Translations under genes and position numbers: made by a program
In this document: piece after piece, positions 1-64,000 of the stretch
Numbering within the stretch: position 1 is the stretch's first letter
Layout of the letters: each line of letters opens with the position of its first letter
Notes under the pieces: generated by a model
Told to the model about the DNA's origin: nothing
Databases searched by the model: none
The model's input: the letters and a program-made list of their open reading frames with translations, nothing else
Source: an uncultured Ignavibacteriales bacterium
GTDB lineage: Bacteria > Zixibacteria > MSB-5A5 > GN15 > FEB-12
Direction of reading: 5' to 3'
Length of the DNA: 64,000 nucleotides
Assembly: GCA_964571235.1 (NCBI GenBank)
Contig: CAZNAI010000003.1
Span: forward strand, 592,700 to 656,699

Positions 1-398
1 ATTCCGCCCTGCTCGGCCCACTTTGAAATATATTGTCCGCCGCTCCCGAAAATGGCCAGCCAGGTATACCCGTCGCCGAGCAATTGAACCTGGGTTCGGA
101 AGACGATAAACAAAGTTGCGAAGACTGTGATCACGATCACCCTCGGCCAAAGGCCTCGTTCGAAGAGCCAGTCGGAAATCGAATCAATTGTGCGGTCGAG
201 GCGGGGAGTTGGGTCGCGCAGAAATGCCAGCGAAGTTACGACAGCGACTGTCACCCAGTACACAATCCACCAACCACTCGGCAGAAACGCCAGGTGGTTG
301 ATCCCCCACATGCTGGTCCACTTGAAATACGACGCCGCGCCAAAGAGCGCGAGCGTGGCGTAGAGCATTACCCAGGGCCAGGGGATTTTGCGGAGCAT
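1..398 (-). CDS. Multi-pass membrane protein, N-terminal part only (gene runs off the left edge); paralog of the N-terminus of 47882..49906
   Basis: My own minus-strand translation from ATG 398-396 reads MLRKIPWPWVMLYATLALFGAASYFKWTSMWGINHLAFLP...RTQVQLLGDGYTWLAIFG. It has hydrophobic helices. It shares WGINxxA(F/Y)LP and Rxxxx(L/F)LGDGYxxLA with the 674-aa protein at 47882. It is absent from the ORF track because there is no stop inside the window. Confidence 0.6.
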   Translation of the reverse strand, partial: MLRKIPWPWVMLYATLALFGAASYFKWTSMWGINHLAFLPSGWWIVYWVTVAVVTSLAFLRDPTPRLDRTIDSISDWLFERGLWPRVIVITVFATLFIVFRTQVQLLGDGYTWLAIFGSGGQYISKWAEQGG

Positions 399-446
399 GG
401 AGCAATATGTCAGTTGAAGGGAGCGGGGTCAAATGAGGGGGGAGAA

Positions 447-720
447 GGGGCAGGCAGGAAGCCTGCCGCCCACGGAACGAAACGAAGATGTCGGGTTTCT
501 CGGTGCGCCGTTTGGCGCACTCTCGGAACGCCGACCTACGAAGATTACGAGGGGGCAGACGAGGGGGTCTGCCGCCCGCGAGAATCGCGGTCAGGGGGAC
601 GCCTGACCGCGCACCAGGAAAGACGTGGTGCACGGGGACGTACACCACGCACAACCGGAAGTCGACCCTTCGACGAGCTCAGGGTGACTTGAACGGGCAG
701 GCAGGATGCCTGCCGCGCAG
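447..720. repeat. Mosaic of hairpin repeats: A (447-473), B (551-580), E (624-652), F (661-688), A (694-720)
   Basis: Each unit recurs elsewhere in the window, e.g. gggcaggcaggaagcctgccgc[cg]cac at 14211 and 22613, and gcagacgagggNgtctgccgc at 30171, 30255 and 63844. The mosaic lies between two minus-strand genes. Confidence 0.85.
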
Positions 721-732
721 GGAAAATCGTGG

Positions 733-3093
733 CTATTGTGCGGCCGAAGTATCCGGTGCCCACGAGGCGGTGATCGTTGGCCACGAGAAAGTGTGCACCA
801 CATCTTCTAAGCCGACGTCGTTGAGCGGATCGCGGGAACAACACATATTAATCGACCTGCTGTCGCCGAGAATATCCCAGACCGTGTTCATCTGTATGTA
901 GAAGTAACCCGGAGGCGTGTCGTAGATCTCCAAGGGAATGGCCGCGGACAGGTCATAAGTATCAATGCCTCCCGGCGTGTTGGTAATTGTTTCAAAGAGA
1001 TCGCGAGCCTCAGCGGCGACGACGTGGAGTCGGAGACGATTGAGGTCACCGTCGACATACGCGCTGAGCAGAAAGCCGGCAGGGTCGTTCTCCCAAAGTC
1101 CTTTGAGATTGTGGGATCCGTGCCAATCCCATTCGGTGGTGGTGGGCGGATCATTCGTATCGGTATAGTCTGCGTGGCCGCTGACAGTGGCCGTGCCGAA
1201 TGAGTTTTCCATGGCCGGGAAAATCACAGAATAGTAGTGGGGAGTCTCGTGGGGTTTGTCGCGAAAGGCGTGAATATCGGCGCGAAGGCGGGCGTCGATC
1301 ACAATTTTCCTCTCCAACGTTTCATAGTCATCTACTTTGTATGTGAAGAGTCCTTGCCAGGTGGTCAGGTTGACTACATTGCTGGTGCGTTTAGACAGTG
1401 GCGCGAGATTACTTGTTCCATCAATTTCAACAGTAACCGGCCCCACCGAACCTGCGCCGGTATTGGGGATAAAACAGGTGATCAGTTCCGGTGACCAGCT
1501 ATACACAAGCATATCAGTTCCGCCAACGAGCACTCTGCGAAGCGGCTCGCCGGGGTCAGGTCCGAATAGCCCGGTCACATACAGTGTATCGAAGTGTTCC
1601 ACGACCGCCATATACCGGATGCTCGGCGCCAGCAAACCAAAATCTCCTGCTCCTGCTGTATGCTTGAAAACAGTTTTCTTGCCGGGGGCCACCAGCGAAT
1701 CCGGGGTTGGATGGGCGTGGAGGTTTCGCTGTGACAAATCGCCGTAGATTGCCACATAGTCAAACGGTCGCTGGGGGGGAGATTCTTTGTACGACTGGTA
1801 TTCATTCGCGCCAAGTAACCGGTCGATCAGGAATCGCGCCACCAGGTTGCTGGCGTCACTGAATACGCTGTAGGTCCAGCCAAAATAGACACCGGCGTTT
1901 TTGGCTAAGACGGCATTCTTGAACGGCTGTGCAAACGGGCCGTCGCTACCACAAGCATCGATGTAGACCATTGAATTGTCAGACAGGTTTTGCCAGTAAT
2001 GAGTCACGAATCTTGAGGTGATTCCGTAGTGGGCCTGCATCACTGAGTCACCATTGGGAAGTACATCCAGAAGCGCAATCTGCACTGCAAGCCTCTTGGC
2101 CCGAAGATCGGCTCGGTAGGTTGGAACATTCGCGGCGGTGGTAATGGTGCTTGTCCAAAGGGCATAGGCGGAGTCGGTCATTGCGCCGTTAAAATACCCG
2201 GCGCCTCCGTGTGTGCTGAAGAAGAACACGCCTTCGCCATTGATGGTTCGAAGGGCCTCAACCGTTTCCTGGCCGGTGTATGATGAATACCCTCGTGCAC
2301 TTAACCAACCGGATAATGTTGACGTGATTGGCTGAAACACATTCCCGAGGGTGTTTAGGAATAGAGCATCAAGCGACTTCGGCAATCCACTCTTGGTCGC
2401 GGTCGGCAGAGCGGGAGAGAAGTACTGCGGCTCAGTCGGGGCGATCCGAATAGGAACCTCGGCCGGTTCCGGTGTGGCATGACTTTTCGTGTCGGCGGGC
2501 GCATGGTTTATCGCGGGTGGCGCCGGAAGGCGGTTGTTGGACACCATGAGTATGATGCTATCAGTGAAAATTGCCCAAACAGTACTCGGTGCGTGAATAA
2601 CCTGCGCGGTGTCAATCTCCGGCAGTCCATTTAGGTATGCGGCAATCTTGTTGTAGAAATCGGGGTCGCCGGCAAGAGAGTCGGCTAAATGAACAGTGTT
2701 GTCAATCACTGCCATGCGCACGACATCGTTCATCTCTCCGCACTGGACCATCGGGTTGAGCGAAATAAACATGTGATCGATGAGGGCAGTCAGATCGGCA
2801 ATGTCGATGAAGCCGTCGGGGGAGCCGTCGGTATTGCCTGCCTCAGGACAACAGAGCGGGTTGAGCGAAATGAACATGTGATCGATGAGGGCTGTCAGAT
2901 CTGAGATATCGACAATGCCATCGCCCGAGCAGTCGGTGTTGCCGCGAACAGTGCAACAGCCGGGATCAGCGTGGACCGGCTGGAAAACAGCCAGCAGAAT
3001 AGAAAAGAGCACAATCAATGTGAACCAAAAGATGTGTGAGAGAGCGGCCACGAAAGTCGGCCGATTCCTTACTGCAATTACAGGTGCGGACAT
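733..3093 (-). CDS. Secreted clan CD (gingipain/C25-like, caspase-fold) cysteine peptidase candidate with two N-terminal dockerin-like Ca-binding repeats
   Basis: Start ATG 3093 has GGGGAG 5 nt upstream, followed by an N-terminal TM/signal (FWFTLIVLFSILLAVFQPVHA). There are two ~41-aa repeats, CC..GNTD(C/G)S(G/P)DG(I/F)(V/I)DI(S/A)DLTALIDHMFISLNP. A His-Gly / Ala-Cys dyad context (FFFSTHGGAGY ... VYIDACGSDG) is typical of clan CD. Confidence 0.55.
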   Translation of the reverse strand: MSAPVIAVRNRPTFVAALSHIFWFTLIVLFSILLAVFQPVHADPGCCTVRGNTDCSGDGIVDISDLTALIDHMFISLNPLCCPEAGNTDGSPDGFIDIADLTALIDHMFISLNPMVQCGEMNDVVRMAVIDNTVHLADSLAGDPDFYNKIAAYLNGLPEIDTAQVIHAPSTVWAIFTDSIILMVSNNRLPAPPAINHAPADTKSHATPEPAEVPIRIAPTEPQYFSPALPTATKSGLPKSLDALFLNTLGNVFQPITSTLSGWLSARGYSSYTGQETVEALRTINGEGVFFFSTHGGAGYFNGAMTDSAYALWTSTITTAANVPTYRADLRAKRLAVQIALLDVLPNGDSVMQAHYGITSRFVTHYWQNLSDNSMVYIDACGSDGPFAQPFKNAVLAKNAGVYFGWTYSVFSDASNLVARFLIDRLLGANEYQSYKESPPQRPFDYVAIYGDLSQRNLHAHPTPDSLVAPGKKTVFKHTAGAGDFGLLAPSIRYMAVVEHFDTLYVTGLFGPDPGEPLRRVLVGGTDMLVYSWSPELITCFIPNTGAGSVGPVTVEIDGTSNLAPLSKRTSNVVNLTTWQGLFTYKVDDYETLERKIVIDARLRADIHAFRDKPHETPHYYSVIFPAMENSFGTATVSGHADYTDTNDPPTTTEWDWHGSHNLKGLWENDPAGFLLSAYVDGDLNRLRLHVVAAEARDLFETITNTPGGIDTYDLSAAIPLEIYDTPPGYFYIQMNTVWDILGDSRSINMCCSRDPLNDVGLEDVVHTFSWPTITASWAPDTSAAQ

Positions 3094-3313
3094 CTGATCT
3101 CCCCGATCGTGAATATGTGATATGCTACTTGTGTGTAGCTTTCTGTCAGAAATAGTTCGCAAGCGGACGCGTTGTCGATATTGGGGAATATAGCGCGAAA
3201 CCGGCTGAATCCAAGATAAAATTGGCCCCTATTGGCCGCGATACAGAAGTACATTTTGTATGCTCCTCCACAGGGACTTTCGCCAAGTGAACGATTCAGT
3301 TATCTTGAACGAT

Positions 3314-4096
3314 ATGACGAAGATAGATCGATTTGCAGAAGTAATCAGGGGAGAATTCCCGGACGACCGTCTGACCTTTCAGAAGTCGATTGCGACCTTT
3401 CATCCGGATTCAGCCGAGGAAGCCGCATGCCTGTTTAGGTTGGCAAACGCGCACTCTCAGCCGCTATATATTACCGGGTTCGGCAACAACATAGACCCGA
3501 TTGGCGAGCCGTTTACCAGCATGCTCACTGTGCGAACCGACCGGCTGAATGATCTGCTGGCAGTCCAGCCGGAGGATTTCTATGTCAAAGTCGGGGCGGG
3601 ATATCCGCTCAGAGAATTGAATACTGATTTGGAGCCACATGGGCTCTTCTGTCCGCTAGCCGACCTTCCGTATGTCGGGTCCATCGGCGGGGCGGTGGCG
3701 GTGAATCTGTCGGGGCAGTTGGGGGCGCATGCACTGCCAATCAAGCGGTATCTGATTCGAGCCGAGGTTGTCCTGCCAGAGGGTTCTCTCGTCACACCCG
3801 GTTCGGTTTGCTTCAAGTCAGTTTCCGGGTACGATGTGGTCAAGTTGTTCGCGCCATCATGGGGGATTCTGGGTCTGGTGGTATCGGCCACACTCAGAGT
3901 TTTGCCCATGTCGGCCAAATCGGAATACACCGGACTGAAACTCAACGCGATCGACCGCAATAATTTTCTGGCGGGACTAGATGCGCAAAATCAAGACACC
4001 GACGCAGTCTACTCGCGCAAGATCAAACAAAAGCTCGACCCGAACAATATCCTTCCCATCATTCAATCGGCCAACTTAGCCGCAGTGACCAAGTAA
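3314..4096 (+). CDS. FAD-binding (PCMH-type) oxidoreductase, GlcE-like
   Basis: FHPDSAEEAACLFRLANAHSQPLYITGFGNN followed by GGAVAVN resembles an FAD_binding_4 domain. The start was chosen at ATG 3314; the ORF track gives 3260. Confidence 0.55.
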   Translation: MTKIDRFAEVIRGEFPDDRLTFQKSIATFHPDSAEEAACLFRLANAHSQPLYITGFGNNIDPIGEPFTSMLTVRTDRLNDLLAVQPEDFYVKVGAGYPLRELNTDLEPHGLFCPLADLPYVGSIGGAVAVNLSGQLGAHALPIKRYLIRAEVVLPEGSLVTPGSVCFKSVSGYDVVKLFAPSWGILGLVVSATLRVLPMSAKSEYTGLKLNAIDRNNFLAGLDAQNQDTDAVYSRKIKQKLDPNNILPIIQSANLAAVTK

Positions 4097-4117
4097 TCCC
4101 GTAAGGCAGGTCGACTG

Positions 4118-5140
4118 ATGCACTTTGGACATTTGCCGCCAGGAGGACCGACCTCGGGAAGAGACCTAACGGCCGATCTGCGTCGGCCGGTAATCGAGTT
4201 TGCCGCCACCGATGTTGTCACTCTGCTCGATACCATGACAGTCGGAGAAGCACTCGACCGACTCAGGGGCAAAAAGCTCGGCGAAAAGATAGTCTATTTC
4301 TACGTTGTAGACGAAGCTCAGCGACTGGTCGGAGTTTTGCCGGTGCGACGCCTTCTCATGGCTCCGCTGGATGAACCGATAGCGGCGCTGATGCTGATCA
4401 ATGTCTATTCGGTGCGTGATCGGGCGACATTGCAGGAAGCATCGGAGATGATGATTCAACATCGGTTCATGGCATTGCCGGTGATTGATGAAGATGGTCG
4501 ACTCGTTGGTGTTTTTGATATTACAGTTTTTTCAGGGGAGATTGGTGACGCCGCGCATCAGCACGAGATAAACAGCGCTTTTCAGTTAGTCGGTGTGCAC
4601 GCCTCGCTGGGGCGGGAAGTCTCGTGGTGGTCGAGCTATCGCGATCGCTTTGTCTGGTTAATGGCCAATATCATCGGTGGAGGAATTTGTGCGCTGGTGG
4701 TGGCTTCACACGAACATCTCCTTGAGAAAGCCACCATGCTGGCGTTCTTCATTCCGATGATGCTCTCGGTGGCCGAGAGTGTAAGCATGCAATCTATGAC
4801 GCTCACGTTGCAAACCTCGACATCGGCAGTGTCATGGCGAATGCTCTGGCGGGCAGTGCGGCGGGAGTTACCGACCGCGTTTGGTTTGGGGATATCGAGC
4901 GCCGCAATTGTTTTCGCATTGTCGGCCCTTTGGAAAAAACACTTGCTGGCTTCGGTGTCGGTGGGATTGGCAATTATCGGTGCGGTCTTGTTGGCGTCGG
5001 CTTTAGGTGTCATTTTGCCGGCGGCAGTGCGCGCACTCAAAGCTGATCCAAAGGTCGCCTCCGGACCAATCGCGCTTGCGCTGGCCGACATTATTGCTCT
5101 ACTTTTGTTGTTTGAATTGGCTCAATCACTGTTGGGATAG
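4118..5140 (+). CDS. mgtE: MgtE-type Mg2+ transporter (CBS pair + MgtE membrane domain, no long N-domain)
   Basis: CBS-like segments are VGVLPVRRLL and ALPVIDEDGRLVGVFDI. The C-terminus has 5 hydrophobic helices with the MgtE-like GPIALALADIIALL motif. Confidence 0.7.
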   Translation: MHFGHLPPGGPTSGRDLTADLRRPVIEFAATDVVTLLDTMTVGEALDRLRGKKLGEKIVYFYVVDEAQRLVGVLPVRRLLMAPLDEPIAALMLINVYSVRDRATLQEASEMMIQHRFMALPVIDEDGRLVGVFDITVFSGEIGDAAHQHEINSAFQLVGVHASLGREVSWWSSYRDRFVWLMANIIGGGICALVVASHEHLLEKATMLAFFIPMMLSVAESVSMQSMTLTLQTSTSAVSWRMLWRAVRRELPTAFGLGISSAAIVFALSALWKKHLLASVSVGLAIIGAVLLASALGVILPAAVRALKADPKVASGPIALALADIIALLLLFELAQSLLG

Positions 5141-5147
5141 AAATCAG

Positions 5148-5525
5148 ATGAAAGCAAAAGAACATTCGATTGTCGCGGTGCTTGGTGCATCGCCCAAAGA
5201 AGACCGGTTTTCATACAAGGCGATTAAAATGCTCCGCGAGCACGGCCACTCGCCGATTCCGGTGCATCCGGCCGGTCACGATGTGTTGGGGATTCACGGA
5301 CTCAAATCGCTGGACGAAATTTCCGGGCAGGTGGATACGCTTACTATGTATGTGGGACCACAAATTTCCGACGGCGAACTCGACCGAATACTCAAACTGA
5401 AACCGCGACGGGTTATTTTCAATCCGGGCTCGGAGAACGAAGGGCTGGCCGAGAAGCTCCGTGGCGCGAGTATCGAAGTTGTCTTCGCTTGCACGCTGGT
5501 AATGTTGCAGACCGATCAGTTCTAA
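5148..5525 (+). CDS. CoA-binding domain protein (YccU/YneT-like)
   Basis: The sequence SIVAVLGASPKEDRFSYKAIKMLREHGHSPIPVHP matches the family. ATG 5148 lies right after the mgtE stop. The upstream part of the track ORF overlaps mgtE. Confidence 0.75.
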   Translation: MKAKEHSIVAVLGASPKEDRFSYKAIKMLREHGHSPIPVHPAGHDVLGIHGLKSLDEISGQVDTLTMYVGPQISDGELDRILKLKPRRVIFNPGSENEGLAEKLRGASIEVVFACTLVMLQTDQF

Positions 5526-5532
5526 TCAGCGA

Positions 5533-6237
5533 TCAATCACGCATGTGCTCCAACTTACTCATCTTGGCGCGTAGTGCAGTCGATATCGTCTCGGTCAACT
5601 CTTCCACATCGAGAAGTGCGGTGTTAACGATCAGGTCGTACCGAACAGGATCATCAATGTCGGCATTGAATTGGCGCAGGATAAACTGGCGGCGATCCGA
5701 GTCGCTTTTGGCTATATATTCTTTGGCTTGAATCGCCGCGAGGTTTCGGTACCTGACGAGATTATCGATTCGGGTGGCTACCGGTGCGACAACCCGGAGA
5801 TGAAGCCCCTGGTTTGGGCCAAGAATGAAATTTCCCCCTCGGCCCATGAGAATCACTCCACCCAGGCGGGACATCGACAAGGTCACCTGATACAAGTGCC
5901 GGAAATAATCGGAATGATCGACCATTTGTCCGGCGAAGACCCCCTCTACCAGGAGCGCCAGTTCGCTTCGGTTACGATCATCGAGCGACTCGACAATCCT
6001 CTTGACGTAACCGGAGTGCGAGCAGATGGCATCGATGGCTTCGCGGTCAACGCGCAAGTACCCGAGTTTCTGCGCCAGTCGCGAGGCCAGATATGAGCCG
6101 CGTGATCCGGCCTGACGGCTGACCGTGACGATTGGCGGAGCAAGCTTTGAGCTGGCCGCTGGCTGTTCGGTGGCAGATCGCCGCTCGGCTTCCCACTTGA
6201 GGATTTGACGATTAATGAGAGACTCAATAGAAGTCAT
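5533..6237 (-). CDS. Cytidylate kinase-like family protein
   Basis: The P-loop-like segment VTVSRQAGSRGSYLASRLAQKLGY and the overall length fit the cytidylate-kinase-like family. Confidence 0.6.
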   Translation of the reverse strand: MTSIESLINRQILKWEAERRSATEQPAASSKLAPPIVTVSRQAGSRGSYLASRLAQKLGYLRVDREAIDAICSHSGYVKRIVESLDDRNRSELALLVEGVFAGQMVDHSDYFRHLYQVTLSMSRLGGVILMGRGGNFILGPNQGLHLRVVAPVATRIDNLVRYRNLAAIQAKEYIAKSDSDRRQFILRQFNADIDDPVRYDLIVNTALLDVEELTETISTALRAKMSKLEHMRD

Positions 6238-6341
6238 GGCCCGGACTCCTTTCTTTCGCTACCACAATATATATCAAACCGGGTAATCGTGGAGAAAAAA
6301 GAAGGTGTTGGGATTGTGCGGTACGGTTACCGGGGTAGACC

Positions 6342-7535
6342 TTAAGGCCTGACGGCACCGCGAATGAGGTCTGCATATCGGGAAGAAAGCTGACCAGAGG
6401 CGTAGCGTTCGTAGGCGGATTTTTGGCCGGCCTGAGCAAGACGGTCGCGCAAGACTGAATCGCCGAGCATGCACGAGAGCATTTTGGCCAGATCGTCTGG
6501 GTCATCCGGGCGGGCCAATAGGCCGGTCTGACCGTCGGTGATTATGTCAGTTATCCCGCCGGAGGCCACGCCCACAACTGGTGCGCCGCAGAGCATTGCT
6601 TCGGATAGAGCAAGCCCGAAGCCTTCATCGACTGAGTTTAGGACAATCATCCCTGCCCGGCGGTAGACGCCCGCCAATTCGCTTTGAGTCACGGGTGGGT
6701 GGATTGTCACGTTACTCTGCAGTTGCAGAGAACGAATTTGTTGCTCGATTTGACTCTGGAGCGGTCCCGTTCCCCACAAATGTAATGTTGTGTGCGGAGC
6801 GCGACGGTTGACTTGAGAGAAAGCTCCAATAAGGACAGAGACACGTTTTTGATCGGTGAAACGGGTGACCGAGACAATCTGGTTATCGTTGCGCTCAACA
6901 GAGGTGTCCGGAAAAAACACCGACTCGTCGTGAGGGAGTGGAATGACTGACAACTTCTCACGAAAGATGGGATCAAGTAATGATATCTGTTCTCTTAGGT
7001 AGTTGGAAACAACCGTCCATCGGGATACTCGATGAATCAGGGGAGAAAAGTAGAGTCGCGCGGGGAGACGATATTTGCTTAGCAGTCGAATGTCGGTCCC
7101 GTGGGATGAGAGCAGGATTGGCAATCGTGTTGCCCCGGCGATCCGCCGCAACACAACGCCGGCTGGGACCAGCCAGTGTCCCCAAAGCAAATCGATATTG
7201 TCAGAGGCAATCAGGTTGTTAGCGGCTTTTTGGAAGGCGCGGAGAAATTTGGCAAATCTTGACAAGCCGCCTAAAGAGCCAAGCGCGACCTGATGCATAT
7301 TCCCCCGATAGGCAAGCGTTTCGCGATCATCGGTGTCATAGCGAAATCTGACAATTTCGATTCCATCACGCTCTTCTCGTTCCGGTGTGCCGGCGTCATG
7401 TGGAGCGAGTATGACAGGTTGGATGTTGTGCACCAACAGTGACTTGGCCAGCACATGCAGAAAAACCCCCGAAAAGTCACCGGGAAATCGCGGGTAATTG
7501 TGAGTCAGAAAGAGTACGCGAATTGGACGATCCAT
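6342..7535 (-). CDS. Glycosyltransferase family 4 (GT-B)
   Basis: N-terminus is MDRPIRVLFLTHNYPRFPGDFSGVF. The C-terminal EGFGLALSEAMLCGAPVV (EX7E region) is present. Start is ATG 7535. Confidence 0.8.
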   Translation of the reverse strand: MDRPIRVLFLTHNYPRFPGDFSGVFLHVLAKSLLVHNIQPVILAPHDAGTPEREERDGIEIVRFRYDTDDRETLAYRGNMHQVALGSLGGLSRFAKFLRAFQKAANNLIASDNIDLLWGHWLVPAGVVLRRIAGATRLPILLSSHGTDIRLLSKYRLPARLYFSPLIHRVSRWTVVSNYLREQISLLDPIFREKLSVIPLPHDESVFFPDTSVERNDNQIVSVTRFTDQKRVSVLIGAFSQVNRRAPHTTLHLWGTGPLQSQIEQQIRSLQLQSNVTIHPPVTQSELAGVYRRAGMIVLNSVDEGFGLALSEAMLCGAPVVGVASGGITDIITDGQTGLLARPDDPDDLAKMLSCMLGDSVLRDRLAQAGQKSAYERYASGQLSSRYADLIRGAVRP

Positions 7536-7603
7536 CCTTGATATTGTACACGCTTGCACCACACGGAAAAACATAAATATTGGCCTGAACCAAAGCGGAC
7601 GGT

Positions 7604-8590
7604 ATGTTTGCCTCACCTATGCCAGATCACCGGTCACCATCGCTTGACTTTGCGCTCGAAATTGACTTCAGCGGCGTGCTGACTAATCCCATTTTGGATA
7701 TTGCGGCACGGGTCTGGGAACCGAGTCGGTACGAGGCATTTCAAGTTTGCTATCGGTCGATGCGGCGCATCGATGATCTGGTGGATGACCTTAAAGCCGA
7801 ATATGGCGCTGTGCCAAGTGATTTGGCGGTTCATGCAGAGCGGGAGATTGCCCTTTGGCTTGGCAAGTTGCAGGCCGGATCGCTCGACGACGACTACGGC
7901 CGTTTGTTTCTCGCGACTGTTCAGTCATTTGCTATTCCGCTGTGGCCGTGGGAGCGGTTGGGTCAAGCGATGGTGTTTGATCTACAGCACGAAGGGTTTG
8001 CCAATTTCCATGTCTTTTTGCGATACTGCGAAGGAGCGGCGATTTCCCCGGCGGCGGTTTTCATGCATCTCTGCGGGGTCAGACGAGTCGGTGAGGAGTG
8101 CGAGCCGCCAGAGTATGACATCCGAAAAGCGGCGCGGGAACTGGCGATTTTTTCGTATCTGACACACATCATGCGCGACTATGAGAAAGACCAAAAGGCC
8201 GGATTAAACTATTTCGCCGATTCGATTCTTCGTCACGCCGGAATTACCGCACATGAAGTTCGTGTGTTGGCTGAGTCGGGAAAAGTTGACGGTCGTCTAC
8301 GTGAAGTATTTAGGATCTATCATGCCACCGCAAAGCGATACCAGCAACAAGCGCGAGCAGTGGTTGATTCAACCTTAGTCCAACTCGAACCACGGTATCA
8401 ATTGAGTCTGGAATTAATCTTTGCGCTGTACAGTCAGATATTTGAGCGGATCAACCCGGCCACCGGTGGTTTTGGCAAAGACGAGCTCAATCCGTCGCCA
8501 GCGGAAGTGGCTGGAGCAGTTCAGAGAACCATCGAGCGATTTCGCCCCGTCGAGGGCAGTGGTGCAAGCCACAGAGATTCAATGCGTTAG
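7604..8590 (+). CDS. Squalene/phytoene synthase family protein
   Basis: An Asp-rich motif (RRIDDLVDD), YCEGAAISPAAVF and a second acidic motif (MRDYEKD) are present. Confidence 0.7.
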   Translation: MFASPMPDHRSPSLDFALEIDFSGVLTNPILDIAARVWEPSRYEAFQVCYRSMRRIDDLVDDLKAEYGAVPSDLAVHAEREIALWLGKLQAGSLDDDYGRLFLATVQSFAIPLWPWERLGQAMVFDLQHEGFANFHVFLRYCEGAAISPAAVFMHLCGVRRVGEECEPPEYDIRKAARELAIFSYLTHIMRDYEKDQKAGLNYFADSILRHAGITAHEVRVLAESGKVDGRLREVFRIYHATAKRYQQQARAVVDSTLVQLEPRYQLSLELIFALYSQIFERINPATGGFGKDELNPSPAEVAGAVQRTIERFRPVEGSGASHRDSMR

Positions 8591-8724
8591 GTCCGAAGTT
8601 GGCGAGTCAAATTTTCGGGAAGGAAACGACTGCTCGCCGGTAGTAGAAATGCAAATGTGGAAATATTCGTTACGAGAACCGCTCTCGAACAAAGAGCGGC
8701 GGTCAAATGTATAAAGAGGTGAAT

Positions 8725-10080
8725 ATGCGAAAAGCAGTAGTTCTGTTGGTGGTTGTTCTGCTCGGATCATCCCTAAGGGCGGCAGACATTGCAGTCACGG
8801 TCTACAATGATAATCTGGGCGTGGTCAATGAAATCCGCTCGCTTGATTTCAAAAGCGGCATCGGGCAACTCAGTTTCACCGACGTCCCGGCACTGATCGA
8901 CGCAAGCTCGGTCAGATTCGATCTGGTCGGGGGCGGCAAATCGGTCACGATTCTCGAACAAAACTACGCCTATGATCTGGTCGGTCCGGAGCAGATGTAC
9001 GCCAAGTACATCGACAAGCAGATTGAATTGACTGACGAAAAGGGGAATATCTACAAGGGGACACTCTTGTCGTACTCGGGTGGGTCGGCCATTATCCGGG
9101 AAGAGAGCGGGCGGGTGAAAATTGTATCGCTGGGTAAGATCACCGAAGTGAATTTCCCGGTGCTTCCCGAAGGTCTGATCACACGTCCGACTTTGCTCTG
9201 GAAATACAACTCATCGACTTCCGGCAAACAAAACTGCAATGTGAGTTATCAGACAAGCGGGATGTCGTGGACAGCTGAATATGTCGGGGTTCTCAATCCG
9301 ACGGAAAATCAGATCGGACTATCGGGGTGGTCGTCGATAACCAACAACTCGGGAAAGACCTACGAAAACGCCAAGCTCAAACTTATCGCCGGGACGATCA
9401 ATCGCGCCCAGCGGCCGATGATGTACGCCAAGGGGCGGACGACAGAAATGTTCGCCGATGGCCTGGCCGCCTCCGCGCCGTTCGAAGAAAAGGCGTTTTT
9501 CGAATATCATATGTACACCCTTCCGCGAAATGCGACACTGGCTGACAAAGAACAAAAGCAAATTTCGCTTTTTGATCCGGCCAAGGGAACGGTCGCAAAG
9601 GAGTTCCTGTACCGGCCGTCAGCCGACACCAAAGCGGTAAAAGTGATGGTCAAACTGAAAAACAGCAAAGAATCGGGACTGGGAATGCCTCTACCGGCGG
9701 GTCGAGTGCGGATGTTCAAAGCCGACACCGACGGCATGTTGGTGTTGCTGGGTGAGGACCAGATCGAGCACACGCCCAAAGACGACAGCTTGAAAGTTGA
9801 TATCGGCACCGCTTTCGATATTACAGCCGAAGAGAAGACGATGAACATCACGCGGGTATCGAACAATGTCGAGGAACGCGATTTCGAGATCGAATTGCGC
9901 AATCGCAAGAGCGAAGGGGTGACAGTTCGAGTGGAAAAAGACCTTTGGAGTTATTGGGAAGTGTTAAGTTCGAGCTTGCCCTGGAAGAAACAGGATGCCC
10001 AGTTGGTGTCGGTTTCAGTGCCGATTAAGGCCAATGAAGTGGTGACCTTGAAAATGAAAGTCAGGTTCACTTCCCGCTAA
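8725..10080 (+). CDS. DUF4139-like secreted protein
   Basis: A signal peptide (MRKAVVLLVVVLLGSSLRA) is followed by DIAVTVYNDNLGVVNEIR, which I recall as typical of DUF4139. Confidence 0.55.
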   Translation: MRKAVVLLVVVLLGSSLRAADIAVTVYNDNLGVVNEIRSLDFKSGIGQLSFTDVPALIDASSVRFDLVGGGKSVTILEQNYAYDLVGPEQMYAKYIDKQIELTDEKGNIYKGTLLSYSGGSAIIREESGRVKIVSLGKITEVNFPVLPEGLITRPTLLWKYNSSTSGKQNCNVSYQTSGMSWTAEYVGVLNPTENQIGLSGWSSITNNSGKTYENAKLKLIAGTINRAQRPMMYAKGRTTEMFADGLAASAPFEEKAFFEYHMYTLPRNATLADKEQKQISLFDPAKGTVAKEFLYRPSADTKAVKVMVKLKNSKESGLGMPLPAGRVRMFKADTDGMLVLLGEDQIEHTPKDDSLKVDIGTAFDITAEEKTMNITRVSNNVEERDFEIELRNRKSEGVTVRVEKDLWSYWEVLSSSLPWKKQDAQLVSVSVPIKANEVVTLKMKVRFTSR

Positions 10081-10136
10081 GACGATTGCACGTTGACAGC
10101 GGAAAAGTGCCGCTGTAAATTTGCCGTTTCGAAGGT

Positions 10137-11549
10137 TTGTCGATGAAGGAGGAAACGTTGAGACTTGGACTTAAGACCACGATAGTGGCCGCCTGCCTGA
10201 TGTGCGCCGCCGGCGTACTGGCCGGACCGAAAGCCAGAAAATTGACGGCTGACGCGTATATCAAAACTGCAAAGATCGAGATCGGGTATGTTGACACGAC
10301 CCGATACGCATATGCATCAGTCATGCTTGATTCGCTGTTTCTGTACTACGGTCCGTATGCCGAAGGGTATTACTGGATAGCCAAGATGCAGATCGACGTT
10401 AACGAAAAGAACGGCGATTTGAAGAGAAAGCTTCCGTACATCACCAAGGCGATGGCGTATCTTGATTCGCTTCACATGGTCTGCGCCGACAAGAATGCCA
10501 AGCCAAATAACAAAAAGAGTTGCGACAAGTTTGTGCAGGAACTCGACTCGATCAAAGTGTATTATTGGCGCACGTTTTACAACAGCGGCGTTGATCAGCT
10601 CAAGCGGATCACCGAGCAAACAGATAATCTGAAGACCGAAACCGATTCGGCCATCAGACTTGAATCATATAAGATCATCACGCAAAATACCGATTCGTGC
10701 CTTGATAATATGAGTCTGGCAATCGCGATCGATCCGGGCGACTCACGGGCGTATATCGGAATTGCCAACGCCTATGAAAAGCAGGATTCTATAGCGCGGT
10801 CTACCGAGTGGTTGATGAAAGGTCTGGAGCGCGCGAAAGTGCCTGAAGAGCGGCTACCACTTGTTCAGCAACTTGCGGTCACCGCCGGATCGGCAGGAAA
10901 TTACTGCGACGCCGCCTTGTACTTTGGACAATGGGTGGAACTCACCGCCAAGGATAGCACGGCCACTGAGACCATGTCCAATCTGGCGATTTGCCTGAAC
11001 GGATGCGGGATGTATGACTCTGCCCTGGTAATTCAGCGGGAGATTCTCAAACTCAGCCCCGGCAATGCCACTGCACTGACTGGAATCGGAAAGTACTACG
11101 GCGAAATCGCTAACTGGGCGAGCGACTCGGCCAAGGCGCACGAAGAAGCCAAGGACTCGATCGGCGCCAAGAAGTGGCTGACTATCCGCGGCCAGCGATT
11201 CGATTCTGCAAAAGTGTATTTCAAGCAGGTGTTTGATATGTACCCGGACAGCGTGACGGTGGCCGATCACTACGGCCTTATTTGCGCCTCGCGCGGCGAT
11301 TATGCCAATGCTGTTCTGGCCTTTGAACGGATTACCCGGTTGGATCCATCGAATGCCGACGCCTGGACCAGCTTGGGCGACTGCTATCTGTATATGAAAC
11401 GGTTCAAAGACGCCATCGGACCGTATGAGAAAGTCATCGAGGCCCAGCCGGGCAACAAGGCGGTCATGCAACAGTTGAAAAATCTGTATCATGAGCAAAA
11501 CATGACCGCAAAAGAGGCGGCGATTGATGCTCGCCTGAAGAATTTGTGA
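10137..11549 (+). CDS. Secreted tetratricopeptide-repeat protein
   Basis: An N-terminal signal is followed by repeated A..Y...G.Y..A...F...L.L.P.N..A patterns, e.g. ADAWTSLGDCYLYMKRFKDAIGPYEKVIEAQPGN. Confidence 0.75.
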   Translation: MSMKEETLRLGLKTTIVAACLMCAAGVLAGPKARKLTADAYIKTAKIEIGYVDTTRYAYASVMLDSLFLYYGPYAEGYYWIAKMQIDVNEKNGDLKRKLPYITKAMAYLDSLHMVCADKNAKPNNKKSCDKFVQELDSIKVYYWRTFYNSGVDQLKRITEQTDNLKTETDSAIRLESYKIITQNTDSCLDNMSLAIAIDPGDSRAYIGIANAYEKQDSIARSTEWLMKGLERAKVPEERLPLVQQLAVTAGSAGNYCDAALYFGQWVELTAKDSTATETMSNLAICLNGCGMYDSALVIQREILKLSPGNATALTGIGKYYGEIANWASDSAKAHEEAKDSIGAKKWLTIRGQRFDSAKVYFKQVFDMYPDSVTVADHYGLICASRGDYANAVLAFERITRLDPSNADAWTSLGDCYLYMKRFKDAIGPYEKVIEAQPGNKAVMQQLKNLYHEQNMTAKEAAIDARLKNL

Positions 11550-11573
11550 CGATCTGCAAGATATGATCTGTAA

Positions 11574-11603
11574 GGGCTGGCTCTCTGCCAGCCCTTTTTG
11601 TTT
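11574..11603 (+). terminator. Rho-independent terminator after the TPR gene
   Basis: The hairpin is gggctggc tctct gccagccc, followed by tttttgttt. Confidence 0.75.
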
Positions 11604-11612
11604 CTTACCCCT

Positions 11613-14003
11613 GTGAGCCGATCCGACCGATATGTCCAGATAGCCGTTAGTGGGGCGTTCTGCCGTACTTTCACGTACGCCGCGCCTGCCGAACTGGGGC
11701 CTCTTACGCCGGGCCAGCGAGTGTTGGCGCCTTTTGGAAGGCGTTCGCAGATTGGATTCTATATGGGGCTCGCCGATCCGCCAGTCGGTATAGCAATAAA
11801 GTCGATCACCAAGGTTATCGACGCGGTCAGTCTCATTCCCCCCGATCTGTTCAAATTGTCGGTATGGATCGCGCAGTACTATGTGGCGAATCCGGCTGAC
11901 TGTTTGGCACTGGCTCTGCCTGCCCCAGTTCGGAGTCGATCTGGAGCACAAATCAGATGGGGAAGTGATCTTGAGAAGATACCTGATAAACTAAGAGGTC
12001 TGGCCAGACCGGGGAAAAAGGTCAGCCCGGATGAACTGGCACGATTGAAATCAAAATCCTCGATTGCACAGTTGATAGAAAACGGAATTGTCGTCGAGTT
12101 CTGGCCCGAGACAGACAAAAAAGCGCGAACGGCAATCGCCGGATATCGATTGTTGCAGGTCGAACAAGATGCGTGGCAACAGTTCTTTCAAAAGCGAAAA
12201 GTGAAAGCTAAGCCGTTTGAAGGAACGCGAGATCGGGCAGACCTCCTGTCGCTCGGGTGGACCGGACATCTGATTGTCGCGGCGGTAAAGGCGGGTCTCT
12301 TGTCGCCGGTTGCGGCAAAAACGGATCGATTGCTTGATCTGATTCCGGGTCGCGATGAAGTCCGCTCACACCATCTCACCAGCGCACAACAGCGGGTGGT
12401 AGATACTGTCGCCTCTGCTCTTGGTAACGACCCACAAACTTTTCTTCTGCACGGAATCACCGGCTCCGGCAAAACGCTGGTCTATTGCCACATTGTCGAC
12501 CGTGTGCTTGCCGCAGGCAAGAACGCTCTGATCTTGACGCCGGAAATAGCACTGGCCGGATCAATGCTCGGGTACTTGCGCGGGTATTTCGGTGATCAAA
12601 TTGCAATTATGCATTCGGCGATGAGTGAGCGGTCGCGGCTGGCGACGTGGGAGTCGATTCGGAGTGGTCGATGCCGTATTGTGGTTGGGCCGCGCTCGGC
12701 GCTCTTTGCGCCGCTCGCAAATCTGGGAATTATCATTGTCGATGAAGAGCACGACGGCTCTTACAAACAGGATGATCCCTCGCCGCGCTTCCATGGGCGC
12801 GATTGTGCCATCATGCGCGGGCAGATTGCCCGTGTGCCGGTACTGCTTGGTTCGGCGTCGCCGTCGGTTGAGTCATATCATCAAGCAACATCCGGCAAGT
12901 ATACATTACTCGAACTGACCGAGCGACCGGCGGGTGCGCGTCTGCCGATGGTGCGGGTTGTCGATCTGCGCGAGGATCGATTGGGTGGGGATTTGTCGTT
13001 CATGTCGTACTCACTTAAGAAAGAAGTCGAGTCGCGGCTTGCGCAGAACGATCAGGTAATTCTGTTCTTGAATCGTCGCGGATATGCCTCGCAACTCAAG
13101 TGCGGGTCGTGCGGGCATGTGCCCAACTGCCCCTCATGCGAGATACACATGACCTACCATAAAGCGGGTGGAGGGCGACTCGCCTGTCACTACTGCGGAC
13201 TGGTGCGCCGTGATTATGTAGTCTGCGAGAAATGCGCCGGACACCAGTTTCTGTATGTGGGTGCGGGGACTCAGAAACTGGAGGAGTCAATCGGTCGGAT
13301 GTTTGAGCAGGGGAGACCGCTCCGCTTTGACTCCGATGCCGCGACCGGAGAATTTGGCGCACAAACTATTCTCTCGGACTTTGCACGCGGGGATTACAAT
13401 CTTTTACTCGGAACACAGATGGTGACCAAGGGATTGGATCTTCCAAAAGTTTCTCTGGTCGGCGTTTTGTCGGCCGACGCCGGAATGGACTTGCCGGATT
13501 TTCGCGCCTCAGAGAAGACATTTGCCAGACTCTTGCAGGTGGCGGGAAGATCGGGTCGGACCGAACTGCCGGGAGAGGTAATCATTCAGACGTTTGATCC
13601 TGAAAACCCGATCGTCACACTCGCGGCACGTCAGGATTACAAAGGATTTTTCGAGCGGGAGATAGGCATGCGGAGTGATCACCAATTTCCGCCGTTCAGC
13701 CGATTGGTTAATATCGAGTTTTCAGGCAAGCTGGAAGCGCAGGTGGCGCGGGAGATTTCAGAATTTCGCGGCCGGCTTGAAAAACAACTCGCAACACGAA
13801 AATTGCAGGTCGAGATTCTCGGCCCCGCCCCATGCCCGCATGCGTTTGTGAGGGGTGTCCATCGGCGGCACTTGCTACTCAAGTCGGTGAAGATGCAGTC
13901 GCTGTCGCGACTATTGTTTGAGTGGGAATCCAGTGAATCGCATTTTGGCGTCACATCGGCGATAAAAGTACGCGTCGATGTTGATCCGGTTGATTTGATG
14001 TAA
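11613..14003 (+). CDS. priA: Primosomal protein N' (replication restart helicase PriA)
   Basis: Walker A is GITGSGKT and DEEHD is present. The Cys4 zinc region is CGSCGHVPNCPSCEIHMTYHK...CHYCG. GTG 11613 is preferred because the track start TTG 11598 lies in the terminator T-tract. Confidence 0.9.
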   Translation: MSRSDRYVQIAVSGAFCRTFTYAAPAELGPLTPGQRVLAPFGRRSQIGFYMGLADPPVGIAIKSITKVIDAVSLIPPDLFKLSVWIAQYYVANPADCLALALPAPVRSRSGAQIRWGSDLEKIPDKLRGLARPGKKVSPDELARLKSKSSIAQLIENGIVVEFWPETDKKARTAIAGYRLLQVEQDAWQQFFQKRKVKAKPFEGTRDRADLLSLGWTGHLIVAAVKAGLLSPVAAKTDRLLDLIPGRDEVRSHHLTSAQQRVVDTVASALGNDPQTFLLHGITGSGKTLVYCHIVDRVLAAGKNALILTPEIALAGSMLGYLRGYFGDQIAIMHSAMSERSRLATWESIRSGRCRIVVGPRSALFAPLANLGIIIVDEEHDGSYKQDDPSPRFHGRDCAIMRGQIARVPVLLGSASPSVESYHQATSGKYTLLELTERPAGARLPMVRVVDLREDRLGGDLSFMSYSLKKEVESRLAQNDQVILFLNRRGYASQLKCGSCGHVPNCPSCEIHMTYHKAGGGRLACHYCGLVRRDYVVCEKCAGHQFLYVGAGTQKLEESIGRMFEQGRPLRFDSDAATGEFGAQTILSDFARGDYNLLLGTQMVTKGLDLPKVSLVGVLSADAGMDLPDFRASEKTFARLLQVAGRSGRTELPGEVIIQTFDPENPIVTLAARQDYKGFFEREIGMRSDHQFPPFSRLVNIEFSGKLEAQVAREISEFRGRLEKQLATRKLQVEILGPAPCPHAFVRGVHRRHLLLKSVKMQSLSRLLFEWESSESHFGVTSAIKVRVDVDPVDLM

Positions 14004-14041
14004 GTTCAATTGCGCGGTATACGCCGTCGTAAAGTCAACAG

Positions 14042-14322
14042 CCCCTCATCCGGCCTTCGGCCACCTTCTCCCAGAGGGAGAAGGATAGACGCACGCAATC
14101 ATTGATGATTTCGATTAAAATTCCCTCTCCCTCTGGGAGAGGATGTCACGAAGTGACAGGTGAGGGGTTCGTGCGCGGCAGACGCCCTCGTCTGCCCGTC
14201 CGGGCAGGAAGGGGCAGGCAGGAAGCCCGCCGCCCACAAACAAAAAAAAGCCGCGCGTACGCGCGGCTTTTGTATTCGATTGACCCTTGAAATCGTGGCG
14301 CACGAGAATGTACGCCACGCAC
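14042..14322. repeat. Hairpin-repeat mosaic between convergent priA and rplY: K hairpins (14064-14084, 14124-14159), B-rc (14171-14198), A (14211-14237), E (14294-14322)
   Basis: Sequence identity to the A, B and E copies elsewhere in the window. The K hairpins are ccttctccc-aga-gggagaagg and cctctccc-tct-gggagagg. Confidence 0.85.
14242..14271. terminator. Bidirectional Rho-independent terminator (priA / rplY)
   Basis: The sequence aaaaaaaa gccgcgc gtac gcgcggc tttt has an A8 run on one side and a T4 run on the other. Read on the minus strand it is the hairpin followed by T8. Confidence 0.8.
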
Positions 14323-14332
14323 AGGACCAAAT

Positions 14333-15079
14333 CTACTTCTTGTCGTCCTTCTTCCCTTTGTCGCCCGCAGGAGCGGCTTTGGCTCCGGCAGGTGCACCGG
14401 CGGCCGGCTTGGCGCCAGCGGCGGCAGGAGCGGCACCCTCTTTGGCGGCGCCTTCTGCGGCGGCGCCTTCGGCAGGTACACCCTCGGCGCCTTCAACGGC
14501 GGCGGCGGGAGTCTCAACCTTGATGATCGTCGGCGCGGTAATCACAACGACCGTACGTGTCGGTTCGCCGAGAATGGTCGCGTTGGCAATTTTGATCGCG
14601 CTGACGTGGATCGAGTCGCCGATCCCAAGCTCGGTGACATCGACTTCGACTTTCTCGGGAATATCAGTCGGGAGACACGAGATTTCCAACTCGCGCATGA
14701 CCACCTGCATGATGCCGCCTTCACTTTTCACACCCTTGGAAACACCGGTAAACTGGACCGGGACTGAGATGTGAATCGGGCGGTTCATCGAGATGGCATG
14801 GAAATCCAGATGTAGCACTTTGTTGGAAACCGGGTCGCGCTGGATCTCGCGCAAGATGACTTTGTTTTGTTTGCCGTTCACGTCGATCGTGAACAGGGCG
14901 CTCTGCCCGCCGGCCAGTTTCATGGCGGTGCGGAATGCGCGTTCTTCGACCGCCAGCGAGGTCGGCTCAGTCTCCGGGCCGTACATCACTGCCGGTATTT
15001 TGCCGCCGAAGCGAAGCTGATGGGCGGGGCCTTTTCCCTTGCCCTGTCGCGGCTGGGCGGCGAGCGAAATGTCTTTCAT
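14333..15079 (-). CDS. rplY: 50S ribosomal protein L25 / general stress protein Ctc, with Ala/Pro/Lys-rich C-terminal tail
   Basis: N-terminus is RQGKGKGPAHQLRFGGKIPAVMYG. The protein has the long two-domain Ctc form and sits next to prs. Confidence 0.9.
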   Translation of the reverse strand: MKDISLAAQPRQGKGKGPAHQLRFGGKIPAVMYGPETEPTSLAVEERAFRTAMKLAGGQSALFTIDVNGKQNKVILREIQRDPVSNKVLHLDFHAISMNRPIHISVPVQFTGVSKGVKSEGGIMQVVMRELEISCLPTDIPEKVEVDVTELGIGDSIHVSAIKIANATILGEPTRTVVVITAPTIIKVETPAAAVEGAEGVPAEGAAAEGAAKEGAAPAAAGAKPAAGAPAGAKAAPAGDKGKKDDKK

Positions 15080-15117
15080 GGTCGGTGTCTATCCTCCGTT
15101 ACGTAATTATTGTCGTA

Positions 15118-16083
15118 TCACATTTCTTTGACCGGCGCACTCTCTTCAAACAGAGACGACACCGACTGTTCTTCAAAGATTCGTTTGATCGCTTCGCCTA
15201 TTAGCTCCGAGCAGGTAAGAACTTCAAACTTGCCCGAGAGTTTTTTATTGGACTGATCAATCGAATCGCAAATGACAAATTTCTTAATGGGTGACTTTTC
15301 GATTTTTTCGAGGGCAGAGCCCGAAAGCACACCGTGCGTGCAGGCGGCGTAGATATCTCCCGCACCGCGCTCACGGCAGAATTGGGCGGCCTGGCAGATT
15401 GATCCGCCGGTGTCGACCATATCGTCACGAAGTAGAACTGTTTTGCCTTCGACATCGCCAATCAGGTTCATCACCTCGCTGACATTCGGGCGGGCGCGAC
15501 GTTTGTCGACAATGGCAAGCTCGCCGCCGAGCGCACTGGCGGTCGAGCGGGCGAGTTTGAGCGAACCAACATCCGGGCAAACCACCACTAAGTTCGGCAG
15601 ATTCATTTTGCGGAAAAAGTCATTGAACACACCGGCCGAATAGAGGTGATCGTGGGGAAGATCGAAAAAGCCCTGAATCTGGCTGGCGTGAAGGTCCATA
15701 GTCATGATGCGATCAGCGCCTGCGGTGGTGATTAAGTTTGCCACCAGCTTGGCGGTGATCGGAACGCGCGGGCGGTCTTTTCGATCCTGACGGGCGTAGC
15801 CGTAGTAGGGAATGACTGCGGTGATACGCATCGCCGAGGCGCGACGGGCGGCCTCGATCAGCATCAGCAGTTCCATCAGGTTTTCCGCCGGCGGATTAGT
15901 CGACTGAATTATGAACAGGTCGGCGCCACGGACATTCTCGTTGATCTGGACAAAGACCTCGGCGTCGGAAAAACGGGTGACCGTGCAGTCGGTTTGTTTC
16001 TCGCCCACATACGCGGCAATTTTGGAGGCCAACTGTGGATTGGCGTTGCCGGTGATCAATCGAATGTCGCTACGGATAATCAT
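15118..16083 (-). CDS. prs: Ribose-phosphate pyrophosphokinase
   Basis: Diagnostic segments are YYGYARQDRK, DLHASQIQGFF and DDMVDTGGS. Confidence 0.95.
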   Translation of the reverse strand: MIIRSDIRLITGNANPQLASKIAAYVGEKQTDCTVTRFSDAEVFVQINENVRGADLFIIQSTNPPAENLMELLMLIEAARRASAMRITAVIPYYGYARQDRKDRPRVPITAKLVANLITTAGADRIMTMDLHASQIQGFFDLPHDHLYSAGVFNDFFRKMNLPNLVVVCPDVGSLKLARSTASALGGELAIVDKRRARPNVSEVMNLIGDVEGKTVLLRDDMVDTGGSICQAAQFCRERGAGDIYAACTHGVLSGSALEKIEKSPIKKFVICDSIDQSNKKLSGKFEVLTCSELIGEAIKRIFEEQSVSSLFEESAPVKEM

Positions 16084-16130
16084 AAATCGTCAGTTTCTCT
16101 CACTCTACCAAAGCGCGTTGTCGGAGCCGT

Positions 16131-16253
16131 CACGCGAAGCCCAAAGTCCAGACAAACGTCCGGCTTCAGACTCTCGGCGTGCACACAGCTCTCAATCTCA
16201 ATCGGCGTCGTTGTCGCCATCACGCGAAGCCCAAGGTCCAGACAAATGTCTGG
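16131..16253 (-). repeat. Two copies of a tRNA-trailing hairpin element (16131-16163 and 16221-16253)
   Basis: On the minus strand the copies read ccagacatttgtctggaccttgggcttcgcgtg and ccggacgtttgtctggactttgggcttcgcgtg. A third copy follows tRNA-Ser at 47750-47781. Confidence 0.8.
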
Positions 16254-16321
16254 GGCGCCAGGATTCGAACCTGGGATTGCCAGCTCCAAAGGCTGGTGTC
16301 TTACCACTTGACGACGCCCCA
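16250..16321 (-). tRNA. tRNA-Gln (anticodon UUG), CCA not encoded
   Basis: The minus strand reads TGGGGCGTCGTCAAGTGGTAAGACACCAGCCTTTGGAGCTGGCAATCCCAGGTTCGAATCCTGGCGCCCCAG. It folds as a cloverleaf with a 7-bp acceptor stem, anticodon loop CT-TTG-GA and a GTTCGAATC T-loop. Confidence 0.9.
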
Positions 16322-16327
16322 ACATCT

Positions 16328-16600
16328 TCAGTCCTGCGTCGCGTGCGCCTTGAGCTCCTTTTCGTAGGCCTCGAGCACCCGGCGCTCCAAATCGGCGCGC
16401 ATGTCCTTATTGACCGGGTGGGCGACATCCTGGTGCGTGCCGTCGGGCCGTTTTCGCGAGGGCATCGAGACAAAGTAGCCGCTGGTGCCCTGAATAATTT
16501 TCAGTCCGCGAACGACAAATGCGTTGTCGAATGTGACGTTCGCAAAACCCTTGAGCTTGTCCTCATTTCTGAGGGTAACTCGAATCTCGGTGATCTCCAC
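16328..16600 (-). CDS. spoVG: Septation protein SpoVG
   Basis: The sequence MEITEIRVTLRNEDKLKGFANVTFDNAFVVRGLKIIQGTSGYFVSMPSRK is highly characteristic of SpoVG. Confidence 0.95.
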   Translation of the reverse strand: MEITEIRVTLRNEDKLKGFANVTFDNAFVVRGLKIIQGTSGYFVSMPSRKRPDGTHQDVAHPVNKDMRADLERRVLEAYEKELKAHATQD

Positions 16601-16622
16601 GGTTGCCTCCCCGGCAAGTGAG

Positions 16623-17522
16623 TTACGTTCCCGAGAACACGATCGGCCGCACGGTGTGAATGCGCCAGCCGCGTTCGTTGCCGATGGCGTCTATCCCGGC
16701 CGGGGGCGGGTCAGCAAATAGCCCGACGACCGCCGGGCCTGATCCGCTCATCCTGGCAAGGAGAGCGCCACATCTCAAAAGCTCATCCTTAACGCTCACC
16801 AATTCAGGGTAGAATTGAGGATGAATCTTCTCAAAATCGTTACCGGTGAGCTTGAGTTGCAAAACAAGCTCACTGGCCGATTGGCAAGAGGTTAACATAA
16901 ACGGCGGCTTTGGGTTTGTCAAGCCGCGTTCGGACAGGGCGCGGTAAGCCGAGGCGGTCGATTCCTTGGTTCCGGCAGTGACCAAGACAACCCAGTAGTC
17001 AATGGGAAGTTGGACGGGGGTGCATGTTTCGCCGCGACCGTTGACGATGGCCTGACCTTTTGTAAAGAAGAAGGGAATATCCGAGCCGACAGAAAGGCCG
17101 ATCTCAGCCATAAGATTTTGCGGCATATTAAGTTCAAAGAGGTCATTGAGGGCGAGAATGGTCGAGGCGGCATCGGAGGAGCCGCCGCCAAGACCGGCGG
17201 CGGTGGGGACGTTCTTTTCGATGGTGACAGTCACTCCGCCGAGGTTTGGTCGAGATTTTTGGACCGCTCGGTATGCCTTGGTGATCAGGTTGTCGGGGCC
17301 GCAGTCGAGATCGGTGATCTCGCTGGTGGGGGAGAGAATAATCTGGATATCGGGAGTCGTGGATTTGGTGAATGTCAGCCTGTCGAAGAGGGAAACGGCC
17401 TGAAAGAGCGAGTTGATGTTGTGGTAGCCGTCGGGGCGCTTGCCGAGGACTTCGAGGAATAGGTTGATCTTAGCCGGCGCGCCGATGACGAGAGAATCCG
17501 GGGTGAGGCATTTGAGGAACAT
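16623..17522 (-). CDS. ispE: 4-diphosphocytidyl-2-C-methyl-D-erythritol kinase
   Basis: GAPAKINLFLEV and the GHMP kinase motif PTAAGLGGGSSDAA are present. Confidence 0.9.
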   Translation of the reverse strand: MFLKCLTPDSLVIGAPAKINLFLEVLGKRPDGYHNINSLFQAVSLFDRLTFTKSTTPDIQIILSPTSEITDLDCGPDNLITKAYRAVQKSRPNLGGVTVTIEKNVPTAAGLGGGSSDAASTILALNDLFELNMPQNLMAEIGLSVGSDIPFFFTKGQAIVNGRGETCTPVQLPIDYWVVLVTAGTKESTASAYRALSERGLTNPKPPFMLTSCQSASELVLQLKLTGNDFEKIHPQFYPELVSVKDELLRCGALLARMSGSGPAVVGLFADPPPAGIDAIGNERGWRIHTVRPIVFSGT

Positions 17523-17927
17523 GGGGGGATGATAATAGGGGGAGGGCGAGAAAGAAACTGTGCGCGAGTCCTGTCCGCCGAAGAGTGGGCATCCAGCCGC
17601 TGAATCGGGAACCGCCTGTGATTGTATTTGGCGTCTCGATCCCCGCTCTGCGTCCGCCTGCGGCGGACTTGTCGGGGATGAGATTGTAGGTGTGGCATTC
17701 CTGTGCGACGAAGACGTTCTCGCTTGCCCGTCGTTCGGAAAAGGGCTGACCGGGAGGTCTGCCGCCCACTGGCGATCTGGCTCAATGGGTCAATATCCAT
17801 AAATTCAACAGCCGTTGAAAGATGTGAGCTCCACATCAATATGAGTTGAGCCATTCGAAACTTCTCAAAATCCACGCCGTTTAAAGGATATAACAGCTCC
17901 ATAATTGGTTCTATCGAGGAGTTCGCA

Positions 17928-19388
17928 GTGATTTCACATTCGGGACATGACGATTCACCAGGAAAACAGTTCATTGGGAATAGACGTAGCACCGCTCGAG
18001 GTGTTATAGTAGGTGGCCTGATGCTATTTGCAATCATGCTAACGCTCGCGGGCGGAGCGATAGTAATGGGATGGATTTCCAATGGACGTGACGGACAATT
18101 CGAACTCGAACGATGGCTTGTACTTGAGCTAACGGTTGGTGCGGTAGTGAGTGCGGCTTGCGGTTATGTCTGCCGCCGGATAGCTGGACAGTTCTCGGGC
18201 CCATCCATTTTGGCAATTCTGGTATTTTGCGTTGGCCTTCTCGAGGCATCAACCATTTTGTCGTTCTCGGAACGATCTGAATCTGGCGTTTCTACTCTGC
18301 TTACATTGCTTGCACCATTTGTCTCTGCTCTGGGCGTGTTAGCCGGCGGATGGCGCCCTAAGCGGCGCCAATTGGCGCTGATTGACAAGACTCGCGAGGT
18401 ACGCCTGAAGGCTGTCATACAGTATGGTGTGCCGGCAGTAGTTCTTGCTACGGCAACCCTGCTTTCAATTCTTCAACTACCAAGACAGGCTATTGAATCC
18501 ACTTCTCTTGTAACCGCCTCAGCGCTCACTCTTGATTTTGTCATTACGATTCCCGCACTCGCGTATCTGCTGTTGGTTCGAACCAAGCGACTGCCGCTCA
18601 TCGCCCTTTTTCCCATCTTTGCCGTGGGATACGCGTTTGCACTGGCGACGATTCCGGCTGAGTACTACACTATTCACAATGTACTTAAGTGGGTTGTGAT
18701 TCCGGTTGAATTGCTGTTTGTCGGTTACCTCCTGACACTCGCAAGAAAGATGATCAAGGGCACAGCGGCGGCAGACGCTGATTTTGTAACGCGCTTTAGG
18801 ATGATATCACGGGGCGTGTTAAGCAAACGTGTTCCGGCGGACATTCTCACAACTGAGATTTCGATTCTTTACTATGCGTTTCGCGGGCGAACGGCAGAAC
18901 GCGATGAGACCGCGGCCTTCACGGTGCACAAAGAAGTCGGATATCTCACAGTGTTAGGGACCTTGTTGACCCTTTTCGTTATTGAGATCGTCGCCCTTCA
19001 TTACATTCTCATTTCGTCGCATCCTACTCTCGCCTGGATTCTGACAGGATCGAGTATTTATGGATTAATCTGGGTGGTCGGTGACTACCGGGCTATGGTG
19101 GCACGACCGATGCGAGTGACTGAAACATATCTGCAGTTGAGAGTGGGTGTCAGGTGGGAGGCGGATATTGCGCTTGATCAAATTGCTCTTGTCGAATCAA
19201 ACGTGAGTATGAAAGAGCCAATTGGTCGGGGGACTGCAAAGCTTGGGATGCTCAGTCAGAGCAACCTGCATCTCACACTGAAAGAACCGGTAGAGATCGT
19301 CGGGATGTACGGACTGCGAAAGAAAACAACAGACATCTGGTTGCAGGTGGATCGTGCTGATGATCTGTGCAAACTTCTGCGTGCTTGA
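17928..19388 (+). CDS. Polytopic membrane protein of unknown function, possible bPH-like C-terminal domain
   Basis: About 10 hydrophobic segments are followed by two helices and a ~110-aa soluble beta-rich tail (RVTETYLQLRVGVRWEADIALDQIA...). The start codon is GTG. Confidence 0.55.
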   Translation: MISHSGHDDSPGKQFIGNRRSTARGVIVGGLMLFAIMLTLAGGAIVMGWISNGRDGQFELERWLVLELTVGAVVSAACGYVCRRIAGQFSGPSILAILVFCVGLLEASTILSFSERSESGVSTLLTLLAPFVSALGVLAGGWRPKRRQLALIDKTREVRLKAVIQYGVPAVVLATATLLSILQLPRQAIESTSLVTASALTLDFVITIPALAYLLLVRTKRLPLIALFPIFAVGYAFALATIPAEYYTIHNVLKWVVIPVELLFVGYLLTLARKMIKGTAAADADFVTRFRMISRGVLSKRVPADILTTEISILYYAFRGRTAERDETAAFTVHKEVGYLTVLGTLLTLFVIEIVALHYILISSHPTLAWILTGSSIYGLIWVVGDYRAMVARPMRVTETYLQLRVGVRWEADIALDQIALVESNVSMKEPIGRGTAKLGMLSQSNLHLTLKEPVEIVGMYGLRKKTTDIWLQVDRADDLCKLLRA

Positions 19389-19547
19389 GTAACTGTACCA
19401 GAAAGTCGAAAATTAGCTAATCGGAGCACCCGATATATGTCGCGAGGCGGTTCTTCCTTTCAAGCAACCAATCCTCACGATCGGGCTGACTTACTTTTCG
19501 GGCACAGCTTTGTGCGACCCGCAGTCTGTCAATCCAGCCAGCGAGGC

Positions 19548-19602
19548 GAGATTGCTTCGCCGCGTCCTTCGACAAGCTCAGGAAGCCGCGTCTCGCAATG
19601 AC
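19548..19602 (-). repeat. H-family clamp repeat carrying an F-like insert
   Basis: The reverse complement reads gtcattgcgag-acgcggcttcctgagcttgtcgaaggacgcggc-gaagcaatctc. The outer arms are identical to H copies at 31156, 58751 and 39268. Confidence 0.8.
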
Positions 19603-19778
19603 GTGGTGTAACGCTATCCGTGAGAAATCAATCCGAGATACTACCACACCCCGCAATCCTCTGCCGCTCAACCTAGTCCAATGACTCCGCGCGGCCGCGC
19701 ATTTCCTTGTCTGAGACCCACACTCGCATTATCTTCCCCGCGAGAAATATTTCACAAGCTGTGGCTCGGAGGTCATCA

Positions 19779-22451
19779 ATGGATCCGTTTGGCGCGATAT
19801 CAGAACTGAAAACCAAAAGCAAATCTTTCAAATATCACAGATTGCAGGCACTGGCCAAGCATGGTCAGATCGATAAGCTCCCGTATTCGATCAAGGTAAT
19901 GCTCGAAGCAGTGCTCCGGTCGGTCGACGGCAAAGTGGTAACCGAACAGGATGTCATCAAAGCGGCGGGGTACAACCCGAAAAAAGTCGGCGAGATCGAA
20001 ATTCCGTTCAAGCCGGCGCGGGTGATTCTGCAGGATTTCACAGGTGTACCGGCAGTGGTCGATTTAGCGGCTCTTCGCTCGGCGATGAAGCGTTTGGGAG
20101 GCGATCCCAAAAAAATAAATCCGCTCATTCCCGTCGATCTGGTGATCGATCACTCGGTGCAGGTCGATGCCTACGCCACCGACGACGCCCTCGCGCAGAA
20201 TATGCAACTGGAGTTTGAGCGAAACCGTGAGCGGTATGAATTTCTACACTGGGGAAAGAATGCGTTTAACAATTTCCGTGTCGTACCGCCGGCGACGGGA
20301 ATTGTACACCAGGTGAATCTTGAGTATCTGGCGAAAGTCGTGTGGGTGACCAATGGTGTCGCGATGCCCGACACTGTCCTCGGCACAGACTCGCACACGA
20401 CGATGATCAACGGTCTTGGGGTCGTTGGTTGGGGCGTAGGTGGAATCGAAGCCGAGGCGGTGATGCTCGGCCAGCCGCTCTTCATGCTTATGCCGGAAGT
20501 GATTGGGTTCAAGATGACGGGTCGTCTGCCTGAAGGCGCCACCGGAACTGATTTGGTGCTCACAGTCACGCAGATGCTCCGCAAAAAAGGGGTCGTAAAC
20601 AAGTTTGTCGAATTCTGTGGCTCGGCGCTCGATGAATTGACTTTACCGGTAAAAGCAATGGTCGCCAATATGGCGCCGGAATATGGCGCGACGATCGGAT
20701 ATTTCCCGGTCGATCAATCGACGATTGACTATATGAAAATGACCGGCCGCACTGACGACGAAATTGATCTGGTCGAGCGGTACACTAAGGAACAAGGCTT
20801 GTTCCGATCTGCCGGCACCGCGCAACCGGAGTTTACTGATCTGCTTGAATTGGATTTAGCGACTGTGGTTCCTTCAGTCGCCGGACCGAAACGCCCGCAG
20901 GATCGGGTAACGCTCGACAATGTCAAACAGGATTTCTGCGAGTCGTTGACCAAGCCGATCAAAGAGCGCGGATTCGAACTGCCAGTTGCGCAACTTAATG
21001 CAGTCGCCACAATCAACAACGGAAGTAAGTCAGAAGTTCGTCACGGCGCGGTGGTAATCGCGGCGATTACCTCGTGCACGAACACTTCCGATCCGTATGT
21101 GCTGGTCGCGGCGGGGCTACTCGCCAAGAGAGCGGTGGAGCGGGGACTCAAAGTAAAGCCGTATGTGAAGACCTCGCTGGCGCCGGGATCGCGTGTTGTG
21201 TCGGAGTATTTGAAGAACGCCGGCTTGATTTCGTATTTGGATAAACTCGGATTTCAAAATGTCGGATACGGTTGCACCACGTGCATTGGCAACTCAGGGC
21301 CGCTCCCGGAACCGGTGGTGAAAGCAATTACAGACGGCAAGATAGTTGCCGCGGCGGTGTTATCGGGCAATCGTAACTTTGAAGGGCGCATCAATCCGAA
21401 TACTAAAGCGAATTATCTCGCCTCGCCACCGCTGGTGGTAGCGTATGCGCTGGCCGGATCGGTCGATATCGATTTGACCACCGAGCCACTCGGCACAAAT
21501 GACAAGGGCGAGAAGATTTTCCTGAAAGATATCTGGCCGACCCAGGCGGATATTGTCAAACATGTGGCGTCGAGTGTGACACCTGAATTATTCCGAACGC
21601 AGTATGCCTCGGTCTTCGACGGCAACCCGACCTGGAACGCGATTACATCCGGCAAGAGCGAGATTTTCGCGTGGCCGGATAAATCGACATACATACAGGA
21701 ACCGCCATTCTTCACCGAGATGAAAAAAGAACCGGCCGCGCTTTCGCCGATTTCCGAGGCACGAGTGCTGGCGGTATTTGGTGATTCGATCACGACCGAT
21801 CATATCTCCCCAGCGGGAGCGATCAAGGCCGATTCACCCGCCGGAAAATTCCTTATGGATAACGGTGTGAAGTTTTCTGATTTCAATTCGTACGGTTCGC
21901 GCCGTGGAAACGACCGGGTGATGACACGCGGTACATTTGCCAATATTCGGATTCGCAATTTGATGCTACCAGGCACCGAGGGCGGCTTGACAAAATATCT
22001 GCCGACTGGCGAGACAATGTCGATTTACGACGCGGCGATGAAATACAAATCAAGCCGCACACCGCTCATAATTCTCGCGGGCAAAGACTACGGCATGGGT
22101 TCCTCGCGCGACTGGGCGGCCAAAGGCACGATGCTCCTGGGTGTGAAAGCGGTCATCGCGCAAAGTTACGAACGAATCCATCGCTCGAATCTTGTCGGGA
22201 TGGGCGTACTGCCGCTTCAATTCTTGGACGGCGACTCGCGGGAGTCGCTTGGCCTGACCGGCGAAGAAATCTTCTCGATCAACGATTTTTCGTCGTCACT
22301 GCATCCGCGCCAGGAAGTGACTGTGAAAGTACAGTCGAAAGACGGCAACCGGACTTTCCACGCCCTGTTGCGAATCGACACTCAGATCGAGGTCGAGTAT
22401 TACCGCCACGGCGGCGTGTTGCCGATGGTTCTGCGGCAACTCATGAAGTAG
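19779..22451 (+). CDS. acnA: Aconitate hydratase A
   Basis: Diagnostic segments are [37 protein letters not shown] and [14 protein letters not shown] lies 6 nt upstream of ATG 19779. Confidence 0.95.
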
Positions 22452-22462
22452 GCAGACGAATC

Positions 22463-22771
22463 TGTCACCCCGGCGAAGGCCGGGGTCCAGAAAGTGGAAG
22501 AAGAAGAGAAGACTGGATTCCGGCCTACGCCGGAATGACAATGTTGTAGCGCGGGTTCGTCTTTGAACCCGCCATTCGTGGCGCACAGGAATGTACGCCA
22601 CGCACATTGGGAACGGGCAGGCAGGAAGCCTGCCGCGCACGTGAAATCGCGTCTCGACTACGCTCGACGCGTCGGTGGAAAAGATGTCGAAACCGCCCTT
22701 CGAGGACTCAGGACTTCACAGGGGTTTCGACCTACGAAGAACAGTAGGGTGGGTCCTTCTTAGAACCCGCC
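22463..22771. repeat. Dense hairpin-repeat mosaic between acnA and fba: J (22463-22490, 22515-22540), C (22546-22573), E (22577-22605), A (22613-22639), G (22646-22673), C-variant (22744-22771)
   Basis: Direct sequence identity with copies of each family elsewhere in the window. Confidence 0.85.
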
Positions 22772-22816
22772 GTTGATTGCGAAAAAATGTGAATGAGAAT
22801 ATGAGAGGAATGAACA

Positions 22817-23848
22817 ATGCCAGTAGCAACACCTGAAATCTATCGCAAGATGCTCGACTCCGCCCAGCAGGGCGGATACGCCTTTCCCGCGATCAATGTG
22901 ACTTCATCGGAAACAATCAACGCCTCGCTCAAGGGATTCGCCGACGCCAAGTGCGACGGAATAATCCAAATCTCCACCGGCGGCGGCGAGTTTGGTTCGG
23001 GCCTCGCCGTCAAAGACATGGCCTACGGCGCGATTGCGCTGGCGGAGTTTACCCATCGCATTGCCGAGCGATATCCGATCTATGTCGGTCTGCACACCGA
23101 TCACTGTGCGCCGGGTAAAGTCGACAAATTCATGTTGCCGCTGATACAGGAAACTGCGCGACGTCGGGCCAATAAACAGGTGAACCTGTTTCAGTCGCAC
23201 ATGTTCGATGGATCAGAACTTCCGCTCAAACAGAATATCGAAAAGATGGTCGAGCTGATGAAGCTCTGCAAAGAGAACGAAATTATTCTCGAAGTCGAAA
23301 TTGGAGTTGTCGGCGGCGAAGAAGACGGAGTTGACAACAGCGCGACCGATCATGCCAAGCTGTACACCAGTCCGCAGGATATGATCGAGGTGTACAAGGC
23401 GCTTTCGCCGATCGGCGGACGGTATATGCTGGCCGCGACCTTCGGCAATGTGCACGGTATTTACAAACCCGGCAACGTGAAGCTCAAACCGAAAATCCTC
23501 AAAGAGGGACAGGACGAAGTTGTCAAGCAGTTCGGGCAGAAGGCGTATTTCGATCTGGTCTTCCACGGCGGTTCCGGCTCCGAGCTTGCTGATATTCACG
23601 AAACGCTCGATTACGGCGTGGTGAAAATGAATGTCGACACCGACACACAGTACGCCTTCACCGAGCCGATTGTGGCGCATGTCGACGCCAACCGTGCGGT
23701 GCTACTTCACACCGCGACCGAAGTGGCCGACAAAAAGAAGTTCGACCCGCGCTCGTATCTGAAAAAATGCGAGGAGAACATGGCCAAGCGAATCACCCGC
23801 GCCTGCCAGGACCTGAAGGCGGAAGGGAAGACGCTGTGGAGGGGGTAG
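22817..23848 (+). CDS. fba: Class II fructose-1,6-bisphosphate aldolase
   Basis: YAFPAINVTSSETINA, HTDHC, FQSHMFDGS and FHGGSGS are present. Confidence 0.9.
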   Translation: MPVATPEIYRKMLDSAQQGGYAFPAINVTSSETINASLKGFADAKCDGIIQISTGGGEFGSGLAVKDMAYGAIALAEFTHRIAERYPIYVGLHTDHCAPGKVDKFMLPLIQETARRRANKQVNLFQSHMFDGSELPLKQNIEKMVELMKLCKENEIILEVEIGVVGGEEDGVDNSATDHAKLYTSPQDMIEVYKALSPIGGRYMLAATFGNVHGIYKPGNVKLKPKILKEGQDEVVKQFGQKAYFDLVFHGGSGSELADIHETLDYGVVKMNVDTDTQYAFTEPIVAHVDANRAVLLHTATEVADKKKFDPRSYLKKCEENMAKRITRACQDLKAEGKTLWRG

Positions 23849-23857
23849 TTCACGACA

Positions 23858-24301
23858 ATGTGGCTGTTATTCTTCACTCCGAATAAGGCTAAGCCACTGA
23901 TTATTGCGTCGATCACTTGGTTCTTGCTGACCCCGGTGAGTGTTGCTCTTGTATTCTTCTTTGCACGGGGTGAAGCGCATGTCATGGCAATTGGATTTCA
24001 CTTTGCCTTCTGGATAACGGTCAGCTGGCTCTTCCTGTTCATGCTCTGGGTGGCACTCAAAGACTTTGCTGGACGAGTTCCTCTTTGGAGTTTCAATCGG
24101 TCAAGGCCAACTTGGTCCGTGGTTTGGACGGCGATTGCGATATTGGCTGTTGCATTTTGTATTATCCCCATTTTGATGTTCCTGGACGGGCTACAGGTGA
24201 TGTCTGCGTACTGGTTAATCGGAGCATGGCTGATATGGAACCTGAGAAGCGTGATTGTTCACCAAGAGGATGTGAATGTTGACCAATTGACTTCCGAATG
24301 A
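23858..24301 (+). CDS. Small 4-TM membrane protein, unknown function
   Basis: The call rests on four hydrophobic helices and close spacing after fba. No motif was recognised. Confidence 0.45.
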   Translation: MWLLFFTPNKAKPLIIASITWFLLTPVSVALVFFFARGEAHVMAIGFHFAFWITVSWLFLFMLWVALKDFAGRVPLWSFNRSRPTWSVVWTAIAILAVAFCIIPILMFLDGLQVMSAYWLIGAWLIWNLRSVIVHQEDVNVDQLTSE

Positions 24302-24320
24302 GAGTATATGACTAAGACTC

Positions 24321-24348
24321 CGTGCGTGGTGGCCGTCCTCGTCCACCA
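24321..24348 (-). repeat. E-family hairpin (reverse orientation)
   Basis: The sequence is gtgcGTGGTGgccgtcctcgtcCACCAC; compare the copies at 624-652 and 39189-39216. Confidence 0.75.
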
Positions 24349-24444
24349 CGTTTGTTTGTCGGCGGACGGGTACGACCGTCGACCACAAAATAACTCGCGT
24401 CCCGCACTTGCTCCCCTCTCATTTCCCCCGTACTTTAGCGGGCT

Positions 24445-25497
24445 ATGAAACTCGGAATAATTGGCAAGCCGCAAAGCGGCAAGACGACCCTTTTCAACGC
24501 CGCAGGCGCGCAAAATCAGGCGGTCGGCGATTTTTCGCAGGCGGTGCATCGCGCTGTCATCAAGGTCCCCGACCCGCGTCTGGCCGCGCTGGCTGAATTG
24601 GTCAATCCCAAAAAGATCACGTTTGCCGAGATCGAACTGCTCGACGCCCCCGGTCTTTCCGGCAAAGGCAAAGATGCGGCCGGGCTTGAGATCAATCAGG
24701 AACTTCGGCAGATGGAAGCGTTTATCATGGTGGTCGACGCCTTTTCGCCCGACGCCAAGCCCGAAGCCGATATCCGCAATGTGATCGACGAGCTGGTCTT
24801 TTTGGATCAGGTGCTGATCGAGAGCAATATCGACAAGCGCGAGCGGAAAACGAAACTGACCGGCGACAAACACGAACAACATGAAATCGATCTGCTCAAG
24901 CGGTGCCTCAAATTTGTCGAAGAAGGCAAACCGCTGATCGATCTGGGATTGACTGAAGACGACCTCCGCCCGCTCAAAGGGTACATGCTACTGACGCTCA
25001 AGCCGCTGTTGATTGTGTTAAACATTTCAGAAGACAAACTCCCCAAAGCGGCCGAGATCGAAAAGCAGTTTGGGGGAATGGTTCAGACGGGGAAACGCGA
25101 AGTCGCCGTGGTGTGCGGCAAGATCGAAATGGAACTGGTCGCGCTGGCCGCCGAGGAACGAGCGGCATTTTTGGCCGATCTCGGCATCACCAAACCGGCG
25201 ATGGATGTTGTGGTACAAAGATCGTACGCACTACTCGGTCTGATTTCATTTTTGACTGCCGGTGAGCCGGAAGTGCGCGCCTGGACAATCAAAAAGGGGA
25301 TGAGTGCACAGAAATCGGCCGGTGTGATTCACTCCGATATCGAGCGCGGCTTTATTCGCGCCGAGGTAACCGCGTATAACGACTATGTGACATTGAAAAC
25401 TCCCGCGGCGATAAAAGCGGCCGGCAAGCAGAGGTTGGAAGGGAAAGAATATATTATCGCCGACGGTGATGTGATTTTGTTTCGGTTTAACGTTTGA
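24445..25497 (+). CDS. ychF: Ribosome-binding ATPase YchF
   Basis: The G1 motif is GKPQSGKTTLFNA. A C-terminal TGS-like region reads RAWTIKKGMSAQKSAGVIHSDIERGFIRAEV. Confidence 0.88.
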   Translation: MKLGIIGKPQSGKTTLFNAAGAQNQAVGDFSQAVHRAVIKVPDPRLAALAELVNPKKITFAEIELLDAPGLSGKGKDAAGLEINQELRQMEAFIMVVDAFSPDAKPEADIRNVIDELVFLDQVLIESNIDKRERKTKLTGDKHEQHEIDLLKRCLKFVEEGKPLIDLGLTEDDLRPLKGYMLLTLKPLLIVLNISEDKLPKAAEIEKQFGGMVQTGKREVAVVCGKIEMELVALAAEERAAFLADLGITKPAMDVVVQRSYALLGLISFLTAGEPEVRAWTIKKGMSAQKSAGVIHSDIERGFIRAEVTAYNDYVTLKTPAAIKAAGKQRLEGKEYIIADGDVILFRFNV

Positions 25498-25508
25498 TTG
25501 GAGTTTGA

Positions 25509-25862
25509 GGGACCCTTCGACAGGCTCAGGGTGAAGTCAGTAGGAGTGCTCAGGGTGAAGTCAGTAGGAGTGCTAAGGGTGAAGTCAAAGAGGGAAGAGT
25601 TGGAAGCTTAGACTTTGACGACAGCGAAATTCGACACGACTTCAGGCTGAGCTTGTCGAAGCCTTCTCCTTGATGACACAAAGTGCGGGAACCGTGCGAC
25701 CCCCACGGGAGTTGTAGAGAATCCTGTTCAGTTTTTGCGCAGTGTGCCGATATTGTAGACGATAGACAGAGGTCAGGTGAGGACGCCTGACGCCACGTGG
25801 TTTGTAGGTCGAAATCCCTTGTCACGCCGAAGGCGTGATCGTCCGAAGGACGAGGTTTCGAC
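25509..25862. repeat. Repeat mosaic upstream of lon: F (25509-25538), 24-bp tandem x2.5 (25527-25587), F-partial-rc (25634-25653), expanded I element (25803-25862)
   Basis: The unit cagggtgaagtcagtaggagtgct occurs in tandem. The I element is tgtaggtcgaaatccc...ggtttcgac, enclosing two small hairpins. Confidence 0.85.
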
Positions 25863-25891
25863 ATCTTTTCGCAGATGAATTGAAAGAGAAT

Positions 25892-28288
25892 ATGACACGA
25901 ACACTTGATCGTAAGACATCCGAGACTATTCCCGAAGCGGCCACCCTGCCCATCTTGCCTCTTAAAGGGGTGGTGGTCTATCCGTATCTGATCACACCGC
26001 TGATGATTCAGGATGCGGCCCAGACACGGCTGGTCGACGAAGCTCTCATGCGCGGCTCGCGCATTGGGCTGTTCTTGCAGAAAAATCCAAAGCAGGAAAA
26101 TCCGGGGCCGAATGATCTGTATCATATCGGGACCGCCGGCAATATTCTCAAAATGCTCCGCTTCCCCGACGGTACTGTGCGTTTTTTGGTGCAGGGACTG
26201 GCGCGAATCAAAGTCAAATCATTTGCCTCGACCACTCCGCATCTCTCTGCCGAGGTAGTCGAGCTGGCCGACAAGCTGGATTCTTCGGTCAAGGCCGAGG
26301 CGCTCCAGCGCAATGTGCTTGAAAAAATCAAGCAGTTGGTCGATCTGGCGCCGTATCTAAACGAAGAATTCCATGTCTCGGCGATCAATCAGGACACGTT
26401 GTCGAAATTGACAGACTTCATCGCCTCGTATCTGAACATGTCGACTGAACAAAAGCAGTTGATCTTGGAAGAGACCGACGTCGTCCGCCGGACTGAATCG
26501 CTCTACGCCGCGATTATCAAAGAAATCGAAGTACTTGAGTTATCGCAAAAGATCCAGGCCTCTGCCGCCAACGAACTTGGCAAGAACCAGCGTGATTTTA
26601 TTCTGCGCGAGCAGATGAAGGCGATCCGTCGCGAACTGGGCGATGGCGACGACAAGAGCGAAATTGAAGAGTTTGAAAAGCGCATCGCGGAAGCCAAGAT
26701 GACCGAAGTCGCCGAAAAGGCGGCCCGCAAAGAACTCGAGCGGATGAACCATATGGCGCAGGCCTCGGCCGAGTACACTGTATCGCGCACGTATCTGGAT
26801 TGGCTGGTCTCGTTGCCGTGGGAGAAATCGACCAAGGACATTCTCGATCTGAATAAGGCCAAGCGGATTCTCGACGAGGATCATTACAATCTTGAAAAGG
26901 TCAAAGACCGCATCTTGGAATATCTCGCGGTCCGCAAATTGAAATCCTCGGTGAAAGGTCCAATTCTCTGCTTTGTCGGCCCGCCCGGAGTGGGAAAGAC
27001 TTCGCTCGGTAAGTCGATTGCACGGGCGATGGGACGAGAATTCGCGCGGGTGTCCCTTGGCGGCATGCGCGACGAAGCCGAAATTCGCGGACACCGTAGA
27101 ACGTACATCGGATCGATGCCGGGACGAATCCTGCAAAGTATTCGTCGATGCAATTCCAATAATCCGGTGATCATGCTCGACGAAATTGACAAGCTCGGGA
27201 CTGATTTCCGCGGCGACCCCGCCTCGGCGCTGTTGGAAGTGCTTGATCCGGAACAGAACGATACATTCTCTGATCACTATCTGGATGTGCCGTTTGATTT
27301 GTCGCGAGTGATGTTCATCACGACCGCCAACTGGTCGGAGCCAATTCCGCCGGTATTGCGTGACCGAATGGAGATGTTGTACATCTCCGGATATACGGAT
27401 ATCGAGAAGTTGGCGATAGCAAAACGTCATCTTATCCCAAAGCAACTCGAGAACCACGGTGTCACGCCCAGCCTGCTGAATTTCACCGATTCGGCGGTGC
27501 AGACGATCATCGACGGTTACACGCGCGAGGCGGGGCTTCGCAATCTGGAACGTGAAATCGCGGCAGTCACCCGCAAAGTAGCGCGTAAAGTTGCGTCGGG
27601 AAATAAGGCAAAGACAACGGTCGACACATCCGACATTTCCAAACTGCTCGGCGCCCCGAGGTTTACTCGTGAGGTTCTATCGCGCAAGGGACGGATCGGT
27701 GTCGCGCCGGGGCTGGCGTATACGTCGGTGGGCGGCGAGATTCTGTTTGTCGAAGCGACCGCGATGCAGGGAAAAAATCAGCTCATGCTGACCGGACATC
27801 TTGGAAACGTGATGAAAGAGTCGGCGCAGGCGGCGATGTCGTATATCAGGTCCAATTGCCGTGCTCTGGGCATTCCGCAGTCGTCGTTTGAGGGAATCGA
27901 TGTGCACATACATGTGCCTTCGGGTGCGATCCCCAAAGACGGCCCGTCGGCCGGTATCACCATGGCGGTCGCGCTAGCGTCGATGTACTCGCGCCGTGCA
28001 GTCAAAGCGCGTCTCGGTATGACTGGTGAAGTCACACTGCGCGGAGAACTGCTTCCGATAGGCGGATTGCGTGAGAAACTATTGGCGGCGCTTCGGGCGG
28101 GGATAGAAACGGTCATGATCCCGGAAGAAAACCGCAAGGATATGGCCGAAATTCCGGCTGAAATCAAACGGAAACTCAAGTTTAAGTTCTTTTCCGAGGT
28201 CGCGCCGGCGATTACCTTTGCTTTAGTTCCACCCACCAGAAAGGCCGCGACTAAGAAGGCCGGTGGGGCAAAGAAGAAATCTTCGTAA
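25892..28288 (+). CDS. lon: ATP-dependent Lon protease
   Basis: An N-terminal LON domain (LPILPLKGVVVYPYL), Walker A GPPGVGKTS and the catalytic PKDGPSAG are present. ATG 25892 is preferred because the track start falls inside a repeat. Confidence 0.95.
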   Translation: MTRTLDRKTSETIPEAATLPILPLKGVVVYPYLITPLMIQDAAQTRLVDEALMRGSRIGLFLQKNPKQENPGPNDLYHIGTAGNILKMLRFPDGTVRFLVQGLARIKVKSFASTTPHLSAEVVELADKLDSSVKAEALQRNVLEKIKQLVDLAPYLNEEFHVSAINQDTLSKLTDFIASYLNMSTEQKQLILEETDVVRRTESLYAAIIKEIEVLELSQKIQASAANELGKNQRDFILREQMKAIRRELGDGDDKSEIEEFEKRIAEAKMTEVAEKAARKELERMNHMAQASAEYTVSRTYLDWLVSLPWEKSTKDILDLNKAKRILDEDHYNLEKVKDRILEYLAVRKLKSSVKGPILCFVGPPGVGKTSLGKSIARAMGREFARVSLGGMRDEAEIRGHRRTYIGSMPGRILQSIRRCNSNNPVIMLDEIDKLGTDFRGDPASALLEVLDPEQNDTFSDHYLDVPFDLSRVMFITTANWSEPIPPVLRDRMEMLYISGYTDIEKLAIAKRHLIPKQLENHGVTPSLLNFTDSAVQTIIDGYTREAGLRNLEREIAAVTRKVARKVASGNKAKTTVDTSDISKLLGAPRFTREVLSRKGRIGVAPGLAYTSVGGEILFVEATAMQGKNQLMLTGHLGNVMKESAQAAMSYIRSNCRALGIPQSSFEGIDVHIHVPSGAIPKDGPSAGITMAVALASMYSRRAVKARLGMTGEVTLRGELLPIGGLREKLLAALRAGIETVMIPEENRKDMAEIPAEIKRKLKFKFFSEVAPAITFALVPPTRKAATKKAGGAKKKSS

Positions 28289-28303
28289 TCTCAGAGCGAC
28301 TGT

Positions 28304-29851
28304 ATGAAACTGGTCACATCCGACCAGATGAGAGCCATCGACCGCGATGCGATTGATCATCGCGGAATCCCCTCGCTAACTCTGATGGAAAATGCTGGGC
28401 GGGCGATTGCTCACCAAATCCTTGATGGCACATTTCACAATCCCGAATCGAAACGAGTTGCCATCTTCTGTGGCAAAGGGAATAATGGTGGCGACGGTTT
28501 TGTCATTGCGCGGTATTTGCATCAGGCGGGCGCTCATGTTGACTGTTGGTTTCTGGGACCAATCGATCAGTTGTCACATGACGGCCGTGTGAATTTCGAT
28601 GCCGCCGCCGGACACGGTGTGCATCTGCATCAGGTGCTATCGACGGGCGACGTCCCTTCGAAGGTAACTTGTGATGTCGTTGTTGATGCTGTATTTGGTA
28701 CTGGCTTTTCTGGTGTCCCCAATGAAGTTGCTTCTGCGCTTATCGAACGCATCAACAGTATCGACGAGGTGATTCTGTCGGTTGATGTACCGTCGGGGGT
28801 AAACGCCAGCGACGGTACCCACGGCGGCGTGGCGGTGCGCTCGAAGTTTACTTACACACTTGGATTGCCAAAGTACGGCCTGTATGTCTCGCCCGGGAGA
28901 GAGTTGGCGGGGGATGTCACAATTGTTCCGATAGGCATTCCCGAAGATTCAATCTCTTCAATTGGACCGACTTGCGATCTCATCACACCCGAATTTGCTT
29001 CCTCAAAGTTACCCGAGCGAATACCCGACGGCCACAAAGGCGACTTTGGCTGGGTGCTGGCTATTGCCGGGTCGACCGGAATGACCGGCGCGGCGGCGTT
29101 GGCGGCAGAAAGTGCGCTTCGTTCCGGTTGCGGGTTGGCCGCTATTGCCTGCCCCGAGTCGGTTCAGCCGGTGGTGGCGAGTTTACTCCGCGAAGTCATT
29201 TCGCATCCGCTCCCCGATGTGGGGGGGCGCGGCGCACTGGCGCTTCGCGGACTGGGCGAAGTTCTCGAACTACCCCGAAAATACGACGCGCTCATCATTG
29301 GTCCGGGACTTGGCCGACATCACGAGACGAGCGAATTAGTGCGAAGGTTTATAGGTCGGATCGACAAACCGACAGTGCTCGATGCCGACGGACTCAACGC
29401 GTTTGAAGATCACTCGGACATGCTGGCCGACAAGCCGTTCCCACTGGTGATAACTCCGCATGCGGGAGAATTTGAACGACTCACCGGAAATACTGTCCCT
29501 ACTGAAATTCATGCCCGAATCAAAACCGCCCGCGAGATGGCAAAACTACTCAAACTGACACTCGTGCTTAAGGGAAGCCCTACAATTGTCGCGAGCGCCA
29601 ATGGCGAGGCATATCTCAATCCAACAGGGAACTCCGGGATGGCTACTGCCGGAAGCGGCGATGTGCTCTCCGGAATCATCGGATCGCTCTTGGCGCAAGG
29701 GATGAGCGGAATCGAGGCGGCCGTGTGCGGGGTATTCGTTCACGGGATGGCGGGAGATTTGGCCGCCGACGAATTGGGCGAGCGCGGGATGATCGCGGGG
29801 GATATGATCAGATTCCTGCCGCAGGCAATAGAGTCATTCCCACATCGTTAG
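28304..29851 (+). CDS. nnr: Bifunctional NAD(P)H-hydrate epimerase / ADP-dependent dehydratase
   Basis: The YjeF_N motif is GKGNNGGDG. The C-terminal carbohydrate-kinase motif is GSGDVLSGIIG. Confidence 0.9.
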   Translation: MKLVTSDQMRAIDRDAIDHRGIPSLTLMENAGRAIAHQILDGTFHNPESKRVAIFCGKGNNGGDGFVIARYLHQAGAHVDCWFLGPIDQLSHDGRVNFDAAAGHGVHLHQVLSTGDVPSKVTCDVVVDAVFGTGFSGVPNEVASALIERINSIDEVILSVDVPSGVNASDGTHGGVAVRSKFTYTLGLPKYGLYVSPGRELAGDVTIVPIGIPEDSISSIGPTCDLITPEFASSKLPERIPDGHKGDFGWVLAIAGSTGMTGAAALAAESALRSGCGLAAIACPESVQPVVASLLREVISHPLPDVGGRGALALRGLGEVLELPRKYDALIIGPGLGRHHETSELVRRFIGRIDKPTVLDADGLNAFEDHSDMLADKPFPLVITPHAGEFERLTGNTVPTEIHARIKTAREMAKLLKLTLVLKGSPTIVASANGEAYLNPTGNSGMATAGSGDVLSGIIGSLLAQGMSGIEAAVCGVFVHGMAGDLAADELGERGMIAGDMIRFLPQAIESFPHR

Positions 29852-30057
29852 TCGTGCCGGCATACGGCTGTTTCCTCTGGGGTTTGTCCGTCCTCAGACC
29901 CGCCACTTGTTGTTCCTCAACGGACAATCCACGCCCTTTGGAACTCGAATCAATATTTTCAGTTGAATATCACACGCGAATGTGCCAACGTAGAGTCGTG
30001 CGGCCCACGCTACGACGGGTACATGTGAAAGATTGGTCCGTCGTCGGACGCGCCGTC

Positions 30058-30282
30058 TTGAAGAGCCCAACCTAAAAGTTGGGTTACCAAGGCCAAGAAA
30101 AGAATGATGTCAATCTTTATAGTAGGGCGGGTTCGTCTTTGAACCCGCCATGTTAGGAAAGCAAACGAATCGGGCAGACGAGGGCGTCTGCCGCGCACAG
30201 AATTGTAGGGCGGGTTCGTCTTTGAACCCGTCATCTTCGGCAAGGAAATCAAATCGGGCAGACGAGGGTGTCTGCCGCACAC
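30058..30282. repeat. Repeat mosaic upstream of sod: D-rc (30058-30092), then tandem (C+B) x2: C 30122-30149, B 30171-30198, C 30205-30232, B 30255-30282
   Basis: An ~83-bp composite unit is duplicated head to tail with several substitutions. Confidence 0.9.
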
Positions 30283-30307
30283 AAACATACTGACGGGAGA
30301 GAGACAA

Positions 30308-31039
30308 ATGAATGACGCACGGAGGAGTTTTCTCAAGCACGCGGGGGGGACAGTGATGACCGGCGCAATGATGGCCGCGCCACTTGTTGCGCTCGCGCAA
30401 ACCACCGGCACACCGTCGGAGCCGGCGCCACTGGGGATGGTCACCAAACACGAGCTTCCCAAGTTGCCGTACGACTACAATGCGCTGGAGCCGCATATCG
30501 ACGCCCAAACGATGATGCTCCATCATGACAAGCATCATCAGGCGTATGTCGACGGTCTTAACAAAGCCGAGACCGAACTAGCCAAAGCCCGCGCGACGGG
30601 AGATTTTGCGCTCATTCAGCATTGGTCGCGCTCGCAGGCGTTCAACTACGGCGGACATTATCTGCACTCAATGTTCTGGTCGATCATGGGACCGGGCGGT
30701 GGTGGGGCGCCGACTGGAAAGCTCGGCGACAAAATCCGCGAGGATTTTGGTTCATTCGATGTGTTCCAAAAACAATTGGGCGAGGCGGCGGCCAAAGTCG
30801 AAGGCGGCGGGTGGGCGATTGTCACCTACCGGCCTGCGGACAATCGTCTTGTCATCTCACAAGTAGAGAGCCAGCAGAAAATGGCGCAGTGGGGAGCGAC
30901 GCCGGTGATGGGAATCGATGTCTGGGAACACGCCTATTATTTGAAATATCAAAACAAACGCGCCGACTATATCAAGGCCTGGTGGAATGTGGTCAACTGG
31001 AACGCGGTGGGGGATAGGTTGGCGAGTGCCATGAAGTAG
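30308..31039 (+). CDS. Fe/Mn superoxide dismutase with twin-arginine (Tat) signal peptide
   Basis: The N-terminus MNDARRSFLKHAGGTVMTGAMMAAPLVALA contains the RRxFLK motif. HHDKHHQAYV and DVWEHAYY are Fe/Mn-SOD metal-ligand motifs. Confidence 0.9.
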   Translation: MNDARRSFLKHAGGTVMTGAMMAAPLVALAQTTGTPSEPAPLGMVTKHELPKLPYDYNALEPHIDAQTMMLHHDKHHQAYVDGLNKAETELAKARATGDFALIQHWSRSQAFNYGGHYLHSMFWSIMGPGGGGAPTGKLGDKIREDFGSFDVFQKQLGEAAAKVEGGGWAIVTYRPADNRLVISQVESQQKMAQWGATPVMGIDVWEHAYYLKYQNKRADYIKAWWNVVNWNAVGDRLASAMK

Positions 31040-31116
31040 GTGGCGGCGCCAGTAGCGGCGCCACACCGTAATTGTGGCGTAAGGTGCCCTAACCTGACGC
31101 GATTGAGCCGGATTAG

Positions 31117-31215
31117 TTCGCGTCTCGACTACGCTCGACGCGTCGATCGAGGGATGTCGTTGCGAGCGAAGCGAAGCAATCTCTCTTTGTAGGTCGGGAT
31201 CCTTGTGATCCCGAC
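31117..31215. repeat. Repeat mosaic after sod: G (31117-31145), H (31156-31183), I (31188-31215)
   Basis: G is identical to 22646-22673. H shares the gtc[ag]ttgcgag...gaagcaatctc clamp. I is GTAGG followed by tcgggatc/gatcccga. Confidence 0.85.
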
Positions 31216-31271
31216 TTCTTTTTGAATCAAATGCAACACGTGAGCGCCAAACGGAGGCTGACCTACGAAGG

Positions 31272-31952
31272 CTACCACTTTTCGTGTGAGTGATCGATCG
31301 ATTTGGATTGAAACAGCAGGCCGAGCGATAGCGAAACCGAAGTCACCGTGTGGCCATCCTGAGTAGTGTATCCAATTCCGGGCGCAATGGTAAACACTGT
31401 GCTGGTCTCTGATCTTCCGGTTCTGAATCCAACTTGAGCTTGTACAACTGGTGTTGGATCTGGCGGCAATGTACCCATATAACAGTACATCGTTGCTCGT
31501 ATCGCAGGTACGATTGTCTTGTGCCGACCTGCCGGGAAAAACAAATTCACCGACGGATAAACGGCCACGAATCCGTTTGACAGTCGGACGCGGGAATATC
31601 CGGCACTAATCTCGGTGCTGGGAAAAGACACGTTGTCGAGCCCCAATCCAATTGAACCAAAGAACCATCCATGAGTTTCAAGTTTGCCTGCGTACACAGA
31701 AACTTCGAGGCCGTATTGCTGAATCTGCGTTCCGTGTTCATTGCCCAATACGAAGTGAATATTTCCGTCCCATTTGCCTTTGCTGACGCCTCCTACATAC
31801 AGACCATAAGCATTGTAACTTTTGTGCCAAATTCCAACCGTGCCCACGGTAACAGCCGAATATCCTAATTCGACATATTCGCCCTGCGCTCGCGTTGACT
31901 GAACTTGGGTCAAGCACAATGCGACTACAATCGCGATAGCCCGGATAATCAC
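31272..31952 (-). CDS. Putative outer-membrane beta-barrel protein, unknown function
   Basis: GTG 31952 has GGAGGG 5 nt upstream. A signal peptide (VIIRAIAIVVALCLTQVQSTRA) is followed by alternating aromatic/Gly beta-strand patterns and a C-terminal aromatic residue. Confidence 0.5.
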   Translation of the reverse strand: MIIRAIAIVVALCLTQVQSTRAQGEYVELGYSAVTVGTVGIWHKSYNAYGLYVGGVSKGKWDGNIHFVLGNEHGTQIQQYGLEVSVYAGKLETHGWFFGSIGLGLDNVSFPSTEISAGYSRVRLSNGFVAVYPSVNLFFPAGRHKTIVPAIRATMYCYMGTLPPDPTPVVQAQVGFRTGRSETSTVFTIAPGIGYTTQDGHTVTSVSLSLGLLFQSKSIDHSHEKW

Positions 31953-31999
31953 CAATCCCTCCCAAGAAAACCAAACAGTTGAAGCGTCAGAACAAGACT

Positions 32000-34978
32000 C
32001 TACTCGTTCTCCCCGTGACACTTCTTGTATTTCTTCCCGCTACCGCAGGGGCAGGGGTCGTTACGGCCGACTTTTGGCATGGCGCGTTTCACCGTCTGCA
32101 CCGCCGCGCCGGCCTGCGAGGCACGGGCCATCGGGTTTGGTTCGGCGCCTTCGATCCCTTCGCCCACGGGACCGGATCCGGCCGACGAAATCCCCATGTT
32201 GGTCGAATCGGCATGGGTGGCGACCATCGCCGGCTGACGGCGCACCCGTTGTTCTTCGGGGATATTCACCTGCAATTTGTAGACCAGGCCAACCGCTTCT
32301 TTGTCGATCGCGCCGATCATTTTTTCAAAGATGGTGAACGCTTCTTTTTTGTAGATGTCGATCGGTTTTCCCATGCCGCCGTGATACGCGCGTAGGCCGA
32401 TACCAGTGCGGAGTTCGTCCATCTCGGCCAAGTGATCTCGCCAGAAACGGTCGATGGTTGATAGGACCGCATACCGCTCAAGTTGGCGCATGATCTCCGC
32501 GCCGTAGGCGGTTTCTTTCTGCGTATAGAAATTCATCACCGCCTCGAGAACCTTGGCTTTCAGTGTCTCGCGGGTGAGATTCGGGATATCCTCGTCATTG
32601 AATTTCAGGTTAAACAGAAAGACTGTGCGGAGATCGTCGCAAAATCCCTTCAGATTCCAGTTTTCCGGATACTCTTTTTCGGGGCAGTGGTCTTCGATAA
32701 TACTATCCAGCACCGATTCGATCAGTTCCACCACTTCATCTTTGATCGACGCCCGCTCAAGCGCGGCCAGACGGCGTTCATATATCCATTTACGCTGGAC
32801 ATTCATGACATCGTCGTATTCGAGCGTGTGTTTTCGTATCGCGAAATTCTGGATTTCGACTTTCTTCTGCGCCCGTTCGATTGCGCGGGTGACCATGGCG
32901 TGGGTGATCACCTCGCCCTCTTTCACTCCGAGCTTATCCATGATGACACCCAGTCGTTCGCCGCCGAACAGGCGCATCAGGTCGTCTTCAAGGGAGAGGA
33001 AGAAAAGCGATGAGCCGGGGTCGCCCTGACGACCCGCACGGCCGCGCAACTGGCGGTCGATTCGGCGGGCTTCGTGGCGTTCGGTTCCGATAATGTGCAG
33101 ACCACCGGCTTCGACAACACCTGGGCCAAGTTTGATATCGGTTCCGCGACCAGCCATGTTGGTGGCGATTGTCACCGCGCCGGATAAACCGGCGTTCTGG
33201 ACGATTTCGGCTTCGCGCTGGTGCTGTTTAGCGTTTAGAACATTGTGCGGAATATTTGTCCGCTTGAGCATCCGAGAGAGTGTTTCTGAAACTTCGACTG
33301 AGACAGTTCCAACCAGCACCGGCCGGCCTTCGCGGTACTTCTCAGTGATCTCTTCTACAATCGCATTGTACTTCTCGCGGCGGGTGCGGAAAATTTGGTC
33401 GTCGATATCCTCGCGGATGACTGTCTTGTTCGGCGGAATCACCGCAACATCGAGTTTGTAAATATCGAAAAACTCCTGCGCCTCGGTTTCGGCGGTGCCG
33501 GTCATGCCGGAGAGCTTATCGTACATACGGAAATAGTTCTGTAGGGTGATAGTGGCGAGCGTCTGGCTCTCCGCCTCGATAGTGACCCCTTCTTTTGCTT
33601 CGATTGCCTGATGGAGACCGTCGGAGTAGCGGCGGCCGGGCAAAATACGGCCGGTGAATTCGTCGACAATCATCACTTTGCCGTCTTGCAGTACATACTC
33701 GACATCTTTTTCATAAAGCGAGAAGGCCCGCAGGAGCTGATTGATCGCGTGGACTTTTTCCGACCGGTCGCCGTGGAGTTTGTACGCCGCCTCGGTTTTC
33801 TTCTGCCTCTCTTCGGTTGAAAGCGAGGAATCGCCTTCGATTTCGGAAAGCATGACCGATAGATCGGGGATTTCAAAGAGCTTTTGTTGATCCGGGGCAA
33901 GCTGGGAGGTGCCCAGGTCGGTCAGGGCAATTGAGTGTTCGCGCTCATCGATGAAGTAGTACAAGCGGTCGTCAATTTCATGCAGTTTTTTGTCGCGCAT
34001 GTAGTCGGCTTCAACTTCGTTGACCAGCTTGGCCATGCCCGACTCTTTAAGAATCTTTAGCAGTCGCTTGTTTTTCGGAGCGCCACGGCGGGCGGCCAAA
34101 AGGAGGGAGCCGGTTTCGAAATCATCGCGCTTCTCGATAGATTCCAGTGCCCGCTCGACTTTGCCAAGCATGTCGTTGATAAGTGTGGTTTGGCGGCGGA
34201 CAATATTATCAACCGTGGATCGCATTTCACGGTAGCGATCGTGGCCAGATTGTTCCACCTGGCCGGAAATGATAAGCGGCGTGCGGGCTTCGTCGATTAG
34301 GATCGAGTCGACCTCGTCGATGATCGCATAGTGGTAATTCCGGTGGACACGGTCTTCGGCTCGCTGGGCCATGTTGTCGCGCAGATAGTCAAAGCCGAAC
34401 TCGTTGGCCGTACCGAAAGTAATGTCACACTGGTATTGCACGCGCCGCTCGGCGTTGTTCATTTGATTTTGGATGACGCCGACAGTCAACCCAAGAAATT
34501 CGTAGATCTTGCCCATCCACTCGCGGTCGCGGCGGGCAAGGTAGTCGTTGACAGTGACAATATGCACGCCCTTGCCGGTCAGAGCGTTCAGGTAGGTAGG
34601 CAGAGTAGCGACAAGCGTTTTGCCTTCGCCAGTGCCCATCTCGGCGATCTTGCCGCGGTGGAGTTCGATACCGCCCAAGAGCTGGACATCGAAATGGACC
34701 ATATTCCACTGGACCGGAAGTCCGACAACTGTCCAGTTGGTGCCGACATGGCGACGGCAGGCCTCTTTGACTACCGCAAACGCCTCGCACAGGATGTCGT
34801 CGGTCGTTTCTCCTTCGGCCAGCCGCGCTTTGAACGCCTCGGTCCGGGCGCGAAGCGCCTCGTCCGGTTCGCTTTTCAGTTTTTCGAATTGTTCGTTGAC
34901 TTCGGCGACCAGCGGCCAGATTTTTTTCTGATCGCGCTCGTATTTAGTGCCGAAAATCTTTTCCAAAAATTTAGCCAT
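32000..34978 (-). CDS. secA: Preprotein translocase ATPase SecA
   Basis: [24 protein letters not shown] and the C-terminal zinc motif [14 protein letters not shown] are present. Confidence 0.97.
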
Positions 34979-35115
34979 CTATGTTCCGTTTCCTGCTTAA
35001 GTTCATCTTCCCGTAAACAGTAATAATACCACAGTTGTTCAGCTAAGGCAATTGGCGGGTGAGAGGCGTTTACGCCTCCTTGCAAACTGATAACCCGACT
35101 TGTACCTTTGGACTT

Positions 35116-36024
35116 ATGAGTCAATCGCAACAGGGGATCGTGGTGGCGTCGCGCGGGAAATCGTTTGATGTCCGCGGAACCGACCACAAAGTCTACCGAT
35201 GCGATGTCCGTCAGAAGGTGAAGGTGGCGGTGAAACAAGAAACGCCGGTGGCGGTGGGCGACGATGTACTGTTCACCGGCCTGCCCGATTTAACCGGCGC
35301 GATTGACAAAGTGCTTCCGCGCCGCACGACTTTCAGCCGGCCAGCCAAAGGGGGAGAGATCGCGCACAAGCAGATTATCGCCGCCAATTTGGATCAACTG
35401 GTGATCATCGCTTCGATTGTCTCGCCGCCGCTAAAAACAGGACTCATCGACCGGTTTATCATCGCCGGAAGAATGGGACAAATGTCGCCAGTGGTGGTGA
35501 TCAACAAAGTTGATCTCGACGCAAGCGGCGAGTCCATTTCAGTTGTTGCGGCATACCGGCGAGCCGGGTTCGGCTGTTACCCTGTTTCAGCGAGCACAGG
35601 AGTTGGAATCGAGGAATTGCGCGAGGGGCTGAAAGAACACCGTTCGCTTTTTGTCGGACACTCGGGAGTGGGGAAATCGTCGATATTGAATGCGCTGGTT
35701 CCCGGACTTGATCTGAAAACCCGCGAGGTCTCCGATTTTTCCAATCGCGGCAAACATACGACTACAGCAATTGAGCTGTATGAACTGCCGTGCGGAGGTT
35801 TCATTGGTGATTCGCCGGGACTCAAAGTGATGGGGTTTGATCCGATTGATACCGATTCAGTCGCTGAGTTCTATCCAGAGTTCGAGAGTTTTCGAGGCGA
35901 CTGCAAATTCCAACCGTGCACGCATCTCCACGAACCGGGGTGCGCTGTTATTCGCGCAGTTGAGAAGGGAGATATTTGCAGTTTCAGATATGAGAATTAC
36001 GCCGCGATTATCGACTCGCTTTAG
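35116..36024 (+). CDS. rsgA: Ribosome small-subunit-dependent GTPase A
   Basis: The motif order is circularly permuted: VINKVDL, then GHSGVGKSSILNAL. The zinc motif is CKFQPCTHLHEPGCAV. Confidence 0.9.
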   Translation: MSQSQQGIVVASRGKSFDVRGTDHKVYRCDVRQKVKVAVKQETPVAVGDDVLFTGLPDLTGAIDKVLPRRTTFSRPAKGGEIAHKQIIAANLDQLVIIASIVSPPLKTGLIDRFIIAGRMGQMSPVVVINKVDLDASGESISVVAAYRRAGFGCYPVSASTGVGIEELREGLKEHRSLFVGHSGVGKSSILNALVPGLDLKTREVSDFSNRGKHTTTAIELYELPCGGFIGDSPGLKVMGFDPIDTDSVAEFYPEFESFRGDCKFQPCTHLHEPGCAVIRAVEKGDICSFRYENYAAIIDSL

Positions 36025-36084
36025 CCCGTAATTCTCCGGTAAGCTAAGGATTGGCAGAAACTTACCGATAACAGACAGGGACGT

Positions 36085-36990
36085 ATGGCTACTCGAAATA
36101 ACATAGAATTCCGCGTTGGAATTATTGTACTGGTCTGCCTGATCCTGCTGGCGATGTCGGTCTATTGGCTTCAGGGGTATAAGCTGGAGCGAAATTCGCA
36201 AATCATTCGCGTGCGCTTTGACGATGCCGGCGCTCTGTCTGTCGGTGATCAGGTGACAGTGAGCGGCATTCTCAAAGGGAAAGTGCAAAAGCTCGAACTC
36301 TCAGGCGATGGTGTGCTAGTGGAACTACGGGTTTGGAAAGATGTTACGCTCAAACGCGACGCGACTTTCACAATCAAGAATATGGGTGTGATGGGTGAGC
36401 GGTTTGTCGCGATTTGGCCGGGGAAAGATTCGGCGCTGTTTGATAACAGTGGCGTTGTCGACGGTCAGTACGACACCGGCCTGCCCGATGTCATGGGGCA
36501 ACTTGGCAATATGATTATGGAACTGCGCGAGATGGTTTCTTCGATAAAACGGACAGTGGCGTCGGATTCGTCACTGGCGAAGTTCAACGCGACTATTAGC
36601 AATTTCGAGGCAGTCAGCGCCTCACTGGAGCGGTCGGTAGTTCGCAACGAGGACAAATTCCGCGAATCGGCCGAAAACTTTGTCTCCGCCTCAAAGCGAA
36701 TGAACCAATTGGTGGGACGAAATGCCGTGCTGATCGACTCGTCGTCCAGTCGCATCAACCGAGGGACAGAGCGGTTGGAATCATTTACCTACCAGCTTGA
36801 TACAATCGCCGTTTCGGCACGGAAATTTGCGAAGATGATCGAGAATGATAACGGCACTCTGCCGCTACTCATGCAGGATCGTCGGCTCTACGACGACTTG
36901 CGCAAAACGGCGTCCTCGCTGGATGAACTGGTGGCCGATATCCGACAGCATCCCAAGAAATATATTAACGTCAAAGTAGAATTGTTTTAA
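36085..36990 (+). CDS. MCE/MlaD-family protein
   Basis: An N-terminal anchor (EFRVGIIVLVCLILLAMSVYWL) is followed by an MCE beta-barrel-like region and a helical tail. Confidence 0.75.
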   Translation: MATRNNIEFRVGIIVLVCLILLAMSVYWLQGYKLERNSQIIRVRFDDAGALSVGDQVTVSGILKGKVQKLELSGDGVLVELRVWKDVTLKRDATFTIKNMGVMGERFVAIWPGKDSALFDNSGVVDGQYDTGLPDVMGQLGNMIMELREMVSSIKRTVASDSSLAKFNATISNFEAVSASLERSVVRNEDKFRESAENFVSASKRMNQLVGRNAVLIDSSSSRINRGTERLESFTYQLDTIAVSARKFAKMIENDNGTLPLLMQDRRLYDDLRKTASSLDELVADIRQHPKKYINVKVELF

Positions 36991-36992
36991 GC

Positions 36993-39167
36993 ATGTCAAA
37001 ATTCACGCTCGCATTCGGAATTCACAATCATCAACCGGTTGGCAACTTTGACGGTGTCTTTGAAGATGCCCATCAAAAATCGTACCTGCCGTTCCTCCGG
37101 CTCTTGGAGTCATTTCCCAATATCCGGCTCTCTTTGCATCAGTCGGGCATTCTCTGGAATTGGCAGAAAGAACATCATCCAGATTACTTTGAGCTTGTCG
37201 GCCGTTTGGTCGACCGGCGACAAATCGACTTGTTGACCGGCGGCTTCTATGAGCCGATTCTGTCGTCCATTCCCGAGCGGGATGTGCGCGGGCAGATCGT
37301 CATGCTTTCTGAGTTCCTGCGGCATCACTTCGGCCACGATCCGCAAGGACTTTGGCTTACGGAACGAATTTGGGAACCCCATCTGCCGAACATCCTTGCG
37401 CATTCCGGCGTAACATTTCTGCCGGTCGATGACACTCACTTCATCTATGCCGGGTTCGAACACTCGCAGTTGACCGGTCCGTTTGTCACTGAAAATGAAG
37501 GGAAGACCGTTACCCTGCTTCCGATTCAGAAGAAGCTCCGCTATTTGATTCCATTTGGCAAAGTTGAGGATGTTATTGCCGAACTTCGGGCACAGGCGGA
37601 GAAAAGTCCGGGTGGGCTGGCGGTGTATGCCGACGACGGTGAAAAATTCGGCGTCTGGCCGGAAACCTATCGCCACTGTTACGAAGATCGCTGGCTGAAC
37701 AACCTCTTTGAGGCGTTTGACAGGAACAGCGATTGGCTTGATGTCACCACCCTCACCACTGCGGCCCAGCGCACACCCGTCGGCCGGGCCTACCTTCCGT
37801 CGGCCTCATACGAAGAGATGCTCCATTGGGCGCTTCCCACCGGCGCGTTTGTCGCCTATGAAGAATTCGAGCACTGGCTAAAAGAGCAAGGGAAATGGGA
37901 ATCGTCCGGCCGATTTGTCCGCGGCGGACACTGGCGCGGGTTTCTGACCAAGTACGAAGAATCGAATCTCATGCACAAGAAGATGCTCTTGGTGTCGGAG
38001 GCAGTCGCGAAGTTTGGGTCGCCGGACGGTCAGAACAAAGCACTCGTGGAAAGAGCACGAGACCGACTATATGCCTCGCAGTGCAATTGCCCGTATTGGC
38101 ATGGTGTATTCGGAGGCCTCTACTTGCCCCATATTCGCCAGGCAGTCTACGGCGCAATGAACGAGGCCTGGTCCCTCGCGGAACTAAAAATACCCGGTTT
38201 CTTATCTACTCAATCGGTGGACTACGATACAGACGGACAGGTTGAGATGATTCTTCAAAACCTGGACATGGCCGCGATCTTCAAGCCGTCTACCGGTGGC
38301 ATGCTCGTTTCATTGTCGCTTAAGAACCCCGCGTTCGAACTGACGGACACCCTTAGTCGCCGACGCGAGGGGTATCACAGCAAACTCTCGCAGGCAGTCT
38401 CACCCGGCAGTGGCTCCGGCACAGCAAGCATTCACGATCAGGTGTTGGCAAAAGAATCCGGCCTCAACAAGTTTCTGATCGAGGACTGGTATTTGAAGCG
38501 ATGCCTGATCGATCATTTCTTCGCTCCAGATACATCGCTTGAACAGTTTGCGCTTGGCGCGTATGCAGAACTTGGCGACTTCATTTTGGAACCGTACACT
38601 TTCACAGAAACGCCGGCGGGAGTGTCGCTGACTCGTGATGGCAAAGTGCGGGTCGGTGACCGATTTGTCGGTGTCAGGATACACAAGACCGTTGAGCTAC
38701 AGCCAGCCGACGGTGTATTGTCAGTGGCATATGAAATTTCTACGCTCGGCGGTGACTCTGTCGATATCGCCTTTGCAGTGGAAAACAATTTCACGTTTCA
38801 GGCGGGGCACGCCGACGACCGGTATGTGACTATCGACGGGCGCCGTCCCGCCGAGTCGTATCTTGATTCCACCGGCGCAATCAGCCGCGCCCGGTCAATC
38901 GCGATGATTGATGATTGGCGGAAACTGGGTGTATGTGTGACATCCAATTGTGACGCCGAAATCTGGCACATGCCGATCTTTACCGTTTCTCTCTCTGAGG
39001 GCGGGTTTGAAAAAGTCTATCAGGGGACGACGCTCATTCACAAACTGGCGCTGAAATTGTCCTCTCAGCCGACCACAATCTGTTTCCAACTGTTTGCAGG
39101 AACCTCAACCGAGGTCCGTGCAAAATCGGATCGACAGGCTCCCGCGAGTCAGCCGATCGTCGCCTGA
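36993..39167 (+). CDS. Glycoside hydrolase family 57 (alpha-amylase / 4-alpha-glucanotransferase-like)
   Basis: The N-terminus is FGIHNHQPVGNF. GFYEPIL, WLTERIWEP and a downstream DUF1926-like region are present. Confidence 0.85.
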   Translation: MSKFTLAFGIHNHQPVGNFDGVFEDAHQKSYLPFLRLLESFPNIRLSLHQSGILWNWQKEHHPDYFELVGRLVDRRQIDLLTGGFYEPILSSIPERDVRGQIVMLSEFLRHHFGHDPQGLWLTERIWEPHLPNILAHSGVTFLPVDDTHFIYAGFEHSQLTGPFVTENEGKTVTLLPIQKKLRYLIPFGKVEDVIAELRAQAEKSPGGLAVYADDGEKFGVWPETYRHCYEDRWLNNLFEAFDRNSDWLDVTTLTTAAQRTPVGRAYLPSASYEEMLHWALPTGAFVAYEEFEHWLKEQGKWESSGRFVRGGHWRGFLTKYEESNLMHKKMLLVSEAVAKFGSPDGQNKALVERARDRLYASQCNCPYWHGVFGGLYLPHIRQAVYGAMNEAWSLAELKIPGFLSTQSVDYDTDGQVEMILQNLDMAAIFKPSTGGMLVSLSLKNPAFELTDTLSRRREGYHSKLSQAVSPGSGSGTASIHDQVLAKESGLNKFLIEDWYLKRCLIDHFFAPDTSLEQFALGAYAELGDFILEPYTFTETPAGVSLTRDGKVRVGDRFVGVRIHKTVELQPADGVLSVAYEISTLGGDSVDIAFAVENNFTFQAGHADDRYVTIDGRRPAESYLDSTGAISRARSIAMIDDWRKLGVCVTSNCDAEIWHMPIFTVSLSEGGFEKVYQGTTLIHKLALKLSSQPTTICFQLFAGTSTEVRAKSDRQAPASQPIVA

Positions 39168-39188
39168 GAACTTGTCATTGCTAGCATT

Positions 39189-39310
39189 GTGCGTGGCGTA
39201 CAATCATGTGCGCCACCGTTCTGATACTACTATCCGGCGCACGAGGACCTACGCCGGCCACAAAGTAGAGATTGCTTCGCCGCGACGCGGACATCGCTCC
39301 TCGCAACGAC
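39189..39310. repeat. E-rc (39189-39216) and H-rc with enlarged insert (39268-39310)
   Basis: E-rc is gtgcgtggcgtacaatcatgtgcgccac. H-rc is gagattgcttc...ctcgcaacgac. Confidence 0.8.
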
Positions 39311-39360
39311 ATGTCGGTGGCGGCTTGTAAATGTCTATCCGGCGGCGTATCTTGCCGTGA

Positions 39361-40119
39361 GTGCTCAACGAAATCGCCCAAATCATGTCCGCGTGCACTG
39401 CGGTATCAGCTCTGACCGGGGCGGGTATCTCGGCTGAATCGGGGGTTCCCACATTTCGCGGCAATGAAGGGCTGTGGGCCAAATTTCGACCCGAAGATCT
39501 TGCCAGTATGGACGCTTTCCTGGCCAATCCCAAAATCGTCTGGGAGTGGTACAACTGGCGCCGTCAGTTGATTGCCGGTGTTCAACCCAACGACGGTCAC
39601 CGGGCGCTGGCGATGTGCGAGGCGGTTTTCGAGCAGTTCACGCTTATCACGCAGAATGTCGACGGCCTCCATGCGCAAGCCGGCTCGACCGATATTCTCG
39701 AACTTCACGGCAACATTCACCGCAACAAGTGTGTCGATTGCAACCGGCCAATCGATTCCAATGTTGTCATCGATCCCAAGCAGATTCCTGCCTGTGACAA
39801 GTGCGGCGGAAAGATCAGGCCCGATGTTGTCTGGTTTGGCGAAATGCTCGATGAGGCGGTGATCGATCAAGCTTTTGCCGTGGCGGAACAGGCGCAGGTC
39901 TTTTTGGTAGTCGGGACCTCGGCGCTGGTGCACCCGGCGGCCAGTTTGCCACTGGTGGCCAAACGGCACGGCGCGACAATTGTCGAAATCAATATCGAAA
40001 CAACGCCCCTAACAGAGATTGCCGACTTTCATATCGGCGAAAAATCGGGTATCTTCCTGCCGCTCCTCTTGGCAAAAGTGGTCGAGCAAAGAGCCGGCCG
40101 TGAGGTTCAGCCAAAGTGA
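39361..40119 (+). CDS. cobB: NAD-dependent protein deacylase (Sir2/CobB family)
   Basis: GAGISAESGVPTFRG, QNVDGLH and the zinc Cys pairs CVDC...CDKCGG are present. The start codon is GTG. Confidence 0.9.
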   Translation: MLNEIAQIMSACTAVSALTGAGISAESGVPTFRGNEGLWAKFRPEDLASMDAFLANPKIVWEWYNWRRQLIAGVQPNDGHRALAMCEAVFEQFTLITQNVDGLHAQAGSTDILELHGNIHRNKCVDCNRPIDSNVVIDPKQIPACDKCGGKIRPDVVWFGEMLDEAVIDQAFAVAEQAQVFLVVGTSALVHPAASLPLVAKRHGATIVEINIETTPLTEIADFHIGEKSGIFLPLLLAKVVEQRAGREVQPK

Positions 40120-40142
40120 AAGTGACTGTGTATAATCATCGG

Positions 40143-42302
40143 ATGTTGCCGCGCCAAGCCAGAAAGTCAATCGGTGTTGGACCACTCGTTTCTGCTGTGG
40201 TGCTGTGTCTGTTGTCCAGCGGGTGCGTCTACTTTAATACTTTCTACAATGCCAAGACTGCATTCAACGGCGCCGAGAAAGCACGCAAGGCCTCCGGTAG
40301 TACCGATCTGAACGCGTACGAAACGGCCATCGCCAAGAGTCTGAAAATCATCGACAACTATCCGAAGTCAAAATATTTCGACGACGCGTTGTTTGTACTG
40401 GCGGTGTCGTACTACCACACCAAACGGTACGACAAATCCGAGCGGCGATTGCGTGAACTTCTGGCCAACTATCCGGAATCGAAGTATACACAAGAGGCGA
40501 CACTCTATTTAGCGCAGGCTCGCCTGCAACTGGGCGAGATTCCAGAAGCCATGGCGGGATTCGAGGAGATTTTTCAGGCCGATTATCCCAAAGAATACAA
40601 GGCCAGAGCGGCGCTGGAGCTTGCCAAGTACAACGAGGAAGAAAAAAAGTACGACATTGCCTCCGGGTATTTTCGCTCGGTGCGCGATTCGCTGGGTGAT
40701 CTTGTGCAACAGCGCCAGGCCCAGATAGCAATTGCCGAAGAACTCTACACGAATTTCCAATTCGGCAATGCCTTGGGCGAGTACATGCAGGTGCTTGGGC
40801 TCAAACCGACCAAGCAGGAAGAGTACCACGCCCTGTATCAGGCGGCCGACTGCGCGTACAAGATTACCCGCGTTGCCGACGGTCAGGCATATTTGAAGCG
40901 ACTGGCTGACAATCAACTGTACTTTGATTCGCTCGGCGCACTCAATCTGAAACTGGCAGAAGGGTACGAGCAGGAAGGGGAACTTACCCGCGCACAGGGA
41001 TTGTACGGCGACGCGGCGGCTACGTCGACCAACAAATTGTGGGTGTCGAGGGCATACTACCGGCTTGGTTTGATCTTTCAATTTGACTACGACGATCTGG
41101 AGCAGGCCAAGTACTATTACGACAAAGCGGCAGACGCAGGCCGGGGCTCGGGCAGGCAGACCGATGAAATGACCGACGCCCTCCAGCGGTCGGTTGATAT
41201 TGGAAAAATTGCGGCCTACCGGCCAGCGGAAAAGAAAGCCGACGACACGACCAAAGTGACACAGGTCAAACTCGATGATGCCGCCGCGCGGCTTTTTGAA
41301 CTTGGTCAGCTCTACTGGTACCAACTCGAAAAACCGGACTCGGCAATTGTCGGGATGAAGTACATTGTCGATTCATTTCCAACCGCCCGGATAGCGCCGC
41401 AGGCAATGCTGGCGCTGGCGCAGATGATACGCGAACATGATGGCGATTCCACCGCGGCCGATTCGATCACGCACCTGATTCCCGCGCTGTATCCCAAATC
41501 CGACGCGCTACCGAAAATCTATGAATCGCTGGGTCTCAAAGGAACCTCGGCCGACACCGGATATGCCGAGTTGTATATCAAGCGGGCCGAGGATTTTTGG
41601 ATCGACAGCGCGAATTTGGATTCATCCCGCTATTGGTATCAGTATGTCCTCGATTCATTTCCGCACTCGAAGTTTGTCGATCAGGCCAGATTCACGTTGA
41701 TCTGGCTGAGCGAGGAGTACACAAGTCCAGGCGATTCGACACTTTTCTTCGCCTACAAAGAATTTGCTGATTCATTTCCGCAGTCACCATTTGCGGTTAC
41801 TGCTCGGGCCAAGTTGGGCGCCGGCGGACGTATTGTTCCGCAGGGTGTTGACAGAGATTCAACCGGCGATTCAACCGCGTTCGCGGCGCACACCGGGGAT
41901 GATGACAGTCTTTTCTACGAAGGTCAGCCTGCTGATTCCGGCGCGGCGCCGTTGCCTCCCACAAACGATCCGCAGTACGCCTACTATTTCCGGGGCGATG
42001 ACACGCTCATTCTGCTCACCCTTCAGCCGATTCGCACGGAAGAGCCATTTGATTTTCCGCAAGAGGCCTATAACATAGAGTGGAACGATTTCATCCTGTA
42101 TTTTCAATTGCACCTTGATTTCTCGGGGAAAGTTGATGATTATCTGCTCAAGACACCGTCGGGAAATGATGAAATAGACCGTCGGGTAAAAAGACATGTT
42201 GAAACCAGCACATTCAATCCACAGCAGATTCGCGGCGAGTTTCAGGGAACCTGGTTTGTCTGGAAGTTCATCGTGTCAAAGCCCGAGCATCTGAGACGAT
42301 GA
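40143..42302 (+). CDS. TPR-repeat lipoprotein
   Basis: A lipobox is present (LLSSGC). Repeated YPxSxYxxxAL patterns resemble YbgF/BamD. An alternative GTG start at 40116 would overlap the Sir2 gene by 4 nt. Confidence 0.7.
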   Translation: MLPRQARKSIGVGPLVSAVVLCLLSSGCVYFNTFYNAKTAFNGAEKARKASGSTDLNAYETAIAKSLKIIDNYPKSKYFDDALFVLAVSYYHTKRYDKSERRLRELLANYPESKYTQEATLYLAQARLQLGEIPEAMAGFEEIFQADYPKEYKARAALELAKYNEEEKKYDIASGYFRSVRDSLGDLVQQRQAQIAIAEELYTNFQFGNALGEYMQVLGLKPTKQEEYHALYQAADCAYKITRVADGQAYLKRLADNQLYFDSLGALNLKLAEGYEQEGELTRAQGLYGDAAATSTNKLWVSRAYYRLGLIFQFDYDDLEQAKYYYDKAADAGRGSGRQTDEMTDALQRSVDIGKIAAYRPAEKKADDTTKVTQVKLDDAAARLFELGQLYWYQLEKPDSAIVGMKYIVDSFPTARIAPQAMLALAQMIREHDGDSTAADSITHLIPALYPKSDALPKIYESLGLKGTSADTGYAELYIKRAEDFWIDSANLDSSRYWYQYVLDSFPHSKFVDQARFTLIWLSEEYTSPGDSTLFFAYKEFADSFPQSPFAVTARAKLGAGGRIVPQGVDRDSTGDSTAFAAHTGDDDSLFYEGQPADSGAAPLPPTNDPQYAYYFRGDDTLILLTLQPIRTEEPFDFPQEAYNIEWNDFILYFQLHLDFSGKVDDYLLKTPSGNDEIDRRVKRHVETSTFNPQQIRGEFQGTWFVWKFIVSKPEHLRR

Positions 42303-43096
42303 CCAAACCTACCTGCGAAGACACGACCCTTGTCGCCGTTCGCGATCTGCATCACGGTTACTATTCTTTTACCATCGCGCCGTATGCACGAGCCGCGGAG
42401 TGCCATCCAGGGAGCTTTGTCCATGTCCAACTGACCGCCACTGATGTCTATCTCCGGCGAGCGATGTCGGTCGCGTCGGTTAATCCGCGCAAACATGAGC
42501 TTGAGATTATCTTCAAAGTATTCGGGCGGGGCACATCGGTCTTGTCACAATTCAAACCCGGCGCCAAGCTGAATATTCTCGGACCGTTGGGAATCGGTTT
42601 TAGCGCGGCGCGATCGAATTTTCATCCTGTGTTGGTAGCCGGTGGGGTGGGGTTTCCACCGCTCATGTACCTTGCCCAAGAAATGATCCACGACGGTTTC
42701 GATCCAAAGCACATTCACTTTTTCTACGGCGGCCGTACCTCTGACGATCTGGTCGAGCGGGCGAGAATAAAAAAACTGGGGGTGAAGTTCTATCCGGTGA
42801 CCGAGGACGGTTCCGTGGGAGACAAAGGGCTGGTTACTGCCTCGGTTGAGAAATTCATAGCCGCGCATCATGGTCAAAAGCGACTTCGATTGTATGGTTG
42901 CGGTCCGGAAAAAATGCTCAAAGCGGTTGACGACCTGGGTATGAAGTACGGTGTGGCGGGACAGATTTCGCTGGAGGCACCGATGCCGTGCGGTATAGGT
43001 ATCTGCCTGGGGTGTGTGGTCAATATGCGGGCGGGCGGACATTCGCGCGTCTGCACCGAAGGTCCGGTCTTTGAAATCGGCGAGGTGCTCCTGTGA
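42299..43096 (+). CDS. pyrK: Dihydroorotate dehydrogenase B, electron-transfer subunit
   Basis: An FNR-like fold is combined with the C-terminal 2Fe-2S motif CGIGICLGCVV...RVCTEGPVF. The gene overlaps pyrD by 4 nt. Confidence 0.85.
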   Translation: MTKPTCEDTTLVAVRDLHHGYYSFTIAPYARAAECHPGSFVHVQLTATDVYLRRAMSVASVNPRKHELEIIFKVFGRGTSVLSQFKPGAKLNILGPLGIGFSAARSNFHPVLVAGGVGFPPLMYLAQEMIHDGFDPKHIHFFYGGRTSDDLVERARIKKLGVKFYPVTEDGSVGDKGLVTASVEKFIAAHHGQKRLRLYGCGPEKMLKAVDDLGMKYGVAGQISLEAPMPCGIGICLGCVVNMRAGGHSRVCTEGPVFEIGEVLL

Positions 43097-44010
43097 CCCC
43101 CGATCTGCGCGTCACTATTGCTGGCGTGGAATTCGCCAATCCGATCATGACCGCTTCCGGGTGCTGTAACTACGGCGAGGAGCTGGCGCAGGTGTTTCCG
43201 CTCTCCAAGCTTGGCGCATTGGTCACCAAATCGATCACGCAAAAGCCGCGCCTGGGGCACAAAGTTCCGCGAACCGCCGAGACTGCCGCTGGAATGCTCA
43301 ACGCGATCGGGCTGGCGAATGTGGGAATCGACGCCTTCATCACCGACAAGATTCCGTTTCTTGAAAAACAGAAAACGAAAATAATTGTCAATGTGGCCGG
43401 GGCAACGATCAACGAATATGTTGAGGTCTCGGCGCGACTGGCTGATATCCCGCGAGTTGACATGCTCGAGATAAATATCAGTTGCCCTAATGTAGACGAA
43501 GGCGGGCTTGAGTTCGGGCAAAGCCCCGTATTGACCGAAAAATGTATCGCAGGCGTTCGTAAAGTATTTCCGCGACCAATTATCGCCAAACTGGCTCCCA
43601 ACGTGACCGACATCACGCAAATCGCCAATGCCGCGCATCAGGGGGGAGCGGATGCCTTCGCGGTTATTAATTCTCTGGTGGGGACATCCATAGATATTGA
43701 ATCATGGCGGCCGCGCCTGACCAATAACAAAGGCGGCCTGACCGGTCCGGCAATCAAGCCGATCGCGCTGGCAATGGTCGACAAAGTGTACAACGCCTGC
43801 AAACTCCCTATCATAGGCATTGGCGGAATAACAGATTATCGCGACGTAATAGAATTCTTGCTGGTCGGTGCGAGCGCGGTTCAAGTTGGTACAGCGTTGT
43901 TCGTTCGGCCCGATGCGCCAGTGCACATCGCCGCCGATCTTTCAGAGTATATGAAAAAACGAAAACTGGCCGGCATAAACGATTTAGTCGGCAAGGTGAA
44001 AAAATACTGA
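43093..44010 (+). CDS. pyrD: Dihydroorotate dehydrogenase B, catalytic subunit
   Basis: FANPIMTASGC, NISCPN, GGLTGPAIKP and IIGIGGI are present. Confidence 0.92.
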   Translation: MTPDLRVTIAGVEFANPIMTASGCCNYGEELAQVFPLSKLGALVTKSITQKPRLGHKVPRTAETAAGMLNAIGLANVGIDAFITDKIPFLEKQKTKIIVNVAGATINEYVEVSARLADIPRVDMLEINISCPNVDEGGLEFGQSPVLTEKCIAGVRKVFPRPIIAKLAPNVTDITQIANAAHQGGADAFAVINSLVGTSIDIESWRPRLTNNKGGLTGPAIKPIALAMVDKVYNACKLPIIGIGGITDYRDVIEFLLVGASAVQVGTALFVRPDAPVHIAADLSEYMKKRKLAGINDLVGKVKKY

Positions 44011-44906
44011 TGAGCGCACTCAAACGGCTTCAAAATATACAGCAAACCAACAAATCGATGATCTGCCTGGGGCTCGATCTCGATCCGAAAAAGATGCATT
44101 CAGATTACGGCGGCACTGTCAAGGGGATGTTCGAATTTGCCCACCGTGTGATCGATGCTACTTCCGATATCGTCTGTGCCTACAAACCGAATATGGCGTT
44201 TTTTGAGGCATTTGGGCCGGAGGGATTCTCACTGTTGCGATTGATCGTCCAGCGGATTCCGGAAAATGTCGTGATTATTCTCGACGGCAAGCGCGGGGAT
44301 ATCGGCAACACCGCACAATTTTACGCCGACTCAGCCTACGATACTTTTCGGGCGGACTGGGTGACGATCAACCCGTACATGGGGTACGATTCAATCCGAC
44401 CCTTTTTGGAAAACAAAGACAAGGGCGCGTTCATTCTCTGCCTGACATCAAATCCCGGCTCAAAAGACTTTCAGCAATTGAATGTCGAGGGCTCGCCGCT
44501 CTATCGCGTGGTTGCCGAGAAAGTCAGTTTCTGGAACAAAGATCACAACTGCGGGCTGGTGGTTGGCGCCACACACCCGGAACAACTGCGCGAAATTCGC
44601 GGTGTCGCCGGCGACATGCCATTGCTTGTGCCCGGTGTTGGAGCGCAGGGGGGATCGCTCGAGGAATCCGCTCTGCTTTCTACCGATCATTTCAAAAAGA
44701 CAGCGGTCATCAATGTCTCGCGCTCGGTACTGTATGCGTCGACTGAAAAAGATTTTGCCCAGCGCGCCCGCGGTGAGATCATGCGATTAAACGCAGAAGT
44801 AGAGCGCTTGCGAACCGGAAATGCGCCCGCCCAACCGACTGCGCCGGTAGTTGCGACAGAATCCGTTCCGCAAGAACCGCCACCGGGTGATCAGCCGGCT
44901 TCTTGA
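44010..44906 (+). CDS. pyrF: Orotidine 5'-phosphate decarboxylase (type 2)
   Basis: ICLGLDLDP, ILDGKRGDIGNT and LVPGVGAQGG are present. There is a TGATG stop/start overlap with pyrD. Confidence 0.9.
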   Translation: MSALKRLQNIQQTNKSMICLGLDLDPKKMHSDYGGTVKGMFEFAHRVIDATSDIVCAYKPNMAFFEAFGPEGFSLLRLIVQRIPENVVIILDGKRGDIGNTAQFYADSAYDTFRADWVTINPYMGYDSIRPFLENKDKGAFILCLTSNPGSKDFQQLNVEGSPLYRVVAEKVSFWNKDHNCGLVVGATHPEQLREIRGVAGDMPLLVPGVGAQGGSLEESALLSTDHFKKTAVINVSRSVLYASTEKDFAQRARGEIMRLNAEVERLRTGNAPAQPTAPVVATESVPQEPPPGDQPAS

Positions 44907-44914
44907 GATTTCGT

Positions 44915-44942
44915 GAAGGGCGGGTTTGTCTTTGAACCCGCC
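44915..44942 (+). repeat. C-family hairpin after pyrF
   Basis: The sequence is gaagggcgggtttgtctttgaacccgcc. Confidence 0.8.
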
Positions 44943-44952
44943 AAATTAGCGC

Positions 44953-45516
44953 CTACAAATTATCCGCCTGGTGCGCTAACAGCGAATAGATCAGGCCGTC
45001 GTGCCAGTCGCGATCGTAGAAGTAATGCTGACGTAGCACTCCGTCGCGCTTAAATCCCGCCGACTCAAGCAAACGAATTGCGCCCGCGTTAAACGAGGCC
45101 GTTTGCGCATACACTTTGTTCAGTCCTCTAAAGTGAAACAGGTAGCGGCACAAAATCCGCACTGATTCAAGCGCAAATTTCTTCCCTCGCTCATCGGGAT
45201 CGATCAGGATACCGAACTCGGCAGACCGGTTCAGCGAGTTGTAATCAAAGTAAACAATCCGCCCGATCGGCACGTTGTCGGCGACTTTCACAATCATGAA
45301 CCGTTCGCGATCAGTTGATTTGTCCGCCTTTTTGAATGCTTCCACAGCCTCGGCGGCCGAGTGGACTGCATGCGGGCGGCACGATTGCGACATCGGCTCG
45401 GACATCAAAAACCAATGATGGGTATTGGCGATATCGTCGGCGGTCACCGGCCTCAGATAGATGCGTTGGCCGACCAGCGAGGGCGGCGTGGTGAGAATCG
45501 GTTTTTTGTCGGCCAT
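44953..45516 (-). CDS. GNAT family N-acetyltransferase (RimJ/RimL-like)
   Basis: IYLRPVTADD is followed by the acetyl-CoA region RGKKFALESVRILCRYLF and then NAGAIRLLESAGFKRDG. Confidence 0.85.
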   Translation of the reverse strand: MADKKPILTTPPSLVGQRIYLRPVTADDIANTHHWFLMSEPMSQSCRPHAVHSAAEAVEAFKKADKSTDRERFMIVKVADNVPIGRIVYFDYNSLNRSAEFGILIDPDERGKKFALESVRILCRYLFHFRGLNKVYAQTASFNAGAIRLLESAGFKRDGVLRQHYFYDRDWHDGLIYSLLAHQADNL

Positions 45517-46067
45517 CAGGAATACCTCTGGCGAATTTGGGTCAGATTGTCGCGATACATTTTGAGCGCTTCCTTAATAGTGTGCACGGCGTCGATTCGC
45601 CCCCGAAAATGATCGACCACCACTTCTTTGTGCTCAAGCGCCTTATAGTCCTCGAAAAACCGTCGCAATTCATGCAGGCGGTGCTTCGGTAAAGCAGAAA
45701 TGTCCTCGTAGGTGTTGTAGGCGGGGTCGCCCAAATGCACCGCGATGATCTTGTCGTCCTGTCCCTTTTCGTCGCGCATCGACATCATGCCGATCGGCCG
45801 GCACTGCACGATGCACATGGGCGTGATCGCCTCTTGGCAAAGAACCAGGATATCAAGTGGATCCTGATCGTCGCAGAAAGTCTTCGGAATAAATCCGTAG
45901 TTGGCCGGATAGTGAACCGCGCTATACAACACACGGTCAGCCATCAGTATTCCGGTTTTCTTGTCCAGTTCGTATTTGTTTTTGCTTCCCTCGGATATCT
46001 CGATAATTGCATTGACTGCGTCATCTATCCATTCACCGGGGTTTACATCGTGCCAGGGGTGGGCCAT
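45516..46067 (-). CDS. ppa: Inorganic pyrophosphatase (family I)
   Basis: The sequence [16 protein letters not shown]...[24 protein letters not shown] matches family I. Confidence 0.92.
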
Positions 46068-46173
46068 ATCGTCTCCGTTTTAAGTCGGGGTAGTATAGGG
46101 GGAACTCAGGTCGAGGGCAACTGAGAAAGATGGCTGGCGCGTTGATAGCCGACCGCCCCGCGGTCGAACTTCG

Positions 46174-46239
46174 CCTTGGTAACCCGACCTTTAGGTTGGG
46201 TTCTTCAAAATGGCCGGTTCAAAGCCGAACGCGCCCTAC
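46174..46239. repeat. Composite D (46174-46208) + C-rc (46212-46239)
   Basis: The same two-element composite recurs at 47432-47497. Confidence 0.85.
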
Positions 46240-46281
46240 AAGAACTTGTGGCAATCGCCCCGCGCATGTATCTTCCCGCCC

Positions 46282-46758
46282 ATGGACCCCTCTCTCTATC
46301 CTGATTTCATGGCTGTCGCTCTGCGCGAGGCCCAGATCGCCTTTGAAAAAAACGAGGTCCCGGTCGGCGCGGTGGTGGTCCATGACAACCGGGTGATCGG
46401 GCGGGGGCATAATCTCACCGAGTCGCTCCACGACGCCACCGCTCACGCCGAGATGATCGCGCTGTCGGCGGCCTTTAATTCGCTTGGCGACTGGCGGCTG
46501 GAGGATTGCTTTTTGTTCTCGACGCTGGAGCCATGCATTATGTGCGCCTCGGCGTCGGTGCTGTCGCGGGTGAACACAATAGTTTATGGCGCACGTGATC
46601 CGAAATTCGGCGGATGCGGGTCGATTCTGACTATCCCGACTATTGAGAAACTGAATCACCGGTGCGAGATTGTCGGCGGCGTCTGCGAGCATGAAGTCGC
46701 CGAACTGATGAAGACATTCTTTCAGCAGGTGCGGAAGAATAAGAGCAGGGTGAACTAG
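46282..46758 (+). CDS. tadA: tRNA-specific adenosine deaminase
   Basis: HAEMIAL and the EPCIMCASA zinc motifs are present. ATG 46282 was chosen because the track start 46210 lies in the repeat composite. Confidence 0.9.
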   Translation: MDPSLYPDFMAVALREAQIAFEKNEVPVGAVVVHDNRVIGRGHNLTESLHDATAHAEMIALSAAFNSLGDWRLEDCFLFSTLEPCIMCASASVLSRVNTIVYGARDPKFGGCGSILTIPTIEKLNHRCEIVGGVCEHEVAELMKTFFQQVRKNKSRVN

Positions 46759-46772
46759 AGAAGGCAGGTAGC

Positions 46773-47294
46773 ATGATTCCCGAGGGACGTAGTAACACTG
46801 ATTTCGACCTTTCTTCCATCGTCATCAAGCCGCTCTATTTCGGCCTGTTTATCAATATCCTGATTCCGACTGTGCTACTCCTTGTCTGCTACTACATCGA
46901 AACTCACGGCTCACTTCATAATCAGCTCGGGCTTGAGGCCGGCACCTATTTCTATATCTTTGCCGGCGCGGCGGTAGTCGAGGCCGGCGTGGCGCTCTGG
47001 TATCGTTTCAAACTTTTATCGCGGCCAATGGTTCGCGCGATTGGTTCTGCCGAGGCTGATATCAAAGAACAACTTTCCGCCCGTCTAAAACCGGTCTTTA
47101 TGATGGTCGCCGCGATCAGTTTCTGGGGAGTGCTCTTTTATGCTCTGACCGGGCGCTTTGAGAGCAGTCTGCTCTTTGTAGTATTCTCATTTATCGTCTT
47201 TCAGTTCATCCGCCCTCGCTACGGCTCTGTACAGAAGCTGATCGACAAACAGTTGGCCATGGCCGAGCGCGGGGAACTGTTAAGGCAGGCCTAA
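46773..47294 (+). CDS. Membrane protein, unknown function
   Basis: The call rests on four hydrophobic helices. No motif was recognised. Confidence 0.45.
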   Translation: MIPEGRSNTDFDLSSIVIKPLYFGLFINILIPTVLLLVCYYIETHGSLHNQLGLEAGTYFYIFAGAAVVEAGVALWYRFKLLSRPMVRAIGSAEADIKEQLSARLKPVFMMVAAISFWGVLFYALTGRFESSLLFVVFSFIVFQFIRPRYGSVQKLIDKQLAMAERGELLRQA

Positions 47295-47310
47295 TACAAT
47301 CTTCTTCTTC

Positions 47311-47537
47311 GTAGGGCAGGAGCCCTGCGCTCCTGCCACCTTATAGTTCTTTTCTTCGTAGGGCAGGCTCGTCTTCGAGCCTGCACTGCTTGGCAGTCCG
47401 CTGAGTTTTCAAAAACTTTGCTTCTTCTGGCCCTTGGTAACCCAACTCTTAGGTTGGGCTCTTCAAGATCGCGGGTTCAAAAACGAACCCGCTCTACACG
47501 GACATTCGACTTCACCCTGAGCTTGTCGAAGGGTCCC
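47311..47537. repeat. Repeat mosaic before tRNA-Ser: M (47311-47337, 47358-47386), D (47432-47466), C-rc (47471-47497), F-rc (47508-47537)
   Basis: The M copies are gtagggcaggagccctgcgctcctgcc and gtagggcaggctcgtcttcgagcctgcac. The other elements are identical or near-identical to copies elsewhere in the window. Confidence 0.85.
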
Positions 47538-47626
47538 AACCCGGCCGCTATCTTTTCCTTTACACCCGCCCGAAAATCCGTACATTTGGCCCTTCCGGGG
47601 CAATCCCGGATAAGACGCTTGAGATC

Positions 47627-47715
47627 GGAGAGGTGGCTGAGTGGTCGAAAGCGGCGGTCTCGAAAACCGTTATACCCTTTGGGTATCTAGGGTTCGAATC
47701 CCTACCTCTCCGCCA
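47627..47715 (+). tRNA. tRNA-Ser (anticodon CGA), CCA encoded
   Basis: The sequence is GGAGAGGTGGCTGAGTGGTCGAAAGCGGCGGTCTCGAAAACCG, a long variable arm, then GGTTCGAATCCCTACCTCTCCGCCA. Confidence 0.9.
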
Positions 47716-47733
47716 TGAGCCATGCTGGCTCAA

Positions 47734-47781
47734 CCTTGGGCCTTCGGCGCCAGACTGTGTCTGGACTTTGGGCCTTCGGCG
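47734..47781 (+). repeat. tRNA-trailing hairpin element (third copy) flanked by direct repeat cttgggccttcggcg
   Basis: The sequence is ccttgggccttcggcg-ccagactgtgtctgg-actttgggccttcggcg; compare 16131-16253. Confidence 0.8.
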
Positions 47782-47881
47782 TTTCGCATCAATAACTGTT
47801 TTGAGTATACTCTTCGATCATACCCCTCTTTCAATATTGGATTGAACCTTCTAACTTTGGGCGACATAGCGACCGACCAAA

Positions 47882-49906
47882 ATGCCGAAACCAAAGACAA
47901 CCGCCCACACTCTCTACTTCGCCTACTACATCACGATCTCGTTACTTATCCTTGGCTCCTTTCTCGACGGATCTCGGACATGGGGGATCAACACCTTCGC
48001 CTATTTGCCGCTTCCGCTCACATTGTCGGTCCTGGTTCTCCTCACCATAGCGCCCGCACTGATTGCCAAGCTGAAGTGGCTGGAAGTTGACCAAGGCAAG
48101 GAATCAGGAGAAACACAACCGAGGGCGGTGTACGTCGTAGCCGGAGCTATTCTGGCAATGCTCATCTCCGGGTGTGTCTTTTATCTCCTCAGGGCGAAAA
48201 CCCATTTCTTGGGCGACGGCTATTCACTGCTTGCCAATCTCGGGAAATGGATACCGTACCAAAAGTCAACCGAACTCGGCACGGATATCGCAGTCCAGTG
48301 GGTGGCGCGTTGGGTTGATGTCACAAGTTACGAACTTGCCGCGCGAACTTATCAATTCATCGCGATAGGATCTGGGATGATCTTAGTTGCGGCGACGGTC
48401 TTCTTCGGGCGCATCTTTTTCAACAGGCGACAAGACAAGCTGTTGTTTGCGCTGTTGGCAGTTTCGGGGGGACAGATGCTCTTGTTCTTCGGGTATGTCG
48501 AAAACTATGCGCTCCTATCACTCTTTTCGGCATTGTTAGTATTGGTCGGTATCGGAGTCGCGCGCGGCAAATTCCGACGCTTGACAATCTTGCTTCCGCT
48601 CGCACTGGCACTGTTTTTCCACCTCCTGGCGCTGGTTCTTGTTCCCGCCACGGTCTACTTGTTGATGCGAAACTCGAAATTTGGACTGTGGTTCGGGAAG
48701 CGTTCATTGACGGCGAAATGGGGCCTGGTGGCTGGAACTGCCGTAGTTGCCATGGTCGCCTTGTTGCTGTCAGGAGACCAAGCGCTCTTTTTCCAACTCA
48801 CGGTCGTGCCGCTTGCCGCAGGCAAATTCACTGTGCGAGGATACACACTCCTTTCCCCAAGCCACATCCTGGACTTTGCCAATCTGATCTTCCTGCTTTG
48901 CCCCGGCATTTTGGTTTGTCTCGTGGCAATCAAACGCCGCACGCTCAAGTCACTCTTCGCCCAGCCAGAGTACGCGTTTCTCGGTATCGTGACACTTTCT
49001 ACGCTGTGCGCCTCATTCCTGCTCGATCCGAAACTCGGCATGGCTCGCGACTGGGACTTGCTTTCACTTGCGGGATTTCCACTGTCGGTTCTCACGGCAT
49101 TCGTGCTTCTTGATCGCAACGACCGGATTGGAAACAGCGGTATTGTCCTCGCCAGTTTGCTGGGTCTGGCTGTGTTGTTCAGTCGAGCCGCCGTACAGTT
49201 CCTGCCTGTTAGCGGGGCAGAATACGCCGAGGATGTCATGAAGCTCGACCTTGCGCGTAGCCGGAATGCCTTCACCAGTCTGATTGATTACCACGGCTCC
49301 GTGGGCAATCGATCGAAATCAGCCGAGATCAAGAACTACTGGCAAGGCGTGTATCCCGAAGTCGGCGCGCTTCGCCAGGTGACATCCATGTTTGCCAGCG
49401 GGCAGTTGCCGCAGGGTAAACAAATGCTGGATGCGGTTATTGCTCGTTCGCCCGAATATGCCGAAGCCTGGGCCGGTCTTTGTATTTATTACTACCGCAC
49501 ACGTCAATACGATAGTGCGCTTTTCGCTGGAGGGATCGCCAGCGGCCTCAATCCGAACAACCCGACAGTGTTGTTCAATATGGGTCTTGCGCAGTACTCG
49601 CTTGGCAACTCCGGCGACGCCGAGCGACTTTGGTTGAAATCACTAAAGATCGACTCGAGCTTTGCGGCTCTGTCGCTGGCCCACCTATATCGTGACAGGG
49701 GCGACTCAACGCAATACGCGACTTTCCTTTTCTCTGCGGCCTCGCGATCCACCGCTCGCCCCGATGAACTGAAAGAGGCAATTCAACTTGCGATAAATCG
49801 CCGTCAATTCGACCTCGGCTCTCGGTTTGTACAGAAATACCAAGTGATTGGGGCCGACAGCGTTTGGCTAGACAGTTTGCTCTCCCAATTTCCGAATCTG
49901 AAGTAG
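47882..49906 (+). CDS. Polytopic membrane protein with C-terminal TPR domain (glycosyltransferase-39/O-antigen-polymerase-like architecture)
   Basis: About 12 hydrophobic segments are followed by TPR-like repeats (AEAWAGLCIYYYRTRQYDSALFAGGIASGLNPNN ...). It is a paralog of the partial gene at 1..398. Confidence 0.7.
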   Translation: MPKPKTTAHTLYFAYYITISLLILGSFLDGSRTWGINTFAYLPLPLTLSVLVLLTIAPALIAKLKWLEVDQGKESGETQPRAVYVVAGAILAMLISGCVFYLLRAKTHFLGDGYSLLANLGKWIPYQKSTELGTDIAVQWVARWVDVTSYELAARTYQFIAIGSGMILVAATVFFGRIFFNRRQDKLLFALLAVSGGQMLLFFGYVENYALLSLFSALLVLVGIGVARGKFRRLTILLPLALALFFHLLALVLVPATVYLLMRNSKFGLWFGKRSLTAKWGLVAGTAVVAMVALLLSGDQALFFQLTVVPLAAGKFTVRGYTLLSPSHILDFANLIFLLCPGILVCLVAIKRRTLKSLFAQPEYAFLGIVTLSTLCASFLLDPKLGMARDWDLLSLAGFPLSVLTAFVLLDRNDRIGNSGIVLASLLGLAVLFSRAAVQFLPVSGAEYAEDVMKLDLARSRNAFTSLIDYHGSVGNRSKSAEIKNYWQGVYPEVGALRQVTSMFASGQLPQGKQMLDAVIARSPEYAEAWAGLCIYYYRTRQYDSALFAGGIASGLNPNNPTVLFNMGLAQYSLGNSGDAERLWLKSLKIDSSFAALSLAHLYRDRGDSTQYATFLFSAASRSTARPDELKEAIQLAINRRQFDLGSRFVQKYQVIGADSVWLDSLLSQFPNLK

Positions 49907-50049
49907 GCTAAAGTTGACGAAGCACAAAACCTCCACTTGTGATTGACAGTTCCACACTCAATTAATATTGTCACCAACAGAGTTTCTATGTGTTAGCAAG
50001 TACAACCGGGGACCTTTACGCCAAATAGAACATTTGACCAGGTGATCCT

Positions 50050-50745
50050 ATGACCAAACAACAAGACATTGCCGAAGGAATCTTGCACGAAGTACCGGCC
50101 GATTTGCGAAGAGTCCTGTCGTCCGATTCGGACCTTCTCGCCAGGTGGAACAATCTCACCCCGATTCAACGCAACGAGTGGATATGCTGGATTACTATCG
50201 TCAAGAAACAGGAAACCAGAGTTGACCACATCGACCGAATGATCGTTGAAATCAATGAAGGCAAGCGCCAGCCCTGTTGTTGGCCGGGGTGCCCTCACCG
50301 CCGACCGAAAGCGGCGAAGTACTTCGGGAAACAAAGAGAAAGTGCATCTTCGCTCAACTCGGAGATTGAATCATACAATAGCAAGCTTGCCGGAGCTGAC
50401 AAAGAAATCTGCGTGAAATTGGCCCAGACTGTTAGTCAGCATCTGCCTAAAGCCGAAAGCAAAGTCTGGCACCGGCATCCGGTTTGGTTTTCAGGCGGCA
50501 ATCCAATCGTTGGCTACAGCAAGCAGAAGCGCGGTATACGCCTGATGTTCTGGAGCGGCGCCAGCTTTGATGAAGAGAAATTGGAGCCCGGCACCGGGAA
50601 GTTCAAAGATGCATCGATATTCTACGACGATTCGGCCGATGTGAACATCACAGAATTGAAACGTTGGCTTAAGAAGGCCGAGAAGATCCAATGGGATTAC
50701 AAGAATATCGTTAAACGAAAAGGCAAGTTGGTGCGACTGAAGTGA
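50050..50745 (+). CDS. YdeI/OmpD-associated-like domain fused to DUF1801 (YdhG-like) domain
   Basis: The N-terminal part is LTPIQRNEWICWITIVKKQETRVDHIDRMIVEINEGKRQPCCWPGCPHR. The C-terminal part (KVWHRHPVWF...GIRLMFWSG) is DUF1801-like. Confidence 0.65.
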   Translation: MTKQQDIAEGILHEVPADLRRVLSSDSDLLARWNNLTPIQRNEWICWITIVKKQETRVDHIDRMIVEINEGKRQPCCWPGCPHRRPKAAKYFGKQRESASSLNSEIESYNSKLAGADKEICVKLAQTVSQHLPKAESKVWHRHPVWFSGGNPIVGYSKQKRGIRLMFWSGASFDEEKLEPGTGKFKDASIFYDDSADVNITELKRWLKKAEKIQWDYKNIVKRKGKLVRLK

Positions 50746-51204
50746 GATTGGCCAGTACATGACTGAACTCATGTTGTCTGTAAACCCGACCATAAATAGT
50801 GGGCGGCAGAGCCCACGAACGATAATTGCTAACATCCACCCCCTAATTTGACTGGTTCTGACGCGTCCATCGAGGCCCGCAACTCACAATACTGCAACGG
50901 GTTGTTAGGCTTTCCTTCGGTGGTAGACGCCCGGACACAAATAGTCTCCGAGGAAACCACTGAAGTGACTTGACTTTTTGGATTAATGCGCTTTATTTTA
51001 TGTACCATCGAGTCCACGAGTGTCTGTCTTGAATTCTGTAAATACAGACACGGTGGTTATTATTGGATGTTAGTCTGCCGATAAATAGAGATAACGGGCG
51101 TGACGGTTGCAATTTGCTGTTGCGTGTCACTTTGTTGTTTGAGATATTAGACGACCAATGTAGGCAGTTGGCGTATTTGGGAGTATGGGGAGGAGAATTG
51201 GTTT

Positions 51205-51807
51205 ATGAAACATCACCATAGAACACTATTGGGTGATTTCCAAATCAGAACTGACCACATGGCGTTAGTGATTTTCTTATGTTTCTTGTTGTTACCGTTA
51301 CACTCGAGGGCCGAGGAACATGTAAAGTCACTGCCAAAGGCGCAGTACGATCTGTACTTCTTCTATCAAGATTTTGTTGAAGCCTACAACTCTTTAGGTC
51401 ATCGGGACGCTGACTCAACGGCCTTCCGACGAATGCTTGATCGATGGAGGCCCGTGCTCGGATCGATACATAGCGCCGACAGTGCCGGAGACAAGTGCGA
51501 GTTAGATATTGCTATTAGAATAGATACCATCGCCGAACCGCATGCCAGGTATGTATTGGATTCTTTGGTTGGAACCAACCAATTAGCTATGAGCGATCTG
51601 TGCTACAATGGTTCAACAGTAACGGCATCGGCATGTGTCCTCAGGTTGCCCGAACTTGCCCGCCTTGATTTTGTTACATCGATTCGAAGCTATTCTGGTG
51701 GAGTAGCTTCCGGGAGAGTATCGGCGCGTGAACGCTCGTCCAAAGTGTCGGATTCTACTCTCAGTTCGATCCCTTTCGAGGCACTTGATTCAAAAAAAAA
51801 GCCTTAG
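51205..51807 (+). CDS. Signal peptide + putative pro-region of the downstream S8 subtilase (upstream frame of a frameshifted gene)
   Basis: GGGGAGGAG lies 9 nt upstream of the ATG. The signal is MALVIFLCFLLLPLHSRA. The ORF ends TCA AAA AAA AAG CCT TAG inside an A9 run. Confidence 0.6.
   Translation: MKHHHRTLLGDFQIRTDHMALVIFLCFLLLPLHSRAEEHVKSLPKAQYDLYFFYQDFVEAYNSLGHRDADSTAFRRMLDRWRPVLGSIHSADSAGDKCELDIAIRIDTIAEPHARYVLDSLVGTNQLAMSDLCYNGSTVTASACVLRLPELARLDFVTSIRSYSGGVASGRVSARERSSKVSDSTLSSIPFEALDSKKKP
51792..51801 (+). other. A9 run containing an in-phase A AAA AAG slippery heptamer (candidate -1 frameshift / slippage site, or homopolymer error)
   Basis: The heptamer at 51795-51801 is in X XXY YYZ phase with ORF 51205. 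The -1 frame is open from 51789 into the S8 domain. Confidence 0.6.
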
Positions 51808-51899
51808 ACGAGATTCCTCAGCACAATATATATAGGTCAACTTTCGATAAGCGGGCGCTTAGTCCAAAGTCGCCAAGTGGACATGGCGTCATTGTCGCT

Positions 51900-53564
51900 G
51901 TGATTGACACGGACATTGATCCCACGCACCCGGAGTTTCTGGGTGACGACGATTGTACTCGGGTTGTGGTATTCAAAGATTTTGCGAGCGGCTCTCCTCG
52001 CGCATGGTCTTCTGCGGACATTGACTCTATCCGTACAGGGAACGGCAAGAATACTCTCCGAGCGCGGGCACTGTTGGGTGATCAGCATCAGCACGGAACG
52101 AGAGTCGCCTCGGTAATTGCTGGTAGACACTATGGTGTTGCGCCTGGTGCACAACTCATTCTTTTACAGATTCCTACCGAGAGCAACGTCAAGCCGATGA
52201 ACGAAGCCCTCAGGTTTCTGCAGGATACTGTGGCACAACTGGACAAGCCGTACATTATCAACATTTCTCTTGCATCAGATGATGGACCAAGGGATGGTAC
52301 CACAGATGATATTGAACGGATACTGGGAGAAATGCTCACCGGAATCACCGAAAGTCAACTGAAGGCAATCGTGGTGTCGGCAGGAAATGACCACTACGAT
52401 AGGTCATTCACGGACTCCGCTCGCAACTATCCCAGCGTATTTAGCAAGGCAAGGCTGGCAGAACTTGAAAACACGAGATCACATGTTCGGGGCGTCGGAA
52501 CCAAGACGTTGCAACTTGAACTCCATACGGATCCAATTTACCACGACATGGTGAACATCAGTATTTGGTACCCGGCGGGAGATCTGTACGATGTAAAAGT
52601 GACCACACCCAGAGGATTTTCATACGGTCCTGTCTTGGCGGGACATTATCTCAAGGACAGTTCTGGGGAGCGATGTTCCTATGCGGATGGCGGGGTGGGT
52701 ATTACGAATTATCAGTCACCAACGACACCGGGTAACATCAAAATTACACTTAGGGACTACCACAGCAATCGTCATCTTTTGTCCAGTAGCGATGGGCCTT
52801 GGAAGGTTGAGTTGATTCGGAGATCGGCTGTTGGCAATGGTAGCTGGGACGCCTACATATGGGGTCAGAGCCCAACGGGTTTAGTGAAAGCGTTCGACAC
52901 TGATTCTCTGGGAACAGAACACAATCTCTATAAGATAAATCCCTGGGCTAACAATGAACAAGTGTTGACTGTCGGCTCAATAAACGACGGGACGGACGTA
53001 TTTAGGGCAGAGGAGTTCAAAATCCATAAGAAATTCTACTCCAATTTGCAACAGCCGAATGAGCCCTCCCATTTCTCGAGCCTCGGTCCCTCTCGGGCTG
53101 GGACTAAGAAACCCGATATTTATGCGTGCGGGTTGCTTGTGCAGGTCCCGACGTTTGCGACTCTGGATAAGGTGAGCGACGATATCGAATATGCACGTAG
53201 CCCCGATCTTGAGTCAGGTACGAGTTTCTCATCGGCGGTGGTTTCGGGATTGTTGGCTTTGGTTTTGGAGTATGATTCGCTCAATATTCTTAAACCACGA
53301 GATATCCGAGAGATGATAGTAGATAGTTCAATCCATCAAGATCTCATCGGCATTGACAGCAAGAGTGGTACTGTAATCCGTGATCCGAAGGTAGTTAGTA
53401 GCCAGTTTTCAGGACTACACAAAGACACGATCCGGTACATTTCTCCTTCCGATACCCGCAAGTTTTTACAGAAAGCCCAGTTGTTCATTCAAGGCAAGCT
53501 TCCAAAGAAAGACACAGCATCGCGGACTATCGAAGGTAAGAACGCCAATGACATGAAACGGTGA
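51900..53564 (+). CDS. Subtilisin-like serine protease (peptidase S8) catalytic and C-terminal region; the frame is open from 51789 with no start codon before GTG 51900
   Basis: The catalytic residues are Asp in (GVIVAV)IDTDID, His in HGTRVASVIAG, the oxyanion Asn in SAGNDH and Ser in SGTSFSSAVVSG. Confidence 0.85.
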   Translation: MIDTDIDPTHPEFLGDDDCTRVVVFKDFASGSPRAWSSADIDSIRTGNGKNTLRARALLGDQHQHGTRVASVIAGRHYGVAPGAQLILLQIPTESNVKPMNEALRFLQDTVAQLDKPYIINISLASDDGPRDGTTDDIERILGEMLTGITESQLKAIVVSAGNDHYDRSFTDSARNYPSVFSKARLAELENTRSHVRGVGTKTLQLELHTDPIYHDMVNISIWYPAGDLYDVKVTTPRGFSYGPVLAGHYLKDSSGERCSYADGGVGITNYQSPTTPGNIKITLRDYHSNRHLLSSSDGPWKVELIRRSAVGNGSWDAYIWGQSPTGLVKAFDTDSLGTEHNLYKINPWANNEQVLTVGSINDGTDVFRAEEFKIHKKFYSNLQQPNEPSHFSSLGPSRAGTKKPDIYACGLLVQVPTFATLDKVSDDIEYARSPDLESGTSFSSAVVSGLLALVLEYDSLNILKPRDIREMIVDSSIHQDLIGIDSKSGTVIRDPKVVSSQFSGLHKDTIRYISPSDTRKFLQKAQLFIQGKLPKKDTASRTIEGKNANDMKR

Positions 53565-53654
53565 CATTCCTATTTTGCATGTGCGAAGTGGAGTTTTCGA
53601 TTATGTCGGCATATAGAAGGATACGAGCACATGAGGGTGCCGGAACTCAATTGA

Positions 53655-54044
53655 TCACACCGGTGCGTTGGCCGCCGGCAAAGCGCGTACGATATATTCG
53701 GCCTGTATCAAATTGATCATCAGTTCCTGCTCGGCGCTCACCTGCGGAAACTCGTACCCGGCGCTGAACATCCCGCGCGACGGTGTCTTGGTTTTCCAGC
53801 GGCAAATGGCTTTCAACTCAAGATGTCGCGCCCCCATCACCCGGTACGGCAGGACGATTTTTATGGTCATCGATTTGTTGATGTGAAACGGCCCCTCGCC
53901 GCTGAGCATCATGCCACCGGTGGAAAGGTCGACCAGAAACCCAAGTGTCACCCTCGTTTCCGGATCTTTCACCGCCAACGATTCGGGAGTGGTCACCCGC
54001 CGTGCTTTTCGTTTCTCTGCCATATCTTTGATCGGTCCAGTCAA
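53655..54044 (-). CDS. PilZ domain protein (c-di-GMP receptor candidate)
   Basis: RKARR (RxxxR) is followed by DLSTGGMML (D/NxSxxG). Confidence 0.75.
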   Translation of the reverse strand: MTGPIKDMAEKRKARRVTTPESLAVKDPETRVTLGFLVDLSTGGMMLSGEGPFHINKSMTIKIVLPYRVMGARHLELKAICRWKTKTPSRGMFSAGYEFPQVSAEQELMINLIQAEYIVRALPAANAPV

Positions 54045-54109
54045 AATTGTAGCCTATGATAATAGAAATCGGCAGAATACGGCCCGGACTTTAAGGCAAG
54101 TATCGGGTA

Positions 54110-54757
54110 CTATCGCCTTAAGAATACATGAGTTGCGCGATCAGTTGAAACGCGCCTGATGGACCTAAATCCGAGCGTATGAAGATTGATACCGTCGAGT
54201 AGTCGCTCTCCCTCTCCCATTACCACATCGGAACAAGCCAGATGCATCTCATCAATCAGACCGGCCCTGAGATACTGCCGTACAGTCGCCACCCCTCCGC
54301 CGATGCGTATATCTTTCTCGCCGGCGGCTTGACGGGCCTGCATGAGTGCCGATTCGATCCCATCAGTGACGAAATTGAATGTTGTGCCGCCTTCCTGTTC
54401 AATCGACGGACGCGGAAAATGAGTGAGCACATAAACCGGACAATGATACGGCGGATTTGCCCCCCACCATCCCTTCCAGGAATCGTCCGGCCATTCGCCG
54501 CGAATCGGGCCGAACATGTTTCGCCCGAGTATCCAGGCCCCGACATTCGCCATGGCATTTTTGGCGATCTCATTATCCGTGTCCTCAGACCCGCCTTCCT
54601 GGCCGGTCATTTGATGGAAGAACCTGGTATGGAAAACCCACCCAAACATCTCGCCGCCACGAACTCCGAGGGGGTTGTTGAGGTCCTGATTTGGCCCGGC
54701 TCCGAAGCCGTCAAGCGACACCGAAAATGCCGATACTCGAACGATTCCCACTTTCAC
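54110..54757 (-). CDS. Dihydrofolate reductase-like (RibD C-terminal domain) protein
   Basis: The N-terminus is SLDGFGAGPNQ. Later segments are ILGRNMF and the C-terminal GGGVATVRQYLRAGLIDEMHL. Confidence 0.75.
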   Translation of the reverse strand: MKVGIVRVSAFSVSLDGFGAGPNQDLNNPLGVRGGEMFGWVFHTRFFHQMTGQEGGSEDTDNEIAKNAMANVGAWILGRNMFGPIRGEWPDDSWKGWWGANPPYHCPVYVLTHFPRPSIEQEGGTTFNFVTDGIESALMQARQAAGEKDIRIGGGVATVRQYLRAGLIDEMHLACSDVVMGEGERLLDGINLHTLGFRSIRRVSTDRATHVFLRR

Positions 54758-55699
54758 CTACCCTTTTGCACTTATCGGCGACGAGTCTTTTCGACCCACG
54801 ATAGTAAGTGCAATGCCGCCGATCACAATAATTGTGGCAACTAATAGTCGTGCAGTTAGAACTTCATTTAGAAACAGGACACCGCCTAAGGCGGTGAGCG
54901 CGGGTACGGCCAGTTGTGTCACCGATGCCTCGGTAGCGGTAATCCGCTGAAGTGTCATATACCAAAGGACATACCCCAGTCCCGAAGCCAGTGCGCCGGA
55001 TACTACGGCCAACAGGATGCCATAGGCGTTGGCGTGGAAATGTCCGCTCCAGAACATTTTCCAGGCGATAATCACAATGAGCACCGCCACACCGGGCAGA
55101 CCGAATATGAAACTGCGGGCGGTCGCAACAACCGGATCAGGCCTGTTCGTCGCCAGTAGCGAATAGACTCCCCACGACACTCCCGCTATCGTCATTAGCA
55201 GTGCACCCAAAAGTGAAGGTGCAGACAGGTTAGACGAGAGCAGATAGTACAGCCCGCCCAGCGCCGCCAATCCACCCAGCCACTGGAACGGGGAGACAGT
55301 GTCTTTTCGGAAAACTGCCCCGACAATCATACAGAGGTGCACCGAGGCGAACAAAATCAGTGCGCCGGTTGAGGCTGTCAGATCAATGTATGCCAGCGAA
55401 AAACAGAGCGCATATACAAAGAGCGCCAGTACCGGCCAGAGGTATGATTTTTCAAACGACACCTGACCTGATTTATCCAACGACGGCGCCAATTCTGTCC
55501 CCGATTGACGGAGCAGCACCACCATCAACCACAGCACAGCGGCGCCGGAAACAAGTCGAATGGATGTAAACTCAAGTGCGCCGATGGAACCGGTTTTCAG
55601 CGCGAGTCGGCACAAGATGGAATTTGCGGCGAATGCACAAAGTGTAGCGACGGTAAGAATCGATGTGAATGTAATACTCGGACGGTTTCCGGTTGCCAT
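54758..55699 (-). CDS. EamA/DMT-family transporter
   Basis: There are ten hydrophobic helices in a duplicated 5+5 pattern. Start is ATG 55699; the track start is 55780. Confidence 0.75.
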   Translation of the reverse strand: MATGNRPSITFTSILTVATLCAFAANSILCRLALKTGSIGALEFTSIRLVSGAAVLWLMVVLLRQSGTELAPSLDKSGQVSFEKSYLWPVLALFVYALCFSLAYIDLTASTGALILFASVHLCMIVGAVFRKDTVSPFQWLGGLAALGGLYYLLSSNLSAPSLLGALLMTIAGVSWGVYSLLATNRPDPVVATARSFIFGLPGVAVLIVIIAWKMFWSGHFHANAYGILLAVVSGALASGLGYVLWYMTLQRITATEASVTQLAVPALTALGGVLFLNEVLTARLLVATIIVIGGIALTIVGRKDSSPISAKG

Positions 55700-55828
55700 G
55701 CCATGGTCCCCAAAATAATAGGACAATATGGGTGTCTTTAGGCTGTTATGGCAAGAGATAAGTTGCAACCATCGGGCCACTGACGACTCTCTGTGTGAAA
55801 ATCCAGGGATAGGGAATTCAGGCGTGGG

Positions 55829-56245
55829 CTACAAGAATTTTAGCACCGTCGCGCCGATCTGATCGCGGATGCGCCGAAATTCGGCGAGGATTTCTTCCTC
55901 GTCGCCGCTCGCCGAGGCAGGATCATCAAACGGCCAGTGAAGGCGCTTACCTTCGCCGGGGAAAACCGGGCAATTGGCGGCGGCATTGTCGCACACGGTG
56001 ATCAGGTAGTCAAACTTCTGCGACCGGTATTCATCTATGTTGTTTGAAGTCTGCGTTGAAATGTCAATCCCGACTTCTGCCATCACTTTGATCGCCGTCG
56101 GATGAACTCCCTTGGGTGAAAGTCCCGCAGAGAGAACGTCGATCCGAGCTCCGCCAAGGTGACGGAAGAATCCTTCAGCCATTTGCGAACGGCACGAATT
56201 TCCGGTACAAAGGACCAGGATGCGAAGTTTGCTCATGCTAATCAC
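55829..56245 (-). CDS. arsC: Arsenate reductase, LMW-PTPase type
   Basis: CTGNSCRSQMAEG (CX5R P-loop) is present, together with downstream Cys residues. Confidence 0.9.
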   Translation of the reverse strand: MISMSKLRILVLCTGNSCRSQMAEGFFRHLGGARIDVLSAGLSPKGVHPTAIKVMAEVGIDISTQTSNNIDEYRSQKFDYLITVCDNAAANCPVFPGEGKRLHWPFDDPASASGDEEEILAEFRRIRDQIGATVLKFL

Positions 56246-56567
56246 ACTTCTTTCGTGTTAAGTAGGACTGAAGGAGCGCCCTGTCTGAAGAGTATGGCTC
56301 GATGGCATGTAGTTGTTTTGCGATAGGGCCAGCAATCTCCACGACAAACTGGTCGTCGCTCAGTTTGTAGTGAATCCACTTGCCCGCCCGTCGGTCGCTC
56401 ACGATTCCGGCCGATTTGAGCTTGGCCATGTGCCGTGAAATTGTCGGTTGCGGAAGTTTCAACACTTCGGTCAGGTCACAGACACAGAGTTCGCCCCTTA
56501 ATAGTAGCACGGCAATGCGTAGGCGAGTAGAATCAGCCAAGGCCTTGAGCTGGTCGTGCGGTTTCAT
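56238..56567 (-). CDS. arsR: ArsR/SmtB-family metalloregulator
   Basis: The ELCVCDL metal site lies in a winged HTH. The gene overlaps both neighbours. Confidence 0.9.
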
Positions 56568-57622
56568 GTTGCCACCGTGCGGTTAGGTACAGCGAAGTAC
56601 TTTTTCTGAAAGAAAAGCGCCACGTTGACCAACGCCACCAACACGGGAACTTCGACCAACGGACCAATCACCGCGGCAAATGCGGCACCGGAGTTGATCC
56701 CGAAGACGGCCACCGCTACCGCAATCGCCAGTTCAAAGTTGTTGCTGGAGGCGGTGAATGACAAGGTGGCGGTTTTCGAGTAGTCAGCACCGACTTTGTG
56801 ACCCAGCCAGAACGAAACCAGAAACATGACAACGAAGTAGATGAGTAGCGGCAGGGCGATTCTGAGAACATCGAGCGGGATCTGTACGATCAAATCCCCC
56901 TTTAAGCTGAACATGATGACAATTGTAAACAACAGCGCGATGAGAGTGACCGGAGAGATCTTCGGAATGAACTTCTTTTCGTACCAGTCCCGCCCTTTGG
57001 TCTTAAGCGCCACCAGGCGAGTTAGCATACCGGCAATAAACGGGATACCAAGATAGACAAAAACCGATTTGGCGATTTGTCCCATGCTGATATCCACCGC
57101 CGATCCTTTCAGTCCGAAGATGGGCGGTAGAATGGTAATGAATATCCAGGCATAGACACTGTAGAAGAGAACCTGAAAGATCGAGTTGAATGCCACCAAC
57201 CCGGCGGCATATTCCGTGTCACCCCTGGCAAGTTCGTTCCAGACGATCACCATTGCGATACACCGCGCCAGTCCAATCATAATCAGCCCGACCATATACT
57301 CCGGATATCCCGACAGAAAGGTAATCGCGAGCACAAACATGAGAATCGGGCCAATCACCCAGTTTTGTAAGAGTGACAACCCAAGTATTTTGGTGTTGCG
57401 GAAGACATCGCCAAGCTCTTCGTATTTCACTTTGGCAAGCGGGGGGTACATCATGAGGATGAGGCCGACCGCGATCGGAACATTGGTCGTGCCCACCTGA
57501 AACGTATTGAGAAACGGCACAATCTGCGGCACGAGGTATCCGAGCGCCACGCCGGCCGCCATTCCAAGGAAAATCCAGAGAGTCAGGTAGCGATCGAGAA
57601 ACGAAAGACCCGATTTGTTCAC
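56564..57622 (-). CDS. acr3: Arsenite efflux permease, ACR3 family
   Basis: The N-terminus is [23 protein letters not shown] and there are 10 TM helices. The start is GTG with GAGGTG upstream. Confidence 0.9.
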
Positions 57623-57642
57623 TTCGACACCTCTTCGCAGTT

Positions 57643-57666
57643 ATATATGCACATATGCGAATATAT
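57643..57666. promoter_or_regulatory. 24-bp near-palindrome in the acr3/HMA divergent promoter region (candidate ArsR operator)
   Basis: The sequence atatat-gca-catatg-cga-atatat has 20 of 24 positions symmetric. It lies 21 bp upstream of the acr3 start. Confidence 0.35.
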
Positions 57667-57910
57667 ATGAAAGCCGTTAACTGTCAAGTAGTTATTGCGG
57701 CGAATCTAAGTCAATTTGAGATTTCGGAGATTTATCCCAGTTTTGGAACTTAACCTGCCGATTCTGAGTTTAATGGAGTACATCAGTCCGGATTCAGAAG
57801 CAAACACGTGGTGGTCGGACGGTGGGAATGAAGTTGACCAGAAATCAAAAAATAGTATACTGAACAAGTTAACCAAGCGACGATCAAATCCTCGGAAGGA
57901 GCAAGCAGAC

Positions 57911-58549
57911 ATGCGTAAAGCAACTATCTTGATTTTGACAGCGTTGGCGTTTGGCGCCTTCGCTCTGTCACCGGTATTCGCCTGTGACAAAGACAAAGCG
58001 TCGGCGTCAACCGGCGAAGTAAAAGCCCAGATGGTGGGTGACAAGGCCTCGTGCGGCGCGAAAGCCGAAGGCGCCTCAGCCCAATTGACCGGCGACAAAG
58101 CGGCCTGCGCCGCGGCGTGCAAGAGCATGTCTCCGGCCGAGTGTGCCGCCATGTGCGGCTCGATGTCCGCTGAAGCGCTGGGCAAGCATCTCGGATACGA
58201 CGGCAAGGTTCAGCTCGTGAATATGTCGGTCAAAGGGATGACCTGCGGCGGTTGCGAAACCTCCTTGCGGGCCTCGCTTGAGAAGATGGACGGCGTCGTG
58301 AAAGTCTGTGCCATTTCCTATAAGGACAATGTTGCGCTGGTAGCTATCGATCCGGCCAAGGTGAAGAGCGAAGCTCTTACCACATTGGTGACCAACAAAG
58401 GGTACACCGCCGAGATTATTCCGGCCGTAGCCACAACTGGCACCCAGACGACCGATGCTCACAAGGGTTGCACCGCTGAGCAGAAGGCCGCTTGCGAAGC
58501 CAAGAAGGCCGCCGAGACCAAGGAAGCCTCGGACAAACAGCCCCACTAA
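57911..58549 (+). CDS. Secreted Cys-containing protein with heavy-metal-associated (HMA) domain
   Basis: GGAAGGAG lies upstream of ATG 57911. The signal peptide is MRKATILILTALAFGAFALSPVFA. The HMA motif is GMTCGGCE. Extra Cys pairs occur in ACAAACKSMSPAECAAMCGSM. Confidence 0.75.
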   Translation: MRKATILILTALAFGAFALSPVFACDKDKASASTGEVKAQMVGDKASCGAKAEGASAQLTGDKAACAAACKSMSPAECAAMCGSMSAEALGKHLGYDGKVQLVNMSVKGMTCGGCETSLRASLEKMDGVVKVCAISYKDNVALVAIDPAKVKSEALTTLVTNKGYTAEIIPAVATTGTQTTDAHKGCTAEQKAACEAKKAAETKEASDKQPH

Positions 58550-58570
58550 TACGGAATCAGCTTTTGTTAG

Positions 58571-58601
58571 CGGGACACAGCAATGTGTCCCGTTTTTTTT
58601 T
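58571..58601 (+). terminator. Rho-independent terminator after the HMA gene
   Basis: The hairpin is cgggacaca gcaa tgtgtcccg, followed by a T9 run. Confidence 0.85.
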
Positions 58602-58750
58602 GCCCCAAATCGGTCGTTTTGCACGCACCAAACGTTCTCTATATTAGAGATGATGTCGCCAATGTTGCCAGCCTGCCATTCGAAAGCACACATTAGTGGA
58701 ACGTTATTGCGAGCGCCAATCCGGCCCGATAACACAACACTCGAAAAAAC

Positions 58751-58786
58751 GTCATTGCGAGCGACGCCTCGTCGCGAAGCAATCTC
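58751..58786 (+). repeat. H-family clamp repeat with small hairpin insert
   Basis: The sequence is gtcattgcgag-cgacgcctcgtcgc-gaagcaatctc. Confidence 0.8.
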
Positions 58787-58805
58787 GCCTCGTATTCGTT
58801 CGATT

Positions 58806-59765
58806 ATGGGAGTCCTCTCGCTTCCATTTTTCTTTATCCTGGCAATAGCGATCCCCGCCCACGCCGCCAAATACGCCGGCGATCCGTTTTCACTGGGTGT
58901 CGGAGGACGCTCGCTCGGTCTCGGTGGCGCGACAGTCGCAGGGCCGTTTGATGCCTCCGCGCCGTATTGGAATCCAGCCGGCATGCTCTCACTCGATGGA
59001 CAGTATGTCCTGGCGATGCACGCCGAGACATTCGGCTCGCTCCTCAATCACGACTTTGTTTCCTACGTCGATGCCAATCCGCACGACAGCTCGCTGGTCC
59101 GCGCCTGGGGAGTCTATCTGTATTATCTGGGCGGAGGCGGTATCAAGATCACGCAACTCGATCAGTACAACCGACCGTATGTGGTCAAAGAGGAATCGCA
59201 CGGCGACTATCTTCTTGCGGGGTCAGTGGCAGGTCGATTGAGCGAAAAAGCAGATTTCGGCCTCTCTGGAAAGATCATCTATCGTGATATTGGAACCGAA
59301 ACTGGCATCGGGTTGACAATCGACGCCGGCGGTATCTACCGAATACACCCCAAAGCAACTCTCGGGTTGATGGTCAATGATATCACCACCGGGTTCATTC
59401 GATATTCGGGCAAGACCTTTGGCGCCGGCGGTAATACCGAGTCAATCTATCCCACCGTGCGGCCGTCGATCATGATTCATCACCAGTACCACGATTTTAC
59501 CGGACGCCTGTTGTTTACCGGCGATGCAAAGTTTGAATCACTAAAGCAATCGGCGCAATTGTGGGTCGGGTCGTTGTCGATGGACACTCACTACGGATTT
59601 GAAATCAACTGGCGCGAAATGGCCTTTGGCCGGGTCGGCTTTGACATCGGCCGGCTGACTCTCGGCGCCGGCGCGGCAGTTCGAAATTTCACTCTCGATC
59701 TGGCCTACTTGCACGACGCTGATTTCGACGCCACTTTTCGTGTTAGCGGCGGATATCGCTGGTAA
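58806..59765 (+). CDS. Outer-membrane beta-barrel protein, PorV/PorQ-like
   Basis: A signal peptide is followed by AGDPFSLGVGGRSLGLGGATVAGPFDASAPYWNPAGM, which resembles the PorV/PorQ N-terminal signature. The protein ends in an aromatic residue (GGYRW). Confidence 0.55.
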   Translation: MGVLSLPFFFILAIAIPAHAAKYAGDPFSLGVGGRSLGLGGATVAGPFDASAPYWNPAGMLSLDGQYVLAMHAETFGSLLNHDFVSYVDANPHDSSLVRAWGVYLYYLGGGGIKITQLDQYNRPYVVKEESHGDYLLAGSVAGRLSEKADFGLSGKIIYRDIGTETGIGLTIDAGGIYRIHPKATLGLMVNDITTGFIRYSGKTFGAGGNTESIYPTVRPSIMIHHQYHDFTGRLLFTGDAKFESLKQSAQLWVGSLSMDTHYGFEINWREMAFGRVGFDIGRLTLGAGAAVRNFTLDLAYLHDADFDATFRVSGGYRW

Positions 59766-59793
59766 AATCCGGAGATCGGAAGAAATAGACTCT

Positions 59794-60165
59794 ATGAATG
59801 ACTACTCCAAGTACAACATCAAACTCGAAATCCTCCACGGCCATCAGGAACTGATCAACATTCCGAAAATTGTCGCGGGGATAACCGAAAAGTGGTCTAA
59901 CCGGACGCTCACCAGAGTCAATGACAGTGTGGTTCGGCTGGCGGTGATCGAAGGTGAGTTCCATTGGCACAAGCACGACAATGACGACGAGTACTTCATG
60001 GTTCTGGAAGGCCGACTGTTTATCGATCTTGAAAGCCGTACGATTGAACTTGGGCCGCTTGAGGGAGTCACGATTTCCAGAGGCGTTATGCACCGCCCGT
60101 GCGCCCCACAGAAGACGGTCGTGCTACTCGTAGAAACCGCCGAAATCGTTCCGACCGGCGACTGA
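59794..60165 (+). CDS. Cupin domain protein
   Basis: GEFHWHKHDNDDEYFMVLEGRLFIDL...GVMHRP are the cupin motifs 1 and 2. Confidence 0.75.
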   Translation: MNDYSKYNIKLEILHGHQELINIPKIVAGITEKWSNRTLTRVNDSVVRLAVIEGEFHWHKHDNDDEYFMVLEGRLFIDLESRTIELGPLEGVTISRGVMHRPCAPQKTVVLLVETAEIVPTGD

Positions 60166-60178
60166 GAGTGTTGTCCGT

Positions 60179-61282
60179 TCAGTTCTCTTCCAAATCATCC
60201 CCTATTTCGTTTTTGAACTGCTTGATCAATCGCGGTGGGATCGAGTAGAGCACATACGCTCGAAACAGATAATCGCGCACCGGATCGCCACCAGCCAGAA
60301 CCGTTCGATACGAGGCCAGATCAAGGGTATTCCGAATCGAATCGGGGGAAGTGATGCCATTGTCGTACGCCGTTTTGGCTTGTGTCCATATTGTGGCAAA
60401 GAGATCGCGCACTGTGCGCAGGTAACTTGTATCGCGCATGATATCGCCATGGCCGGGGCAAATGACTTTCGGATGCAAGGCCAGCATCGTGTCAAGCTGA
60501 GTTACCCACTCATCGAAGAAGCTTCCAAACGTATATGGCATCGGCGAAACCAGTATATCCCCAGTGATCAAAATGCTGTCGGCCGGAAGCCACACATAGG
60601 CGTCGCCCGGTGTATTCGCTCTGCAATCATGGCGGATTTGAATTTCAGTATTCCCCATATGTATGGTCAATTGTTTGTCAAAAGTAAGATTGGGGATGAG
60701 CGCCGTATCGCGGCGAACATCGGCGTCATATTTCTTCAGCAGGGCAAGTAGTTTAAGGGCGAGCAGGCTGTCGGTCGCATTGAGGGCGCGGCCGCTGGGA
60801 CTCTTGCCACCGGCCAACATCTTGTTGTAGTCATCAATGTACTTTTGGTACTCTCCGTTGCGGGCTTCGTTCACCCACCCAGTCATACGTCGCGACAGAA
60901 TTTCACGGGTCTTGGTATGCGAGATGATCTGAATATCCGGGAATTCCCGTTTGTATACGAAGTTGCCGGTGTTGTGGTCGCCGTGCCAATGGGTATTCAG
61001 CAGATATTTAACCGGCTTGTCGGTCAGTTTGCGAATTTCGGCGATATTGGCCTCGGCGATAATCGGCGGCTGGTGCGAGTCGACGACGAAGACGCCGTCG
61101 TCGGTCAGAATAACAAACGAGTTGCCGTCGACCCAGTTGAGTGTCGGATCGGATCCGATGAAAGCGTAGACGTGGTCGTTGATTCGCTCCATCCGGAAGT
61201 GCTCCATCTGCTGGGCCACTACTGGTTGGGTGGCGGCGAGCGCTATGAGTATGAGCACTGCTGTTCGAATCGGATGTTTCAT
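60179..61282 (-). CDS. Secreted metallo-beta-lactamase-fold hydrolase
   Basis: A signal peptide is followed by HWHGDHNTGN (HxHxDH) and a downstream PGHGD. Confidence 0.8.
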   Translation of the reverse strand: MKHPIRTAVLILIALAATQPVVAQQMEHFRMERINDHVYAFIGSDPTLNWVDGNSFVILTDDGVFVVDSHQPPIIAEANIAEIRKLTDKPVKYLLNTHWHGDHNTGNFVYKREFPDIQIISHTKTREILSRRMTGWVNEARNGEYQKYIDDYNKMLAGGKSPSGRALNATDSLLALKLLALLKKYDADVRRDTALIPNLTFDKQLTIHMGNTEIQIRHDCRANTPGDAYVWLPADSILITGDILVSPMPYTFGSFFDEWVTQLDTMLALHPKVICPGHGDIMRDTSYLRTVRDLFATIWTQAKTAYDNGITSPDSIRNTLDLASYRTVLAGGDPVRDYLFRAYVLYSIPPRLIKQFKNEIGDDLEEN

Positions 61283-61401
61283 TTGGTGGTCCTCCCGAGT
61301 ATTTTCCTACAAAGACGGACAAAGGCGGTGTTTGTTGCAAGGCGGCCGGCGTTTGTCAATTGCGCGAGTGGCTTAGCCGCTGTAATTTCCAGTTCAACCC
61401 A

Positions 61402-61920
61402 ATGAACTTGCTTTCCCACAGACTGACTTTGGTTATGACAGCGGCGATTTCTCTTTTCCTGGCAACAGGGTGTAACCATCGAGAGAAATCCGGCGCGTTG
61501 CCTGACCCGAAATGGGAAGAGGCACATTTCAAAGCCCAGGAAGTGATCGAACTTATCAACGTACGTCGCCAGGCCACCGACCGGAGTTACTATTATCCGC
61601 GCGAGGTAGCCGATCTGGACAGCGACGGCAACTACGAAGTGATAGTCGGATGGCATCCGCAAGGCGGCCCGGACGGAACAGATCTTTTGTGGCGAGTGAT
61701 CGGCGATACGATGGTCATGAGTCCGGACTCAGCGCTATTGTGGCACGACGGTGTGCAGATGCACTTAGATTCGAATTCGCTGAATGTCAAATATCCTCTT
61801 TGGTTGCCCACGGATTCGACCTGTTGCCCCAGCAAGGAAGTACACGAGAAGTACAGAGTCTCCGGTGACAGAGTAGTTGTGCTATCACAAGACACACTCT
61901 CGAAAACGACCTCGCAATAA
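61402..61920 (+). CDS. Lipoprotein, unknown function
   Basis: The lipobox is LFLATGC. No other motif was recognised. Confidence 0.5.
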   Translation: MNLLSHRLTLVMTAAISLFLATGCNHREKSGALPDPKWEEAHFKAQEVIELINVRRQATDRSYYYPREVADLDSDGNYEVIVGWHPQGGPDGTDLLWRVIGDTMVMSPDSALLWHDGVQMHLDSNSLNVKYPLWLPTDSTCCPSKEVHEKYRVSGDRVVVLSQDTLSKTTSQ

Positions 61921-61925
61921 TCACC

Positions 61926-61951
61926 AGCCGCCCCGGAGGCGGGGCGGCTTT
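61926..61951. terminator. Hairpin between convergent genes (terminator-like, weak T-run)
   Basis: The hairpin is agccgcccc ggaggc ggggcggct, followed by ttt. Confidence 0.45.
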
Positions 61952-61976
61952 CCCTGAGGTGCTATTTCTCTAATCG

Positions 61977-62342
61977 TTAGAGTGCAGTCTTCGATGCCGA
62001 GGACGGCTGTGCGCACGACCGTGGGCATTTCGACATGTCGCAGTCGCCGCATGGACCTCCCTTGCAATCGGAAGGATCGCACGGCACACAGACTTTGCCG
62101 TTGCACTGCGCTATCGTAGTGCTCTTTCCGGTCTGAACCGACACTGCTTTGGCGCTGGCAGTACGGGTGGTAGCAGTGGTTGCCGTGGCAGAGGTCGCCG
62201 AGGTCTTGCCGGCGTCGGCCGACACTTTGCAAGCGGTTGTCGACGACACACAGCACTGGCCGCCGGCAAATGCAGAGCCGGCAAAGGCGATCGCGACTAC
62301 AAACGCGACCACCACAAATAGGGGCAAAGCAAATTTCTTCAT
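61977..62342 (-). CDS. Small secreted Cys-rich, Thr/Ser/Ala-rich protein
   Basis: The signal peptide is MKKFALPLFVVVAFVVAIAFAGSAFA. The mature part has 11 Cys, including the cluster CNGKVCVPCDPSDCKGGPCGDCDMSKCPRSC. Confidence 0.6.
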   Translation of the reverse strand: MKKFALPLFVVVAFVVAIAFAGSAFAGGQCCVSSTTACKVSADAGKTSATSATATTATTRTASAKAVSVQTGKSTTIAQCNGKVCVPCDPSDCKGGPCGDCDMSKCPRSCAQPSSASKTAL

Positions 62343-62415
62343 ACTGTTCTCCTAAAGAGTTTTCAAATTTGAGTTTACGTAACCTGGCCGCTGATCAAGG
62401 CGGCAAAGCCGATTC

Positions 62416-62991
62416 TCAAATCCGAAGAACAGTAATCGCGATGAGCGGATGCACCCCCCAGGGGGGATCGGGATTGGTTGCTATGAATTGTTGAGGATCT
62501 TCTGGGAGCTGAGTGAATCGATCGGTCGAGGTCAAGTTTGCGACCGAATGATTTGGTGCCAGATTCAATCGAGTCTGAGTCTCGCCCCAGAACGGATGAA
62601 CTAAAATACAGCAGGGAAGATTTTGCGACTGCTTCTCACAGATGAACTGAAAGCAGACAGGGCGGGTGTCGGTGACACCGCAATCGGTGGAGCCGGTGCA
62701 GGATTTTCTGCAGTCGGAATTAGAATCTGTGCACGGTCTGTCCGACCCGCAGGTAGTAACACAATCCACCGGATATTCCGAGCATGAAGCGGCCATCGTT
62801 TCCAGGCACATCGCTCGGTTAATCACCCAGTATTCAGAGTTGTTCTGCTGGGCGACGACAAATGCCAGGATCAGGCCGATGATTGCAATTGAACGGGTCA
62901 CGAATCCTCTCCCTATCTGGTGCTTGTACGCAGGATGACCGACGGAGTTCCCGTGGCTATTTCGAATCTTCAACTTTGACTTTGCGGCCAT
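62416..62991 (-). CDS. Candidate membrane-anchored Cys-rich protein
   Basis: ATG 62991 lies within the 370-aa track ORF. One TM segment ([13 protein letters not shown]) is followed by 13 Cys ([44 protein letters not shown]...). Only this part does not overlap uppP. Confidence 0.4.
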
Positions 62992-63010
62992 ATCCCGCAA
63001 TCTTGGCGCG

Positions 63011-63835
63011 ATGGATATTCTCCTATTTACTAAAGCTCTCATCATGGGAATTGTCGAGGGGCTGACGGAATTCTTGCCAATCTCGTCGACCGGGCATTTG
63101 ATCATCACCGGCGACCTCTTGAATTTTCTTGAGCGCGAGCAACGCGATCTGTTCGAGATATTCATCCAGCTTGGCGCAATTCTCGCGGTTTGCTGGGAGT
63201 ATCGCCGGAAACTAATCCACGCGGTCGCGGCGGTGGCGAGCGAAGAGAAGTCGCGGCAATTCTGGCTTAATCTGATCATCGCGTTCATTCCGGCGGCACT
63301 CTTGGGATTACTGTTTTCCAAAGCGATCAAGGCATACCTATTCTCTCCAGTGCCGGTGGCGGCGGCGTTTATTGTTGGCGGGCTGGCGATCTTGTGGGCG
63401 GAACGCCGCAAGCACACGGTGACTGTGGCCGAGGTCGACGCGATGGGGTGGCGCTCTGCGCTCAAGATCGGGTTGGCGCAGTGCTTCGCGCTAATACCGG
63501 GAACTTCGCGCTCGGGAGCAACGATCATCGGCGGACTTCTCTTCGGGCTCTCGCGCCAAGCGGCAACCGAGTTTTCGTTCTTCTTGGCTATCCCGACACT
63601 AACAGCGGCGGCGCTTTATGATCTTTACAAGCATCATGAACTTTTAACCGCCGACCTTTCGAGTCTGTTGGCCGTCGGGTTTGTCGCGTCGTTCGTCTTT
63701 GCGCTACTGGCGGTGCGCGGGCTGGTTCGATATATCTCAAAGCACGACTTTGTCGTCTTTGCCTGGTACCGGATTGCGTTCGGGGTGGTCGTACTATTGA
63801 CCGCGTATTTGGGTTGGGTGAAGTGGGCTGAGTGA
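63011..63835 (+). CDS. uppP: Undecaprenyl-diphosphate phosphatase
   Basis: [17 protein letters not shown] and [10 protein letters not shown] are present. Confidence 0.93.
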
Positions 63836-63843
63836 GCAATTAG

Positions 63844-63871
63844 CGGGCAGACGAGGGCGTCTGCCGCGCAC
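63844..63871 (+). repeat. B-family hairpin after uppP
   Basis: cgggcagacgagggcgtctgccgcgcac is identical to the copy at 30171-30198. Confidence 0.85.
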
Positions 63872-64000
63872 GAAATTCGTACTCCAATTAAGTTCTCATT
63901 TTATGGGCCAGAACATCTTGCGACTTTCTCTTTCATTCGTTACTATGACAAAGTTGCCCACGTTTGCGCTTGGGCTGACAAATTGAACTACGGGAAGGAG

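Follow-up and report, generated by a model that had tools for sequence, protein, structure and literature searches.

Tagged hairpin repeats filling the intergenic gaps of a Zixibacteria genome region are probably REP/BIME-like elements with RAYT partners in relatives

The intergenic gaps of a 64-kb stretch of Zixibacteria DNA (the window) are occupied by small tagged hairpin repeats of about 15 families, and in most of these a GC-rich stem is immediately preceded on its 5' side by four unpaired nucleotides. These repeats are probably REP/BIME-like elements of a known kind, with families C, I and M moved by a RAYT transposase encoded outside the window; the assignment to a known kind follows from relatives that carry RAYT genes flanked by the same repeats. 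The window itself is a run of housekeeping genes, including a SecA with 74-89% identity to Zixibacteria-named proteins, and it contains no transposase of any kind, as an initial inspection of the DNA without database searches (the sequence-only reading) had remarked. That inspection had also proposed a REP/BIME-like nature, which is borne out by the extragenic location, tags, compensatory stems, head-out dimers and clusters of the repeats, and by their position mostly downstream of genes.

We catalogued 47 elements in the window, covering 1404 bp in total. The at least ten families previously listed are real, with the stated sequences present at every listed copy, and several were missed, namely N, the long form of I, a TGTC-tagged REP, P and Q. 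None of the 47 elements overlaps a coding sequence, in agreement with the earlier statement that no copy lies inside a confidently called gene: the C copy at 46212 is upstream of the true start of a deaminase gene, and the H copy at 58751, located inside a long ORF as called, is intergenic because the real gene starts at 58806. The repeats create spurious ORFs of their own, for example 33-692 and 58455-58805. Allowing at most 3 mismatches, the C consensus gave 6 matches in the window versus 0.00 expected by chance (100 shuffles), the A/B pattern likewise gave 6 versus 0.00, and a family C covariance model, applied without filters to the entire window, matched at intergenic sites only. Non-coding DNA contains 3.45 perfect hairpins with stems of at least 7 bp per kb, coding DNA 0.66 per kb. 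Among Rfam covariance models searched against the window, the gathering score was reached by two tRNAs only, and no repeat family was matched.

Directly 5' of intergenic hairpins, GTAG is enriched 25.8-fold, GTGG 8-fold and TGTC 6-fold. The GTAG class comprises C, M and I, and D bears the tag GTAA. Family C (strand in brackets here and below) is represented by a GTAG-tagged copy at 22546-22573 (+), a variant (GGTGGGTCC/AGAACCCGCC) at 22744-22771 (+), a consensus copy at 30122-30149 (+) followed by the second unit of the same tandem array at 30205-30232 (+), a copy with the tag GAAG between convergent genes at 44915-44942 (+), a degenerate copy at 46212-46239 (-) and a further copy at 47470-47497 (-). 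The two M elements, GTAGGGCAGGAGC...GCTCCTGCC and GTAGGGCAGGCTCG...CGAGCCTGC, lie at 47311-47337 (+) and 47358-47385 (+). Family I occurs as a short GTAG-tagged REP at 31189-31215 (+) and in long forms: GTAGGTCGG...CCCGACATC with the inner hairpin GTGCGCC/GGCGCAC at 487-539 (-), a copy with an F-like insert in its loop at 22683-22735 (-), and a 62-nt composite with two inner hairpins, given before as I at 25803, at 25804-25865 (+). The GTAA-tagged D hairpin, GGTAACCCAAC...GTTGGG, is found at 30058-30088 (-), with further D copies at 46178-46208 (+) and 47436-47466 (+).

Families A, B, N and E carry GTGG or GTGC, which are variants of GTAG and are found on the strand complementary to that used by the sequence-only reading; its suggestion that A, B and E have their head on the other strand is upheld by the tail GCSCAC, conserved in more than 40 copies. 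A is a GTGG-tagged REP at 449-473 (-) (GTGGGC GGCAGGC ttcct GCCTGCC) and 14213-14237 (-), carries GTGC at 22616-22640 (-), and has the degraded tag CTGCGC at 696-720 (-). B is GTGC-tagged at 14171-14196 (+), has the degenerate tag GCGGGC at 554-579 (-) and is present as a degenerate copy in a divergent intergenic region at 17744-17769 (-), with other copies at 30173-30198 (-), 30257-30282 (-) and, 11 nt 3' of the bacA stop, 63846-63871 (-). N, a new GTGC-tagged family (GTGCGC GGTCAGG...CCTGACC), lies at 589-614 (-), with a variant (GTGGCGTCAGG...CCTGACC) at 25771-25796 (-). E is GTGC-tagged at 14295-14322 (-) and, with the stem variant GTGGTG/CACCAC, at 625-652 (-); additional copies are at 22578-22605 (-), 24322-24349 (+; variant GTGGTGG/CCACCAC) and 39189-39216 (+).

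The tag CGTC/TGTC marks H and the element at 22514-22540 (-), TGTC ATTCCGGC gtag GCCGGAAT CCA, which has all four features of the CGTC class (the tag, a stem of 8-9 bp starting with AT, a loop of 4-5 nt and the CCA tail; PMC3733652). H itself has the CGTC-type tag and the AT start, but its stem is imperfect and its tail is CTC; it is GTC-tagged and capped by an F loop module at 19548-19602 (-), short (tGTCGTTGCGAGCGAAGCGAAGCAATCTC) at 31156-31183 (+), furnished with a variable inner hairpin at 39268-39310 (-), and positioned 20 nt upstream of the true start 58806 at 58751-58786 (+). F combines a conserved 15-nt loop, CTTCGACARGCTCAG, with a short stem, of which the flanking 2-4 bp covary: the copy at 661-690 (+) has the conserved loop CTTCGACGAGCTCAG and the stem AAGTCgACC/GGTGACTT, that at 25509-25538 (+) has its 3' part tandemly repeated up to 25590, that at 25637-25665 (-) is inverted relative to it with the stem subtype AGG/CCT, and the last is at 47508-47537 (-). 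The F module is also found at the tip of hairpins of the H, I and M types. The remaining elements are the weakly folding repeat G, CGCGTCTCGACTACGCTCGACGCG, at 22648-22671 (+) and 31119-31142 (+); the hairpin P, ACCCCGGC gaag GCCGGGGT, directly 3' of the acnA stop at 22467-22486; and the palindromes Q, CCTTCTCCC aga GGGAGAAGG at 14064-14084 and CCCTCTCCC tct GGGAGAGG at 14123-14142.

Folding was better than in shuffled sequences for C, M, I, A, B, E and D (z -2.9 to -6.2) and no better for F and G (z -0.32 and +0.24), which had been counted among the GC-rich hairpins, a description that does not hold for these two. In 85 distinct C-type sequences, chosen by sequence alone, the stem shows changes on both sides at 9 of 10 pairs (64 cells), a value reached by 0 of 500 shuffles, and slid controls scored far lower. 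The A/B stems exist in the complementary variants ACG/CGT, ATG/CAT and GGC/GCC. The stems are kept by these compensatory changes, in line with the proposal that the structure is under selection.

Head-out pairs have length peaks at 60-64 and 70-81 nt, with arms mostly from different families; those in the window are C-B (77 nt at 30122 and 78 nt in the following unit), C-E (60 nt at 22546) and B-A (67 nt, with B at 14171 and A at 14213). The elements at 30122-30282 form a BIME-like cluster, C+ B- C+ B-, that repeats every 83-84 nt. The six units of the cluster at 449-720 share one orientation, so the BIME layout does not fit every cluster.

We consider it unlikely that the hairpins are instead host-selected gene-end signals (terminators, mRNA 3' stabilisers or protein-binding sites) spread by selection with no transposase. 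Among 224 C copies in 1.09 Mb (80% coding), only 2 lie within called ORFs, and 54 are between convergent, 92 between same-direction and 18 between divergent genes; these loci were fetched for containing C-type repeats and genes were called with a simple in-house caller, so the counts are no neutral genome sample. This enrichment between convergent and depletion between divergent genes would be expected of host signals, as would the C stems that stay perfectly conserved at orthologous sites while their flanks diverge, the T-rich 3' flanks after C in related MAGs and the few copies that score as terminator-like. However, terminator-like sites are not enriched (25 versus 20.5 +/- 5.4 expected), most window copies have no T run, the copies are randomly oriented with respect to transcription (48:44), and host signalling alone leaves unexplained the identical 28-mers at unrelated loci, the conservation of the unpaired tag and the inverted copies around RAYT genes. 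Intrinsic terminators as such were rejected on the site count, the missing T runs and the random orientation. A host-signal role can be compatible with mobilisation as a secondary one, and secondary host uses of the repeats, such as a putative stabilisation of mRNA 3' ends, are possible.

The case for RAYT-driven mobilisation is carried by the relatives. Their RAYT proteins match E. coli RayT in phmmer (2e-31 to 1.5e-24), score 35.1 bits against Pfam Y1_Tnp (cut-off 23), and align over the full length with E. coli TnpArep (PDB 4ER8; E=1.6e-26), keeping the HUH and Tyr motifs, with HTH and DYIHYNPVKH aligned. In about 20 inspected loci out of 1301 RAYT homologues, inverted C-type REPs flank RAYT in L148, L090, L160, L164 and L165, I-type REPs in L174 and M-type REPs in L176 and L173, each paralogue having one flanking family (C, I or M), which upholds the GTAGG head proposed for these three families. 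For C, I and M alone, the mobilising activity, previously considered unknown, now has an answer at the level of the clade; the families A, B, D, E, F, H and N were seen to flank none of the inspected RAYT genes, and no enzyme is known for H and F. The RAYT-bearing contigs share only 54-74% protein identity with the window, their C variants differ from those of the window by 1-3 bases, and roughly 150 kb of the two MAGs closest to it contained no RAYT.

We propose that C, I and M are non-autonomous elements in this genome, which a TnpArep-like HUH/Y1 RAYT from outside the window would cut and re-join as folded single-stranded DNA. The enzyme would recognise hairpin plus tag, the tag acting as the guide that chooses the cleavage site, and A, B, N and E might, more tentatively, follow the same route with an altered guide tetranucleotide. 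Both this mechanism and the redirection of cleavage by GTGG or GTAC guides have been described (PMC8266576).

Alternatively, RAYT may act on C, I and M only, with A, B, N, E, H and the F loop spread or kept by another agent, a reading we take seriously but do not favour. Not one of the approximately 20 inspected loci has its RAYT between copies of A, B, N, E, D, H or F, no transposase has been reported for CGTC repeats (PMC3733652), and the near-unchanged H and F across phyla misfit lineage-specific RAYT co-evolution. On the other hand, A and B are built like C, with tag, then stem, and a pyrimidine-rich 5' flank on the tag strand; they replace the partner in head-out dimers of equal length (77-78 versus 79-81 nt); at least one RAYT accepts a GTGG guide in vitro (PMC8266576); and the inspected loci are a small part of the 1301 homologues. 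H and F do recur almost unchanged in Novosphingobium, other (Alpha-, Beta-) Proteobacteria and cyanobacteria, H matching at 27/27 nt in at least 40 places and F at 24/24 nt, in inverted pairs. On a further reading, which we consider improbable, part of the repeat set is not RAYT cargo, and this near base-for-base recurrence of F and CGTC-class H would point to a widely shared factor acting in trans, or to a mobilising enzyme not yet recognised, by which the F loop is read.

The same families are present in related MAGs and metagenome contigs, and turnover is evident at matching sites. The window shares synteny with two of these MAGs, which are also syntenic to one another. In L005, the 245-bp, five-element cluster at 47295-47540 is replaced by 9 bp and the D+C pair at 46178 is kept at the orthologous site, and L031 and L032 differ from each other in REP number and stem variant at the same sites. 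We give almost no credence to the repeats being MITEs of a DDE-type insertion sequence or assembly artefacts. Two of the clusters, at 30173 and 31156, do coincide exactly with the ends of short-read contigs from the same sample, but such breaks are expected from genuine multi-copy sequence, and the families recur in independent NCBI, JGI, ENA and Logan assemblies. Against MITEs, each unit is one 25-30-nt hairpin that lacks terminal inverted repeats, and the window has no transposase of any kind.

As REP/BIME-like elements, the repeats most resemble GTAG-tagged REPs and their REPtrons (PMC3733652, PMC2817692), sharing the unpaired GTAG or GTGG/GTRG beside a 6-13 bp stem, subfamilies related by complementary changes, several families per genome, head-out dimers with 20-100 bp spacers, heterodimers and hybrid dimers, location between same-direction and convergent genes, and RAYTs each flanked by their own REPs. 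They differ in that Zixibacteria are outside the 8 phyla surveyed (Di Nocera et al. 2013; Nunvar et al. 2010), the stems are new, the GTGC tag is absent from the described variants, and about 15 families per 64 kb is at the high end; the sequence-only reading overstated the case in calling so many coexisting families unusual, since coexisting families, hybrid dimers and family-specific REPtrons are already described (PMC3733652). Stenotrophomonas maltophilia SMAG repeats likewise comprise several coexisting GTAG families and between-family hybrid dimers, in another phylum, with other sequences and fewer coexisting tag types than the window. E. coli REP/BIME and TnpArep/RayT (4ER8; PMC3479197, PMC8266576) share the full-length RAYT homologue, its HUH/Tyr motifs, the tag-plus-hairpin design and clusters of alternating orientation as at 30122-30282; however, E. 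coli REPs need a bulge whereas the stems here are perfect, and dimer partners here come from different families (C with B or E). Pseudomonas REPIN-RAYT systems (Bertels and Rainey 2011, PMC3116915; PMC5581495) likewise have inverted REP doublets of about 70-80 nt and the most abundant short repeats flanking RAYT genes, but the doublet arms here are usually not mutually complementary, so each folds on its own and no single long hairpin forms. For CGTC REPs (Neisseria dRS3, Rickettsia RPE-4/6, sphingomonad; PMC3733652), also without an associated transposase, the likeness extends to the 8-bp stem and 4-nt loop at 22514-22540 and to the 27/27-nt match of H with a Novosphingobium CGTC repeat; H differs in ending in CTC rather than CCA and in an apex with variable inner hairpins or the F module.

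The biology of REPs is known from other phyla, and we found no report linking Zixibacteria to REPs. Our results extend the REP/RAYT partnership to this candidate phylum, known from metagenomes alone, and show that repeats with GTAG, GTGG/GTGC and CGTC tags occur together in one small region. The repeats break short-read assemblies of this lineage and could act as lineage markers. If F and H are not RAYT cargo, they bear on how REPs that lack a transposase are spread. With its several coexisting tag variants, the lineage offers a natural test bed for the idea of a tetranucleotide-guided choice of the cleavage site.

We confirmed the position of every repeat copy reported in the sequence-only reading, which had described at least ten families of short hairpin elements (A-I and M) in the gaps between genes, and unbiased repeat finding recovered the same families in the window. 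The C consensus at up to 3 mismatches gave 6 matches in the window compared to 0.00 in shuffles, as did the A/B pattern (6 vs 0.00), and perfect hairpins with a stem of at least 7 bp were five times denser in non-coding (3.45/kb) than in coding sequence (0.66/kb). The catalogue totals 47 elements and 1404 bp. The earlier impression that no copy lies within a CDS also held: a covariance model of C, built from 85 C-type sequences and run on both strands of the window with filters off, matched intergenic clusters only, and two seeming ORF overlaps were resolved. For the H copy at 58751, the downstream gene has its start at 58806, its product opens with a signal peptide and the codon-position GC of the sequence before 58806 does not fit a gene, and for the C copy at 46212 both the deaminase domain and the homology to L005, a locus from a related MAG, begin downstream of the copy. 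Two long open frames that cross repeat clusters (33-692 and 58455-58805) have atypical codon-position GC there and are liable to be mis-called as genes. Among the comparison loci (L-numbers), for which we used our own gene caller, three copies fall inside ORFs from simple gene finding (L050 4413-4440, L080 10417-10444 and L083 1384-1408), each being either a genuine intragenic REP or the result of a false gene call. An assembly artefact fails as an explanation on the recurrence of the repeats in independent assemblies; short-read contigs of the window's own sample do terminate within two of the clusters, as multi-copy sequence would be expected to cause.

The anatomy of the families, on which a reading as MITEs fails, resolves into known classes. 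In C, M and I a perfect stem of 8-10 bp is directly preceded on its 5' side by an unpaired GTAG tag, and the tag of D is GTAA. The head proposed for A, B and E on the other strand was borne out by a GCSCAC tail conserved in more than 40 copies on many contigs; read on that strand, these families have a 5' tag of GTGG or GTGC, then GC, then the stem. Family N (589-614 and 25771-25796), previously missed, belongs to the same tag group. The element at 22514-22540 (TGTC, ATTCCGGC gtag GCCGGAAT, CCA) shares four features with the published CGTC class: the tag, a stem starting with AT, a loop of 4 nt and the CCA tail. H (GTCRTTGCGAG...GAAGCAATCTC), in which the outer arms are constant and the inner hairpin varies, also belongs to this class. 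In its long form, I (487-539, 22683-22735 and 25804-25865) consists of an outer stem GTAGGTCGAAACC/GGTTTCGAC with an F-like module or other hairpins inside it. In an unbiased count, the tetranucleotides most enriched beside the stems of 609 intergenic hairpins were GTAG (25.8-fold, a value inflated because the data set was gathered via C-type repeats), GTGG (8-fold) and TGTC (6-fold); the L-loci in general are a biased sample.

F and G did not stand as GC-rich hairpins, folding no better than shuffled sequence. Over 38 copies, F instead shows a conserved 15-nt loop CTTCGACARGCTCAG on a short flanking stem that covaries (cACC/GGTg vs cAGG/CCTg); we found no description of it in the literature, its sequence string matching unrelated primers only. 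The 3' part of F (GCTCAGGGTGAAGTCAGTAGGAGT) occurs in tandem at 25524-25590 as two exact 24-nt units and a partial third. Repeats are also nested: hairpins of the H, I and M types have the F loop module or small hairpins at their apex (19548-19602, 22683-22735 and 25804-25865 in the window; also L054, L084 and L103), as though insertion took place into hairpin loops.

The proposal that stem structure is under selection found support in an alignment of 85 distinct C-type sequences selected on sequence similarity alone. Changes on both sides were found at 9 of the 10 pairs (64 cells), a result reached in 0 of 500 shuffles; 90.9% of cells pair, falling to 27-55% when the partner was slid by 1-3 columns. 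The compensatory inner-stem changes noted between A and B are likewise present (ACG/CGT, ATG/CAT and GGC/GCC), as is the alternation of E between GTGGCG/CGCCAC and GTGGTG/CACCAC. Between loci L031 and L032, one gene end has A+E+C in one genome and only C in the other, and at another site the REP varies by compensating stem changes. The gap from the stop codon at 47294 to the conserved region upstream of tRNA-Ser measures 245 bp in the window, where it holds M, M, D, C and F, and 9 bp in L005; the D+C pair at 46178-46239 is present in both.

Proteins named Zixibacteria are 74-89% identical to the window's SecA. Core copies of C number 17 and 10 in two MAGs labelled Ignavibacteriales and Zixibacteria, both of which hold several other families (between them A, B, E, F, I and M). 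These MAGs (CAYVWS... and JBGAWZ...; L003-L033) are syntenic with each other at 72-86% protein identity and with the window at 55-94%, indicating one lineage with inconsistent labels; at least one of the two public labels is wrong. Sharing between phyla, which the two labels would imply, was rejected on the synteny of the two MAGs at 72-86% protein identity. The exact 28-mer of C had 0 matches in JGI metagenome contigs, and a degenerate C pattern matched at least 120 metagenome contigs, some of which share gene order with the window (54-71% identity). Without a GTAGG head, the C-core singletons in Desulfomicrobium, Nonomuraea, Treponema and others were set aside as chance matches.

The mobilising activity, for which the sequence-only reading had seen no transposase in the window, can now be assigned in part, at the level of the clade. 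A first search found no RAYT (REP-associated Y1 HUH transposase) in the window or in about 230 kb of genome loci. Among metagenome contigs, four ORFs matched E. coli RayT (2e-31 to 1e-07); all four pass Pfam Y1_Tnp, and the RAYT ORFs align over their full length with TnpArep (PDB 4ER8, 1.6e-26), with the HUH and Tyr motifs kept. Each is bracketed by C-type repeats: the L148 gene has one copy upstream in gene orientation and one inverted directly past its stop, and the L090 gene has two upstream and four downstream. A protein search returned 1301 homologues, several named Zixibacteria, and GTAG repeats adjoin the gene in all further loci inspected, comprising C-type variants (L158, L160, L162, L164, L165 and L167), I-type (L174) or M-type flanks (L176 and L173). 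These flanks indicate that the clade has a matching RAYT paralogue for each of C, I and M, resembling the one paralogue per REP family of multi-family genomes already described. One RAYT-bearing genome (Ga0224509 contigs) is named Zixibacteria and encodes a SecA 74% identical to that of the window.

Most RAYT loci contain a palindrome, CTGACAnnnnnTGTCAG, between the upstream REP and the gene, 20-60 nt upstream of the start codon (L148, L158, L162, L164, L165, L167 and L090; L160 has one half only, CTGACG...CTGTCAC), which looks like an operator or promoter element. In L173 (about 1465-1500), the preceding gene, for a pseudouridine synthase, takes its stop codon from the TAG of the GTAG tag in the REP upstream of RAYT, an arrangement noted in the literature for other species.

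None of the loci inspected has a RAYT flanked by A, B, N or E, and divergent homologues partly chosen for possible A/B/E flanks had GTAG-type flanks instead. These four families are built like C and, on the strand with the tag, likewise have a 5' flank rich in pyrimidines. They also supply the second arm of head-out dimers in the window, where C-B measures 77-78 nt compared to 79-81 nt for C-C' in MAGs. In published assays the tetranucleotide is the cleavage guide, and GTGG or GTAC variants shift cleavage in one RAYT. These three points fit mobilisation by the same route, and we tentatively infer that RAYTs act on A, B, N and E too, the guide having changed.

A RAYT flanked by H or F was likewise absent among the loci inspected. 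H matches over 27/27 nt at no fewer than 40 places in a Novosphingobium chromid, as CGTC...CCA inverted dimers, and also in Methylosinus, Methylobacterium and cyanobacteria. F matches over 24/24 nt, several times per replicon, in sphingomonads, Comamonas, Sinorhizobium and one cyanobacterium, and in Novosphingobium two F copies, one of each stem subtype present in the window, are arranged as an inverted pair. Both H and F are nearly identical between the window's Zixibacteria genome and Alphaproteobacteria (compared at the Novosphingobium resinovorum pSA1 loci L180 and L181); the plasmid record is almost without annotation, making 'none annotated' under plasmid matches uninformative. Strong cross-phylum similarity and absence of a transposase have already been reported for CGTC repeats.

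The window genes examined are all housekeeping, including priA, L25, prs, acnA, fba, ychF, lon, sodA, secA, rsgA, pyrD, pyrF, ppa, tadA-like and bacA, with no transposase among them. An 809-aa ORF (733-3162) without a match in Pfam or NCBIfam contains a 103-105 nt tandem repeat of 79% identity at 2752-2959. Repeat clusters lie past gene stops, where the neighbouring genes run in the same direction or converge, with sites between divergent genes at 17744 and 46178-46239 and in a 5' leader at 58751. That the REPs are classical terminators is not supported, as terminator-like sites show no enrichment and the copies face either way with respect to transcription at random (48:44); the repeats might have a secondary role at the RNA or DNA level. 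Rfam matched only tRNAs in the window. Two classical intrinsic terminators belong to none of the REP families: at 14246-14271, between convergent priA and L25, lies the two-way hairpin AAAAGCCGCGC gtac GCGCGGCTTTT, and at 58568-58600 the second lies 3' of an HMA-domain gene. A separate repeat of one or two tandem units, hairpin CCAGACnnnnGTCTGG followed by ACTTTGGGCCTTCGGCG, lies downstream of both tRNA genes (tRNA-Gln, 16115-16253 on the minus strand; tRNA-Ser, 47740-47790), is kept after tRNA-Ser in L005 (about 1300-1370), and may signal tRNA 3' processing or termination.

We found no literature report of a REP system in Zixibacteria. The repeats of the window are real and densely packed; they make up a REP/BIME-like system of several families, assigned to the known GTAG and CGTC classes, and relatives have family-specific RAYTs for C, I and M.

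Follow-up and report, generated by a model that had tools for sequence, protein, structure and literature searches.

A CGTC-tagged hairpin repeat with a fixed base and a variable tip, and a candidate GIY-YIG nuclease partner

Four copies of H and the repeats around them

The stretch of DNA analysed here (64 kb, hereinafter designated the window; G+C content 54%) carries four copies of a hairpin repeat, hereinafter designated H, all of them intergenic and two on each strand (Table 1). H1 lies ~177 nt upstream of the start of an aconitase gene (position 19779) and is antisense to both flanking genes. H2 lies 117 nt downstream of a gene for Fe/Mn superoxide dismutase (SOD), H3 sits between a GH57-family gene and a SIR2-family gene and is antisense to both, and H4 lies downstream of a gene for a heavy-metal-associated-domain protein. 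None of the four copies is part of a dimer.

An earlier note on this DNA had described four copies with the same outer arms around interiors of 6, 14, 21 and 33 nt, and this description is accurate: the arms GTC(A/G)TTGCGAG and GAAGCAATCTC are exact in all four copies, every interior has the length claimed, and the mini-hairpin reported in the 14-nt interior of H4 is a clean 6-bp GCGACG/CGTCGC tip. Exact GAAGCAATCTC sites occur four times in the window, every one paired with a 5′ arm, and by our own calculation the 22-nt two-arm pattern with a gap of 0-40 nt is expected ~6e-7 times by chance per 64 kb, both strands included. Allowing two mismatches per arm yields no additional H copy in the window. 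The copies are preceded by a CGTC tag (H1 and H4) or a TGTC tag (H2 and H3) and all end in a CTC tail. H2 represents the minimal form, with a TGTC tag, a GTTGC/GCAAT stem, a GA/GAA loop and a GCGAAGC mini-hairpin as its tip. Nearest-neighbour folding of the four copies gives z values of -1.8 to +1.3, with three of the four lacking significant stability; H4 is the sole window copy with the canonical predicted fold, and alternative pairings are preferred in the prediction for two copies. Sheared G.A pairs and GNA loops may go uncredited in the folding energy model.

Table 1 Positions of H, F and other hairpin repeats in the window
Feature	Position	Strand	Composition or remark
H1	19548-19602	(-)	GTCATTGCGAG + 33 nt + GAAGCAATCTC
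H1 with CGTC tag	19548-19603	(-)	5′ arm 19592-19602, interior 19559-19591, 3′ arm 19548-19558
F core in H1 interior	19566-19581	(-)	exact 16-nt match, orientation as H
F-type unit in H1	19565-19583	(-)	TCCT-GAGCTTGTCGA-AGGA; complete unit forms the H1 tip
H2	31156-31183 (with tag 31155-31183)	(+)	GTCGTTGCGAG + CGAAGC + GAAGCAATCTC
H3	39268-39310 (with tag 39268-39311)	(-)	GTCGTTGCGAG + 21 nt + GAAGCAATCTC
H4	58751-58786 (with tag 58750-58786)	(+)	GTCATTGCGAG + CGACGCCTCGTCGC + GAAGCAATCTC
Free F copy	667-682	(-)	
Free F copy	25514-25529	(-)	
Free F copy	25647-25662	(+)	
Free F copy	47517-47532	(+)	
Degenerate H-like unit	58703-58722	(+)	GTTATTGCGAGCGCCAATCC; 48 nt upstream of H4, orientation as H4
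Classic CGTC-tagged REP dimer	22464-22540	.	GTCACCCCGGCGAAGGCCGGGGTCCAG ... CTGGATTCCGGCCTACGCCGGAATGACA; heads outward
Second unit of CGTC-tagged REP dimer	22513-22540		fold z = -4.6
GTAG-type REP, terminator-like hairpin	31186-31215	(+)	TTTGTAGGTCGGGATCCTTGTGATCCCGAC then T run; abuts H2

The window spacers are rich in further small hairpin repeat families. Ordinary members of the CGTC REP superfamily are also present in this H-bearing genome, as seen in the classic CGTC-tagged REP dimer, whose second unit meets the description of CGTC REPs as 8-9 bp stems with 4-5 nt loops. The GTAG-type hairpin that abuts H2 is kept in a related strain that does not have H2.

Fixed base and variable tip of H

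The layout of H was examined in a collection of 545 copies from 3.2 Mb of sequence. From 5′ to 3′, H consists of an unpaired C/TGTC tag, ATTGC, GA, a tip enclosed by G and C, GAA, GCAAT and a short tail, so that its base comprises a 5-bp ATTGC/GCAAT stem, an asymmetric GA/GAA internal loop and a closing G-C pair. Two window copies have GTTGC and hence G.T at stem position 1. Compensated-stem variants are found as ATTCT/AGAAT in one collected locus (L433) and in Planktothrix, and as ATCGC/GCGAT in a sister strain; the GAG...GAA core is kept in all of them. Among 175 copies with flanks, GT precedes CATTGCGAG in 95-98% and the base before GT is mostly T (51%). The tail reads CCAG in many copies and CTC in others.

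Inside this base the sequence is free and the pairing is not. The closing G-C pair, formed by the last G of GAG and the final interior base, is present in ~100% of copies, and the inner positions of the interior are paired in 80-100% by several types of pair. Tip pairing was compared with 200 partner shuffles in eight length classes, and in five of them (10, 11, 14, 16 and 18 nt) it is higher than in every shuffle. Among interiors up to 60 nt there are 272 distinct sequences of 1-49 nt, and a dozen longer two-arm matches span neighbouring H copies. The distribution of interior lengths is continuous, with peaks at 6 nt (179 copies), 12-14 nt (165 copies) and 16 nt; many of the 12-16 nt forms contain a second GA...GA mismatch module after the closing pair. 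The 6-nt interiors are CGNAGC in 51 of 66 cases among 177 viral-contig copies; together with the closing G they read GCGNAGC, an exceptionally stable DNA mini-hairpin.

The base of H is therefore fixed in sequence, and the tip is fixed only as a self-complementary hairpin. Because the tip needs only to pair with itself, its length and sequence can drift, which produces what the earlier note had called variable cargo. Its alternative description, a conserved clamp that tolerates insertions, is right about the clamp, given constant arms around interiors of 1-49 nt in 545 copies, and wrong about the insertions, since the interiors are the hairpin's own palindromic tip. The interior lengths form a continuum in place of a few discrete inserts, the outcome that the note itself had listed as a refutation, except that the variation is structured by the palindrome and not random.

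The pattern CATTGCGAG-N(0-30)-GAAGCAATC matches at least 120 loci in viral contigs, and the same pattern with a leading GT matches at least 120 loci in a collection with one genome per species. Among the matches listed, hosts belong to the Alpha-, Gamma- and Deltaproteobacteria, Chloroflexi, Bacteroidota, Cyanobacteria, Patescibacteria, Zixibacteria, Planctomycetota, Firmicutes and Campylobacterota; those named there are Bradyrhizobium (which is rich in H), Sphingomonas, Rickettsiales, Gamma- and Deltaproteobacteria, Chloroflexus, Anaerolineales, Pedobacter, Mucilaginibacter, Flavobacterium, Nostoc, Microcoleus, Patescibacteria, Zixibacteria, Pirellulales, Melainabacteria, Helicobacter and Sporomusa. 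Adjacent H copies are arranged tail-to-tail, with the tags outward, in 61 of 75 pairs, the remainder being head-to-head (5) or tandem (9), and about a third of all copies reside in tail-to-tail dimers. Clustering of the ORFs around H in viral and genomic loci yielded nothing but structural genes of phages and spurious ORFs whose frame runs through H.

The 33-nt interior of H1 had been reported to contain the core of a second repeat family, F, and it does so without a mismatch (Table 1). The F core CTGAGCTTGTCGAAGG has five sites in the window at up to two mismatches compared with 0.05 expected, and F is as cosmopolitan as H, with many loci among the matches listed for its exact 19-mer. F copies have a constant tip, GAGC(T/C)TGTCGA, on many different stems that end in CT/AG. 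Conservation in the two families is thus opposite: H has a constant stem with any tip, and F has any stem with a constant tip. The H1 interior folds as the closing G-C pair, an A.G mismatch, three CGC/GCG pairs, two GC pairs, TCCT/AGGA and the 11-nt F loop, a fold in which a complete F unit forms the tip on an H base. With opposite rules, a single hairpin can satisfy both families without any targeting mechanism. One other collected H copy (L434) has a nested CCTGAGCGTAGCGAAGGG module, and in it an F-like stem surrounds an H-like core. A reading of F and H as one family sharing a GAGC...CGA core was rejected on account of the rarity of hybrids and the opposite conservation patterns. Neither neighbour clustering nor a search for genes between inverted F pairs revealed a cognate gene for F.

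A GIY-YIG nuclease gene bracketed by CGTC-type hairpins

The class of CGTC-tagged REPs includes Neisseria dRS3 and Rickettsia RPE-4 and RPE-6; in the 2013 description of the class, these repeats are intergenic hairpins with 8-9 bp stems, 4-5 nt loops, an unpaired 5′ tag (CGTC, with TGTC and CCTC as permitted forms) and a short unpaired CCA tail, occur in many phyla with inverted dimers predominant, and have no dedicated enzyme (Di Nocera, De Gregorio, Rocco 2013, PMC3733652). Compared by this class description, H fits the CGTC-tagged REP superfamily as a structurally distinct variant. It has in common with the described class the unpaired CGTC/TGTC tag, a stem whose first two pairs are A-T (ATTGC/GCAAT), the intergenic location and the occurrence in many phyla. 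Agreement is partial for the tail, which is of the CCA type in many copies and CTC elsewhere, as in all window copies, and for the dimers, which are inverted in 61 of 75 adjacent pairs and include none of the window copies. Unlike the units so described, H combines a 5-bp stem, an internal GA/GAA loop and a 1-49 nt tip, and it brackets a GIY-YIG nuclease gene whereas the published description gives the class no dedicated enzyme. The H sequence is absent from the supplements of PMC3733652.

The bracketed gene was first sighted as a 96-codon ORF between two inverted H copies in a Planctomycetota MAG (L305). As an independent test, 80 metagenome loci were fetched by protein sequence alone (59-73% identical to the query), representing 53 distinct flanking contexts. 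H with at most one mismatch per arm occurs within 150 nt of the GIY-YIG gene in 76 of the 80 loci, and its density is 8.2 per kb near the gene compared with 0.43 per kb further out on the same contigs. Between the end of the forward H and the protein match there are most often ~19-22 nt, and in 31 loci the stop codon is followed by a reverse H within 0-6 nt; at the gene end, TGA followed by GATTGCTTC is complementary to the H tail ...GCAATCTCA. Most upstream copies are of the 12-14 nt form and most downstream copies of the 6-nt form.

The association extends to other hairpin types. Closer homologues on viral contigs are bracketed by inverted CGTC-type hairpins of other sequence in 28 of 34 cases, and examples of these other-clade hairpins are GTCATTCCCGCGAAAGCGGGAATCCAG, GTCATCCCCGCGAAGGCGGGGATCC, GTCATGGCCGGGCTCGGCCCGGCCATCC and GTCATTCCAGCGAAAGCTGGAATCTC; of 28 distant GIY-YIG genes, none is bracketed by hairpins. 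Protein identity is 0.68 within hairpin types and 0.48 between them, a difference that is reached in 0 of 1000 permutations and is confounded by host phylogeny and sampling. Among named isolates, other clades of the protein are bracketed in this way by other CGTC hairpins, in N. gonorrhoeae with dRS3-type hairpins, in A. lipoferum 4B and in S. meliloti, and in Planktothrix agardhii with the ATTCT variant of H. The 64-kb window contains no GIY-YIG gene, and most H copies are far from any such gene. A search of open-access PubMed Central and bioRxiv, in which the 2013 paper was the sole relevant one, found no report of a link between GIY-YIG nucleases and CGTC REPs; the link seems to be new within that literature, and the ~95-aa GIY-YIG nuclease may be the long-missing partner enzyme of CGTC-type repeats.

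The protein encoded at L305 matches Pfam PF01541 with an E-value of 5.9e-18 (65.4 bits, cut-off 22.6). Y9, Y20, G22, R30, H34, E67 and N86 are invariant in a seven-protein alignment, and across 34 sequences the catalytic positions are either invariant or conserved to 90% or more. An AlphaFold2 model (pLDDT 94) has as its nearest solved structures UPF0213 BH0048, followed by the Slx1 nuclease domain (rmsd ~2 Å across ~75 residues), by UvrC-N and by At-HIGLE, which confirms an SLX1-like GIY-YIG nuclease fold for the associated protein. Slx1 cuts branched DNA. The family comprises 10,910 representatives at 50% identity (E up to 1e-3), of which the 150 best are 86-169 aa long, and at least 7,985 clusters at 90% identity. 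Many members lie on ~1-kb contigs, as expected for repeat-bounded genes.

Repeat content differs between close relatives. In A. lipoferum 4B, a [REP dimer]-[GIY-YIG]-[REP dimer] unit lies between sufB and sufC. The sufB-sufC flanks are 89-98% identical in A. ramasamyi, Azospirillum sp. B510 and A. brasilense, whose spacers are short (91 nt in A. ramasamyi) and contain neither the gene nor CGTC repeats, so that the A. lipoferum unit is, from this comparison, probably an insertion. Because the inspected relatives have no REP there, the hairpins apparently arrived with the gene. In a close strain the orthologous spacer downstream of the SOD gene lacks H2, and the aconitase-fba spacer varies from 33 to 365 nt in the window lineage with differing repeat content. 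At the polymorphic H2 and sufB-sufC sites the spacers are too diverged to define a target-site duplication or an exact boundary of the kind that marks a MITE. Near-identical GIY-YIG genes in different contexts do not occur in the sample, in which nucleotide identity reaches 91% at most, and there is accordingly no sign of recent transposition in it.

Several known systems resemble parts of this arrangement. GTAG REP/RAYT systems (REPtrons, REPINs) also consist of short tagged hairpins, many of them solo or in inverted doublets, with a single small nuclease-type gene between two inverted hairpins and a gene clade that matches the hairpin type, but the H tag is CGTC instead of GTAG, the gene encodes a GIY-YIG nuclease instead of an HUH Y1 transposase, and no GTAG tag with a bracketed HUH Y1 transposase gene is found for H. 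The H-linked protein has the PF01541 catalytic domain in common with Slx1, UvrC-N, UPF0213 and I-TevI-type enzymes. It differs from I-TevI-type homing endonucleases in being only ~95 aa long without a separate DNA-binding domain, and in that its gene lies between hairpin repeats and not in an intron or a phage gene island. Integron attC sites are likewise imperfect hairpins with conserved ends and variable terminal structures of very different lengths; however, the H arms GTCATTGCGAG and GAAGCAATCTC are unlike RYYYAAC and GTTRRRY boxes, a second box pair is missing, and no integrase recurs in the clustering of ORFs neighbouring H. Inspection by eye also led us to drop attC, IS200/IS605 ends, the K-turn and the hammerhead as readings of the GA/GAA core because their consensus sequences do not fit.

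Competing readings of H and its candidate nuclease partner

We consider it likely, with a probability of roughly two in three for the parts taken jointly, that H is a CGTC-type REP DNA hairpin, that the window copies are solo and non-autonomous, and that the GIY-YIG nuclease is its partner. We infer that H is bound, cut or mobilised by this nuclease and that its gene is also present elsewhere in the genome from which the window comes. Mechanistically, the nuclease would recognise the conserved H base as an extruded hairpin or cruciform, or as a hairpin on single-stranded DNA, and would nick near the C/TGTC tag. Repair of the break could then copy or disperse hairpin units and the nuclease gene, while the H tip would drift, kept palindromic by intrastrand templated repair. 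The window copies would be non-autonomous units or relics.

For H1, the earlier note had proposed that one repeat inserts into the loop of another, with site-specific targeting of hairpin loops. Insertion of a mobile F, with target-site duplication, into a pre-existing H loop as its preferred target would account for the exact 16-nt F core, for a nested piece that is a complete unit by the rules of F (TCCT/AGGA stem and constant tip) from an independent, cosmopolitan family, for the nested module of another H copy (L434), and for a 7-nt direct repeat, ACGCGGC, on both sides of F in H1. The palindromic CGCG core of this repeat, however, pairs as the connecting stem and only three further bases match, which makes ACGCGGC weak as evidence of a target-site duplication. 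An F tip is found in one of 545 H copies, namely H1, and in none of those from the viral-contig scan, and F is rare, at 0-0.011 per kb, in the collected surroundings of H and in the vicinity of GIY-YIG genes; preferential targeting of H loops is therefore unsupported. The composite, moreover, is shared by relatives. Strains at 99% aconitase identity have the same H upstream with three F-loop substitutions (GAGACTTTCGA), and in a strain at 93% the H arms are decayed (GTTTTTGCGAG ... GTCGCAATCTC) and enclose a fuller F (CACCCTGAGCTCGTCGAAGGG), which has CGCG on either side and flanks that are otherwise different. In strains at 97% and 87% the upstream region is different and the composite is absent, and no orthologous aconitase-upstream H without F was found in the spacers compared. 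Because related strains share it, the H1 composite is old: it predates their split and did not arise by a recent insertion. Targeted insertion is neither needed for the composite nor supported, and we regard it as very improbable. We read H1 as an H copy in which an F-type hairpin happens to serve as the tip, a composite that related strains have inherited.

Two further readings concern H as a whole. The first takes H to act in RNA, through mRNA stability, termination or processing, or protein binding, with an incidental link to the nuclease; it is in keeping with an intergenic hairpin that covaries, with the many phage-contig copies that lie in sense orientation 5-25 nt upstream of ribosome-binding sites between structural genes, and with the position of H2 just upstream of a terminator-like hairpin. 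Against it, H has no preferred orientation with respect to neighbouring ORFs (42 co-oriented vs 33 anti-oriented), H1 and H3 are antisense to both neighbours, and the sequence-specific base reads differently on the two strands. GNA triloops predominate in place of GNRA or UNCG tetraloops, H itself has no T run, and Rfam offers no match: at the gathering threshold Rfam 15 detects two tRNAs only in the window and nothing at H, and in seven H-rich loci nothing overlaps H at E up to 5. The lack of orientation bias, the common tail-to-tail dimers and the lack of an Rfam match favour a DNA-level element, and an RNA role seems unlikely to us. In the other reading, H spreads or persists by other means and GIY-YIG is a selfish homing-type gene for which H dimers are safe sites to insert into. 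REPs are targeted by some insertion sequences, and free-standing GIY-YIG homing endonucleases are well known; the gene sits exactly where a tail-to-tail H dimer would have its spacer, no such gene is near most H copies, and the gene copies are diverged and show no recent spread. Protein clades that match their own hairpin subtype argue against this reading, though such matching is expected under both models, and the hairpins of A. lipoferum, which apparently came with the gene, speak against insertion into a pre-existing dimer there. A homing-type gene at H dimers is on balance likewise unlikely, and a DNA hairpin partnered with its own nuclease remains the preferred reading.

REP-type hairpins are among the commonest bacterial non-coding repeats, and to our knowledge only their GTAG class has a known partner enzyme (RAYT); dRS3 repeats of Neisseria serve as phage integration sites. 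A broader proposal, that all CGTC REPs (H, Neisseria dRS3-type and alphaproteobacterial units) are non-autonomous partners of ~95-aa SLX1-like GIY-YIG nucleases, is tentative and in our estimate falls a little short of even odds. If true, it would describe a second REP/RAYT-like system with a different nuclease fold, present in most bacterial phyla and some phages, and would answer the question, raised in 2013, of an enzyme dedicated to CGTC REPs. The clade-matched physical link provides a concrete nuclease candidate for biochemical testing. For genome scans, constant arms around a variable interior are a normal sign of a hairpin recognised by its base and are not evidence of nested insertion. 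The nuclease link could also explain a common 20-nt hairpin base from Zixibacteria to Bradyrhizobium and phages, as well as the many "GIY-YIG nuclease family protein" genes on short repeat-bounded contigs.

Intergenic repeat polymorphism around H2 and F

We compared the spacer 3′ of SOD, the Fe/Mn superoxide dismutase gene upstream of the H copy H2, with its counterpart in a close strain (L515). H2 is absent from the L515 spacer and the TCGCGTCTCGACTACGCTCGACGCGTCG repeat is likewise missing, while a GTAG-type terminator hairpin is retained there. The difference between the window and L515 is a presence/absence polymorphism, and its boundaries are not clean.

The aconitase-fba spacer of the window, 365 nt long, is crowded with hairpin repeats of five or more kinds. 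The corresponding spacers in strains with 87-99% aconitase identity (L507, L508, L509 and L511) span 33-344 nt and differ from the window in repeat content. Tandem 24-nt partial duplications of the F 5′ half precede the minus-strand F copy at 25514, their count varying among close strains. A 72-nt repeat is present in two window copies sharing 82% identity, the second of which lies, together with a free F copy, directly upstream of a tRNA gene. Further hairpin families, among them the GTAG-type REP GTAGGGCGGGTTCGTCTTTGAACCCGCC (six window copies), GGGCAGGCAGGAAGCCTGCCGCGCAC, CGGGCAGACGAGGGCGTCTGCCGCGCAC and GTGGCGCACGAGAATGTACGCCACGCACA, are found in intergenic DNA throughout the window, with copies frequently adjacent to one another.

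Coordinates of repeats, spacers, compared loci and phage records
Feature	Position or accession	Source
F copy at 25514 with its 5′-half partial duplications (-)	25509-25571	window
72-nt repeat, copies 1 and 2	46174-46245; 47432-47503	window
Free F copy	47517-47532	window
tRNA gene	47627-47712	window
Aconitase-fba spacer	22452-22816	window
SOD-downstream spacer	31040-31271	window
SOD-downstream spacer	14021-14263	L515
Other hairpin families (examples)	14205-14237; 14280-14323; 30119-30165; 30158-30199	window
Tandem array	1330-1900	L246, Chloroflexus MAG
GIY-YIG unit	NC_016623.1 255118-256196	L517, Azospirillum lipoferum 4B
GIY-YIG unit	NZ_LR882964.1 18456-19513	L519, Planktothrix agardhii plasmid
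Near-exact H, 5 records	BK070053-BK070057	Helicobacter canis prophage-type
Near-exact H	MT835548.1	human faecal sample

Tandem arrays and GIY-YIG units

Both H and F can be arranged head to tail in tandem arrays whose period is 23-51 nt (L246, L051 and L153), and truncated units carrying the 5′ arm only occur within the H arrays.

In A. lipoferum 4B, the GIY-YIG gene lies between sufB and sufC and is flanked on both sides by a CGTC REP dimer; the sufB-sufC spacers of the other Azospirillum species inspected are short and contain neither the gene nor CGTC repeats. On the P. agardhii plasmid, the GIY-YIG gene is associated with H-variant hairpins TGTCATTCTGAGTGAAACGAAGAATCTC and their tandem partial copies, with an MmeI-type restriction-modification gene on one side and the DISARM gene drmA on the other. 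This setting is a defence island.

H in phages and viral contigs

In phage-like contigs (e.g. L004, L007, L017, L031 and L040), H is frequently sense-oriented and located 5-25 nt 5′ of the ribosome-binding site of a structural gene, and multiple same-strand copies occur along one gene block.

Among ~50,000 annotated phage records, only six contain near-exact H.

Follow-up and report, generated by a model that had tools for sequence, protein, structure and literature searches.

A pre-pro-subtilase gene split at a nine-adenine tract in a Zixibacteria genome: recent frameshift or recoding signal?

When a bacterial gene changes reading frame inside a run of adenines, is the change a designed recoding signal or the mark of a broken gene? 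The question is raised by a locus in a 64-kb window of the genome of an uncultured Zixibacteria bacterium (the whole 64,000-nt stretch of DNA analysed; all positions are on its + strand), where a signal peptide and a prodomain-like module were found in one open reading frame (ORF1), in a frame other than that of the S8 protease domain (ORF2). An earlier note, made from the letters alone, had described one pre-pro-subtilase split at an A run and had emphasized -1 ribosomal frameshifting of the E. coli dnaX kind. The explanation we favor, with moderate confidence, is a recent, slightly leaky frameshift in a dispensable, probably acquired gene rather than a designed frameshifting signal.

ORF1 (51205..51807) encodes a 200-aa pre-pro fragment in the 0 frame, ending ...EALDSKKKP, and the identical ORF is present on five independent Logan assemblies. 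A Shine-Dalgarno (SD)-like GGAGGAG (51189..51195) lies 9 nt 5' of its ATG (51205), and its last codons read TCA AAA AAA AAG CCT TAG. The frame breaks at the A9 homopolymer (51792..51800), with two heptamers in phase in the A9 region, A AAA AAA (51792-51798) and A AAA AAG (51795-51801), and the 0-frame TAG stop (51805..51807) one codon past the heptamer. The -1 frame is closed on its upstream side by a TGA (51786..51788), is open from 51789, and overlaps the ORF1 frame by 19 nt containing the A9; with the TGA on one side and TAG 51805 on the other, any switch of frame is thus confined to 51789-51804. Its first ATG, GTG or TTG is the GTG at 51900, and the stretch lacking a start codon (51801..51899) codes for the last part of the linker, together with the mature N-terminus (EIPQHNIY...) and the greater part of strand beta1 (GHGVIVAV), and has homology to single-chain subtilases. 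The limits of ORF1 and of the tract, the codon phase and the opening of the -1 frame were as the earlier note had placed them.

Based on computed tract-length variants, the frame is restored by a -1 shift or by A10 (786 aa, matching the roughly 786 aa predicted earlier for a -1 slip) and by A7 (785 aa), while A8, A9, A11 and A12 tracts give products of only 200-210 aa, both unproductive frames soon meeting a stop. Whether the frame is restored in an A10 mRNA or by a -1 shift of the ribosome, the junction peptide, KKKALDEIPQHNIYR, is identical. Although the heptamer is indeed in canonical phase, as had been pointed out, this is not meaningful: every reading frame through any A9 has an in-phase A AAA AAN heptamer, so the phase match is no extra coincidence, and we rejected it as evidence for a programmed frameshift.

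The occurrence of such a tract is not beyond chance, with two A9 or T9 runs observed in the window against 1.02 expected and at least two in 25 of 100 shuffles. The A9 tract is, however, the only homopolymer of at least 8 nt in coding DNA of the window, and it coincides with the only frame break, a coincidence that is non-random; eight other homopolymers of 7 nt sit within intact ORFs, at a coding density of 88%. No second KKK in the window is encoded by AAA alone. In this genome a perfect tract of nine or ten A's is out of the ordinary, and it could be a hint that slipperiness or mutability is selected for.

ORF1 begins with a predicted Sec signal peptide (residues 1-36; 51205..51312), in which a basic n-region is followed by the hydrophobic core MALVIFLCFLLLPL and a putative cleavage site between SRA and EE. 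Hydropathy reaches its maximum of 2.92 at residues 19-31, and single-chain homologues have signal peptides at the corresponding place. Farther along lies a prodomain-like module (residues 99-162; 51499..51690), which has a beta-alpha-beta-beta-alpha-beta topology in AF2 models and, as an isolated domain, a pLDDT of about 92. ORF1 was weakly matched by a profile built from the pro-regions of homologues (11.3 bits; best of 2000 shuffles, 6.0). A Pfam search of ORF1 at E <= 10 gave no match, Inhibitor_I9 included, and Foldseek returned generic ferredoxin-like folds, subtilase propeptides among them, none at E <= 0.001, an outcome that fits a prodomain but is not specific. On the profile match and the modelled prodomain-type topology, we read ORF1 as the pro-region of a former single gene.

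ORF2, as annotated by gene callers, comprises 554 aa from a GTG (51900..53564) and holds an S8 domain with a central beta-sandwich insertion. That this domain is intact in the -1 frame, as the earlier reading had it, was borne out by a match to Pfam Peptidase_S8 PF00082 (115.3 bits, cut-off 21.8, E = 4.2e-33) and by the position of the catalytic residues in conserved columns of the homologue alignment. D235 (51906-51908), H297 (52092-52094) and S674 (53223-53225) occupy invariant columns, and the oxyanion-hole Asn, N395 (52386-52388), a nearly invariant one; the catalytic order Asp-His-Ser is kept, with the unusual motif variants DTD instead of DTG, and GTSFSS. The nearest PDB folds by Foldseek were CspB, CspA and CspC (E = 1e-25 to 1e-22, TM(target) 0.53-0.64), obtained with a model of only medium quality (mean pLDDT 57.5). 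The annotated start fits this domain poorly. GTG 51900 has no SD, BLASTP alignments to homologues begin at residues 218-226, two glycines encoded 5' of it (G226 and G228) fall in invariant or nearly invariant columns, and AF2 places a strand at residues 230-235. Because a product from this GTG would have neither SD nor signal peptide and would lose the mature N-terminus and strand beta1, ORF2 cannot stand alone, and the absence of an earlier start, already remarked on before, was confirmed.

Homologues of 690-845 aa carry the signal peptide, pro-region and S8 domain in one chain. Since these single-chain homologues align across the junction (residue 199/200), ORF1 and ORF2 evidently once formed one continuous pre-pro-subtilase gene, and relative to such intact homologues the gene is disrupted, as a pseudogene would be. 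The split itself is real rather than artefactual. Over 2-7.7 kb, Logan assemblies of five separate runs (SRR13076500, 506, 512, 514 and 517) match the window at 100% identity and each has the nine-A tract, giving A9 in 6/6 assemblies with the window included, the tract length being read from consensus assemblies; no fused or A10 variant protein was found in a 15-billion-protein collection. Further disabling mutations, which the earlier note had considered for this copy, were not found: the 786 codons contain no stop or frameshift besides the A9 break, and the catalytic residues are intact. With the remainder of the gene intact, the broken state must be either very recent or maintained; if this is a pseudogene, it is a young one.

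Searches beyond the window recovered no orthologue of the gene. Against 5.8 billion clusters, the fused protein matched only itself (the 554-aa ORF2) and S8 proteins at <=28% identity, and ORF1 alone matched only itself, as it did in a full phmmer search of 1.84 billion representatives. Nothing was found when the fusion was scanned against GTDB species representatives or when the junction with A7-A12 was sought in JGI metagenome DNA. The earlier note had looked to orthologous loci for conservation of the split and the heptamer; the comparison was run and gave no orthologue above 28% identity, and a relative without the gene.

This closest relative, GCA_044227335.1, was reached through a search with the TPR neighbor, which provided both taxonomy and synteny. 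(The pyrophosphatase neighbor was uninformative on both, its best match being at 63% identity, with matches spread across many phyla and no linked subtilase.) In blastn against the window, the relative's flanks align at 84-90% nucleotide identity up to 50769 and resume at 53640, its gene order passes from OmdA directly to PilZ, and 103 bp stand in place of a 2.87-kb segment (50770..53639) that holds the entire subtilase locus. No terminal direct or inverted repeats were found at the boundaries of this segment. It lies within a low-GC patch (44-51% vs about 54%), and the subtilase gene has a GC of 47-49% and a GC3 of 48-51%, vs 54% and 62%. Judged by alignment with the relative, the segment proves to be accessory DNA; absence from the syntenic relative together with the low GC indicates an accessory gene that was probably horizontally acquired. 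The lack of an orthologue, the absence from the closest relative and the low GC thus favor a dispensable, recently damaged gene.

The flanks of the tract carry few signs of a recoding signal. The RNA downstream folds no better than shuffled sequences (51802-51860 at -6.4 kcal/mol, z = +0.88; 51802-51900, z = -0.13), and an upstream nascent-RNA hairpin was not significant (51740-51801, z = -1.44, matched by 18/200 shuffles). The sole upstream SD-like element is a weak internal GAGG (51778..51781), a 4-mer indistinguishable from chance, 13 nt ahead of the second heptamer. The earlier remark that the locus had no convincing hairpin and only a weak GAGG therefore held, and the emphasis on dnaX-like -1 frameshifting did not: with no downstream structure, a heptamer phase that is automatic and no orthologue in which to see conservation, we found nothing in support of a programmed -1 ribosomal frameshift. 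Bare heptamers in E. coli shift at 2-10 times a background of about 0.055%, well under 1% (PMC4066793). The shiftiness of A AAA AAG depends on a single tRNA-Lys, and tRNA-Lys(CUU) damps it (PMC5009743). Here, AAG makes up 44% of Lys codons, a share typical where tRNA-Lys(CUU) is encoded as well, and this codon use suggests its presence; the tRNA genes within the window are tRNA-Gln and tRNA-Ser only.

Slippage by RNA polymerase is a different matter. Frameshift mutations that leave a 9A run are still partly expressed via transcriptional slippage, and the A9 of Thermus thermophilus dnaX yields about 50% slipped transcripts (PMC1088944); for the A11 of Citrobacter rodentium tssM1 the figure is 20-25% (PMC4256274). 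By analogy with these cases, should the frame be restored at all, RNA-polymerase slippage on A9 would be a more plausible route than -1 ribosomal frameshifting. Slippage efficiency on A9 is organism-dependent.

The history we propose begins with a continuous Csp-like S8 pre-pro-subtilase gene, accessory and probably horizontally acquired, in a Zixibacteria genome. A one-base frameshift, most parsimoniously from A10 to A9, would then have arisen in a poly(A) tract that is predicted to sit in a disordered linker joining the prodomain to the catalytic domain, A9 being a run on which RNA polymerase is prone to slip and a hotspot for indels during DNA replication. Standard decoding would now give only the 200-aa secreted pre-pro fragment, and the full-length 786-aa enzyme would be made only through slippage: mainly by RNA polymerase adding one A (an A10 mRNA) or removing two, and to a minor extent by -1 slippage of the ribosome on either A AAA AAA or A AAA AAG. 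On this view, the locus is a young leaky pseudogene, a 'pseudo-pseudogene' sensu Baranov et al. 2005 (PMC1088944), and we infer no selection on its state.

Selected recoding, in which A9 would be kept so that slippage of RNA polymerase, alone or combined with -1 frameshifting on A AAA AAG, sets a fixed low ratio of zymogen to free prodomain, is conceivable but unlikely. Chromosomal programmed cases are rare relative to homopolymer frameshift mutations, which counts against it, as do the missing downstream structure, the automatic phase of the heptamer, the lack of an orthologue in which conservation could be shown and the accessory nature of a gene missing in the closest relative. On the other side, a single added A suffices to restore the frame, stops stand nearby in both unproductive frames, the remainder of the gene is intact with its catalytic triad conserved, the GAGG lies 13 nt upstream, and the short product would, in the models, be a complete signal peptide and prodomain unit, plausibly an inhibitor or chaperone. 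A9 is also the classic length for productive transcriptional slippage (PMC1088944). The AAG share, which suggests a tRNA-Lys that damps shifting on A AAA AAG (PMC5009743), speaks against selected recoding. In one form of this idea, which we consider improbable, A9 would be a selected slippage (or mixed slippage and -1 frameshifting) signal that yields mostly free secreted prodomain, in the role of an I9-like inhibitor or of a chaperone, and a smaller share of full-length zymogen. We know of no subtilase in which a protease is co-expressed with an excess of its own inhibitor by such an arrangement. A phase-variable contingency locus, at which replication slippage toggles A9 (OFF) and A10 or A7 (ON) and the assemblies represent OFF, is likewise unlikely. 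Contingency genes typically have a homopolymer within the 5' third and a product that is secreted, as here; the subtilase gene has no other damage, and A10, the most parsimonious ancestral tract, is hypermutable too. The earlier caveats that named phase variation and a pseudogene were appropriate. However, A9 recurs in six of six assemblies, which derive from five or more sequencing runs, with no length polymorphism among these consensus sequences, contigs pass unbroken through the tract, the 15-billion-protein collection holds no A10 or fused protein, and the 64-kb window has no further coding homopolymer of at least 8 nt.

The two remaining readings fare worse. A sequencing or assembly artefact, with a true tract of A10 and a plain continuous ORF, is very improbable, and the assembly error entertained in the earlier note is largely excluded. 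Homopolymers are the commonest site of indel errors, and the 887-kb source contig may mean long-read data; nonetheless, A9 is shared by the five independent per-run assemblies, which otherwise show 100% identity over stretches of up to 7.7 kb, an agreement unexpected from error-prone reads, and no other gene in the window has a homopolymer frame break. Two independently functional genes, a secreted prodomain-like ORF1 and a protease translated from GTG 51900, would agree with the gene callers' annotation and with the ability of subtilisin propeptides to act in trans in vitro. We find this scarcely credible, because the GTG has no SD, a start there would drop the conserved mature N-terminus and most of beta1 and leave no signal peptide, and all homologues are single-chain. 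Independent translation of ORF2, and a prodomain supplied in trans, were rejected on the same grounds; the two products would, moreover, lie in different compartments.

The closest known cases share some features with the locus and differ from it in others. Like the pseudo-pseudogenes of Baranov et al. 2005, the subtilase is broken exactly at an A9, one extra A in the mRNA restores the ORF, and a single, possibly strain-specific mutation would account for the state, with no auxiliary signal; unlike here, those genes were recognized through intact orthologues in sister strains, and the in-frame neighbor of our tract is A10 (or A7) rather than A8, pointing to a deletion from A10 and not to the extension of a non-slippery A8 (PMC1088944). 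With C. rodentium tssM1 (A11) and T. thermophilus dnaX (A9) the locus shares a poly(A) just 5' of a premature stop, the need for added A's and the expectation of two products (PMC4256274; PMC1088944), whereas in both of those slippage was experimentally shown and both products are needed, and ours is an accessory gene known from its sequence. E. coli dnaX and IS3/IS911-type elements likewise have A AAA AAG in phase with a 0-frame stop close by; in dnaX, however, an SD-like element precedes the heptamer by 10 nt and a strong stem-loop follows it, and the IS elements have a hairpin or pseudoknot, whereas the subtilase has only the 4-nt GAGG and no structure above shuffled controls.

Phase-variable genes of Campylobacter, Helicobacter, Neisseria and Haemophilus resemble the locus in that a homopolymer, whose length would set ON or OFF, lies in the 5' part of a gene with an exported product, and differ from it in that length is constant here in six assemblies and the window does not hold multiple such tracts. 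To our knowledge, homopolymer phase variation is unreported for Zixibacteria. In protein architecture the nearest counterparts are the clostridial Csp subtilases (CspB 4i0w; CspA/CspC 9pr8, 9pr9, 6mw4), in which an S8 domain has a large beta-sandwich inserted centrally and a prodomain at the N-terminus; identity to them is only 16-20%, and in contrast to them the present protein has a signal peptide, a Gram-negative-type FCB-group host and no link to spore germination.

If the locus reflects only recent mutation, its value is practical: it offers a clean, verified 'authentic frameshift' at a poly(A) run, from which annotation pipelines make two genes without meaning, a 'hypothetical' of 200 aa and an S8 protease truncated at its N-terminus, and such loci can be resolved from public assemblies without reads. 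If A9 were instead maintained by selection, a minority possibility that no finding raises higher, a secreted protease would join the very few non-mobile bacterial genes whose expression involves transcriptional slippage, and the locus would suggest a way to dose a zymogen against its own prodomain. All samples have A9 as the consensus state, so purging of the 'broken' allele is at least not under way.

On the plus strand of the window, the upstream 0-frame ORF (ORF1, 51205–51807, 200 aa, C-terminus ...EALDSKKKP*) ends in the codons TCA AAA AAA AAG CCT TAG, which contain a run of nine A's (A9, 51792–51800). Because the -1 frame opens only at 51789, after a TGA at 51786–51788, the two frames overlap by just 19 nt, essentially the A-run itself. 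Neither ATG, GTG nor TTG occurs in the -1 frame between 51789 and GTG 51900, from which gene callers predict a 554-aa product comprising the S8 catalytic part (ORF2, 51900–53564, plus strand); the earlier note had described these features correctly. The frames are joined into a fusion of 786 or 785 aa by a tract of A10 or A7 or by a -1 shift on the run; tracts of A8, A9, A11 or A12 give products of 200–210 aa. The same note placed the heptamer A AAA AAG in canonical phase, which is accurate but uninformative, since an in-phase A AAA AAN heptamer is present in any frame through nine A's (two in this run). A9/T9 runs are no rarer in the window than in shuffled sequence (2 versus 1.02 expected, with at least 2 in 25 of 100 shuffles). 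What is non-random is that the sole frame break of the window coincides with its sole coding homopolymer of at least 8 nt.

Four lines of evidence demonstrate that ORF1 and ORF2 were formerly one gene. The homologues, although distant (at most 28% identity), are all single chains of 690–845 aa with a signal peptide, pro-region and S8 domain in that order, and several BLASTP alignments span the junction (residues 120–723, 137–717 and 145–723 of the fusion). Nearly all S8 alignments start at residues 218–226, upstream of the GTG (residue 233), and multiple alignment revealed invariant G226, D235, H297 and S674 and nearly invariant G228 and N395; the segment EIPQHNIY...GHGVIVAV, encoded in the -1 frame ahead of any start codon, corresponds in this alignment to the homologues' mature N-terminus and first strand. 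Against a profile of the homologues' pro-regions alone, ORF1 residues 134–162 scored 11.3 bits (best of 2000 shuffles, 6.0). AlphaFold2 modelled ORF1 residues 99–162 as beta-alpha-beta-beta-alpha-beta, the subtilase-prodomain topology (pLDDT 63–80 within the fusion, about 92 as a lone domain), and placed the junction inside a disordered linker (164–221), followed by strand beta1 at 230–235. Single-chain homologues, profile and predicted topology thus bear out the earlier proposal of one pre-pro-subtilase split at the A-run. Pfam assigned ORF2 to Peptidase_S8 (E = 4e-33) and matched no family to ORF1. Foldseek searches with the isolated ORF1 domain returned Tk-subtilisin and Aspergillus propeptides among many ferredoxin-like folds, none at E <= 0.001, a result compatible with a prodomain but not specific to it.

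A strong Shine-Dalgarno (SD) sequence, GGAGGAG, precedes ORF1 by 9 nt, and ORF1 encodes a hydrophobic signal sequence. Its start varies by gene caller between ATG 51205 (200 aa) and ATG 51259 (182 aa), of which 51205 is the better, as it alone has an SD and puts a basic n-region ahead of the hydrophobic core. ORF2 as an independent gene was rejected, since GTG 51900 has no SD ahead of it and a protein begun there would have no signal peptide, no mature N-terminus and little of beta1; the earlier objection that this start removes the signal peptide and the strand before the catalytic Asp therefore holds.

The locus encodes a divergent subtilase of the S8 family, in the centre of which a beta-sandwich of about 200 residues is inserted between the Asn and Ser (about 400–620 of the fusion). 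DTD replaces the usual DTG at the catalytic Asp (235–237), and GTSFSS replaces GTSMAxP around the catalytic Ser (672–677). By Foldseek, the solved folds nearest to it are those of Csp proteases (E = 1e-25 to 1e-22), which act in clostridial spore germination, whereas the host here is a Zixibacteria-like organism. Many distant homologues carry a type IX secretion C-terminal sorting domain (PF18962), which was not detectable in this subtilase.

The window is chromosomal, encoding PriA, AcnA, Lon and SecA as well as PorV/PorQ-like and PorW-like proteins, and the great majority of homologues of a TPR protein encoded nearby belong to Zixibacteria. The closest available relative (GCA_044227335.1, contig JBGAWZ010000103.1) is collinear with the window across 41457–55059, with flanks at 84%–90% DNA identity, but has 103 bp in place of 2,870 bp (50770–53639) containing the subtilase locus and its upstream region. 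No subtilase remnant was found at the syntenic site, no terminal repeats around the 2,870-bp segment, and no orthologue in any collection searched. The gene has 47%–49% GC and 48%–51% GC3, where the window's remaining 49 ORFs have 54% and 62%. Its absence from the relative, low GC and lack of an orthologue identify it as an accessory gene, probably horizontally acquired. Recent inactivation is common among such genes.

The frame break recurs beyond a single assembly. Exact-sequence look-up recovered the same two ORFs on contigs of five independently assembled runs (SRR13076500, 506, 512, 514 and 517), which are 100% identical to the window across 2.0–7.7 kb. Judged from the assembly consensus sequences, all five have A9 and cross the tract without a contig break. 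A collection of 15 billion proteins held neither the fused (A10) protein nor any sequence variant of either ORF. Coding density in the window is 88%, and eight further 7-nt homopolymers lie inside intact ORFs, indicating no general tendency of the assembly towards homopolymer errors. The plain assembly error that had been entertained is accordingly very improbable.

We found no programmed recoding signal around A9. RNA downstream of the heptamer was no more stably folded than its shuffles (z = +0.88 and -0.13), a hairpin on the upstream side was not significant (z = -1.44), and the sole SD-like element is a 4-nt GAGG 13 nt upstream, in agreement with what the earlier note had said. The suggested likeness to dnaX frameshifting loses its footing here: the phase match is automatic, and the downstream structure, the one testable auxiliary feature of dnaX/IS3-type -1 programmed ribosomal frameshifting, is absent. 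Both sequence features of transcriptional-slippage genes, run length and an ORF restored by one A, are present. In E. coli, heptamers without stimulators shift at 2–10 times a background of about 0.055% (PMC4066793), and the high shiftiness of A AAA AAG has been linked to its single tRNA-Lys, whereas T. thermophilus has two and instead uses RNA-polymerase slippage on A9 (PMC5009743). Slipped transcripts reach about 50% at T. thermophilus dnaX A9 (PMC1088944) and 20%–25% at C. rodentium tssM1 A11 (PMC4256274), the efficiency being organism-dependent. Any full-length enzyme made here would more likely stem from RNA polymerase than from the ribosome.

On balance, we consider it somewhat probable that the locus is a leaky "pseudo pseudogene," a formerly continuous gene frameshifted at its A-run. 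On the simplest account, a hypermutable A10 tract lost one base, or else a base interrupting the run was lost; either change would have fallen in the non-conserved, disordered linker, itself an insertion relative to homologues in the multiple alignment. Normal decoding would then yield only the 200-aa pre-pro fragment, and the defect would be leaky through slippage on the nine A's left behind. Baranov et al. described the same situation under this term, with slippage on 9A (PMC1088944), and as a decoding problem the locus works like their 9A "authentic frameshift" genes; it is a further instance of an already known kind of locus. Counting against a leaky pseudogene, the 786 codons are otherwise without a flaw and an unbroken A9 or A10 is out of the ordinary for this genome, so that two further readings were kept. 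Selected slippage or frameshifting at A9 is fairly unlikely, and less likely still is its specific form, a site setting the dose of zymogen relative to a surplus of the enzyme's secreted prodomain. Phase variation by replication slippage, in which A9 would be the OFF state, is likewise unlikely; A9 in six of six assemblies argues against frequent switching.

A RibD_C-like gene (54110–54757, minus strand) occupies a 770-bp segment (54025–54794) between PilZ and EamA genes; the corresponding interval in GCA_044227335.1 is 181 bp. This is a further presence/absence difference of gene size from that relative, and together with the subtilase segment it marks a small variable region. A sister species is represented in public data (GCA_044227335.1 and SRR13723391), with about 84% amino acid identity in the TPR protein and flanks 84%–90% identical in nucleotides. 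An arsenic-resistance cluster (55829–57622, minus strand) follows directly downstream of the variable region and consists of a low-molecular-weight phosphatase/ArsC-like protein, an ArsR-type HTH protein and an ACR3 arsenite efflux protein (TIGR00832, 470 bits). Type IX secretion-like genes, for a PorW/SprE-like TPR lipoprotein and a PorV/PorQ-family protein, fall within 36993–44906 and 58455–59765. Two further homopolymers, A8 at 14242 and T9 at 58593, each adjoin a GC-rich hairpin and are terminator-like. The former (14242–14270), where A8 directly precedes the palindrome GCCGCGCGTACGCGCGGC, lies between priA (end 14003) and a minus-strand gene (14333–15079) and is probably a terminator for that gene, or bidirectional. 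At 58569–58601 (plus strand), T9 comes after a GC-rich hairpin of 11 bp, an arrangement resembling a strong intrinsic terminator; upstream, the closest genes lie on the minus strand, and downstream is the PorV/PorQ-like gene, whose profile match begins near residue 130 in the naive ORF at 58455. The element may serve as a leader or attenuator, or may mark where a small unannotated transcript ends.
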